Shown one piece after another: positions 1-34,272 of a DNA stretch of 34,272 nt. The notes below the pieces were generated by a model that was not told the DNA's origin, ran no database searches, and saw nothing but the letters and a program-made list of their open reading frames with translations. The position numbers and the translations under genes are program-made. Numbering within the stretch: position 1 is the stretch's first letter; the number at the start of each line of letters is the position of its first letter. Location of the stretch: NCBI GenBank assembly GCA_945889655.1, contig CAMDCH010000003.1:1-34272 (forward strand). Direction: 5' to 3'. The DNA is from a bacterium HR33 (lineage in GTDB: Bacteria; Gemmatimonadota; Gemmatimonadetes; Gemmatimonadales; GWC2-71-9).

Positions 1-180
1 CTGGCCGTGCCCGGGGAACGCGTGTACGGGATCGGCTTGCTCGGCCCGCACCCAGCCGCGCAACACATTCACGTGACTATCCAGGTCGCGGGCCGCCTGC
101 ATCATCGTGACTCCCCGCTCCCGGACCAACTTAACTGCCTCAAGCATGAACTCCTTCGTATAACGCCGTCGCGTCGCCAT
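1..180 (-). CDS. IS3-family transposase OrfA, N-terminal part (runs off window; absent from ORF track)
   Basis: Manual translation from ATG at 180: MATRRRYTKEFMLEAVKLVRERGVTMMQAARDLDSHVNVLRGWVRAEQADPVHAFPGHGQ, a typical IS3 OrfA helix-turn-helix plus AFPGHG motif. Confidence 0.9.
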   Translation of the reverse strand, partial: MATRRRYTKEFMLEAVKLVRERGVTMMQAARDLDSHVNVLRGWVRAEQADPVHAFPGHGQ

Positions 181-242
181 GCCGTACCTCCGATTCCGAA
201 AGAACACCTAAACATCGTGTCCACGGAACCCGGCGCAGCACA
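1..242 (-). mobile_element. Left end of an IS3-family insertion sequence (continues beyond window start)
   Basis: Minus strand from 242 reads TGTGCTGCGCCGGGTTCCGTGGACAC, resembling IS3/IS51-group inverted repeats (TGAACCGCCCCGGGTT). It is followed by a GGAGG RBS and an OrfA-type HTH transposase start. Confidence 0.9.
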
Positions 243-1373
243 CTGCCGCCCATGCTTGCCGAACGGATCCGTGAACCAGACCTCGGGTCCGTCTTCGTTC
301 CGTACCTCGTTGTAGTTGATGTCAACGGTCCGCGTGGCACCGTCGAACGGCGAGCGCACGTCATCGTACGCCAGTGCGGTGAGCCCGCCGGCTGTTACCC
401 GGGTACACGTTTCGCCCCGCGCGCGCATCCCGTTGGGCAGCGTCTCGAAGCAGATGCTCGCCGGCCGCCCCGTGTTGTCCGCCTGTGATGCATCGAAGTA
501 CCGGCTGGGATAACGCACCTGGAAGTACGGATTGAAGAACGCGATGCCCTTGTCGTCCGCTGTCCGCACCTCGTTGGACGTCTCCCAGCTTTCGTGCAAC
601 GCATCGTCGAAATCCGACGTCTTGCCGGTAGCGACGAAAGCGTGCTGCTCCACGCAGCCGCGGTCGGGGATCGCACGGTGCCCGTTGCCGCGGGGCGAGT
701 TAGCCGGGGTCGCGACGCCGGCATGCACCGTGGAGTCGCGATCGCATGACCGCACAAACTCGCCCGGCTCGCCGATCGCGGACATGAGGGTTACGTCCAT
801 CCGCGTGCCGTCCTTGCAGCGGATGTGATAGACCAGCTCGTGCAGGTTGTTGGTGAAGGCGTCTTTCGAGTGTGTCCCCTGGTGGAGCTTGGTGAGCACG
901 TCACACTTGAGCTCGAGCAGGGCGTTGCCCACCGCGCCCCCGAAATGCAGCGCGATGTCGTTCTGCCACTCGACCTTGTGGCCGACATGGTCCTCCCGGC
1001 GGACGCCGGTGGGATCCCACGTCTCGAGCTGCTCGTTGGCGTAGCCGAACGGGATGTCGCCGACGGCGGCGGCGAGCCGGGAGCCCGACGGGTCCCGTCC
1101 ATGCTCGTGGCCGAAGCTGCACCCAGTCCCGGGATCAACCGGCGGGTGCCACGTCGGATAGAGGCGCTGGTCGGGGCCGACCACGGCGTACTTGTCGTGA
1201 ACTTCCCTGGTGCACGTGTCACCGACGCCTGGCGCCCAGAGTGAGAAGGCGCGGCTCGGCCCGGAGGCTGCGTCGTTCAACGAGTGGCCGACGTCCTTGC
1301 AGGCGGCGAGCTCGATACCGAGCAACACGAAAACCGCCCACGCACTCGGGCGGCGGATGTTGACCCTCATCAT
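243..1373 (-). pseudogene. His/Cys-rich lipoprotein of unknown function, 3' end interrupted by the IS (ORF reads on to 102 inside the IS)
   Basis: Lipobox LAAC; motifs TWHPP, GHEHG, EDHVGHK, LHQGTHS, NNLHE. Host-derived sequence ends ...FGKHGRQ at 243, exactly at the IS terminal TG; the last 46 aa are IS-derived. Confidence 0.8.
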
Positions 1374-1375
1374 GC

Positions 1376-1957
1376 TTATCTCCTGGTGAGGCCGAAGCCG
1401 AGTTGCAGCAGCGTCAGCTGGGCGTTCGTGATATCGGTGCGGTCGTGCTTCAGGTTGGCGAGGAACGACGCCGTGTACGTCGCGAACGGCGTCAGCCGGT
1501 ACCGGCCGGTGAGCGGGACATCGAGGCCCGCCCCCAGGACAATGCCGACGCCGGTCGAGCTGATGGACTCGTCATCATTGGCGGCGCGGTACGTGTTGTA
1601 GCCGAGTCCGCCGAGCAGGTAGTAGTTGCGCAGCCGGCTGGGACGCCAGTAGAGCGTGGGCAGCAACGCGAGCGAGCGGTAGCCGATGTCGTCGGAGTGG
1701 TCGCGCCAGCCCTGGACTTCGAGTCCCAGGTCCAGCCCGGCTTTCACTGGGCGCGCCACGGCCAGGCGCGCGGACCAGCCGCCGTTACGGTTCCCGCGGC
1801 AGATCTCGCACGCCACCTGGTGTGACCCGGTGCCGAGACCCGCGGTAAACCAGAACCCCTTCTGTTGTGCGGACAGCTGCGGTACAAAAACCATCCAGGC
1901 GGCGAACACCGCCGCGGAAACTCCTGCCCAGGGCGAAGGCGAGGGTTTGGTGCGCAT
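1376..1957 (-). CDS. Outer-membrane beta-barrel protein (small, OmpA-like fold) with CxxC loop
   Basis: Signal peptide ending LSA-QQ, alternating amphipathic strands, C-terminal LQLGFGLTRR strand, CEIC after the first strand; GAGGAGG RBS. Confidence 0.7.
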   Translation of the reverse strand: MRTKPSPSPWAGVSAAVFAAWMVFVPQLSAQQKGFWFTAGLGTGSHQVACEICRGNRNGGWSARLAVARPVKAGLDLGLEVQGWRDHSDDIGYRSLALLPTLYWRPSRLRNYYLLGGLGYNTYRAANDDESISSTGVGIVLGAGLDVPLTGRYRLTPFATYTASFLANLKHDRTDITNAQLTLLQLGFGLTRR

Positions 1958-1962
1958 ACGAC

Positions 1963-1989
1963 CTCCTCGAGTTTTTGGGCTGCGAGGAG
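1963..1989 (-). promoter_or_regulatory. Hairpin that would occlude the RBS of the 1957 start
   Basis: CTCCTCG pairs perfectly with CGAGGAG (7 bp, 13-nt loop); the 3' arm is the Shine-Dalgarno sequence. Confidence 0.35.
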
Positions 1990-2053
1990 AGTTACCCTGT
2001 CAGAGTTTGTGGTCGGTGAGGAAAATCACGCTCGCCAGATTGGCAGGTTTGCC

Positions 2054-2521
2054 CTAGTTCCCCCAATCGGGTGGGCAAGCTGCCTCGGTGCGTTCGCGGA
2101 AATAGACCGGTTTTGCGCGGGCGGGAACCAGCACCAGCGACTGCGGATAGTTGGCAACGAATTGCGGGGGGCAGGGTCCCGGGACGACCGACTTGATGTG
2201 CACGTTGACCCGGTCTGCATACTCGATCACCGAGTCCACAACCATTGAATAGCCGGTGCTCGAGGTCCAGCCGCGTGCCACCACGATCACGGTCGACTTC
2301 TGGAAATCAACCGGCGGTGGTGCCTTTCCCTTGCTCCAGGTTTTCCAGAGTCCCAGCCATGCCGCCGAGTCACGGATGACGGTCCGGGCGGATTGCTCGA
2401 TCACGATCCCCCGCGCGTCCACGCTGGTCAGCTCCAGCGCCGCGACCCGCGCTGGCTGTGCCCGGGCCGGTGATACCGCAGAGGCCGCGAGCACGCACGC
2501 GAGGAGCGCTGCACGCGTCAC
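2054..2521 (-). CDS. Secreted protein with PrcB C-terminal-like domain
   Basis: Signal peptide (ARA-Q); PPPVDFQKSTVIVVARGWTSSTGYSMVVDSV matches the PrcB_C pattern. GTG at 2521 overlaps the upstream TGA and has a GGAGGA RBS. Confidence 0.7.
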   Translation of the reverse strand: MTRAALLACVLAASAVSPARAQPARVAALELTSVDARGIVIEQSARTVIRDSAAWLGLWKTWSKGKAPPPVDFQKSTVIVVARGWTSSTGYSMVVDSVIEYADRVNVHIKSVVPGPCPPQFVANYPQSLVLVPARAKPVYFRERTEAACPPDWGN

Positions 2522-2952
2522 GCGTCCTCCGTCCACTCGCGCAGGGCCCGGTTGCGTTCCTCGGCGGCTTTCCCGGTGAAGTATGCGATGGTGACGCCGA
2601 TGGCGATCAGCAGGGGCATGTGGAGCAGGAAGAGCGCGCCCAGGAGCCAGGGAACGGCGCGCCGCCCCGCCTGGCGCGCGACGTACAACTGGTCGTCGAT
2701 CGCCTGGCGTGCCGCGGGGGGAATGATGACGAGCAGTGTGTCGCCCTGGCGCTGAGTCTTGACGCCGATGCTGTCACGCAGGTAGCGGGACAGATCTCGG
2801 CGCAGCGAATCGGGCACCGGCTGGGTCAGGCGCGGGCGCAGCCAGGCGAAAGGCTCCGTGGCCGAGCGGGATGTCATCACGAGAGCGGCATCACCCGCGA
2901 GTTGGCAGCAGGCGGCGACGATCCAGAGCTTGAACAGGGAACGTGGTTGCAT
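2518..2952 (-). CDS. Hypothetical membrane protein (two hydrophobic segments)
   Basis: ATG at 2952 (MQPRSLFK) lies 4 nt after the upstream stop; N- and C-terminal hydrophobic helices; GTGA coupling to the next gene. Confidence 0.6.
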   Translation of the reverse strand: MQPRSLFKLWIVAACCQLAGDAALVMTSRSATEPFAWLRPRLTQPVPDSLRRDLSRYLRDSIGVKTQRQGDTLLVIIPPAARQAIDDQLYVARQAGRRAVPWLLGALFLLHMPLLIAIGVTIAYFTGKAAEERNRALREWTEDA

Positions 2953-2956
2953 GTCT

Positions 2957-3136
2957 CTACCCGCGCGCTGTGACCGGCGAGTTCGTGCCCAGCGCCTGCC
3001 GGATGGCGCGCCGTACATCCGGATGATTCATGATAAACGTATGCCGCGCATCCACGAGCACCGGCGTGTCATCCTGCGACAGGAGCGTCTCGCTGAGCGG
3101 CGTGCACGCCATTCCATGAACCAGCAGCAGACGCAT
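2957..3136 (-). pseudogene. Internally deleted alpha/beta-hydrolase (lipase/esterase-like) remnant, 59 aa, in frame
   Basis: Manual translation MRLLLVHGMACTPLSETLLSQDDTPVLVDARHTFIMNHPDVRRAIRQALGTNSPVTARG*. The N-terminal LLVHG strand is fused directly to the C-terminal SET...HTFIMN His motif, with no GxSxG. Confidence 0.7.
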
Positions 3137-3140
3137 GCGG

Positions 3141-3159
3141 TGAGGCGGTGAACGCCTCA
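3141..3159. other. Perfect 7-bp hairpin overlapping a stop codon
   Basis: TGAGGCG-gtgaa-CGCCTCA; no U-tract, so not called a terminator. Confidence 0.4.
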
Positions 3160-3726
3160 GTTCACCATGCGCGAGCTGCTGCTTTCCAGCGTCCAGCCGC
3201 CCTTCGCGCTGTCCGGTTCCACCAGGTAGTCGATCCGAACGGCGAACAGCATGTCGTCGCCGGGACAGAAATACGTGCGGGTGAGGAGCAGGTCTATGGC
3301 GGTGAACGTGGACCCGAAATCACGCGTTTCCGAAAGGCTGAGATTCATGGTGGCGGTGGTGTCTTCGCAGAGTCCCGAGTCCGTCGGCTGGCAGAGCCGG
3401 TCCACGAGTCCTTGGCGGACGAAGTAGGCGACACTGTCCGGATTGAATGTCCGGCCGAGGCGGATCGGAAGCTGGTATTCCTCGTACGGAATGCGGAGCG
3501 AAGGTGAGAGAGCGAGGATAGCGCGTGAGCTGCTGCTGGGCGGACAGCCCCCCTTCACCCCGGCATCGTTGAGCACCCGGTCCACGTCGCTACGCACCTG
3601 GCCCAGGACCACCGCGTACGGCCCGGAGGAGGACTCCTCGGCCACCGGGTCCGGCAGGAGGTGCGGCTGGGGCGTGCAGGCCAGCACGGCCAGGAAGACC
3701 ACGGCTCTTGGAGATAGGGGGCTCAC
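3157..3726 (-). CDS. Hypothetical lipoprotein
   Basis: GTG start with AGGAG RBS, lipobox VLAC, four further Cys; fills the gap between neighbours. Confidence 0.65.
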   Translation of the reverse strand: MSPLSPRAVVFLAVLACTPQPHLLPDPVAEESSSGPYAVVLGQVRSDVDRVLNDAGVKGGCPPSSSSRAILALSPSLRIPYEEYQLPIRLGRTFNPDSVAYFVRQGLVDRLCQPTDSGLCEDTTATMNLSLSETRDFGSTFTAIDLLLTRTYFCPGDDMLFAVRIDYLVEPDSAKGGWTLESSSSRMVN

Positions 3727-3778
3727 CTGGCCGCTCCTGTTTCGAGTTTAGGGCGTCGCGCTTCGGTGAATATTAGCC

Positions 3779-3841
3779 CTACTCCGAGCGGAGCACCTCC
3801 ACCGGGTCGGACTTGGCTACCCGGGCGGTGCGCCACGCCCC
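3779..3841 (-). pseudogene. 3'-terminal remnant of a MacB/FtsX-type ABC permease gene
   Basis: Translates GAWRTARVAKSDPVEVLRSE*, matching the permease C-terminal signature (compare WPARRAAIMDPITALRYE* of the intact permease at 24234). Confidence 0.65.
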
Positions 3842-3843
3842 AC

Positions 3844-4803
3844 TCAACGCCCGGCGAGCTCCTCCAATGCTCCCTTTACGTAGTTGAAGGTCATCTGCTT
3901 GCGCCACGAGAGGTCGAAGTCCGTGTTGTCCATCGGCTTCGACGGCTTGTAGGCGGCCTCCGCGGCGGCGCGGATCGTCTCGTCATCCAGCCGCGATCCA
4001 ACCAGCGCCTTGGCTGCCTCGGGAACCTCCTGCGGGTGACTGGCGACCGCGCCGAGAACAATGCGTGCGTCCACCACGACATCGCCCTCGCGCTTCACCC
4101 AGGCGGCCACCCCCAGCACGGGAAAATCGAACGACCCTCTTCGCCGCAGCTTCCAGTAGGTCGCGTCCCAGCCGTTCCTGGGAGGGAGCCGGATTTCGAG
4201 CAGGATCTCGTCCGGTTGCTTGGTGAGGTAGTTGATCCCGTCGTTGTGATAGAACCGCGCCGCGGGAACCACCCGTTCTCCGCCGGGGCCGGCGAGCACA
4301 TACTCGGCGCCGATCGCGACCATCACGGGAGCGAGATCGCTCGACTGCACCGCCCAGCATCGCGGAGAGGACGGCGCTACCCAGCAGATGGCTCCGTCTT
4401 TCTTCATGCAGAAGTCGATCGCCTTCCGCCACTCGTAGTTCTGGTTGTAGTAGTTGCAGCGCGTGTCGAGGCAGAGGTTCCCGCCGACGGTCCCCATGTT
4501 ACGGAGCAGGGGCGTGGAGATCAGCTCCGCGGCCCGCGCTACGGCCGGATACTCCGTGCGGATGCGGCCATCGCTCGCGAGAGCCGTGAGCGTCATCCCG
4601 GCGCTGATTCCACTCGTCTTCTTCCCCAACACCTGCGCGAGCGAGATGACGGTGCGCGGCTCCTGGTGCCGCCTCTTCATGTTGGGATAGAGGTCAGTCC
4701 CGCCGGCCACGTACGCTCCCGTGGGCCCGGCATCGCGCATCATGGTCAGCGCTTCCCCGGTCGACGAGGGTTGCAGATAGGTGAACGAGGGCAGGCGGAG
4801 CAT
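3844..4803 (-). CDS. FAD-binding subunit of xanthine-oxidase-family enzyme, 4-hydroxybenzoyl-CoA reductase beta (HcrB)-like, with [4Fe-4S] insert
   Basis: Starts MLRLPSF; AGGTDL, RNMGTVGGNL, Cys insert RCNYYNQ...FCMKKDGAICWVAPSSPRC, SSDLAP, KLRRRGSFDFP. Confidence 0.88.
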   Translation of the reverse strand: MLRLPSFTYLQPSSTGEALTMMRDAGPTGAYVAGGTDLYPNMKRRHQEPRTVISLAQVLGKKTSGISAGMTLTALASDGRIRTEYPAVARAAELISTPLLRNMGTVGGNLCLDTRCNYYNQNYEWRKAIDFCMKKDGAICWVAPSSPRCWAVQSSDLAPVMVAIGAEYVLAGPGGERVVPAARFYHNDGINYLTKQPDEILLEIRLPPRNGWDATYWKLRRRGSFDFPVLGVAAWVKREGDVVVDARIVLGAVASHPQEVPEAAKALVGSRLDDETIRAAAEAAYKPSKPMDNTDFDLSWRKQMTFNYVKGALEELAGR

Positions 4804-4816
4804 CAGGAGCTCGGGC

Positions 4817-5446
4817 TCATTGGCCGAACAGACTGACGCCCAGGCCAGCAGAGAGCGTGAAGTCGTTCTGTAGCCTTGCCGAGAAGTCATCCACCTGCGC
4901 GTTGGAAACATGATCGTCGATGTCGATGCGGAGAGTGAAAGGCCCACCGGCGCGCAGGCGCACGCCGGCACCCACGACACCCAGCACGTCCATCATGCCG
5001 GTATCGATGTTCGACCAGCCGTTCCCGCTCCGCCTGACCATTCCGCCACCTGCAGACAGCGTCAGTACCGCCCGGCGGTCGGGGAACGGCAGTGCAACGA
5101 CTGCTCGAACCGACGAAAAGGTGACCCAGGCGCGGTCGTCGTCGAACCCGCCGCCCGGCGACACCTCCTGGATCAGGTGTGACGGCGAATAAAGGATGGA
5201 CGCTTCGATCCCAAACTTGCTGGCCCACACGGTCGCCCTGCCACCGATGAGCGCGGCGGCCGCCTGGTGGATTCTTGCGTTAAGCACGGTGTTGCCGATC
5301 ACGACCTCGCCGCCGACGAGGTCGGTCGTGGGGAGGTACCCTCCGACGGTCGGCGCGATTTCGAACCGTACCTGTGCCGCCGCACGAGTCCCGACGATGG
5401 CAGATAACGCGATCACCAGCATGAATCGCTTCATCATCACCTCCAC
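4817..5446 (-). CDS. Outer-membrane beta-barrel protein lying inside the molybdoenzyme operon
   Basis: Signal peptide (AAA-Q), amphipathic strands, C-terminal QNDFTLSAGLGVSLF. Confidence 0.7.
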   Translation of the reverse strand: MEVMMKRFMLVIALSAIVGTRAAAQVRFEIAPTVGGYLPTTDLVGGEVVIGNTVLNARIHQAAAALIGGRATVWASKFGIEASILYSPSHLIQEVSPGGGFDDDRAWVTFSSVRAVVALPFPDRRAVLTLSAGGGMVRRSGNGWSNIDTGMMDVLGVVGAGVRLRAGGPFTLRIDIDDHVSNAQVDDFSARLQNDFTLSAGLGVSLFGQ

Positions 5447-5452
5447 GATGGG

Positions 5453-7891
5453 CTAGTGCTGCCGCTCTGCTGGAACTGACCTAACACTGGTCGGGGGTGA
5501 GGACACCTCCCGCCCATCACCGCCCTCCCATGGTGGCGCGACTCGTTGCGGTGCAGGCCAGTTCACGGCTGGGAACGACTTCGGTCCGTAGCGCCCCTCT
5601 TTGCCCTTCGCCTTCTGTTTCAGTGCGAAGAGCACCTTCTCGGGCGTAATCGGAACTTCATCAACCCGCACGCCTACCGCGTCAAATACCGCGTTCGCGA
5701 CCGCGGGCGGAACAGGCAGCAGCGGTCCCTGGCCGACCTCCTTGGCGCCGAACGGACCGTTGGGATCCGGGTCTTCAATGAGATACGTCTCAACGTCGCA
5801 CATCTCGAGCGTCGTCGGGCTCTTGTATTCGAGCATGCTGGGAATCTTGTGCACGAGGTTCGGCTTGCCCCGGTATGCCATCTCCTCCATCAGGGCCTCG
5901 CCGAGTCCCATGTAGATGCTGCCTTCCACCTGGCCGATCACGTTCACCGGGTTGATGCATTGTCCCACATCGTGTGCCACCCAGATCTTCGGCACCCGCA
6001 CGATCCCGCTCTCCGGGTCGACCTCCACCTCCGCCACGGCGGCGCTGTACGAATACGCCGGCGACGGGCCGACCCCCGCGCCCCGATAGCTGCCCGGGCT
6101 CTTCGGCGGCGTGTACGACCCCACCGTGCCAATGGTCCCGTGCGCCGCCTCGGCGAGCTGGACCGCTTCCGCGAAGCTCATGCCTTTGTCGGGATTCTCC
6201 GCGTCGAATACGCGACCACCTGCAAACGTGACCCGATCAGGGGGAATCATCAGTCTCAGCGCAATCACCGGCGCGACAATGTCTCGTGCGCGACTGGCTG
6301 CTTGCAGTGCCGCATTCCCGCTCATCAGCGTCACTCGGCTCGAATAGCTCCCGAGATCGACGGGAGTCAGGTCCGTGTCCGCCGTGACCACCGCGATGTC
6401 GAACGGGTCCACGCCCAGGACCTCGGCTACGATATAGGCCAGGATCGAATCCGATCCCTGCCCGATATCGGTCGAGCCGCAGAAAACCGTGACCCCGCCC
6501 CCGCGGTCGAGCTTCAGCTGCACGCCGGAGTGCGGCATGTTGTTCCAGTAGATCGGCAGCCCCGCGCCGCTGATGTAGCTGGAGCAGGCGATCCCGATTC
6601 CTCGACCATAGGGCAGCCTCCGGAACCGTTCCTTCCAGCGCGATCCCTCGACCACCTTGTCGATGCATGGGCCCAGGCCCATCGATCCCACCCGGAGGTA
6701 GTTGGCCGTGACCGAGTTGGGCTTCACCAGGTGTGATCTGCGCAGATCCGCCGGGTCGATCCGGAGATCTGCGGCAATCTTGTCCAACTGGACCTCGAGC
6801 GCGAAACGCGGCTGCGGCGTGCCGTGCCCGCGCTTGGGACCGCACGGCGGCTTGTTGGTAAAAGCGCGCGCGCCGTCGAACTTGTAGCGCTTCACGTCGT
6901 AGGTGACGGTCTGGAGCGCGCCCGTGTAGTAGGTGCTCGCGACACCGTACGACCCGTACCCGCCGCCATCGAGCAGCGTCCGGAAATGCATCCCGGTGAT
7001 CGCGCCGTCCTTCGTCACGCCCGTCTTCACCCACATCAGCGTGGGGTGACGGCCGCGGTGACAGTAGAAGACCTCTTCCCGTGTCAGCGTGATCTTCACG
7101 GGACGACCCGTGACCATCGCCAGCTTCGCCGCCACGATCTCGTGACTGAAGGGATCGCTCTTGCCGCCGAAGCCGCCGCCGTTGGGACAGGCGATCACCC
7201 GCACCCGCGCCGGCGGAAGCCCCAGGACCTTCGAGAGCGCCCGGTGCACATAGTGCGGCGTCTGGGTGGAGCTCCACAGCGTCACCTTCCCGTTCGCGGA
7301 CCACTCGGCCAGCGCGGCGTGCTGCTCCATGGGAAGGTGCGTGTTGCCTTCGTAGAAGAAGAGATCCTCGCGGACCAGGTGCGCCTCGGTGAATCCCTCT
7401 TCGACGTCGCCAAACTCGAGCGCGATCGTCTTGTGAAGGTTCCCCTCGGGCCCGTAGTCATGAATCCGCGGCTCGGGGTGCTCGAGCGCATCCTCCGGTG
7501 ACATGACCGCCCGGAGCACCTCGTATTTCACGTCAATGAGTTCGGCCGCCGCTGCCGCCGCTTCTTCGCTCGTGGCCGCAACGGCTGCCACCGGGTCGCC
7601 CACGAACCGCACCTTGTCCAGCGCCAGCGCGTGCTCGTCCTGGCTCACCGGCAGGATGCCGAACGGAATCGGCAGGTCCGGGCCGGTCAGCACCGCCTTC
7701 ACGCCCGGTGCCGCGGCCGCCTTCGACGTGTCGATCGAAATGATGCGGGCATGGGCGTGGGGACTGCGTAGCAGTTTTCCGAACAGCATCCGCGGCAGCA
7801 CGATGTCGTCGGCGAACTTCGTGGCGCCCGTGACCTTTGCCACGGCGTCAATCTTCCGGAACGGCTGGCCGATGACCGCCTTCTTTTTCAC
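5453..7891 (-). CDS. Molybdopterin-binding large subunit, xanthine-oxidase family, HcrA-like
   Basis: KVTGATKFADD, RSPHAHA, TQTPH, GGGFGGK, KRGHG, DIGQG, GSYSSRVT, GQVEG, GPFGAKEVGQG. GTG at 7891 overlaps the small-subunit TGA. Confidence 0.92.
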   Translation of the reverse strand: MKKKAVIGQPFRKIDAVAKVTGATKFADDIVLPRMLFGKLLRSPHAHARIISIDTSKAAAAPGVKAVLTGPDLPIPFGILPVSQDEHALALDKVRFVGDPVAAVAATSEEAAAAAAELIDVKYEVLRAVMSPEDALEHPEPRIHDYGPEGNLHKTIALEFGDVEEGFTEAHLVREDLFFYEGNTHLPMEQHAALAEWSANGKVTLWSSTQTPHYVHRALSKVLGLPPARVRVIACPNGGGFGGKSDPFSHEIVAAKLAMVTGRPVKITLTREEVFYCHRGRHPTLMWVKTGVTKDGAITGMHFRTLLDGGGYGSYGVASTYYTGALQTVTYDVKRYKFDGARAFTNKPPCGPKRGHGTPQPRFALEVQLDKIAADLRIDPADLRRSHLVKPNSVTANYLRVGSMGLGPCIDKVVEGSRWKERFRRLPYGRGIGIACSSYISGAGLPIYWNNMPHSGVQLKLDRGGGVTVFCGSTDIGQGSDSILAYIVAEVLGVDPFDIAVVTADTDLTPVDLGSYSSRVTLMSGNAALQAASRARDIVAPVIALRLMIPPDRVTFAGGRVFDAENPDKGMSFAEAVQLAEAAHGTIGTVGSYTPPKSPGSYRGAGVGPSPAYSYSAAVAEVEVDPESGIVRVPKIWVAHDVGQCINPVNVIGQVEGSIYMGLGEALMEEMAYRGKPNLVHKIPSMLEYKSPTTLEMCDVETYLIEDPDPNGPFGAKEVGQGPLLPVPPAVANAVFDAVGVRVDEVPITPEKVLFALKQKAKGKEGRYGPKSFPAVNWPAPQRVAPPWEGGDGREVSSPPTSVRSVPAERQH

Positions 7892-8382
7892 GTCCCGGTC
7901 TCCCGCATCCGCTCCGACGCCAGCTCCACCGCCTCGTAGATCTTCAGGTAGCCGGTGCAGCGGCAGAGGTTGCCTGCGAGGGCTTCCTTGATGTGGTCGC
8001 GGGAAGGCCTGGGGTTCTCCACCAGCAAAGCCTCGGCGACGAGCAGGAAGCCGGGCGTGCAGTAGCCGCATTGCGCGGCGCCCAGGTCGGCAAAGGCCGC
8101 CTGGAGCGGGTGCAGCTCCGGGCCATTGGCCATCCCCTCAACGGTCCGCACCTCCCGGCCATCGCAGGCCAGGCCGAGGACCAGGCACGAGAGCACCGGC
8201 TGACCGTCGAGCAGCACGGTGCAGGTGCCGCATTCGCCCAGCTCGCAGCCATGCTTGGTGCCGGTGAGGTTCAGGTCTTCCCGAAGGACTTCGAGGAGCG
8301 TCTTGTGCGGGGCGAAAGAGACCGGAGTCTCCTCGCCGTTAATGTGCAGCGTGACTACCGACCTAGGCGACTGGCTTTCCAA
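7888..8382 (-). CDS. 2x[2Fe-2S] small subunit, HcrC/CoxS-like
   Basis: GTKHGCELGECGTCTV...SC, QCGYCTPG, GNLCRCTGY. TTG start is uncertain. Confidence 0.93.
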   Translation of the reverse strand: MESQSPRSVVTLHINGEETPVSFAPHKTLLEVLREDLNLTGTKHGCELGECGTCTVLLDGQPVLSCLVLGLACDGREVRTVEGMANGPELHPLQAAFADLGAAQCGYCTPGFLLVAEALLVENPRPSRDHIKEALAGNLCRCTGYLKIYEAVELASERMRETGT

Positions 8383-8602
8383 AGAGGAAAGTCTCCGTCT
8401 GCTGGATCAGCATCTGCCTCGACTTGGGATCCCGCAGGTCGAGGGAGTAGTGATTGATGATCTGGGTCTGCTGCTTCAGCCAGTCCTTCCAGCACACCGC
8501 GCAGATCGTCGCGTGGATCTTGGCGCCGAAGTCGGTGGGGAAGGGCGAGGCTGCCATGCCCTCCCGGGTCTGTCCGCAGCGGATGCAGGTAACGTCGCTC
8601 AT
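8363..8602 (-). CDS. yggX: YggX-like Fe(II)-trafficking/oxidative-damage protection protein
   Basis: PFPTDFGAKIHATICAVCWKDWLKQQTQIINHYSLDLRDPKSRQML...FLFG follows the YggX pattern. Confidence 0.85.
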   Translation of the reverse strand: MSDVTCIRCGQTREGMAASPFPTDFGAKIHATICAVCWKDWLKQQTQIINHYSLDLRDPKSRQMLIQQTETFLFGKPVA

Positions 8603-8610
8603 GGGTGGCT

Positions 8611-8620
8611 AATCTAACTT
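8611..8620. promoter_or_regulatory. Overlapping divergent -10 boxes for two probable leaderless genes
   Basis: TAGATT (minus, 8616-8611) is 8 nt before the yggX ATG; TAACTT (plus, 8615-8620) is 6 nt before ATG 8627. No SD on either side of the 24-bp gap. Confidence 0.55.
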
Positions 8621-8626
8621 TACGGC

Positions 8627-8824
8627 ATGGAAACGGTTGATCGAGTGGGACTTTGTCGTACGTGCATTCACAGCCGGCAGGTCACGTCGGGGAAGGGATC
8701 CGTGTTCTGGCTATGTGAGCTCTCGAAGACAGACCCTCGTTTCCGGAAATACCCGCCACTACCGGTGCTTCGCTGCGAGGGATACGAGAGAGGGGAAGAG
8801 GGAAGCGGGAGGGAGGAAGGGTAA
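8627..8824 (+). CDS. Small 4-Cys protein (probable metal binder), the only credible plus-strand gene
   Basis: GLCRTC...FWLC...DPRFRKYPPLPVLRCEGY; fills the gap between yggX and DinB exactly. Confidence 0.75.
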   Translation: METVDRVGLCRTCIHSRQVTSGKGSVFWLCELSKTDPRFRKYPPLPVLRCEGYERGEEGSGREEG

Positions 8825-8869
8825 AGCGACTAGGTCTTTCGCTTCCCCCTTCCCGCGTCCCGCTTCCCC
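8791..8869. repeat. Inverted heptamer arrays (GGGAAGN / NCTTCCC) spanning two convergent gene ends
   Basis: Left ggggaag agggaag cgggagg gaggaag; right gcttccc ccttccc gcgtccc gcttccc. Confidence 0.75.
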
Positions 8870-9381
8870 GTCTTATCCAGCCACTTCAGCCTGTCGTGTA
8901 TCTGTCTTGCGTGGTGCCGGGCGTGGACGTAGTGAAATCGCACCCATTCCGGCATGGTGAGATCACCCATGACCGGGTGCGCCACGAAGATTTCGCTCTT
9001 CTGCTTGTCGTTCCACGACTCGCTGAGTCCGGCGAACCGCTCAATCCCCATCCGGTACTGTGCCGACACCAGCTCCGCGTCAGGTTCTTCGGGTGGTCGT
9101 GTGCTTTCGGGCGACTTGAGCTTGGGCGGGAACTTGCCCAGCATCAGCAGGAAATGGCGCAGTACCGCCTGGCCGGGGTTGGAGCGCCGTTTCATCCCGG
9201 TCTTGGCCGCGCGCTGTTCCAGGACGCCGGACGATGCATCCACGCCCGCGGCCAGGTGGGCAACGATCTGCGCGATGCTCCACTTGTCCTTCGGCGCCCG
9301 GTGCCAGTCCTCGGGCTTGAGCCCGTGCAGGGGACCGAACACCATCGGCTCTATCGCGTCGAGCTGCCGGCGAACCTTCAC
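8830..9381 (-). CDS. DinB-family (DinB_2) protein
   Basis: WSIAQIVAHL, HPVMGDLT..EWVRF..VHARHHARQI His triad; GTGA coupling with the upstream gene. Confidence 0.85.
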   Translation of the reverse strand: MKVRRQLDAIEPMVFGPLHGLKPEDWHRAPKDKWSIAQIVAHLAAGVDASSGVLEQRAAKTGMKRRSNPGQAVLRHFLLMLGKFPPKLKSPESTRPPEEPDAELVSAQYRMGIERFAGLSESWNDKQKSEIFVAHPVMGDLTMPEWVRFHYVHARHHARQIHDRLKWLDKTGKRDAGRGKRKT

Positions 9382-9638
9382 TGGTCCTCCGCCGCATAAA
9401 TCGACCTGACGATGCCGTTAAAAACCTCGGCCTTGGCGTTGAGCTTCCCGGTCACCGGGTCCTTCTTGATGTACCACTGGCACATCTCGGTCATCGCCAT
9501 TGCCTCGTCTTCGTTCAGGTCGACCGAGAACGCGCCGTCCGCGGCCTTGGCGCCGTCGACGACACGCTTGAGGTTGTCCGGAATTTCCGGCGTGGCCTTG
9601 AGAGCTTCGAGCATGGGTTGGGTGAAGCGGACGTTCAT
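9378..9638 (-). CDS. Hypothetical 86-aa protein
   Basis: Normal composition and GC-ending codons; coupled to DinB; preceded by an extended -10. Confidence 0.75.
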   Translation of the reverse strand: MNVRFTQPMLEALKATPEIPDNLKRVVDGAKAADGAFSVDLNEDEAMAMTEMCQWYIKKDPVTGKLNAKAEVFNGIVRSIYAAEDQ

Positions 9639-9645
9639 GACTGGA

Positions 9646-9654
9646 AGAATAACA
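9646..9654 (-). promoter_or_regulatory. Extended -10 (TGnTATTCT) 7 nt upstream of ATG 9638, probably leaderless
   Basis: Minus strand reads GCTGTTATTCTTCCAGTCATG; no SD. Confidence 0.55.
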
Positions 9655-9655
9655 G

Positions 9656-9720
9656 CGGGATTGGGGATTAGGGATCAGGGGTCCGCGTGCACAGACCGCT
9701 AATCCCCGATCCCTGACCCC
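9656..9720. repeat. Inverted heptamer arrays (RGGGATY / RATCCCY) downstream of thrB
   Basis: Left cgggatt ggggatt agggatc aggggtc; right cgctaat ccccgat ccctgac ccc. Confidence 0.85.
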
Positions 9721-9729
9721 GTCCACGCA

Positions 9730-10584
9730 CTACGCACCAGCGGTTACGCCACTCAACGCCACCCCCGGAGTGATCGCTTCCGCCGGGTTACCGGCAAGCA
9801 GGAGAGCCTCCGCCATCATGTCGGCGATCATCTTGACCTTCAACCGCGGCGCGACCGCAATCAGGCTCGAGCCGGCACCCGAGATGGTCACGCCGTAGGC
9901 TCCGGCCTTGATCCCGGCCTCCACTGCCGCGTCGAAACCCGGGATGAGGTGCTTGCGGTGCGGAACCGCAAGCTGGTCTTCCATGCCGAAGCTGATGAGA
10001 TCGCCGGCGCCCGTCACCAGGCCCTGGACCAGCGACGCCGACCTCGCCGCCTGGGCGATCGCCACCTCGCGGTCGACCTCGTGCGGAAGCATCTTGCGCG
10101 CGGTCTTGGTATCGATGCCCTTGGCCGGCACCGCGAGCGCCACGCCGAGGCTCTCGTCCAGCTCCAGCCGCACCGGCCGCTGGGCCGCCAGCATCAGCCC
10201 GCCGTATGCCGCTGGAGCCGCGTTGTCCGGATGCCCTTCGGCCTCGAATGCGACCTCGAAGGCGCGGTCGCGATTCAGCTTCCCGCCGGCCGCGAGCTGT
10301 AGCAGTGCCGCTCCCGCCACCAGCGCCGCGGCGGACGAACCGAGACCCTTGCCCACCGGGATTTCAGAATGGACCGCGAGGTGGTAGCGATTGCCGTTCA
10401 TCCCGCCCAGTCCCTTGAGGATCAGGTCCTTCGCGGGATCGAGACCGGCGACGGTCCCGGTGTACACGGGATGACCGGGGCCCTCGACGAGCGACGCTTC
10501 GAGCCAGAGATCGAGTGCCATGCCCAGGCAATCGAAACCGGCCCCGAGATTCGAGGTGGAGGCGGGAACGCGGACGGTGATCAT
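9730..10584 (-). CDS. thrB: Homoserine kinase
   Basis: VRVPASTSNLGAGFDCLG, IPVGKGLGSSAA (GHMP motif), EGHPDNAAPA, ISGAGSS. Confidence 0.95.
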   Translation of the reverse strand: MITVRVPASTSNLGAGFDCLGMALDLWLEASLVEGPGHPVYTGTVAGLDPAKDLILKGLGGMNGNRYHLAVHSEIPVGKGLGSSAAALVAGAALLQLAAGGKLNRDRAFEVAFEAEGHPDNAAPAAYGGLMLAAQRPVRLELDESLGVALAVPAKGIDTKTARKMLPHEVDREVAIAQAARSASLVQGLVTGAGDLISFGMEDQLAVPHRKHLIPGFDAAVEAGIKAGAYGVTISGAGSSLIAVAPRLKVKMIADMMAEALLLAGNPAEAITPGVALSGVTAGA

Positions 10585-10657
10585 TGGGTGCGGGGTTCGG
10601 GGTTTGGGGTGCGGGGAGGGCGGTCACCCGCACCTCGCACCCCGCACCCCGCACCCA
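10585..10657. repeat. Inverted heptamer arrays (GGGGTGC / GCACCCC) abutting the thrB start codon
   Basis: Left tgggtgc ggggttc ggggttt ggggtgc; right cccgcac ctcgcac cccgcac cccgcac cca. Confidence 0.88.
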
Positions 10658-10669
10658 TACGACCGAAAC

Positions 10670-13141
10670 TTACATCCTGAAGAGGTAACTCAGCTTGACG
10701 AAGAACCCGTCGGTCGTGCGATTGAGGTCGTTGAACCCGAACGCTTCGGGCTCGGTCAGGCTGGCGCCGTACCCGGCGAAGAACACCGTGCCGGGGTTGG
10801 GCTGGTAGGAGAGGAGCCAGTCCACCCGGAAGTTGTTCGACCTCGTGATGGACGCGCGCGTGTAGCGCGTGCCGGAGCGGATCAGGATCGGGAAATTGGT
10901 GCGTGAATCATCCCGCAGCGAGTCCCGGAACTGCGCGTCATACTGGCCCACGAACCGGAAGAAGATCGCGCGGGTCGCCTGGTATTCCACTCTGAGCCGC
11001 GGGATCTGCCGCCGCTTCACGGTGGACATGTCGGTCATGCGCTTGTAGAGCGAGAGCGGGTAGCGCGCGTTCACGCGGATCTTGGTCGTGGGCAGCCAGT
11101 CGAGCGTCACGGTCGGGAACGTCACGTACGCGACGGCCCACTCCTCGAAGTTTTCGTCCTGCCCGCCGATCACGTTGAACGTGAGGCGCCACGTCTTGAA
11201 CTGGGGCGTGGTGAGGCTCAGCGAATAGTCGTGGTTCGTGATCCGGTTCACGCCGGTGTACGGGATCGTGTCCTTGGCACCGCTGGGTAACGTGCGCTCG
11301 ATGTAGTAGTTGGCGTAGAGGTTCGGATCGTAGTGGAATGTCTCGAGGAAGTAGTTGGCATTGACACGCCACCCGCCGCGGAGGTTGAAGCTGTTGTTGA
11401 AATGCAGCTTCGGGTCGTTGGGCATGTGGGTGCTCTTGACGCCCCAGATGGAGTCGAGGCGGCCACCCTTGAAGAGGTGGTTGTATCCCCAGTTGCCGGA
11501 TACTGACCAGTTGAAGGTGTAGGACTCGATCGTCGCCTTGGGCTTGCCGAACCAGGTGAAGCGCTGGGAGTAGTTCATGCTCGCCTGGTTGGCCCGGTTG
11601 GCAAAGCCGCTTCGTGTACGGAACAGCGAGTCGATCCCGCTGAACGAGTAGCTCGTGCCGAAGTACTTGCCGGTGCGGTCGACATTGAAATTCCAGCGTC
11701 GGCCGCTGGTCTTGGCCGCTGTCCCCGTCTTGTCGAAGCTCTGGGAATAGTTCCCGCCCACAAACCAGATCTTGGAGAACACGTAGCGTGCGTCGCCGCC
11801 CATGACGCGGTTCCAGTTGCCCCCGTCGATCCGGTCCGTGTACACGATGCCGGCAGTGGACTGCGCGCCGAAGTCCCGCTTGAGACGAAGAATGTTGTAG
11901 ATCGGGTTGGGCCGGCCGTCTACGGTCGCGGAAACGCGGGCAATCGTCGAAAACTGTCTGTCATCCACCGCGGAAAGGAGCCCGATGCTGATGCCCGACT
12001 GCTTCCCGTTCAGCTTGAGCGCGGCGATCGGCTGGCCGATGGAGCGTGTGTAGATCAGGTTGTTGGGCGCATCGAACTGCTGCGTACCCTCGAGGAAGAA
12101 CGGACGCTTCTCGGGGAACGAGACCGCGGAGCGCGGGTCGAACTGGTTCTGCTGGACGTCTGCCTCGACCTGTGAGAAATCCGGGTTCATGGTGGCGTTC
12201 ATCGTCAGGTTGGGCGTGATGCCCCAGACCGCGTTGCCGCCAAACTCCGGCTTCCCATTCGTGTAGTTCCACCCGGCCGTGGCGGGCACCTGCGGGATAC
12301 CAACAACGCGCGAAGTGATGGTCGGGTTGAAGTCGAGCACCAGGCCGCGCTTGATATCGCTGACCCCGGTGAGCTTGCCGGACTGCACCAGCATCGATGC
12401 GTTGCCCTTTTTCAGCGGCGCCCAGCTCTGCTCGTGCTGGGAGTGCTGGACCTCGCGCAGGATGTTGATGCCCCAGTCCTGCACCTTGGTGCTCTGGTAG
12501 CGCAGGCTCTTGAACGGGATCCGGACCTCGACCTCGTAGCCGTAGTCCGTAACCCGGCCCTTGGACTGGTACTGGAAATCCTCATTGAGATCGTTGTGGC
12601 CGCCACCGGTGCCGCCCTCGCTCCGGGTCCCGTCCGACTGGCTGCCGAACGGGTTGACCATGAAGACCATCGCGCGGCGGCGGTCGTTGAACGTGTCCAG
12701 CAAGATCTGGATGTGATCGTCGGCGCTGATCTTGTCGCGGTCGGCCCGGTTCGCCTGCACCTTGCCGTGCGGCTCAAAGGCCCTGATGCCGAAATAGATC
12801 GCGTGGTCTTCGTACCACACGTACACGTCGGTGGAGTCTTCCGCCGGCAGGCCGTCCTGCGGCTGGTATTCGGAGAACCCGGTGAGCAGTGCGGCTTCGC
12901 GCCAGACCGCTTCATCCAGGATCCCGTCGATCTTTACGTCCTGGTTCAGCGAGATCCGCGGCATGTTGATGCCGAGCCGGTTCGACCGGCCGTGGTAGAT
13001 CCGGGAGGCCTCCGAAACCAGGGCGGGCGCGGTCGTGAGACTCGCCTCGCTGAGGACCACTTCGGATGAAGCCGGAGCCTGGGCCAAGGCGGTTCCCGCA
13101 AAGGCGAGTACCGCCAGCGCCGCCAACCTGATCTCGCGCAT
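10670..13141 (-). CDS. Outer-membrane protein: CBM9-like N-terminal domain plus DUF5916-type barrel region (paralog 1)
   Basis: Signal peptide; IDGILDEAVW, LLDTFND, EVRIPFKSLRY, NPDFSQVEAD, FPEKRPFFLEG, YTRSI; C-terminal FFVKLSYLF. Confidence 0.85.
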   Translation of the reverse strand: MREIRLAALAVLAFAGTALAQAPASSEVVLSEASLTTAPALVSEASRIYHGRSNRLGINMPRISLNQDVKIDGILDEAVWREAALLTGFSEYQPQDGLPAEDSTDVYVWYEDHAIYFGIRAFEPHGKVQANRADRDKISADDHIQILLDTFNDRRRAMVFMVNPFGSQSDGTRSEGGTGGGHNDLNEDFQYQSKGRVTDYGYEVEVRIPFKSLRYQSTKVQDWGINILREVQHSQHEQSWAPLKKGNASMLVQSGKLTGVSDIKRGLVLDFNPTITSRVVGIPQVPATAGWNYTNGKPEFGGNAVWGITPNLTMNATMNPDFSQVEADVQQNQFDPRSAVSFPEKRPFFLEGTQQFDAPNNLIYTRSIGQPIAALKLNGKQSGISIGLLSAVDDRQFSTIARVSATVDGRPNPIYNILRLKRDFGAQSTAGIVYTDRIDGGNWNRVMGGDARYVFSKIWFVGGNYSQSFDKTGTAAKTSGRRWNFNVDRTGKYFGTSYSFSGIDSLFRTRSGFANRANQASMNYSQRFTWFGKPKATIESYTFNWSVSGNWGYNHLFKGGRLDSIWGVKSTHMPNDPKLHFNNSFNLRGGWRVNANYFLETFHYDPNLYANYYIERTLPSGAKDTIPYTGVNRITNHDYSLSLTTPQFKTWRLTFNVIGGQDENFEEWAVAYVTFPTVTLDWLPTTKIRVNARYPLSLYKRMTDMSTVKRRQIPRLRVEYQATRAIFFRFVGQYDAQFRDSLRDDSRTNFPILIRSGTRYTRASITRSNNFRVDWLLSYQPNPGTVFFAGYGASLTEPEAFGFNDLNRTTDGFFVKLSYLFRM

Positions 13142-13160
13142 GAACGTGTCCTTGAGATTG

Positions 13161-13183
13161 AAAACGGGGTCGTGTGAGACCCC
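13161..13183 (-). terminator. Possible intrinsic terminator after the glucan synthase gene, or a 5'-UTR hairpin of paralog 1
   Basis: GGGGTC-tcacac-GACCCC-GTTTT on the minus strand; a TATATT -10-like box lies just upstream (13191-13186). Confidence 0.4.
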
Positions 13184-13260
13184 AGAATATAGGCAAGGGA
13201 ATGGCTTAGGGGCAAAGACTCGTGGACTACAAGGAGCCGGGCGGGGTGGGTGGGTGTCGG

Positions 13261-16200
13261 CTAGCGGCGCGCCAGTGGCCCCGCGACCTTCGCCATGTGG
13301 CCGATCGTGACGAGCACCCGGTGAGTCCGGCCGTCGTCCACCAGGGGAATGGCCGCGGCGTCAACCGCATGGCCATCCAGGTCGGCCGACGCGATGCCTC
13401 GGCAGCGATGCTCGGGATTGATGACGGTGATCTCGTAGCGCGTGCGGCCAAACCGCCATTTGATGGAATATCCGGACCACGCTCCCGGAATGCAGGGATC
13501 GAGCGCGAAGGTGTCTCCTGTCCGCCTGAGGCCGAGTATGCTCTCCAGCCCCGCGCGATACATCCAGCCGGCCGAACCCGTGTACCACGACCACCCGGCA
13601 CGCCCTGCGTGCGAGGGATGAGCGTAGACATCCCCGGCCATGACGTACGGCTCACCCTGGTAGCGCGCGACATCGGCGGCGGTCCGCGTGTGGTTGATCG
13701 GGTTGAGCAGGTGGAAGAGCTCGACCGCTTCATCACCGTTGCCGAGACGGGCGACCGCCATGACCGTCCACACCGCGGCGTGAGTGTACTGGCCGCCGTT
13801 CTCTCGCAGGCCCGGTGGATAGCCCTTGATGTAACCGGGATCCTGCGCGGTGCGGTCAAACGGGGGTGCCAGCACCAGCACCACTCCCGACCCGCGCGAG
13901 ACCAGGTGGCTGCGCACGGCATCCATCGCGCGCTCCGCGCGGGCCAGCGGCGCCACGCCGGACAGCACCGCCCACGACTGGGCGATCGAATCGATCTTGC
14001 ACTCGTCGTTCTGGGCCGAGCCCAGCGGGAGCCCGTCGTCGTAGTAACCGCGACGATACCAGTCGCCATCCCAGGATCGCTCGAGCACGCCGGCCAGCCG
14101 GCCGGCTTCGTTCGCGTACCGGGCGGCGCGCGGAGTGTCGCGGCCCGTGCATAGTGGCTGGAAGCGCCGCAGCACGTCGTGCAGGAACCATCCGAGCCAG
14201 ACGCTTTCGCCCCGCCCCTCGCGCCCGACGCGGTTCATTCCGTCGTTCCAGTCGCCGCTGCCCATCAACGGCAGTCCGTGAGCCCCGGCGGTGATGCCCC
14301 TGTCGATGGCTCGCGCGCAATGCTCGAAGAGCGACGCCGACACGAGCGACGGGCGCGCGTCGCCGTACGTCTCGTGCTCATGTTCGGCCAGGAGCGGGCC
14401 CTCGAGGAACGGGACAACCTCGTCGAGGATGGCAGTATCACCCGTGGTCTCCACGTAGTGCGCGACCGCATACGGCAGCCAGAGCAGGTCATCCGAGCAT
14501 CGCGTGCGCGTACCTCGTCCCCCCGGCGGATGCCACCAGTGCTGGACGTCCCCTTCGACGAACTGGCGCGATGCGGCGCGGAGGACGTGCTCGCGAAAGA
14601 GGTCCGGCCGGGCGAACGACAGCGCCATGACATCCTGGAGCTGGTCCCGGAAGCCAAACGCGCCGCCGGGCTGAAAGAACCCGCTCCTCGCCCACAGCCG
14701 GCAGCCCAGGGTCTGGTAGAGCAGCCAGTGGTTGAGGAGCAGGTCGAACGAATCGTCGGGCGTCCGCACCTGGATCGTGTCCAGCGTTTCCGTCCACGCG
14801 GCCTCCACCGATGCGAGTGCCGTGGCTGCGGCCGCGACGCTCCCGTGCCGCTGGATCAGCGCGCGGGTGTGCTGCCGGTCCCGCCCCTGGCCCAGCAGGA
14901 AGACAACCTCGTGGGTCTGTCCGGGCGCGAGCGTCACGCTGACCTGGAGCGCCGCGCACGGGTCCAGCCCGGCGCCGAACTGGCCGGACAGTCCCGGGCG
15001 CTGCAGTGCCACCGGCCGCGCCAGCGATCCGTTGCGGCCCACGAATGCAAGCCGGTCCCCCGTGGCGGACAGGGGTGTGTCGCTCGCATGGGAAAACGCC
15101 ACGGCGCCGGGGCAGCTCTCGTTGAACGGATTCCGCGCCAGGATCGCACCGGTCGCTTCATCCTGTTCGGTCACGACCTGAAGGTGCTGGCCGAGCCGGG
15201 GCGGACCCATGTGCCACTCGTTGTAAGCAAAAAGGCTCAGTCGCCGTGTGCGGCCCGTGCGGTTCGTGAGCGCAAGGTGCGAGAATTTCACAGGGTCCGC
15301 GCTGTCGACGAACACGGCGAGCTCCTGCGCGATCCCGTGGGACAAGTGGACAAAGCGCGTCACCCCGGCGCCATGCCGGGTCACGAACCGGCCGCCGTCA
15401 GATGACCGCGGAATCGGGCCCGGCGTCGGACACCAGGTGGAGCCGTCGTCCTCGTCTCGCAGGAACAGTGCTTCCCCCGTCGAGTCGGTCACCGGATCGT
15501 TGGCGAACGGCGTCAGCCGGTTTTCCCGGCTATTTCCGGTCCAGGTGTACGCGGAACCCGAGGCAGACACGACCGTGCCGACGACGGGATTCGCGATGAC
15601 GTTGACCCAGGGCAGTGGTGTTTCCCGGTTGCCATCGAGCACCACCACGTATTCGCGGCCATCGGCGGCGAATCCTCCGGTCTCGTTGGGAAACGCGAGG
15701 GTGGGAATGGCTGCGGCCTCGTCGCCGGGCTCACTCGCGCGAAGCGGCCGCGGGCGCGGTGGCGGTTGCTGTTCCTTGCGCCACTCCGGTTCCAGGTAGG
15801 GCCAGTCGAGCTGGCTCGAGAGCCCGCCCCGTTCGCCCGGCAGGATGGCGCGCGCCACGCTCGCCAGCAGCGTCCGCTCGGCTTCCGTCATGCGGTCGCC
15901 TCGCAGCAGGAAAACGCCGCCAGGGCGATGCTTCCACGCTCCCCACGGCCCGGTGTCCAGCAGGGCGGTGAGCTGGACGTGCATCTCGTCCAGGTAACTG
16001 GCCGGATGCTCGTTCAGGATCACGACATCTGCGGAGAGTCCCTTGAGTCGCCAGTACTCCTGTGCCTGGAGCACCTGGCGCACGAGCGGGATGTTGTCGT
16101 CATCTACGACACGCACCAGGAGTATGGGAAGATCACCGGAGATGCCGTGACCCCAGAGTCCTGGCTGTCCCAGCACGTTGCGCTCGAGGATCTCCGGTCC

Positions 16201-19200
16201 GGCGCGCATGGACGCGTCGATGTGCAGGACCCGTGAGGCCAGCCGCTCGTAGAGCTGCGCCTCGTCACTCGTGATGCCCAGGTGCCGGAGCATGCTCTGG
16301 GCCTGCGTGAACGCGAGGGCAAACGTCCGGGCCGCGGCACTGGGATTGTGATACTTGTTGGCCAATGCCAGCGCGCCTTCCCGGCTCGTGGCCATGCCGG
16401 TCGCGAACGACATCCGCACGAACCCTCCCGGCCCCAGCCGGATGCGCTGGCGCAGGCTAACAATGGGATCCAGCACGACGCCGGTCGTACCGGAGAGCGG
16501 CCGTCCGTCGAGGGCAACGGGGTTCTCGACCGAGCGGCCGCGGCCCAGGAACCGCCGGCGGTCCGTCTCCCACTCCACTGGCCCCTGCATCCGTCCGTCC
16601 ACGCTGAGGATGTGCACAGCCCACGCGCCGGATTCGTTCGCGGAGCGTGGCCGCCGCGCGCAGAGCAGCGCCGCACTCTCCGGCAGGTATTCCGTCTCTA
16701 CGAAGAGCTTGCTGAAGGCGGGGTGCGCGAGATCGTCGGCCACCGCGGCCAGCGCGATCTCGGCGTAGCTGGTGATCTCCAGCTCGCGCGCCCGGTCTCC
16801 GTGGTTGGTCACCGTGAGGCGACGGACCTCGACATCGTCCTCCGTGGAAACCGCGATGTCCAGCCGGGTCGCGATGTCCTCGTCCCGCCGGCGGAAGACC
16901 GCGCGTTCGGGCTGGAAGGTGACCAGGTACTCCTCCGGCTCCTGGTCGGTCGGATGGTAGGCCGCCGACCAGACAGCCCCGCTCCGGACATCGCGCAGGT
17001 AGATGAACTGGCTGCCCTGGTCCACGGTCGCGTCTTCCCGGTATCGCGTTACCGCGCGGCCGCGACAGAAGCTGGCCCCGCCACCCGCGTTGGTCACGAG
17101 CGCGGTATACGTGCCGTTTGACAGGTACTGGGCGTGCGGGTAGCGCGTGTGAGGTGACCGGAATGGACGGACCGTCGTTCCCGCGACCGCCGCGACCACG
17201 CGGGTCTCTTCCACCATCCGCGGCCGGGTGATGGGCGCGTGGCGGGGGGCGCGCTCCTGGAGGAGCAGCGCAGCCGCCTTGGCGCGCGGGTCCGCGTGCA
17301 GGCGGCGCACCATCGTGTCGTCGAGGAGCGTGTTCGCGAGCGCGACCAGGCTCATTCCCTGGTGATGGGCGAGGAAGGCGCGGATGATCGTGCCCCCAGC
17401 GGGAAGCCGGGGCGCCCCGTCCCCCTCGTCTTCAGTCACCTTCCGGTGGGTGTAGTCCACGGATTCATAGAATCCGTACGCCCCCTCCATTCCCTCGCGC
17501 GCCAGGCGCCGGAAGTTGGCGGCCGCGGCGGCGGGATCTACCATCGCGGCCAGCGCGGTCGCGTACGGTGAAATGACCAGCTCGTCACCCAGTCCCCGCT
17601 TGAGGCCGAGTCCGGGCACGCCAAACGCCTTGTACTGATAGTTGTCGTGGCGGTCCACGACGTTGAAGGCGGCTTCCGACGTGCCCCATGGGACACCGCG
17701 TTGCCTGCCATAGTCGATCTGCCGCCGCACCGCCATCCGGCACGACTGGTCGAGCAGCGTATCCGGGTAGCTCCGCATCACCAGGCTGGGCATGAGGTAC
17801 TCGAACATGCTCCCGCTCCACGAGAGCAGCGTGGGTGCGCCGCCCACGCTCGTCAGCAACCGGCCAAGGTGGAACCAGTGGCTGTCGGGCACGTCGCCCT
17901 TGGCGATCGCGACGAAGCTTGCGAGCCGCGCCTCGGAGGCGAGGAGGTCGTAGTAGGACGGGTCGAGCCGCCCCGGTCCTTCGACATCGGCCAGCCGGTA
18001 CCCGATGGAGAAGATCTTTCGCTCGCGGTGAAGGAGAAAACCGAAGTCCATTCCATTTGCAAAATCCGCGGCCCGCCGCGCGAGCGCGCGGAGGCGGAGG
18101 GCGTCGTCCTGGCCCGCCGCCCGTGCCGCCTGGCGGAGGCCTTCGGCCAGGGCAAGCAGGGCCCCGGCCAGGTTGCCGCTGTCCACGGTGGAGACGTAGC
18201 GCGGCAAGAGCGGGGCGAGGGTGGTCGTGTCGTACCAGTTGAGCAGGTGCCCCTCGTGACGCTCCAGTCGCTCCATGGTGTCGATCGCCCGCTCGAGTCG
18301 CTCGACCAGCTCGGGTGCCGCGATGAAGCCGAGGTCGTTGGCGGCGAGCGTGGACAGCAGGCCCATCCCGATGTTGGTGGGAGATGTCCGGTGCGCGATG
18401 ACCGGGACGGGTGTTTCCTGGAAATTGTCCGGCGGAAGGCCGTGGTCCGCGGCTCCCATGAACGTCGAGAAGTAACCCCATGTCTTCCGCGCGATGCCGA
18501 GCAGCAGCTCGCGATCCTCCGCGTTGAGCACCTGGCGCCGGGGTGGCACCGGCCGGCTCAGCCACCATGCCGCGAAAGGCGCGACGGTCCAGAAGAGCAG
18601 GAGCGAAGCGGCCGCCGGGAGTGCCGATGGCCGCGCAGCCGTCACGAGCGTGAGGATGGAAATCGCGATAATCGGGCTCGGCGCCATCTCGGCCAGGAAC
18701 AGCAGCGCGACTGGCCGCCCCTTCAACCCGGCAGCGCGAGCGGTCGCCGCCGCGGCCGTTTCCCACTCGAGCAGCCGGCGCTGGGTGAACGCGAGCCGCA
18801 CGAGAGTCAGCACGATGGCGTGCACCATCTCGCTGGCGTGGTAGGCCAGGAACGTGAACTGGAGCAGCGTCCGCGCGCTCGCGGTCTTGAGATCATCGAC
18901 CAGGAATCGGAGGTACACGCCCACCGGCTCGTTGGGCGCGGGCCCGATGGCGAACTGCGCGGCGACCGCGAACAACGGAAAGGCGGTGGCGGCCAGAATC
19001 CCCAGCGTCCAGAGGACGGGGTTGCCCGGCAGCGCCAGCCAGGCAAGCAGCAGCGCGCCGAGCGTGGCCGGGGCCACGAGCGTGCGCCGCAGGTTGTCCA
19101 GGATCTTCCAGCGCGCGATGAGCGGGAGGCGGTTGCGCTCCAGGCCTCGGCGGGTGGGAACGAACGGGAACAGCCAGAAGAGAATCTGCCAGTCTCCCCG

Positions 19201-21579
19201 TGCCCACCGGTGTTGCCGGCGCGCGTGCGCGAGGACACTCGCCGGGTAGTCGTCCACGACTTCCACGTCGCTGACGAGTGCGGCCCGTGCATGAAGTCCC
19301 TCGAACAGGTCGTGTGAGAGCAGCGCGTTCTCGGGCACGCGGCCCTCGAGCGCCGCGCTGAACGCGTCCACGTCGTAGAGACCCTTGCCGGTGTAGCTCC
19401 CTTCGGCGAACAGGTCCTGGTAGGTATCCGAGACGGCCGTGGTGTAGGGATCGACGCCCGTGTGCCCCGCGTAGACCCGCGCGAACAGGGATCCGGCCGC
19501 ACTCGCCATCGTCACGCTGACGCGCGGCTGGAGGATGCCGTACCCCTCGGTGACCCGCCCCAGCTCCCGATCGAAATGCGGCCGGTTCAGCGGGTGCGCG
19601 ATGATGCCGATGAGCTTCCGCGCCGCGTGGAGCGGAAGCCGTGTATCGCTGTCCAGCGTGATGCAGTAGCGGACCCCCGACAGCACGCCGGGGTCCCCGA
19701 CATGGAGCGCGTAGCTCGTATCCTTCGCGCCCCGGAGCAGGCGATTGAACTCTTCGAGCTTGCCCCGTTTCCGCTCCCACCCGATCCAGGAGCCTTCGCC
19801 GGGATTCCAGTGCCGGGTGCGGAGGAAGAGGTGGAACCGGTCGCCGCGTCCCTCGCCAAGGCGGGCGTTCAGGTCGTTCACGCCCGCCGTGGCCGCGGCC
19901 ACGATCGCCTTGTCTCCCGGCAGCGTCGCAGTAGCGGCGTCGGCAAAGTCCCCGAGGATCGCGAAATGAACGTGCGGGTCGAGATTGCCCAGCGCGAGCA
20001 CTTCCATGTGCTCCAGCAGGCCCGTCACCGTCGCGACGTCCGTGAGCAGCGTCGGGACTACCACCATGGTCCGGGCATCGGCGGGGACGCCGGACTCGAA
20101 GTCGAGGCGGGGAAGGCGGCGGGGCGGAGCCAGCTGTGCCGCGATGCGCTGGACGACCGAGATGGCGAGCTCGCTCGCGGGGAAGAGCAGCAGGGCTGCC
20201 GTCCACGCAAGGACGACGAGCGGTGCACTCCCCTGGGCTCGCAGATAGAACGCCGCCAGCGCCAGGACCGTCGCGACGATCAGCCCGATGGCACCGAGAT
20301 AGAAGGCGGTGGCGTGGGCAAAGACGAACCGCCGGATGCGAACCCGTGGGCGCGGGTAGTGCGCCACATCCGTCTCCAGGTCACCCCGGCCCCGGCCGAT
20401 GAGGTGGTAGCCGACGTGTGCCGCCCGGCTCTCCGGCGGCGCGGCCGCCCGTGAGCTTTCGACACAACGCAATGCTACGCGCAGCTGGGCCTCTCCCGTT
20501 CCCTCGGCCAGCTCCTCCACCGCCTGGCGATAGCGGTCGCGGCTGAAGAATTCCATCCGGCCATAGACCCCGGCGGGGTCCCGCTGCAGGACCTGCTCGA
20601 CCAGGCTGACGCTCTCGAAGAACTCGCTCCAGTCCAGGGTGGAGCAGAGCCGCAGGCTCGTGATCGCGTTGGCCATGGAGACCTGGCCGGCGGCCTGGCC
20701 CTGGTGCTCCGTCCGGATCGATTCCTCGGGCGTCATGCCCACGGCGGCGAGGCGTTCTTCGATGGCGGCGCGTACCGGCGCGACGAGCGGTCCGTACTCG
20801 CGCATGCGTTGGAGCAGCCGCACCACGTAGCCGGTTTCCAGCACGCGCGGGAGCAACCCGAGGAGCGCCGGGTCGGGCGAGGCGGCGATCTGCGCCAGGT
20901 ACCGGTCGGCGTGGCGGCGCTCTTCGCGACTCTCGATCGCCTCGTCCGCGAGCCGCCGGAGATTCTCGACCAGGGTCAGCTTGACCATCGTCGGCCACGC
21001 CCAGAGCTCACCGATGGTCAGGGGGGCAACGGTCTGGTACGCGGTCAGGAACCGCGTCATCTGGTGCCGGTCCAGCCGTCCATCGGTATGACCGATGAGC
21101 TCGACCGCCATCGCGTAGACCCGCGCGATGCCGGCCATTTCACGGGGCGCCAGCTTGGGAAGGTCCCGGTAGTAGCTCCGCGGGAGATCGTGCTTCGCGG
21201 CCCGGGTCTCGCCCTCGACGAGATGAAAGTTGTCGAGGAGCCATTCCGCGGCCGGGGGCACGAATTCGCCCGCGTGAACGTCGTCCGCAAAAAGGCGATA
21301 GCCGGACCGGAGGACGCGGGCGTTGTCTTCGATGCGGGAGAAGAAGGCGCGCACGTGACGCCGCGGCGTACGGCTGAGCGTGAAGCTCGCCGCCAGCACC
21401 CTGGCGCGCTCCTCCAGGCGCTCGACGCTCAACAGCTCGGCGCGCAGAGGCTTCTCTTGCTGTTTGATGGTCCCTCCGCCCGGCCCAGGACGGCCGGTCA
21501 GCGGGTTGGTTTCAATCAGGCGTGGCTTGAGGGGACAAGTTGCATACCGCTTGCGAGCTGGCATGCGACAGGGGGGCAC
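13261..21579 (-). CDS. ndvB: Cyclic beta-1,2-glucan synthase (Cgs/NdvB/ChvB type; GT84 + cyclisation domain + GH94 phosphorylase)
   Basis: [43 protein letters not shown]; [30 protein letters not shown]; [32 protein letters not shown]. Exact start is uncertain. Confidence 0.95.
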
Positions 21580-21732
21580 CGCGCGAGTAGTCGAAAACTA
21601 CCCCGGTGCAGGGGTCAGCCGAGGACGTGGACGGCCCTAGGTAAAGCCAACAATTGCGGGTGGGACGAGTTGGGGTCGCGAATGGCCGAGCGGGGACACC
21701 GGGCCCCACTCCGGGCATCCTCAGCCCGAATC

Positions 21733-21757
21733 CTCACTTCTCACTTCTCACTTCACT
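21733..21757. repeat. Heptamer tandem (CTCACTT)x3 overlapping the stop codon of paralog 2
   Basis: ctcactt ctcactt ctcactt cact; single arm only. Confidence 0.75.
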
Positions 21758-24105
21758 CTAAACAGATAGCTCAACTTCACGAAGAACCCGTCGCGGACCC
21801 GGTTCACGTCGCTGAAGGCGAACGAGTCGGTCTCGTTCAGCGAGCTCCCGTATCCGAAGAAGACCACGGTGCCGGGGTTCGGGCGGTAGGAGAAGAGCAG
21901 GTCCACGCGCACGTCGTTGGTCTTGCGGGCCGTGGTTACCACGTACCGCGTCCCGCTGCGCGACATGAGCGGGAAGCCGGTGGCGGGATCCTTCAGCGCG
22001 GATAGCTGGTCCACCGTGTACTGCCCCACGAACCGGATGAAGACCGGCCGGGCGAGCTGGTACTCGATCTTGAGCCGCGGAATCTGCTGGAGCGAGAACC
22101 GGGTGCCGTCGGACTCGCGGTTCCGCCGTACGTGGTTATAGCTCGCCGTGATGCGGAGCTGGCCGGTGGGCCGGATGTCCGTGCTGGCGCCCAGGGAGAG
22201 ATACCGCGCGCGATCCGGCTCCGTGAAGTTGAGGTCCCGCCCCGTCTGCACCGACGTGTTGAACGAGCCCCGCTTGAACTCCGGGCTCGAGACCGAGAAC
22301 GTCCCGGTCCAGGCGTTGTTGATCCGCGAAGGCACCAGGTACGGAATCGTGTCCACTACGGTTCCGGTGGTGCGCTGGATGCGGAGGTTGTACGACGCCT
22401 GCGGGAAATCGTAGGTCCGCCAGTTCATGCCCGGAGTCACGGTCCAGCCACCGCGCAGGTTCATCGGGAGTGTGGCGTTGAACCGCGACTCCCCCGGCAG
22501 CTCGGTCGGGTTGAAATCGACGTAGCTCCAGATCCAGTTGGTGCTCCACCGGATGTTGAGCTTCTCCATCACCGCGCCGCGCACGCCCTGGACCAGCGTG
22601 ATCCGCGACAGCGAGCTCACGTCCACCTGGCCAGCCCGCGGGATGAACCCGCTGCCGGAGACGAAATTCGGGTGAATGGCCTTCACGCCGTACCGGCATC
22701 CGAAGATCTTGCCCGTGCAGTCGAACGCGGTCTCGAACAGCGGGACCTTGGTGACGACGCCCGCCGCGGTGCGGTTGAAGCTCCACGCATTCTGTGCGTC
22801 CCAGAAATTGGAACGGTTCCACACGAGGTGGATGTCACCCTCGGCCACGCGGTTCCAGGTGCTGCCGTCCATCTTGTCCGTGTAGGTGATCCCCGAGTAC
22901 GACTGGTTCCCGATGTCCCGGCGCAGGCGGAGCATGTTGTAGATCGGGTTTGAGCCGGTGGTGGACGTGCTCTTGTCGTCGATCGCGGAGATGAAGCCGA
23001 TGTCCGTCCCGGAGAGCTTCCCGGTCGCGCGCGTCGCGACGATCGGGTCGGCGATGCGGCGCGTGTAGACCAGCCGGTTCAGCGTGTTGAATTTCTCGAT
23101 GCCATCGAGGAAGAAGGGCCGCTTCTCGGAGAAGGACACGGCGAACCGCACGTCCTCCGGGATCTGCCCGGCGTCGGCTTCCACCTGGGAGAAGTCCGCA
23201 TTGTAGGTGAAGTCGAGCGCCAGGTTGGTGGTCGCGCCCCAGCGCGCGTTGAACCCGGCTTCCGGTTCTCTCTTGTAGTTCCAGCCCGTCGCGGGCGCCG
23301 CCGGCGGCGTGCCGTTGATCTTCCCGAGCACGAACGGATTCACCTCGAGCACCAGGCCGCGCCTGAGGTCGGTGAGTCCCGCGAGCTTTCCCGACTGCGA
23401 AACCAGCGGTCCCTTGCCGAGGAAGGCCGGCGTCCAGGTCTGCTCGTAGCCGGAGTGCTGGACCAGCCGGACGAAGTTGATGCCCCAGTCCTGGACCTTG
23501 GTGCTCTGATACCGCAGGCTCTTGAAGGGAATCCTGACTTCAACCTCGTACCCCCACTCCGTCACTCGCCCCTTGGACTCGAACACGTAGTCGGTCGTGA
23601 AATCGGCGCGCGCGATCGCGGCGTTGTTGCGGAAGCCGTCGGCCTGCACGCCCAGCGGGTTCACCGCGAACGAGAGCGCGAGCCGCTTGTCGTTGAAGGT
23701 GTCGAGGAGAATCTCCACCCGGTCGTCGGCATCGATCTTGTCGCGGTCGGCAAGGGTCGCATTCACCTTTCCGTGGGGCTCATACGCCCGGATGCCGAAG
23801 TAGATCGCGGTCGGCGCGTACCAGACCAGGACGTCCGTGGAATCCTCGGCCGGTCTCCCGTCCACCGGGGAATACTGCGAGAACCCGGTCAGCAGCGTGG
23901 CCTGGGACCAGACCTCTTCGTCCAGGTGGCCGTCTACCGACACCTTGGCGTCTTCGATTCGCGGCAGATGGGCGTTGGTCTGCCCCGAGAATCCGTGGAA
24001 GACGTTCGGGGCCCTGGTGGCACCGGCAACCGCCACCGGCTGGTTGGTGGTGATTTCCTGGGCCTGGAGGGCTACGGCGAGGGCTAGGGCGAGGGCTGGG
24101 AGCAT
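21748..24105 (-). CDS. Outer-membrane protein: CBM9-like plus DUF5916-type (paralog 2)
   Basis: Start MLPALALALAVALQAQ at 24105; VDGHLDEEVW, LLDTFND, EVRIPFKSLRY, NADFSQVEAD, FSEKRPFFLDG; C-terminal FFVKLSYLF. Confidence 0.85.
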   Translation of the reverse strand: MLPALALALAVALQAQEITTNQPVAVAGATRAPNVFHGFSGQTNAHLPRIEDAKVSVDGHLDEEVWSQATLLTGFSQYSPVDGRPAEDSTDVLVWYAPTAIYFGIRAYEPHGKVNATLADRDKIDADDRVEILLDTFNDKRLALSFAVNPLGVQADGFRNNAAIARADFTTDYVFESKGRVTEWGYEVEVRIPFKSLRYQSTKVQDWGINFVRLVQHSGYEQTWTPAFLGKGPLVSQSGKLAGLTDLRRGLVLEVNPFVLGKINGTPPAAPATGWNYKREPEAGFNARWGATTNLALDFTYNADFSQVEADAGQIPEDVRFAVSFSEKRPFFLDGIEKFNTLNRLVYTRRIADPIVATRATGKLSGTDIGFISAIDDKSTSTTGSNPIYNMLRLRRDIGNQSYSGITYTDKMDGSTWNRVAEGDIHLVWNRSNFWDAQNAWSFNRTAAGVVTKVPLFETAFDCTGKIFGCRYGVKAIHPNFVSGSGFIPRAGQVDVSSLSRITLVQGVRGAVMEKLNIRWSTNWIWSYVDFNPTELPGESRFNATLPMNLRGGWTVTPGMNWRTYDFPQASYNLRIQRTTGTVVDTIPYLVPSRINNAWTGTFSVSSPEFKRGSFNTSVQTGRDLNFTEPDRARYLSLGASTDIRPTGQLRITASYNHVRRNRESDGTRFSLQQIPRLKIEYQLARPVFIRFVGQYTVDQLSALKDPATGFPLMSRSGTRYVVTTARKTNDVRVDLLFSYRPNPGTVVFFGYGSSLNETDSFAFSDVNRVRDGFFVKLSYLFRVK

Positions 24106-24110
24106 GACCA

Positions 24111-24116
24111 AAACTA
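24111..24116 (-). promoter_or_regulatory. -10-like box (TAGTTT) 5 nt upstream of ATG 24105, possibly leaderless
   Basis: Minus strand reads GCCATAGTTTTGGTCATG; no SD. Confidence 0.4.
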
Positions 24117-24140
24117 TGGCTGCGGCGAAGGAGAAAACAG

Positions 24141-24233
24141 AGGGACTGGGCACCAGGGATCAGGGATTAGGGCCAAGCCTCCAGCCCCCGGTCCCTAATC
24201 CCCAATCCCTGATCCCTAGTCCCTAGTCCCTAG
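24141..24233. repeat. Inverted heptamer arrays (AGGGAYY / RRTCCCT), same family as 9656-9720
   Basis: Left agggact gggcacc agggatc agggatt aggg; right ccctaat ccccaat ccctgat ccctagt ccctagt ccctagt, ending at the permease stop. Confidence 0.9.
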
Positions 24234-25448
24234 TTACTCGTATCTCAACGCCGTAATCGGATCCATGATGGCCGCCCGTCGCGCCGGCCAGAGCCCGAAG
24301 ATTACGCCTACGGCTGCGCTGAACCCGAACGCGAGGAAGACGGACGCGGGTGAAATCACCGTGTTCCACTTGGCCAGCTTGGCCAGTGCGAGCGCGCCGC
24401 CGGAGCCCAGCATGATCCCGACGATGCCGCCCAGCATGCACAGGACGACCGCCTCGATCAGGAACTGGAGCAGGATGTTGCCGCGGGTGGCGCCCAGCGC
24501 CTTGCGGGTCCCGATCTCCTTGGTCCGCTCGGTGACCGACACCAGCATGATGTTCATAATGCCGATCCCGCCCACCAGGAGGCTCACCGCGGCAATGCCG
24601 CCGAGGAGGAAAGTGAACGTCTTGGTGGTCTCCGTCAGGGCCGTGAGGAAGTCCTGCCGGTTGCGGATGCTGAAGTCGTTGGCGCCGCCGGGGACGATCC
24701 GGTGCTCGCGGCGGAGGATGCGCTCGATCTCCAGCATCGCCAGCTGGACCGAGTCTGCGTTGCGGACCTGGACCGTCACCGACCCGATGCGGTCCGTGCC
24801 GAAGGCACGATACCGGGCAGTCCAGAGCGGAATAAGGATCCGCTCGTCCTGGTTGCCGCCGAAGCCGCCGGTGCTGCCCTTGGCTGCGAGCACTCCCACG
24901 ATCTCGTAGGCGATGCCGCCGATCTGTACGTCCTGGCCGATCATCGCCGCAGGGTTCGCGTTGAACATCGTGGGGATGCCACCAAAGAGCACCGCCACGC
25001 GCTTCCGCGATTCGTCTTCGCCCACCGTGAACATCCGCCCGGCGTCGATCTTGTAGTTGTTGACCTCGGCGTAGTTCGGAAAGGTCCCGATGATGCTGAT
25101 GTTGCCGTTCTTGTTGGTGTACTTGACCTGCATGTTGCGCTGGAGCTCCGGAACCACGTTCGACAGCGTCCGGGCCTCGTTCTTCAGTGCCAGGGCGTCA
25201 TCCACCTTCATGTTGACCCGCTGCTCGCCCACGCCGCCGAACATCATCTGGCCGGGGAAGACGCTGAGCAGGTTAGTGCCCAGCGACGCGATCTGGTCCG
25301 ACACCTGCTTCTGCGCTCCGGAGCCCAGCGCCACCATGGTGATGACGGCGCTGACGCCGATCACGATGCCGAGCATGGTGAGGATTGACCGGAGCTTGTT
25401 GGCCCGGATGGCGCTCAGCGCCACGGAGAGGATTTCGCCGAATAGCAT
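24234..25448 (-). CDS. MacB/YknZ/FtsX-type ABC transporter permease
   Basis: NKLRSILTMLGIVIGV, GGIGIMNIMLVSVTERTKEIG.RKALGA, PARRAA..DPITALRYE. Confidence 0.95.
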   Translation of the reverse strand: MLFGEILSVALSAIRANKLRSILTMLGIVIGVSAVITMVALGSGAQKQVSDQIASLGTNLLSVFPGQMMFGGVGEQRVNMKVDDALALKNEARTLSNVVPELQRNMQVKYTNKNGNISIIGTFPNYAEVNNYKIDAGRMFTVGEDESRKRVAVLFGGIPTMFNANPAAMIGQDVQIGGIAYEIVGVLAAKGSTGGFGGNQDERILIPLWTARYRAFGTDRIGSVTVQVRNADSVQLAMLEIERILRREHRIVPGGANDFSIRNRQDFLTALTETTKTFTFLLGGIAAVSLLVGGIGIMNIMLVSVTERTKEIGTRKALGATRGNILLQFLIEAVVLCMLGGIVGIMLGSGGALALAKLAKWNTVISPASVFLAFGFSAAVGVIFGLWPARRAAIMDPITALRYE

Positions 25449-27131
25449 TTAGCGTCCCCGCCCGCCGCCGGCGCCACCACCCATGCCGGGCACGGCCGTC
25501 ATCCGGTTCTGCATCTGCTGCTGTTGCTGTTGCGCCTGGATCAGCGACGCGCTCGGCAGGACCATGATGCTGTCCTTTTCCGTCAGGCCACTCACGATCT
25601 CGGAGTAATCGAGGTCGGTGAGGCCGGTGCGCACGTTGGTCGCGTGGGGCTGGCCGTTCCGGTTCACGAAGACGATGTAGTTGCCGCCGAACGCGAGACC
25701 CGCCTGGTTCTGGCGCGCCTGCGCACGCGCGAGCCGGCCGGTGCGATCCTGGCCGTCACCGCCTTGGCCACCACCGCCCTGGAATCCGCCACCCGGGGCG
25801 CCGCCGCCGAACCCGGCATTACCGCCGGCACCGGCGCCGCCGGCGAATTGCCGGTTGCCGCCACCGCCGGGCGCGCCACGGCCGGGACCACCACCCATGC
25901 CTTCGCCGCCGGCCTGCCGGTAGCGCTGCATGAGCTGCCGGTCTTCTTCACTCAGCGACATGAAGAACGAACGGTCTCCGCCCTGCATCTTGGCCATGAA
26001 GCCCTCGATCTTCTTCGCGTCCGCGGCCGAGAAGCCCGCGGGAGCCGCAACCTTGCGACCGTCCGCCAGCGCGATCATCACGCCACCCTTGGCTGCCGCC
26101 GTGTCGGTCTTTGCGGCACCGCCCATCGATGCCCGGCCACCAGCCGAGTCGGGCGTCGCGGACGTTGCCGCCGCGAGCTGCTTCTGGACGTCTTCCATGG
26201 TCAGGCCGAGCACGCCCGCCGCCGACGCCACGTCACGCTGCGTGCGCAGGGCCGAGTTCTGGAGGGCCAGCACGGCTCGGCGCTCGCCCACGGTGATCGC
26301 GATCTCCGCGTTCATGCCGGGGCGAAGCAGGTGATCCGGGTTGGGGAGGCGCACCATCACCGGGAACATCGTGACCTGCTGCTGCACGATGGACTGCGGC
26401 TCGATCTTGAGCACACGGCCCGTGAACGGCCGGTTGGGATACGCGTCCACCGTGATCGTCACCGCCATGTCGGCGGAGAGCTTGCCGATATCGGTTTCGT
26501 CCACCAGCGCGCGGATCTGCACGGAATCCAGGTTGGCCATCTTCATCAGGACCTGGCCGCCAGAGACGCCGCCGGTGGCCGACTGGATCACCGCGCCCAG
26601 CCCGACGGGACGGGTTAGCACGATGCCGTCCTTGGGCGCCCGCACGTCGGTGTCGGCGAACGAGATGCGCGCGTTCTCCAGGTCCGTCTGCGCCCGGACC
26701 ACCGAGGCCTTGGTGTTAGCCGCCTGGAGCCTGGCGTTGTCGTACTCCGTGTCCGTGATCGACTTGCTGACATGGAGATCCTCGGCCCGCTTGAGCTGCG
26801 ACAGGGCGTTGGCCTGCTGGGCCTGGGCAACCTCGAGGTTGGCCTTGGCCTGTTCCAGGGCGTTCCGCGGCGTGCGCGGGTCCACCTGGAGCAGCAGTTG
26901 GCCCTTCTTCACTTCCTGGCCCGTCTGCACGTGGAGCGCGATGATCTCGCCCGACGCCTTGGACTTGATCTCGACCGAGTCCACCGGCTGCACGGTGCCG
27001 GTGGCGTTGACTGAGACGATGATGTCACGCCGCAGGACGGGGATGGTCTCGAAGACCGGGGCGGCCACCTTGTCCCTGTTGCATCCGGCGAGGGTGGCGG
27101 TCGCGACGAACAACCCGAGTAAACGCTTCAT
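25449..27131 (-). CDS. MacA-like periplasmic adaptor (lipoprotein) with long Gly-rich insertion
   Basis: Lipobox LAGC; [11 protein letters not shown], lipoyl-like half-motifs, [30 protein letters not shown]. Confidence 0.92.
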
Positions 27132-27874
27132 GCGGCTTCCTTGGTCAGGATATCGCGCTCGATCAGGCCGTCCTTCAGATGAATCTGACGGTCCGCAAAC
27201 GCCGCGATATCACGTTCATGAGTGATGAGGATGACGGTCTGCCCCTGGGAGTGCAGGCCGGAGAAGACATTCATGATGTCATGGCTGGTAGCCGAGTCCA
27301 GGTTACCCGTGGGCTCGTCCGCCAGGATGATGCTTGGATCGTTCACCAGTGCCCGCGCGATGGCGACGCGCTGGCGCTGCCCGCCCGAGAGCTCGTTGGG
27401 GCGGTGATGCATGCGGTCGCCCAGTCCCACCTTCTCCAGCGACTCCTTGGCGCGTTCACGCCGTTCCTTTGATCCCACGCCGGCATAGATCAGCGGCAGC
27501 TCCACGTTGTGGAGTGACGTGGCGCGGGGCAGAAGATTGAAAGTCTGGAAGACGAACCCGATTTCCTTGTTCCGGATCCGCGCCAGCTCGTCGTCGGACA
27601 GCTCGCTCACCTTCTGGCTGTTGAGCCAGTACTCGCCGCCGGTCGGCGTATCGAGGCAGCCGAGCAGGTTCATGAGCGTCGACTTGCCCGAGCCCGACGG
27701 TCCCATGATCGCGGTGAACTCGTTGCGCCGGATCTGGATGTCCACCCCGCGCAGTGCGCGCACGGTTTCCGTGCCGAGGATGTAGTCCCGCGCGAGCTTG
27801 TACGTCAGGATGATGACGTCCGGAAGCGGCGTGTCGCCGGTCTGGAACTGCTGGTGCTGGATGCGGGCGGTCAC
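27128..27874 (-). CDS. MacB/LolD-type ABC ATP-binding protein
   Basis: [39 protein letters not shown]. Confidence 0.96.
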
Positions 27875-29196
27875 AGGGCTCGCCCGAGAATGGCTTCGAT
27901 CTGCGCCCGCGCCACCTGGTGATCCACGCGTGCCTGCACGGCATCAACCTCGGACTGGTCGAGCTGCTGTTGCGCCTGGAGGACCTCGACGATGGTCGCC
28001 GCGCCGAGACGATAGCGTTCGCTCTGCACCCGCAGGGCCTCGCTCGCCGCCTCGCGGCTTGCGGAGGCGATGCCAATCCGGGTCTCCGTTGCCTGCAGCT
28101 GGGACAAGTACAGGGTTACCTGGGCGTTGATGTTGCGGCGCGCGTCGTCGGCGGTCGCGGCAGCCGCGTCACGTGCGGCGTTGGCGTTCCACAGCGTCTG
28201 CTCGCGGCGGAGCCCGTTGAACAGCTGGAACGACACGCTGAGACTGAGGTTCCAGGTCGGGTTCATTGCGCCATAGTCGAGCGCGCTGCCGAAGCTGGCT
28301 GCCGACGCATTGCGCGAGTTGCTGTAGCTCGCGCCGAGGGTCGGGAAGTAGGCCACGCGTGCCTGGCTGACGCTGGCTTCCTGCGTGCGAAGTGAGGCAG
28401 CGGCCTGGAGGATAGTCGGCGCCCGGGACATGGCCTCTGCGCGGAGACCGGTCGTGTCCACCGCGCTGACCGCAAACACGCTCGAATCACCGACCGCCTT
28501 GACGGGCTTGTCGAAGCCGATCAGGCGCGCGAGCTGAGCTTCGGCGTTGGTACGCGCCGTCTGCGCGTTCAGCACCTGGAGCTTGGCCTGGCCCACCGCG
28601 ACGGTTGCCGTCAGCGTGTCGGACCGGACGGCGCTCCCGGCGGCCAGCTTGGAGCGCGCGATCTTCAGGTTCTCTTCCGCGCGCTGCTGGCTGGTGCGCT
28701 GCACCCGCTCGAGCTCGGCGGCAGCAAGGGCGTTGTAGAACTGCTGCTTGGTCTGGAGCGCGACGCTGAAGCGCTGGGTCACCACGCCGGCCTCGGCGCT
28801 CGCCATGGCGGCATTCGCCGTCTTCGCCTGGAAGATGCGTGCACCGGCGTCGAAAATCGTGAGGCTCGAGTTGAACCCGAACGACCCGGAGTATGGCGTC
28901 AGGACCTGGACGCTTTGACCTGTGACGGTATTGAACCGGTTGGAGGGACTCTTGCCGACACCGGTGCTCACGCTGAGGCTCGGCAGCCAGCTGGCCAGCG
29001 CCACCCTCTTCAGCGAAGTGGCGTTGGTCAGCGACGCCTGCGCCTGCACGATCGACGGATGGTCCCGCAGCGCGAGGCTGATCGCCTCGCTCAGCGTCAC
29101 CGTCGGAACCTGTACCGGGGCCGCAGCCTGCTGGGCCCGGAGGGTCCCCGCGGCCGTCATGGTCAATCCAAGAACTGCCAGAGTCTTAACGCGCAC
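27871..29196 (-). CDS. TolC-family outer-membrane factor
   Basis: GTG at 29196 with AGGGAG RBS; signal peptide; two OEP repeats ([39 protein letters not shown]). Confidence 0.9.
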
Positions 29197-29662
29197 GATC
29201 TTTCTCCCTTTCCTTTTCACGTTTCCGGGCGACGCTGTCCGCGCGTGCACTCCAGCGCTCGAACGCCGCCTTCTGGTCGTTGTTGAGAACCCGCATGATG
29301 TCGTCACGGACCAGCCCGCGAAGGCTGTCGAACTTCGGCCGGGAATCCTCCCGCATCCGGTTCCACACGCCTTCCATGGCCGGCTCCCACCGCTTCAGGA
29401 TTGCCTGCACGGTGTCCTTCTGCACGGGAGTCAGGCTCAGCTCCCGCTCCAGCGTGGACACGAACCCGCGGCCGCCCCGGTCATTGGGGCCCCCACGGTC
29501 GTTCGGTCCGCCGCGTCCTCCCCGGTCGGAACGCTGGTCCTGGCGCGGCCGCCCGATATCGTCGCCGAACCCCCAGCGCGAGGTCGCCCGCCCGGTCACC
29601 CCTCCTACCGCGAAGGTGGCGATCAGCAGTGCCGCCGCCCCCAGTTGTTTTCCTGTCACCAT
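29186..29662 (-). CDS. Membrane-anchored Spy/CpxP-like periplasmic helical protein
   Basis: N-terminal TM (TFAVGGVTG), ELSLTPVQ and VLNNDQ LTxxQ-like motifs, RGG-rich linker. Start is uncertain. Confidence 0.65.
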   Translation of the reverse strand: MVTGKQLGAAALLIATFAVGGVTGRATSRWGFGDDIGRPRQDQRSDRGGRGGPNDRGGPNDRGGRGFVSTLERELSLTPVQKDTVQAILKRWEPAMEGVWNRMREDSRPKFDSLRGLVRDDIMRVLNNDQKAAFERWSARADSVARKREKEREKDRAR

Positions 29663-29687
29663 TGAGACACTCGATCTTCCCGTTTCG

Positions 29688-30047
29688 TCAGTCGTTGACC
29701 CGCTCTTCACCCATCACCATCTCGACCCGGAAGTCCGGCACCACCTCTGATGCCAGCAGGGTCTGCGCGGACAGCGATTCCGCCGCTACCGCTTCTTCTA
29801 CCGTGGCTGCCATGTCCAACGCCGGCTGACCCGACAGCCACACGGTCCCCGCCACCAGCATCACGACCGCCGCCGCGAGGCCCGGCCGGGCCCATTCGCC
29901 CAGGATCCCGAACGGGGTTTCCATGACGATCTGTGCCGGCACCCGTTCCATCACCCGCTTGGCGAACGCGGCATCGTCGGGCGCGGAAAGCAGATCGCGC
30001 AATGCGCTTCCCAGATCCTCGTCAGGCCGATGATCGAATTCGTTCAT
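29688..30047 (-). CDS. Probable single-pass anti-sigma factor
   Basis: ATGA overlap with the sigma stop, AAGGAG RBS; FAKRVMER helix followed by one TM helix. Confidence 0.7.
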   Translation of the reverse strand: MNEFDHRPDEDLGSALRDLLSAPDDAAFAKRVMERVPAQIVMETPFGILGEWARPGLAAAVVMLVAGTVWLSGQPALDMAATVEEAVAAESLSAQTLLASEVVPDFRVEMVMGEERVND

Positions 30048-30586
30048 GTTTTCTCCTTGTGCCACACCGCGAGCGTTTCACGCAGCGCCCGCCGGGCATG
30101 GAAGACGTCCGACCGCACGGTGCCTTCCGAAACATTTACGACCTGCGCTATCTCCCGATGCGAATACCCTTCCACGTCGAACAGCGTCACCGCGATACGC
30201 TGCCGGGTCGGCAGCAGGGCCAGCGCCTTGTCCAGCGCCGCCCGCAACGCGCTCCGGTCCGCTTCCTGGTCCGGGCCCGCCGCGCGGGTCATCGCGTCCG
30301 CCGGGATCTGCTCCGTGGACCTCACCTTCAGTCGCCGCCGCCGGTCCGACGCGGCATTCGCCACGATACGCAACAGCCACGGGCCGAAGGGTCGGGTCGG
30401 GTCGTACCGCTCGAGGGCTCTCAATGCCGCGAGAAATCCGTCCTGCGCCGCATCGTCGGCATCGTCCGCATTTCCCAGAATGGAACGCGCCAGCCGCCGT
30501 GCGGTGCCCGCATACCGCTCGACCAGGGTCCCGAAGGCCTCCCGGTCGCCCGCCCCCGCCCTGGCGGCGAGCTCGGCGTCCTCCAT
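30044..30586 (-). CDS. ECF sigma-70 factor
   Basis: GDREAFGTLVERY, DADDAAQDGF, FGPWLLRIVAN, EGYSHREIA, SEGTVRSDVFHARRALR. ATG 30586 preferred over 30634. Confidence 0.93.
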   Translation of the reverse strand: MEDAELAARAGAGDREAFGTLVERYAGTARRLARSILGNADDADDAAQDGFLAALRALERYDPTRPFGPWLLRIVANAASDRRRRLKVRSTEQIPADAMTRAAGPDQEADRSALRAALDKALALLPTRQRIAVTLFDVEGYSHREIAQVVNVSEGTVRSDVFHARRALRETLAVWHKEKT

Positions 30587-30593
30587 ATCTCCC

Positions 30594-30620
30594 TTACGCA
30601 CTACCGGTTCCAGACGTTGC
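30594..30620 (-). promoter_or_regulatory. Candidate autoregulatory ECF promoter GCAAC-N17-CGTAA
   Basis: Minus strand reads GCAAC gtctggaaccggtagtg CGTAA gggagat ATG, fitting the general ECF AAC-N16/17-CGT consensus. Confidence 0.6.
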
Positions 30621-30626
30621 CCCCTG

Positions 30627-32051
30627 TCACTCATCCGCGGTCAGGCGGCGGCGCTGGTAGAAGTGCCAGGCGGCGGTGCCTCCCAGCCAGAAACAGGCGA
30701 ACGCAAACAGTGTCGCCATGATCCTCGGCAGGGCCAGGAACAGGACCCCGCTCCCCACCAGCGCAAAGATCGTCGCCCCGGCGATCGAACGACGCGCGCC
30801 CGCCGCCACCTGCCGCAGGTTCACCACCGCCCGCCGCGACCGCTCCTGCGGCCACGGCTCGTGATCGACTACCTCGGGATCAGGCGCCGTCTGGCGCGCC
30901 ACCGGCGGGAGGCGTTCGCCCAGCGGCCCGCGCGCCCAGCGCGGGCGGCGCAGCACCACCTCCACCGATCGCGAGAGATCGATCCGGAACTGCTGGATCG
31001 CGTCGCCGGTGACCTGTTCGTCTTCCACCAGCAGGTCCAGCTCGTAGTTCGACCGCAGGCTGGACGAGTTGATGTTGCTGGACCCCACCTTGAAGAACCG
31101 CGAATCCACGATCACCGTCTTCGCGTGGAGCATCGGGCCGCGCCACTCCCAGATCCGCACCCCCGCCTCCAGCAGCTCGCGATACCCGACGCGTGACAGC
31201 GCCGCCATCACGGGGATGTCCGTGCGCCCCGGCACCAGCAATCGGACATCGAGGCCGTCCCGCGCGGCCGCGATCAGCGACGCCAGCATCGGCTGCGGTG
31301 GCAGCAGGTACGCATCGGTGATCCACATCCGCTCGGCCGCGCCCGCCGCCATCAGCTGCAGCGTCCGGTACACCCGCAGGCTCGCCGGGATGCCCTCGAT
31401 CACGCGGACCGTGGCATCCCCAGCCTCCTCCGCGAGCGAGACCGGGCCTGGCTCGGGCAGCGGAGCGCCCGCCAGCCCCCACGTGTGGGCGAACGAGAGG
31501 TCCAGGACCGCCACCGCCGGACCCCGCACCAGCACCGCCGTGTCGCGCCAGGGGCGGCGCTTCCGCGCCGGATCACCCTGCCACTCGTCGCCGATGCAGA
31601 GGCCACCCACGGTGGCTACCGAACCGTCCGCCGAGACGTACTTGCGGTGATTGCGCTCGATGGATTCGAGCGGCCGGAACAGGTTCACCGGGTTGAAGGT
31701 CCTGACCTCCACACCGCCCGCCCGCAGCTTCTGCCAGTACGACGACGGGGTGCCTCGGCAGCCGAAATAGTCGTACAGGACCCGCACCGCCACGCCCCGC
31801 GTCGCCGCCGCGATGAGCAGGTCCGCAAACCGGCGGCCGGTCTGGTCGTCGCTGATGATGTAGTTCTCGAAATGCACCCACCGCCGGGCCGCGCCGATGA
31901 TCTCGTACATCGCGGCGAACGCCGCGGGCCCGTCCGTGAGATGCCCGATCGCGTTGCCCGGAATGGCCCGGCCACCCGCCGCGCGATCAAGCGCGCGCTC
32001 CATCGCATGGCGCTCGAGATGGCGCGTGCGCCCGGTGACCGGAACGCTCAT
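30627..32051 (-). CDS. cls: Cardiolipin synthase / phospholipase D family with C-terminal TM hairpin
   Basis: Two HKD motifs (HRKYVSAD, HAKTVIVD), WRDT, GSSN. ATG 32051 overlaps the HD-gene TGA. Confidence 0.88.
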   Translation of the reverse strand: MSVPVTGRTRHLERHAMERALDRAAGGRAIPGNAIGHLTDGPAAFAAMYEIIGAARRWVHFENYIISDDQTGRRFADLLIAAATRGVAVRVLYDYFGCRGTPSSYWQKLRAGGVEVRTFNPVNLFRPLESIERNHRKYVSADGSVATVGGLCIGDEWQGDPARKRRPWRDTAVLVRGPAVAVLDLSFAHTWGLAGAPLPEPGPVSLAEEAGDATVRVIEGIPASLRVYRTLQLMAAGAAERMWITDAYLLPPQPMLASLIAAARDGLDVRLLVPGRTDIPVMAALSRVGYRELLEAGVRIWEWRGPMLHAKTVIVDSRFFKVGSSNINSSSLRSNYELDLLVEDEQVTGDAIQQFRIDLSRSVEVVLRRPRWARGPLGERLPPVARQTAPDPEVVDHEPWPQERSRRAVVNLRQVAAGARRSIAGATIFALVGSGVLFLALPRIMATLFAFACFWLGGTAAWHFYQRRRLTADE

Positions 32052-32623
32052 GCCGCGCCGAGGCCCAGCGTCTGCTCGATGGGCCGGAGGGCCTCCAGCA
32101 CGAAGAGGATGTGTTCGTCCAGCGGCACACCCAGCTCCGCGGTCCCCTGGTGCACGTCGTCCCGGTTCACGCCCCGGGCAAACGCCTTGTCCTTGAGCTT
32201 CTTCTTCACGCTCGATACTTCCAGATCCTTCAGGGACTTGGAGGGTCGCACCAGCGCGCACGCCACCAGGAAGCCGCACAGCTCGTCAACCGCGAAGAGC
32301 GTCTTCGCCATCTGGGTTTCGCGCGGGACCCCGGTGTAGGACGCGTGACCGAGAATGGCCTGGAGCATGGGCTCCGGAACTCCCCGTTCCCGCAAAACCT
32401 TCACGCCCGCCGACGGATGTTCCTCGGTGGCCGAACGCGCGTCGTTGGGGAAGCGCTCGTAGTCAAAGTCGTGCATGAGCCCCACGATGCCCCACGACTC
32501 CTCGTCCTCCCCGTGCTTCCGGGCATACGCGCGCATCGCCCCCTCCACTGCGTACATGTGCTTCCGCAGCGCTTCGGAGGGCGTGTACTCCTGCATCAGG
32601 GCGAGCGCTTCGGTGCGATTCAT
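32048..32623 (-). CDS. HD-domain (HDIG-type) phosphohydrolase
   Basis: GGAGG RBS; LRKHMYAVE, GLMHDFDYE, EEHP, AILGHA, LFAVDELCG, KDKAFARGVNRDD. Confidence 0.9.
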   Translation of the reverse strand: MNRTEALALMQEYTPSEALRKHMYAVEGAMRAYARKHGEDEESWGIVGLMHDFDYERFPNDARSATEEHPSAGVKVLRERGVPEPMLQAILGHASYTGVPRETQMAKTLFAVDELCGFLVACALVRPSKSLKDLEVSSVKKKLKDKAFARGVNRDDVHQGTAELGVPLDEHILFVLEALRPIEQTLGLGAA

Positions 32624-32633
32624 GAACCTCCAA

Positions 32634-32711
32634 CGGTGCGTGGTTCGCGGTGCGCGGTTCGCGGGGGTGCATGAGGAGTCCCGCGCACCTCGCACCGCAC
32701 ACCGCGCACCG
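32634..32711. repeat. Inverted heptamer arrays (CGGTGCG/CGGTTCG) between asnB and the HD gene
   Basis: Left cggtgcg tggttcg cggtgcg cggttcg; right cgcacct cgcaccg cacaccg cgcaccg. Confidence 0.88.
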
Positions 32712-34271
32712 TCAACTCCACTTCTCCATCCAAACCTGGAGCACCACCAGGGCCCACAATCCGCGGGCAACCCCGAAGTCTCCGGCGCGGTGTCTCCCCA
32801 GAAGTTCACTGGCTGCGTCGGGGTTGAGTAGCCACTGCCGCGAAAGACCGGCGGGATCGAGCAGGGCGTCCACCCTCCCACGGAGAGGTCCATTCACCAG
32901 GTGCGAGATGGGCACCGAGAGCCCGCGCTTCCGCCGGTGCACGATATCGCGGGGGAGAAGCGCGGATGCGGCCTGCTTCAGGATCCACTTGGTGGTGAGC
33001 CCGCGGACCTTGAACCGTGTCGGAAGGCCGAACGCAAACTCCGTCACGGCGCCGTCGAGATACGGCGCGCGCGCCTCGAGCGACGCCAGCATCGTGGCCC
33101 GGTCGATCTTGGGGAGCAGACGGTCGCGGAGGTAGGTGCGGTAGTCGAAGTGCATGGCTGCGGTGACGACGTCCGGTGCGCGGTGTGCGGTGCGCGGTGC
33201 GCGTGAACTGCTCGGGAGTTGGTCCCCCCGCGAACCGCGAACCGCGAACCGCGCACCGTCCAGTCCTGATCCCATCCACGCGACGTGTCGTGCGTCCCAC
33301 GGCTTCCCAGCATGTTCCGCGAGAGATCGAACCAGGTAACTCAGCGGCACGGCGTTCCCCGAGTTCGGCAACAACCGCGCGACCAGCGGCAGCCATCCAC
33401 TCACCCAGGGCGCCAGGCGATGGCCGATGTACGCGGGGTAGCCGCCAAAGAGCTCGTCCGCGCCTTCACCCGCCAACACCACGCCCACGTGCTCGCGCGC
33501 CGAGCGCGCCAGGAGGTACGTGGGCAGGATGGCGGGATCGGCAATCGGCTCGGCGACCGCCGAACCCACCGTCTCGAATGCCTCCGCCAGCTCGGTATCG
33601 CCCGCGAGCACCTCGTGATGCTTCGTGCCGATCAGCCGGGCAACCCTCTGCGCGGACGCTCCTTCGTCATAGGACGCGGAAGTGAAGCGAACGGTGAAGG
33701 TCCGACGCACGCCCTCGCGGGCAGCGAGCGCCGCGATCAGCGAGGAATCCAGGCCGCCGCTCAGGAAAACGCCCACCGGGACGTCCGCGGTGAGCTGCCG
33801 GCGGACGGAGGCGGTGAGCAGTGAGAGCAGACGGTCAGACGGTCTGACGGTCAGACGGTCGGGATCCGGGACCGTCAGTTGGGTGCGTTGCTCGGTGGTC
33901 GTCTGGCCATTCGACCATAACGCCGTCGAACCCGCTGGCAACTTCCTCACCGCGGCAAACATCGTCCGCGGCTCGCGGACGTATCCGAACGCGAGGTAGT
34001 CATCGACTGCGGCGGGATCCAGCTCTCGGCTCACATCCGGGTGCGACAGCAGCGCCTGGACCTCGGAGGCAAACAGGAGCTCGTGCGCGGTCTGTGCGTA
34101 GAAGAGCGGTTTCTCGCCCGCGCGGTCGCGGGCGAGGATCAGCTGTCTGCGGGCATCATCCCAGATGGCGAGCGCGAACATTCCCTCGATGCGCGACAGG
34201 CCCTTCGCTCCGTCCTCACGGTAGAGCGGAAGCACCACCTCCGCGTCCGAGCGTGAGCGAAACGGATACGA
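32712..34271 (-). CDS. asnB: Asparagine synthase (glutamine-hydrolysing) family amidotransferase, 5' part outside window
   Basis: Frame is open to the window edge (FRSRSDAEVVL); GMFALAIWD, ARDRAGEKPLFY, LSGGLDSS, GEGADELFGGY, SLEARAPYLD. Confidence 0.93.
   Translation of the reverse strand, partial: SYPFRSRSDAEVVLPLYREDGAKGLSRIEGMFALAIWDDARRQLILARDRAGEKPLFYAQTAHELLFASEVQALLSHPDVSRELDPAAVDDYLAFGYVREPRTMFAAVRKLPAGSTALWSNGQTTTEQRTQLTVPDPDRLTVRPSDRLLSLLTASVRRQLTADVPVGVFLSGGLDSSLIAALAAREGVRRTFTVRFTSASYDEGASAQRVARLIGTKHHEVLAGDTELAEAFETVGSAVAEPIADPAILPTYLLARSAREHVGVVLAGEGADELFGGYPAYIGHRLAPWVSGWLPLVARLLPNSGNAVPLSYLVRSLAEHAGKPWDARHVAWMGSGLDGARFAVRGSRGDQLPSSSRAPRTAHRAPDVVTAAMHFDYRTYLRDRLLPKIDRATMLASLEARAPYLDGAVTEFAFGLPTRFKVRGLTTKWILKQAASALLPRDIVHRRKRGLSVPISHLVNGPLRGRVDALLDPAGLSRQWLLNPDAASELLGRHRAGDFGVARGLWALVVLQVWMEKWS
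33174..33258. repeat. Inverted heptamer arrays inside the asnB coding sequence
   Basis: Left cggtgcg cggtgtg cggtgcg cggtgcg; right cgaaccg cgaaccg cgaaccg cgcaccg; encodes GARFAVRGSRGDQLPSSSRAPRTAHRAP. Confidence 0.9.
33828..33878. repeat. Octamer tandem (CWGACGGT)x4 plus one inverted unit inside asnB
   Basis: cagacggt cagacggt ctgacggt cagacggt ... accgtcag; encodes LTVPDPDRLTVRPSDRL in the inter-domain linker. Confidence 0.85.
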
Positions 34272-34272
34272 C

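Follow-up and report, generated by a model that had tools for sequence, protein, structure and literature searches.

The window analyzed here, a 34,272-nucleotide stretch of the Gemmatimonadota bacterium HR33 (contig CAMDCH010000003.1), carries the genes of a three-subunit enzyme belonging to the xanthine oxidase (XO) family that resembles HcrC, HcrA and HcrB of 4-hydroxybenzoyl-CoA reductase (abbreviated 4-HBCR) (Table 1). The molybdenum (Mo) subunit scores far over the cut-offs of PF01315, PF02738 and PF20256, corresponding to an a/b-hammerhead domain and two domains binding the Mo cofactor (Moco). Its start is most likely the GTG at 7891, which overlaps the stop of the upstream 2Fe-2S gene; from this start, the glutamine discussed below is residue 721. 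The sequence of the small subunit shows its Fe-S cysteines. The cysteine loop of the FAD subunit is a putative extra [4Fe-4S]-binding site, as in 4-HBCR, with a spacing that we take to be that of the Thauera enzyme. All three subunits remain under the cut-offs of the respective 4-HBCR equivalog families, with 855 bits against 994.55 for the Mo subunit (TIGR03194), 280 against 404.55 for the FAD subunit (TIGR03195, still its best family match) and 174 against 257.8 for the small subunit (TIGR03193).

Table 1. Features of the HcrCAB-like locus, in coordinates of the window.
Feature	Coordinates	Strand	Basis
FAD subunit (HcrB-like), 319 aa	3844..4803	-	Pfam FAD_binding_5, CO_deh_flav_C
FAD-subunit Cys loop C-x15-C-x7-C-x8-C, [4Fe-4S]-type insertion	4357..4458	-	Sequence
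ORF between Mo and FAD genes, signal peptide, beta-barrel-like	4817..5437	-	Sequence
Mo/MCD-binding large subunit (HcrA-like, P0002), 812 aa	5453..7891	-	Pfam Ald_Xan_dh_C, MoCoBD_1, MoCoBD_2
C-terminal tail, ~50 residues, GR.GP...P...WP.P..V..P.EGGDG	5456..5605	-	Sequence comparison
Motif GAKEVGQG, residues 715-722	5726..5749	-	Read from sequence
CAG codon, Gln721, at the family's catalytic Glu position	5729..5731	-	Translation; alignment to Thauera HcrA Glu726
PKRGHG motif, Lys353-Arg354	6821..6838	-	Sequence comparison; Lys common to Glu-type sister clades
Residues 318-330	6902..6940	-	Five positions differ between Gln clade and Glu sisters: A318, S319, A325, Q327, T330
2x[2Fe-2S] small subunit (HcrC-like)	7888..8382	-	Pfam Fer2, Fer2_2
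YggX-like protein, four Cys, immediately upstream	8363..8602	-	NF003817, 84 bits vs cut-off 74

The conserved unit is confined to these three subunits. Of the first 80 loci examined, 79 have the two partner subunits as the sole conserved neighbors of the Mo gene amid housekeeping genes, the HcrC-like subunit being found in 78/80 and the HcrB-like subunit in 75/80. All-against-all ORF clustering of the 80 loci recovered nothing conserved besides these partners; the next-largest neighbor clusters (13-21 loci) comprise AhpC, PadR, amidase, Maf, DciA, GatC, PanB/PanC and similar proteins. Neither in the window nor at most loci does an aromatic-CoA gene adjoin the operon. The ORF located between the Mo and FAD genes has no Pfam or NCBIfam match, gives a weak match (25% identity) in one of the 80 loci and is not part of the enzyme. 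Likewise, the YggX gene was rejected as a functional partner because it adjoins the operon in only 10/80 loci; its presence reflects lineage synteny, and the co-variation of glutamine with a four-cysteine YggX considered in the initial annotation was not supported.

The closest solved relative is HcrCAB of Thauera aromatica (PDB 1RM6/1SB3; TIGR03193-TIGR03195), which aligns nearly full length; in a phmmer search of PDB chains, the best match of the Mo subunit was its alpha chain (1rm6_A, E 1.2e-185). The two enzymes share the gamma (2Fe-2S), alpha (Mo) and beta (FAD) subunits in identical gene order, the additional FAD-subunit cysteine loop and the GAKE..xG frame, and each appears to be tied to benzoyl-CoA metabolism in some genomes. 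They differ in that the enzyme of the window has glutamine for Glu726, lysine for methionine before the conserved arginine, an additional C-terminal tail and, as noted, sub-cut-off scores for all three subunits. In XO-family enzymes the catalytic general base is a glutamate (Glu1261 in bovine XO, Glu726 in Thauera HcrA) that is regarded as indispensable. The alignment of GPFGAKEVGQG with GPFGAKEASEG of Thauera is ungapped and places Gln721 on residue 726 of the 1RM6 chain, which agrees with the minus-strand reading of CAG (5731-5729) and upholds the original call of glutamine at the catalytic position. The upstream glutamate of GAKE was rejected as the true catalytic residue: the alignment is gapless, and Thauera as well as every Glu-type sister also has this glutamate, so that it does not represent the catalytic residue in a shifted place. 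Other family members have glutamate in the aligned motif (CoxL, GAKGIGES; KdhL, GAKGLGEI; Qor, GIKGMGES), and the column of Gln721 holds glutamate in 120 and glutamine in 6 of the 141 representatives that have a residue there. The Mo subunit thus lacks the general-base glutamate of the XO family. The active-site loop of aerobic CO dehydrogenase was not found either: the window's enzyme has PKRGHG where CoxL presumably has a cysteine after the arginine (AYRCSFR), and CoxL chains match only at E 1e-85 to 1e-56.

The substitution is fixed across phyla. The contigs (rather than raw reads) of runs X1, a possible source, and X2, from a different sample in the same study, cover codon 5729-5731 with zero differing letters. 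Glutamine is present in 119/119 other close protein clusters (79-84% identity) and in 80/80 and 77/77 genome loci of two sets; after reduction to distinct isolates, it occurs in 150/150 isolates from seven named phyla at overall identities of 58-84%, encoded by CAG in 115 and CAA in 35. These figures dismiss a single mutation or a sequencing error, either of which had been raised as a possible refutation. Phylogenetically, the Gln sequences (QA and QB) form one clade (SH-aLRT 99), as the initial annotation had suggested checking; its nearest sisters are the Glu-type clades E1 and then E2, with which it groups at SH-aLRT 97. Hosts include Gemmatimonadota, Acidobacteriota and Planctomycetota, mostly from uncultured genomes, as well as a Bacillota Gln clade, and many of these lineages are presumably aerobic. 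Combined, these sequence patterns indicate that the glutamine marks a genuine, selectively maintained subfamily, neither a mutation nor an error.

The remainder of the cofactor environment is intact. The Gln clade and its sisters conserve the STQ, GGGFGGK, RGHG, DIGQG and GSYSSR motifs, the glutamine of STQ presumably corresponding to XO Gln767 and the arginine of RG.G to XO Arg912. In the FAD subunit, all four loop cysteines are intact in the window and invariant in 146/146 clade loci. These observations agree with the earlier reading of the window. The lysine before the conserved arginine was also confirmed (6838..6821). Its proposed co-variation with glutamine fails because the lysine is common to the Glu-bearing sisters E1 and E2. 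Eleven clade-specific positions separate the Gln clade from the Glu sisters, among them the five within residues 318-330 (Table 1), which include a new glutamine at 327, as well as a histidine at 153; position 445 also changed together with the glutamine. None of the 11 positions introduced a new acidic residue. By an ungapped count back from Arg354, residues 318-330 are taken to flank the equivalent of XO Arg880, and on this XO numbering they and position 445 are probably near the substrate pocket. Within the Gln clade, the C-terminal tail is specific to the Gemmatimonadota/Acidobacteriota part. In the sequence comparison, neither the Glu sisters nor the Thauera-like representatives have it, and the Bacillota Gln clade lacks it as well.

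The Gln type is coupled to Box or Box-like genes, an association newly found in the present analysis. Summed over three samples, two of them centered on carriers, a BoxB or BoxB-like aryl-CoA epoxidase occurs in 40/42 Gln-type carriers vs. 6/44 non-carriers, counts that represent correlations among related genomes. Among 31 Gemmatimonadales genomes, TIGR03225 matches (E<=1e-40) were found in 14/16 carriers vs. 3/15 non-carriers; three Gemmatimonadales families, and also genus g19, each contain both carriers and non-carriers. For the order of G031, BoxB scores over the cut-off in 15/15 carriers vs. 0/26 others, and carriers there tend to have larger genomes. Without the unpublished genomes G016 and G067, the counts are 13/15 and 14/14. 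The class of G032 has BoxB in 11/11 carriers, but also in 3/3 non-carriers. Glutamine was confirmed in 15/15 Gemmatimonadales carriers and in 14/15 carriers in the order of G031; the G056 stretch ends ahead of the motif, which places its Gln state outside the confirmed set. Viewed from the epoxidase, 27 of the 31 true BoxB genomes in the samples contain the Gln type; the 31 include G088 and G003, in which a contig end truncates the BoxB match and its score stays below the cut-off. Five Acidobacteriota loci have boxC-boxB directly upstream in a contiguous boxC-boxB-hcrCAB arrangement; in L130, the order is boxR-like/boxC/boxB/hcrC/hcrA(Gln)/PLP-dehydratase/hcrB.

Other aromatic-CoA genes follow the Gln type less closely. 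Benzoate-CoA ligase co-occurs weakly (over the cut-off in 5/16 carriers vs. 2/15 non-carriers). BoxA (TIGR03224) was not found in 10/10 BoxB-carrying genomes checked (E<=1e-20) or in G000 (E<=1e-15), and it is likewise missing from four BoxB-positive genomes lacking the Gln type (G004, G076, G077 and G078). The idea that the Gln type replaces BoxA was set aside, because a test in which BoxA is absent both with and without the enzyme does not discriminate. In the window's own genome (85.5% complete), BoxA and BcrC were not found, BoxC and benzoate-CoA ligase gave nothing over the cut-off, and the only BoxB-like protein is short, on another contig, and scores 230.6 bits (cut-off 499.1).

The sister clades differ in their surroundings. 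E1 (Ignavibacteriales/Bacteroidota, with a fused 2Fe2S-Mo protein, P0128-like) and E2 (P0129, P0131, P0133 and others) are 58% and 50-52% identical to the window's Mo subunit in full-length rows, with lower identities (42-44%) for P0151, P0158 and P0159; E1 and E2 have PKRGHG in common with the Gln clade, yet keep the glutamate. The E1 genomes contain a BcrC-like gene in 5/5 and BoxB in 0/5 cases, the BcrC-like gene lying ~8-10 kb from the enzyme in three of the five. G021 has a Glu-type relative near BcrC or BcrC-like genes, and the BoxB-negative genomes G042 and G051 hold Glu-type paralogs. The Glu-type sisters adjoin benzoyl-CoA-reductase-like genes, in contrast to the BoxB-linked Gln type. 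The same distinction applies to Thauera HcrCAB, whose partner is benzoyl-CoA reductase.

Two characterized enzymes frame the interpretation. In mouse AOX1, the engineered E1265Q variant retained 60% of its Moco and was inactive on every substrate tested (PMC2671166); this is the same substitution at the same position, but that of the window is natural and conserved, implying a different mechanism. The urolithin C dehydroxylase UcdCFO of the anaerobic gut organism Enterocloster bolteae, likened here by its published description (PMC11760930), is also a three-subunit XO-family enzyme; it removes a phenolic hydroxyl and keeps the glutamate (UcdO E741), as does Thauera HcrA, so that reductive chemistry alone fails to explain the loss.

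Our best explanation, in which we place about even confidence, is that the Gln type is an active, Box-linked aroyl-CoA reductase operating without base catalysis. The window encodes a full HcrC-HcrA-HcrB-type enzyme, which carries the extra [4Fe-4S] loop besides Mo-pterin, FAD and two [2Fe-2S] clusters. It belongs to a distinct orthologous branch in which the general-base glutamate was presumably exchanged once for a glutamine that has been retained ever since. The enzyme would be catalytically active but dispense with the deprotonation of Mo-OH by Glu on which hydroxylases depend, and it would most likely catalyze a reduction, as 4-HBCR does. Electrons would pass from the [4Fe-4S]/FAD subunit through the [2Fe-2S] clusters to Mo, where an oxygen function would be removed from a (hydroxy)aroyl-CoA, the sole role of Gln721 being a hydrogen bond to the oxygen on Mo. 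A BoxB-type di-iron epoxidase route (BoxB-like in the window's genome) would then take up the product, which would be benzoyl-CoA or something closely analogous. Of the original interpretation, the existence of a subfamily stands, and among the options offered (altered chemistry, a compensating residue, a non-catalytic role), the conservation, the putatively pocket-flanking changes and the Box coupling appear to favor altered but real catalysis. Points against this explanation are the glutamate kept by both characterized reductive members, the correlative nature of counts among related genomes, the sub-cut-off subunit scores, the lack of BoxA/BcrC and of BoxC over the cut-off in the window's genome, the housekeeping neighborhoods of most loci, and the presence of benzoate-CoA ligase in only 5/16 carriers.

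An oxidative hydroxylase or dehydrogenase in which another residue, a water chain or an acidic group of the substrate replaces the base appears unlikely. It would fit the intact hydroxylase motifs, the clade-specific His153 and Gln327, the presumably aerobic hosts, and PaoABC, an oxidase that also carries a [4Fe-4S] cluster in its FAD subunit. However, the clade gained no acidic residue at its 11 specific positions, its closest characterized relative is a reductase, and the same exchange abolished all activity in mouse AOX1 (PMC2671166). That result would also suit a catalytically dead Mo site, but this reading, together with that of a sequencing error or strain-private mutation, is very improbable and close to refuted given the 150/150 distinct isolates, the use of both codons at 58-84% identity, the conservation of all Moco motifs and the identical base in the assembly of the second sample.

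The remaining alternatives concern the tie to BoxB. A substrate unrelated to benzoyl-CoA, with the Box association arising from shared lifestyle or genome size, would explain the operons that have no aromatic-CoA neighbor and the larger genomes of carriers in the order of G031; it is nevertheless an improbable account, as the Acidobacteriota operons are fused with boxC-boxB, both states occur inside each of three Gemmatimonadales families and genus g19, and the closest sisters adjoin BcrC-like genes. Conversely, little credence is given to the reading that Gln-type HcrCAB, instead of being a peripheral hydroxybenzoyl-CoA reductase, supplies the redox partner missing from those benzoyl-CoA epoxidase pathways that have no BoxA (placed in Acidobacteriota, Gemmatimonadota and Planctomycetota). 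As a core redox component it would either donate electrons to BoxB or serve as a safety valve removing epoxide oxygen, with Mo(IV) taking the oxygen atom from 2,3-epoxybenzoyl-CoA. Neither role calls for a general base, which would account for the loss of the glutamate; the reading is in line with the BoxA-negative searches, the five boxC-boxB operons and the 27/31 true-BoxB genomes. Against this quite unlikely reading, the four BoxB-positive genomes without the Gln type lack BoxA too, so that the Gln type is not a specific filler of the BoxA gap, although the surroundings of their boxBC genes showed no conspicuous alternative reductase either; moreover, the samples are carrier-centered, and an intact Moco site would be costly if only electron transfer were served.

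A literature search found no paper on a natural Gln clade or on an Hcr-Box link. A naturally conserved Gln branch, in at least 150 genomes from seven named phyla, would mean that the family can operate at molybdenum in a second manner; given its fixation across phyla and its association with ring-opening genes, the enzyme's mode of action probably differs from that of its textbook relatives. The tie to BoxB, set against the benzoyl-CoA-reductase-like neighbors of the Glu sisters, suggests an undescribed route in which an "anaerobic-type" dehydroxylase may feed the oxygen-dependent ring opening of plant-derived phenolic acids.

The Gln that the initial annotation placed at the catalytic-Glu position of the Mo subunit (P0002) was borne out by both codon and alignment: GAKEVGQG is the translation of 5749..5726 on the minus strand, with residue 721 encoded by CAG at 5731-5729 (minus strand). 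In a phmmer search of all PDB chains, the top match of this subunit was the alpha subunit of Thauera 4-hydroxybenzoyl-CoA reductase (1rm6_A, E 1.2e-185; hereafter 4-HBCR), and GPFGAKEVGQG aligned without gaps to GPFGAKEASEG, so the Gln sits on chain residue 726 of 1rm6_A. The same site reads GAKGIGES in CO dehydrogenase, GAKGLGEI in ketone dehydrogenase and GIKGMGES in quinoline oxidoreductase. PMC10420851 describes the xanthine oxidase (XO) family's catalytic Glu as the base that activates Mo-OH. The base call was also upheld, with no differing letter at the CAG codon in the covering contigs of two runs of one study, which are assembled contigs rather than raw reads and one run of which is possibly the source of the DNA.

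The Gln is a fixed trait rather than a mutation or an error, as it was found in 150/150 distinct isolates listed, with both Gln codons (CAG 115, CAA 35, no Glu codon), and in all 119 further protein clusters listed (79-84% identity), which carry K-E-x-G-Q-G together with PCGPKRGHG. Two scans of contigs from one genome per species gave Gln in 80/80 and 77/77 loci listed, and Gln is also present in four Bacillota loci related to the cluster representative P0130. After removal of same-isolate repeats, the total was at least 150 isolates; those listed belong to Acidobacteriota (69), Gemmatimonadota (61), Planctomycetota (11), Bacillota (4), Actinomycetota (2), Eiseniibacteriota (1), Pseudomonadota (1) and an unnamed phylum (1). 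Each scan returned more than 590 matching stretches and the loci counts come from the matches listed; therefore, the Gln clade is larger than 150 isolates. Across the wider family, sampled as the query and 150 representatives from clustering at 50%, the catalytic position is occupied in 141 sequences: by Glu in 120, Gln in 6, and R, S, D, M, I, L or N in the rest, some of the latter being fragments or proteins with degradation in their remaining Moco motifs too. Among the 150 nearest representatives, about one in ten (P0168, P0198, P0231, P0241, P0243 and others) lack the catalytic Glu, and in several the STQ Gln or the RG.G Arg is missing as well; these are perhaps degenerate Mo proteins or ones that work differently.

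Coordinates of the enzyme genes and other features of the window
Feature	Coordinates	Strand	Remarks
YggX-like gene	8602..8363	-	NF003817, 84 bits vs cut-off 74
2x[2Fe-2S] subunit gene	8382..7888	-	
Mo subunit gene	7891..5453	-	812 residues (P0002); likely start
ORF unrelated to enzyme	5437..4817	-	between Mo and FAD genes; signal peptide and beta-barrel-like features
FAD subunit gene	4803..3844	-	Cys loop C-x15-C-x7-C-x8-C
GH94-type protein (cyclic glucan synthase/phosphorylase-like)	13261-21579	-	2772 residues
DUF5916/CBM9 protein	10670-13141	-	
DUF5916/CBM9 protein	21748-24153	-	

The long Mo-subunit ORF (8071..5453) has its 5' end within the gene upstream; translation probably starts at GTG 7891, which overlaps the stop of the 2x[2Fe-2S] gene. 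The 4-HBCR models are the top NCBIfam matches of the alpha and beta subunits and come closely behind the top one for gamma, with all three scores below the equivalog cut-offs (alpha 855/994.55, beta 280/404.55, gamma 174/257.8 bits). 4-HBCR is the enzyme that the Gln type would most resemble in working, and the Gln type is its closest uncharacterised kin; the Gln type lacks the catalytic Glu and misses all three equivalog cut-offs, and filing as 4-HBCR was rejected on these two grounds. The YggX-like protein has four Cys as two CxxC pairs, and its gene shares 20 bases with the 2x[2Fe-2S] gene at the latter's annotated start. Annotation of the whole window (Pfam and other models) found no aromatic-catabolic gene elsewhere in it; the remainder holds the giant GH94 glucan-synthase-like protein, which is flanked by the two paralogous DUF5916/CBM9 proteins, and further encodes a MacAB-TolC set, a PLD-type enzyme and an asparagine synthase. 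The second XO-family protein of the same genome (contig G000:C13; L128, 2268-4556, minus strand), a large subunit of IorB type, carries a twin-arginine signal and keeps the normal Glu (GLGEP).

In an IQ-TREE phylogeny of 39 chosen sequences (LG+C20, quick search), the Gemmatimonadota/Acidobacteriota (QA) and Bacillota (QB) Gln groups were united at SH-aLRT 99, followed by the Glu-bearing sister clades E1 (Ignavibacteriales/Bacteroidota fusion proteins) at 91 and E2 at 97. The simplest reading of this tree is a single Glu-to-Gln change at the base of QA and QB; the distant Gln in P0162 is a separate event. Acidobacteriota sequences were nested within Gemmatimonadota diversity at 72-75% identity, a nesting that suggests transfer of the operon between phyla. 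Eleven positions, none with a new acidic residue, set both Gln groups apart from E1 and E2 (H153, F303, A318, S319, A325, Q327, T330, G340, L445, S616 and Q721). Counted without gaps from Arg354 and Pro446, in bovine XO numbering, residues 318-330 would lie on either side of the Arg880 position and 445 would correspond to Val1011; these are probably substrate-pocket positions. Two proposed co-variations with the Gln were not sustained: the Lys of PKRGHG is common to the Glu-bearing E1 and E2 and therefore does not co-vary, and the 4-Cys YggX is a neighbour in just 10/80 loci. At those ten loci, GHMP kinase and DinB genes lie alongside. The four loop Cys of the FAD subunit are invariant in 146/146 loci, and their spacing is that of the Thauera loop. 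Additionally, QA Mo subunits end in some 50 conserved residues (window 5456-5605, minus strand) with the motif GR.GP...PE..WP.P..V..P.EGGDG, kept across Gemmatimonadota and Acidobacteriota members; this tail is absent in Thauera-like proteins, in the Glu sisters and in the Gln group of Bacillota.

Genomes carrying the Gln type were compared with relatives for benzoyl-CoA epoxidase (BoxB). Of 31 Gemmatimonadales genomes (the window's own and 30 relatives), 16 are carriers, with Gln verified in all 15 relatives, and both carriers and non-carriers occur in each of three families; TIGR03225 matches at E<=1e-40, mostly to a short BoxB-like protein, were found in 14/16 carriers versus 3/15 non-carriers. 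Among 41 acidobacterial genomes of the order of G031, true BoxB was present in 15/15 carriers (Gln verified in 14, the G056 stretch stopping before the motif) versus 0/26 others, mostly on a different contig from the Gln type. Among 14 planctomycete genomes of the class of G032, BoxB was present in 11/11 carriers, counting a G088 match that is cut at the contig end and below the cut-off at 456 bits, and also in 3/3 non-carriers. Pooled, BoxB or BoxB-like proteins occur in 40/42 carriers versus 6/44 non-carriers, counts for which Fisher p-values overstate the association, given the relatedness of the genomes and the choice of two samples around carriers. The counts include the unpublished genomes G016 and G067; without them, the carrier values are 13/15 (Gemmatimonadales) and 14/14 (order of G031). 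The BoxB-like copy of the window's genome (contig G000:C167; L207, 4487-5599, minus strand) is 370 aa long and matches BoxB at 230.6 bits, as against 41.6 for PaaA. This di-iron protein is clustered with a crotonase, a GDPD-like gene, a 3-hydroxyacyl-CoA dehydrogenase and one uncharacterised ORF, syntenic in three Gemmatimonadales genomes (the window's own, G012 and G027; including loci L208 and L209), and the cluster may be an undescribed aryl-CoA oxygenase set.

Conserved neighbours listed around the first 80 loci were the two partner subunits only, other recurring neighbours being housekeeping genes in lineage synteny. Probing for operon fusion with BoxB and BoxC of G004 revealed five loci (L130, identical to L050, and L131, L132, L155 and L160) in which boxC-boxB lie immediately upstream of the Gln-type operon; three are from Terriglobia MAGs and the other two from related Acidobacteriota/Terriglobia MAGs; in L171, a benzoate-CoA-ligase-like gene takes that upstream place. 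The order in L130 is boxR-like regulator, boxC (787 bits), boxB (749 bits), hcrC, hcrA (Gln), PLP dehydratase and hcrB. The Mo-FAD gap, which holds the dehydratase there and spans about 0 to 2.8 kb in relatives, looks like a hot spot for gene insertion. Among Glu-type relatives, the G021 copy (46% identity, GAKEVGEG; L127, G021:C4, Gemmatimonadales) has a BcrC over the cut-off some 5 kb away; E1 genomes have a BcrC-like gene in 5/5 cases (188-373 bits, below the cut-off of 421), 8-10 kb from the enzyme in three Ignavibacteriales/Bacteroidota MAGs (L086, L088, L090), and BoxB in 0/5. This proximity hints at anaerobic benzoyl-CoA routes in the group of G021 and in Ignavibacteriales/Bacteroidota. 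Glu-type paralogs also occur without BoxB in G042 and G051, and the Glu type occurs together with BoxB in G078.

Replacement of BoxA by the Gln-type complex is a possible but unsupported role: BoxA (TIGR03224, E<=1e-20) was not found in any of 10 BoxB-carrying genomes searched (G003, G004, G031, G032, G034, G046, G076-G078 and G085; BoxC present where checked), with and without the Gln type alike. No obvious reductase lay beside boxBC in four regions inspected, and BoxB of G076 and G077 falls within open frames of 1024 aa. Several findings weigh against a reductive reaction that dispenses with the base: Thauera HcrA and UcdO (E741; PMC11760930) are both reductive yet retain the Glu; searches of the window's genome (85.5% complete) found neither BoxA, BoxC nor BcrC, nor any benzoate-CoA ligase above the cut-off; and aromatic neighbours are missing at most loci. 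According to PMC2671166, mouse AOX1 E1265Q retains Moco and is inactive on every substrate. Full-text literature searches found neither a natural Gln branch nor a link between Hcr and Box described; 'boxB' and '4-hydroxybenzoyl-CoA reductase' were co-mentioned in one paper only, on SAR324 genomes.

The Gln type combines an intact cofactor scaffold and a replaced base with strong purifying selection, accompanying changes in eleven positions and an association with genes for aryl-CoA epoxidases. The enzyme is inferred to be active by a route without deprotonation of Mo-OH, the most likely reaction being reductive oxygen removal from an aroyl-CoA; electrons would enter via the [4Fe-4S]/FAD subunit, its cluster being predicted from the Cys loop, and the product would be passed to a Box-type route.

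Follow-up and report, generated by a model that had tools for sequence, protein, structure and literature searches.

The array loci of the window (the whole 34,272-nucleotide stretch of DNA that was analysed) are genuine members of a class of small repeat elements that form hairpins and occur throughout the genome. In the 2.65-Mb, 85% complete source genome (called G000; the same-genus comparison genomes are G001 and G002), the class comprises 139 hairpins and 202 single arrays, with 51 unit types among the hairpins. Similar elements are already known, and the closest published cases are those of Xanthomonas (Rehm et al., 2015) and Geobacter (Aklujkar et al., 2009). New here are the arms of about four units, the G-first polarity, mismatches without a G-U preference for the sense strand, the placement with respect to genes, the turnover between congeners, a filled form that carries an S23p gene, and RAYT-like genes that carry a different REP. 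The explanation that we rank first, with evenly balanced confidence, is that the elements are miniature, gene-free versions of an S23p/IVS-type cassette and that the host tolerates them as RNase III-type RNA duplexes.

Inverted heptamer and octamer arrays

Tandem Repeats Finder (TRF) detected period-7 or period-8 arrays at all eight loci that an earlier note had named as inverted arrays. Six of these are indeed inverted pairs, whereas the locus at 21733 is a single array and the locus at 33828 is a direct array with one inverted unit. The features are listed below without assigned strand; arm length and pairing are given in brackets, followed by the z-score of the RNA fold.

8779..8868, hairpin, unit GGGAAGN (locus 8791): right arm within the last codons of the DinB-family ORF 8830-9381 (-); arms 8800-8829/8839-8868 (30 nt, 83%), z -4.5; TRF array 8842-8869.
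9657..9713, hairpin, unit RGGGAYY (inverted-repeat search and TRF): within the 91 nt that separate the start of ORF 9378-9638 (-) from the stop of the GHMP-kinase ORF 9730-10584 (-); arms 9657-9676/9694-9713 (20 nt, 85%), z -4.2; TRF array 9657-9680.
10585..10657, hairpin, unit GGGTGCG (inverted-repeat search and TRF): first base directly after the GHMP-kinase start codon (10582-10584), last base separated by 12 nt from the stop of the DUF5916 gene (10670); arms 10585-10615/10627-10657 (31 nt, 87%), z -6.9; TRF arrays 10586-10616 and 10627-10656.
21733..21754, single array of CTCACTT, 3.1 copies (TRF), no inverted partner: overlaps the stop codon (21748-21750) of the DUF5916/CBM9 gene 21748-24153 (-), with a purine-rich sense strand; a member of the largest unit family of the genome.
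24141..24231, hairpin, unit GGGAYYA (inverted-repeat search and TRF): flanked by the 5' end of gene 21748-24153 (-) on one side and by the stop of the MacB-like gene 24234-25448 (-) on the other; arms 24141-24172/24200-24231 (32 nt, 88%), z -6.9; TRF arrays 24154-24172 and 24192-24232.
32633..32712, hairpin, unit CGGTKCG (inverted-repeat search and TRF): between the start of the HD-domain gene (ATG 32621-32623, -) and the asnB stop codon (32712-32714); arms 32633-32665/32680-32712 (33 nt, 85%), z -6.2; TRF arrays 32634-32664 and 32681-32711.
33174..33258, hairpin, units CGGTGCG/CGCGAAC: in frame within asnB, in a variable loop; arms 33174-33203/33229-33258 (30 nt, 87%), z -6.0; TRF arrays 33174-33203 and 33228-33258.
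33828..33878, direct octamer array of CWGACGGT, 4.1 copies (TRF array 33828-33860), plus one inverted unit: in frame in an asnB linker, with the GATase and Asn_synthase domains on either side.

The six hairpins have z-scores from -4.2 to -6.9 when folded as RNA, and none of 200 shuffles folded equally well, whereas the 33828 locus folds weakly (z -2.7, with 2/200 shuffles as good). No Rfam 15 family matched within the window at gathering score. Contigs from public runs spanned five of the loci with zero or one difference; these runs may be the samples behind the assembly, so this bridging provides no independent support. None of the eight loci carries a gene, and most copies lie between closely spaced same-strand genes or within a gene. 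An ordinary terminator-like site, separate from the elements, is located downstream of the large GH94 gene.

The abundance of such arrays is far above chance. The whole genome contains 217 period-7 and 104 period-8 arrays of at least 3.8 copies (321 in all), compared with one of each period in a Markov-5 simulated genome of equal size, which answers the frequency check that the earlier note had proposed. Copy number is narrowly distributed: 101/164 period-7 arms and 54/73 period-8 arms (155/237 together) contain 3.5–4.5 units, with medians of 4.4 and 4.0 copies, respectively, and arms of 31–32 nt. The median hairpin has a paired length of 30 nt, 88% complementarity and a loop of 22 nt. Of the 139 hairpins, 135 have the G-rich arm on the 5' side, on either strand, and this arm also comes first in all seven long-range inverted pairs.

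A constant architecture with a varying unit, as the earlier note had described it, is borne out by the 51 unit types, but the units are neither locus-specific nor free in sequence. Loci 32634 and 33174 share CGGTKCG, loci 9656 and 24141 share RGGGAYY, and genome-wide the units form multi-copy families, the three largest of which (AAGTGAG, 24 hairpins; AAGAAGT, 10; ACCGAGC, 8) all lack G-runs. An inner core is common to 5/34 members of the largest family pair and to 0/105 other hairpins. Within arms, the order of unit variants is no more conserved than in unit-order shuffles in eight of ten families, unlike what simple whole-arm copy-paste would predict. There was no sign of selection acting on the RNA of one strand: the arm mismatches have no G-U bias toward the sense strand, and that strand has no advantage in stability. 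G-U-compatible mismatches number 46 on the sense and 37 on the antisense strand, transversions account for 228/506 mismatches (45%), and better folding of the sense strand was seen in 21 cases versus 18 for the antisense strand.

Comparison of ORFs, Pfam domains and homologues confirmed that the elements adjoin start or stop codons or sit in frame. They fill gaps between same-strand genes, overlap stop codons or occupy linkers, and 75/139 hairpins are wholly outside crude gene calls, which cover 81% of the genome. Overall, 4–11% of gaps are occupied, with 30/278 convergent, 47/1252 co-directional and 13/268 divergent gaps containing an element; classification by flank composition gave 3 divergent versus 20 convergent cases. 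In single arrays near stop codons, the sense strand is G-rich in 39 cases versus 13. Sixteen hairpins lie within ORFs, and 11 of them have coding composition on both flanks. All ten in-frame hairpins that were checked belong to genuine genes (Lhr, DnaE, Mfd, MutL, NadE, a GT4 enzyme and others), where the element falls between Pfam domains or next to one. The asnB gene has two in-frame copies, and its ORF is open across 33174..33258, with the Asn_synthase domain on either side and no conserved columns at this place among seven homologues.

Gene-bearing cassettes and turnover between congeners

Copies that enclose a small gene, which the earlier note had proposed to look for, do exist. In the source genome, a PF05635 (S23p) gene at C76:8540-8842 (98 bits) is located between TAGGCGGG x4.4 and its inverse x3.6, and a second, cut PF05635 copy on contig C110 has an array from the largest family next to it; the genome has 2–4 S23p genes in total. 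PF05635 genes are present in 26/31 genomes of relatives, with up to 13 per genome. Among 30 PF05635 loci of relatives, 26 are flanked by an inverted repeat, and at 21 of them inverted arrays of 7–9-mers stand on both sides. Of these 21 cassettes, 14 have the G-rich arm first, 3 are C-first and 4 are neutral. The identity of the S23p proteins correlates weakly with the similarity of their units (Spearman -0.18, p 0.08, from non-independent pairs), and the most similar pair (85% identity, same genus) has an identical unit. The closest solved relative of the protein is PDB 2GSC from Xanthomonas campestris (E 6e-21), deposited with five chains.

Comparison with the congeners indicated that whole elements are present or absent between genomes and that both filled and empty sites exist. 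The flanks are only ∼70–80% identical, and no target-site duplication was legible in them. Among 16 element sites of G002 with orthologous flanks in G000, six are occupied in both genomes by different units, four are cleanly empty in G000 (gap of -7 to +29 nt) and contain no seed sequence, four have other sequence and two are coding 9-mers. At co-occupied sites, the element of each genome comes from families abundant in that same genome. As for the window loci, the 10585..10657 site is occupied in G002 by a 9-mer hairpin, the 24141..24231 site by a degenerate octamer array, and the place corresponding to 33828..33878 by a heptamer array, each with a unit other than that of G000. In the gap between the HD-domain gene and asnB, hairpins are found in G000 (CGGTKCG) and G001 (4+4 units, AGGTGYC), and in G002 the genes overlap and the element is lacking. 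The unit families, the shared core and this presence or absence of whole elements rather favor copy-paste or exchange between loci, which runs counter to the earlier view that copy-paste mobility was not involved. Overall, the interpretation in the earlier note is partly supported.

Relation to known repeat systems

The GGGAATC heptamer arrays of X. campestris and X. axonopodis include, in each genome, 70–75 pairs that are convergent (inverted) (Rehm et al., 2015; PMC4692102). According to the excerpted text of that paper, they are also tandem heptamers with four units preferred, their G-rich arrays converge on opposite strands, which corresponds to the G-first polarity described above, and they lie mostly between aligned ORFs, no more than ∼50 bp from start or stop codons, with under-representation between divergent ORFs, as is the case here. 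Repeat length varies between Xanthomonas species, but the type (single or pair) is kept, which we count as a further likeness, and the GGGNATC type of Xanthomonas includes the units at 9657 and 24141. In contrast to the one unit consensus per Xanthomonas genome, there are 51 units with periods of 7 and 8 here, many without G-tracts; in-frame coding copies and gene-carrying copies are present here, and the same excerpts describe none for the Xanthomonas arrays.

Geobacter metallireducens has paired sites of several unit classes (class 2, three TCTCCGTS[Y] units; class 3, five MTYCTGA heptamers) and 49 elements that each consist of four GGACCGG heptamers (Aklujkar et al., 2009; PMC2700814). By their descriptions in the excerpted text, these resemble our elements in having several unit classes, opposite-strand pairs at variable distance and 4–5 units per site; unlike our elements, they comprise far fewer classes and are annotated there as putative regulator-binding sites or RNA elements. 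The Coxiella burnetii intervening sequence (IVS) contains an S23p ORF and has a 28-bp terminal stem that is cut in the middle by RNase III, and it was termed selfish (Warrier et al., 2016; PMC4990558). In the parts of that paper that describe it, the stem is similar in length to those found here (∼30 bp), and an S23p/PF05635 ORF likewise lies between inverted repeats, but our copies are outside rRNA, and most have no ORF. The location in helix 25 or 45 of 23S rRNA that marks an IVS was not found for our elements. A search of 13 relatives yielded four assembled 23S rRNA genes, none of which has a large IVS (2949–2983 nt or cut, versus 2925 for the model), and no 23S rRNA gene was found in G000, G001 or G002.

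Other heptamer repeats are more distant. The STRR heptanucleotides of heterocystous cyanobacteria, which Mazel and colleagues reportedly described in 1990, are said to be tandem heptamers with several unit types per genome and mostly intergenic. They share the tandem heptamers and the several units per genome with our elements but are described as direct arrays and come from another phylum with a different base composition. STRR repeats are mentioned for Calothrix in the excerpted text of Rehm et al. (PMC4692102). The TAACTGA direct heptamers of Beggiatoaceae, cyanobacteria and Bacteroidetes (MacGregor, 2015; PMC4679880) are similarly tandem, with 2–6 copies abutting start codons and related species without them in the same gaps. 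In contrast to our elements, they are described in the consulted portion of that paper as one unit in direct arrays (one inverted set in 170) oriented toward the downstream gene. REP/REPIN sequences, in the part of Bertels and Rainey (2011; PMC3116915) that covers them, are short, abundant, hairpin-forming repeats in gaps at gene ends, like the elements here, but REPs have one consensus that flanks a cognate RAYT, whereas the RAYT-like genes of this genome carry another repeat.

Origin of the elements

In the reading that we prefer, the gene-less elements would be miniatures of a cassette that, when complete, has a gene for the S23p/PF05635 four-helix bundle between like arms, a layout also seen in the ORF-bearing IVSs of 23S rRNA. 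An element that is transcribed through would form an RNA duplex of ∼30 bp; RNase III cuts duplexes of this kind in IVSs, so insertions between operon genes would be rendered harmless, and RNase III-type cutting may incidentally punctuate transcripts. In-frame copies would persist only in tolerant linkers, and unit sequences would turn over within and between loci through slippage and exchange. The arms behave as terminal inverted repeats, which in MITEs come together with target-site duplications and kinship to an autonomous IS; no related transposase or other mobilizing enzyme was found. Several points count against the miniature reading besides this lack of an enzyme: the two S23p copies with arrays cannot alone account for 51 unit types, S23p identity and unit similarity correlate weakly, the order of unit variants is mostly not conserved within families, the assembled 23S rRNA genes have no large IVS, and the co-occupied sites (6/14 informative) also fit turnover in place.

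Generation in place, the view taken in the earlier note, which we consider unlikely but the best of the alternatives, would involve local slippage that makes and homogenizes arrays, template switching within the hairpin that makes or corrects the second arm, and retention of the hairpin for host RNA processing, stabilization or termination. The gap between the HD-domain gene and asnB fits this, as the 4+4 hairpins of G000 and G001 have similar spacing and all units of both arms differ alike, which amounts to concerted change; co-occupation of orthologous sites by different units also exceeds the 4–11% genome-wide gap occupancy. The unconserved order of unit variants and the paucity of elements in divergent relative to convergent gaps point in the same direction. 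However, free slippage would not give the tight copy number of about four, and cleanly empty sites without seed sequence, multi-copy unit families and a subfamily with a common inner core argue against it. Selection on the hairpin alone does not predict a polarity of 135 to 2, no bias favors the sense strand, and no RNA role is obvious for the in-frame copies in DnaE, MutL and Mfd.

Somewhat less probable still is that each arm of about four units is a putative DNA or single-stranded RNA platform for an oligomeric protein, either one of the S23p type or some global regulator, as proposed for the paired sites of Geobacter. Such a platform would be in line with the fixed unit number and arm length whatever the unit, the S23p genes embedded between such arms, the five chains of PDB 2GSC, the shared unit of the most similar S23p pair, and the annotation of the paired Geobacter sites as putative global-regulator sites in the excerpted text of PMC2700814. 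Against these stand the disproportion between 51 unit types and 2–4 S23p genes (in a genome that is 85% complete), the weak relation between S23p identity and unit similarity, and the copies inside coding regions, which are hard to reconcile with regulatory sites.

We regard it as very unlikely that the elements are intrinsic, possibly bidirectional, terminators with repeat-extended stems. Occupancy is highest in convergent gaps, the sense strand of single arrays near stop codons is mostly the G-rich one, and several copies of the largest family have an inner GC-rich hairpin followed by a T-run (4/34 by a simple pattern). None of the eight window loci matches the intrinsic-terminator pattern, however, which speaks against the termination role suggested earlier; none of the eight sites with this pattern in 8500-24500 coincides with an element, there is no such site in 32000-34272, and most window copies are in the short gaps of same-strand genes or within a gene.

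Two further candidates have hardly any probability left. G-quadruplex formation, as proposed for the GGGNATC arrays of Xanthomonas and Nostoc, suits the units at 9657 and 24141, the preference for about four units and the G-runs of many units, but it cannot be a general explanation because the largest families have no G-tracts, and quadruplex folding would face competition from the complementary arm. Ordinary REP/REPIN sequences moved by RAYT, or classical MITEs of an IS family, are largely refuted: the genome does have 3–4 Y1_Tnp (PF01797) genes, which the earlier note had suggested looking for, and one long-range array pair on contig C64 encloses an ORF that is transposase-like as read from its translation, but the repeat that flanks the Y1_Tnp genes is another one, a classical palindromic REP (17 and 5 copies genome-wide), no array adjoins them, no hairpin element lies at 4 kb or less from any of them, and 51 units provide no single consensus, in agreement with the earlier rejection of one REP consensus with a cognate transposase.

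A bolder extension of the preferred reading, which we put forward as speculative, is that bacterial heptamer repeats have their missing partner in the S23p-type four-helix-bundle protein, which would read the tandem units. As a candidate oligomer with one protomer per 7–8-nt unit, it would set the arm length of about four units and would mobilize or maintain its own cassette together with the gene-less miniatures. If this were true, STRR-like repeats, the paired arrays of Xanthomonas and Geobacter, and the IVSs of rRNA would be one new class of mobile elements without a known transposase.

Array loci of the window and their surroundings

The window is contig C3 of an assembly of 2.65 Mb in 313 contigs (66% G+C, completeness 85.5%), and the closest protein relatives of its genes are in Gemmatimonadota MAGs. 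Period-7 or period-8 arrays were detected with Tandem Repeats Finder at all eight loci that the earlier note had named as inverted tandem-array elements. The inverted pairing itself was recovered at six of them (arms of 20–33 nt with 83–88% complementarity in an inverted-repeat search) and failed at 21733 and 33828. In RNA folding, the six hairpins gave z-scores of −4.2 to −6.9, and none of 200 shuffles folded equally well. The units differ broadly from locus to locus, as the note had stated, except that two unit types recur, one at 32634 and 33174 and the other at 9656 and 24141. Five of the loci are bridged by contigs of two public DNA runs (possibly the source samples) with 0–1 differences. 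In contig form, these runs revealed no ends, unit-number variants or indels, and no RNA run was listed for 24101–34100. No Rfam family was matched in the window, and an intrinsic terminator pattern was matched at none of the eight loci. All genes of the window are on the minus strand, with the elements occupying the short gaps between them, and the noted placement next to start or stop codons or in frame was seen:

8779–8868: element that extends into the final codons of a DinB-family ORF
10585–10657: element whose first base directly follows a start codon
21733–21754: solitary CTCACTT array without a partner, spanning a stop codon
32633–32712: element that ends inside the asnB stop codon
33828: direct octamer array with one inverted unit and a weak fold
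Two loci in asnB: in frame, one in an interdomain linker and one in a loop that has no conserved column among seven homologues

Two further features of the window concern its genes. A 2772-aa ORF (13261–21579, minus strand) comprises two GH94 supersandwich stretches and GH94 catalytic and glucoamylase-like domains, a size and make-up that we take to be those of a cyclic beta-1,2-glucan synthase, and it is followed by an ordinary terminator-like hairpin (13184–13165). DUF5916/CBM9 paralogues are located at 10670–13141 and 21748–24153 (minus strand), with a further run of paralogues on contig C199 of the same-genus genome G001; a CTCACTT-type array is present at the end of both the 21748 copy and a G001 paralogue.

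Abundance, arm size and polarity of the hairpin elements

Across the whole genome, arrays with 3.8 or more copies number 217 for period 7 and 104 for period 8, a frequency above chance, as a Markov-5 simulated genome of equal size gives one of each. After merging overlapping rows and searching the flanks of each array for its reverse complement, we obtained a catalogue of 202 single arrays and 139 hairpin elements with a median length of 82 nt, 99 of them built of period-7 and 40 of period-8 units. The hairpins comprise 51 unit types, grouped into families, the three largest of which have 24, 10 and 8 hairpins. In this incomplete assembly, arrays are located at 22 of the 626 contig ends, where 11.5 would be expected, an approximately two-fold excess.

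Arm size is similar for the two periods: 101 of 164 period-7 arms and 54 of 73 period-8 arms contain 3.5–4.5 copies, which corresponds to 31–32 nt. The median paired length of the hairpins is 30 nt, with a mean complementarity of 88% and a median loop of 22 nt. The 5′ arm is G-rich in 135 of the 139 hairpins (two are reversed and two neutral) and, since the element is an inverted repeat, this polarity is the same on both strands and independent of the direction of transcription. The seven long-range inverted pairs of 'single' arrays, spaced by 127–2966 nt, are all G-first as well. The polarity may reflect selection, for example if a C-rich arm that emerges first forms an exposed Rho-loading site, or it may instead be a product of the mechanism by which the elements form.

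Mismatches between the arms comprise 278 transitions and 228 transversions. The earlier note had suggested that some of them allow G-U pairing, but in co-directional gene contexts the compatible mismatches are divided between the sense (46) and antisense (37) strands without strand bias. The sense strand folds better than the antisense strand in 21 cases and worse in 18. Because both counts are nearly even, there is no sign of selection on the RNA of one strand. A by-eye impression of fixed four-unit arms was generally unsupported by shuffling of unit order, in which the identity of the order of unit variants within families exceeded all 30 shuffles in only two of ten families.

Gene context and orthologous sites

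Genes were called with a crude GC3-based ORF filter that covers 81% of the genome, so the context figures are approximate: 75 of the 139 hairpins lie wholly outside the calls, and gap occupancy is 30 of 278 for convergent gene pairs, 47 of 1252 for co-directional pairs and 13 of 268 for divergent pairs. Single arrays near start codons, which are themselves crudely called, showed no context bias (21 versus 18). Sixteen hairpins are located inside ORFs, and 11 of these have sequence of coding composition on either side. All ten ORF-borne hairpins that were compared with Pfam are in genuine genes, where the element is adjacent to domains or separates them (Lhr, the HhH region of DnaE, Mfd, the MutL linker, the NadE linker, a GT4 enzyme, a CCG/Fer4 protein, DUF72, PMT and a TPR protein). 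At C43:10911–11095, the arms of a GGGAAGC hairpin are 127 nt apart and surround the apparent 5′ end of a minus-strand gene, including its GTG start.

For comparison, we sampled 310 kb of a second same-genus genome, G002, and 40 kb from each of ten genomes of the family or order. The arrays of G002 are mostly of period 8, and their dominant units are other than those of HR33. Among the ten further genomes, period-7/8 arrays with at least 3.8 copies are present in six and those with at least 2.8 copies in nine, and inverted neighboring arrays are visible in at least five; the control would predict ∼0.03 arrays per 40 kb. The congeners are ∼70–80% identical, which is too diverged for target duplications to be read.

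In G002, the gap between the GHMP-kinase and DUF5916 genes contains a hairpin of 9-mers with another unit, and the asnB linker contains a heptamer array, also of another unit. G002 has no element between the HD and asnB genes, which overlap in that genome, and in G001 the gap between these genes is occupied by a 4+4-unit hairpin whose units differ from those of HR33 identically in both arms. When 36 arrays or elements of G002 were compared, both flanks were found in HR33 for 16: six sites are co-occupied by elements whose units differ, another four are cleanly empty in HR33, four contain a different sequence of about the same length, and the last two are coding 9-mers. At the co-occupied sites, the copy in each genome is a member of families abundant there. 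The orthologous sites are a picture of turnover.

In G002 (C5:128812–128843, corresponding to 27119–27131 of the window), a GGCGGATG x4 array lies between an ABC-ATPase stop and an HlyD-family start, which overlap (ATGA) in HR33; each unit of the array contains an ATG, and since no stop interrupts the frame up to and into the signal peptide, the start codon of the HlyD-family gene may come from the array. G001 contig C201, syntenic with 27272–33173 of the window, ends in a long stretch of poly-G (C201:1–45, locus L107) exactly at the in-frame asnB hairpin of HR33, which is probably an assembly artefact at the repeat.

S23p-carrying copies and the nature of the elements

A search for copies that enclose a small gene, as the earlier note had proposed, was positive: an S23p (PF05635) gene, encoding a small four-helix-bundle protein, lies between inverse arrays in HR33. 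The best of four PF05635 matches in this genome (C76:8540–8842, 98 bits) is placed between a TAGGCGGG x4.4 array, a unit of the largest octamer family, and its inverse x3.6, and the encoded protein has a match (E-value 6e-21) in PDB 2GSC, a Xanthomonas campestris protein deposited as five chains. On contig C110, a copy truncated by the contig end adjoins an array that belongs to the largest heptamer family, and the two weak matches have no arrays. PF05635 genes are present in 26 of 31 genomes (relatives and HR33; one, G016, unpublished data), with up to 13 per genome. Of 30 loci examined (one, L170, unpublished data), 26 are flanked by an inverted repeat, and at 21 the gene is bracketed by inverted 7–9-mer arrays, with a separate unit at each locus. 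These 21 cassettes are G-first in 14 cases, C-first in three and neutral in four; the relation between S23p sequence and flanking unit is weak and non-significant among them, and no conserved motif was seen by eye in the 5′ spacer of S23p cassettes. The S23p site of HR33 (C76:8403–8914) is located between lepA and the following gene. In G001 the contig is broken at this array, and the same place in G002 (C27:147384–148533; L147:2870–4019) has instead a ∼370-aa gene whose sequence looks like that of the transcription termination factor Rho, so neither congener showed a readable empty site.

Bacteria have been known to carry tandem heptamer repeats since around 1990, and to our knowledge no mechanism has been given since then. 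In Xanthomonas, GGGAATC arrays are described as preferring four units, forming 70–75 convergent inverted pairs and lying close to start and stop codons, between ORFs that are aligned (Rehm et al. 2015, PMC4692102). Paired sites of tandem repeats, in several classes, and 49 elements of four heptamers, some within genes (Aklujkar et al. 2009, PMC2700814), and direct TAACTGA arrays (MacGregor 2015, PMC4679880) have also been described. The Coxiella 23S rRNA intervening sequence (IVS) is described as an S23p ORF between 28-bp terminal inverted repeats, with RNase III cutting mid-stem (Warrier et al. 2016, PMC4990558). Among 13 relatives, four assembled 23S genes were found, none with a large insert. 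Our literature search, of limited coverage, found no paper that links PF05635 to heptamer arrays.

A class of insertion-type elements fits these data better than hairpins that evolved singly for the host, because of the fixed arm size, strict polarity, multi-copy families and presence/absence differences, together with in-frame copies filtered into linkers and gene-carrying copies. The arrays also undergo remodelling, either in place or through exchange, as shown by the concerted difference between orthologous copies and the absence of conserved unit order within families. The generative mechanism of the earlier note therefore captures part of the dynamics. By analogy with the IVS, transcripts through the elements would fold into duplexes of ∼30 bp, which RNase III would cut.

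A tie to RAYT/REP elements was rejected: what flanks the 3–4 Y1_Tnp genes is not arrays but another palindromic repeat (two motifs, with 17 and 5 copies genome-wide). Y1_Tnp (PF01797) genes of 143–154 aa are located at C19:1445–1780, C19:13335–13679 and C36:139–486 (L119–L121); the palindromes around them are classical REP-like and unrelated in sequence to the heptamer arrays, and together they look like a separate RAYT/REP system. A reverse transcriptase-based route is unsupported, as no PF00078 gene was found in this genome (85.5% complete). At C64:7290–8584, inverted GGTAAGT/ACTCACC arrays 1238 nt apart surround an ORF of 286 aa that by eye resembles an integrase-core transposase of IS3 type, which may point to a hairpin element into which an IS has inserted.

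The heptamer class is present at high density (∼130 arrays per Mb) in HR33, a member of a phylum, Gemmatimonadota, for which the same limited search found no paper describing such arrays. In practical terms, the elements extend or merge ORF calls, and protein linkers gain ∼25–40 residues from them. Strict arm size and polarity, rapid turnover between congeners and in-frame copies in essential genes (DnaE, MutL, Mfd and NadE) provide handles for testing, and the gene-carrying copies point to a candidate protein partner.
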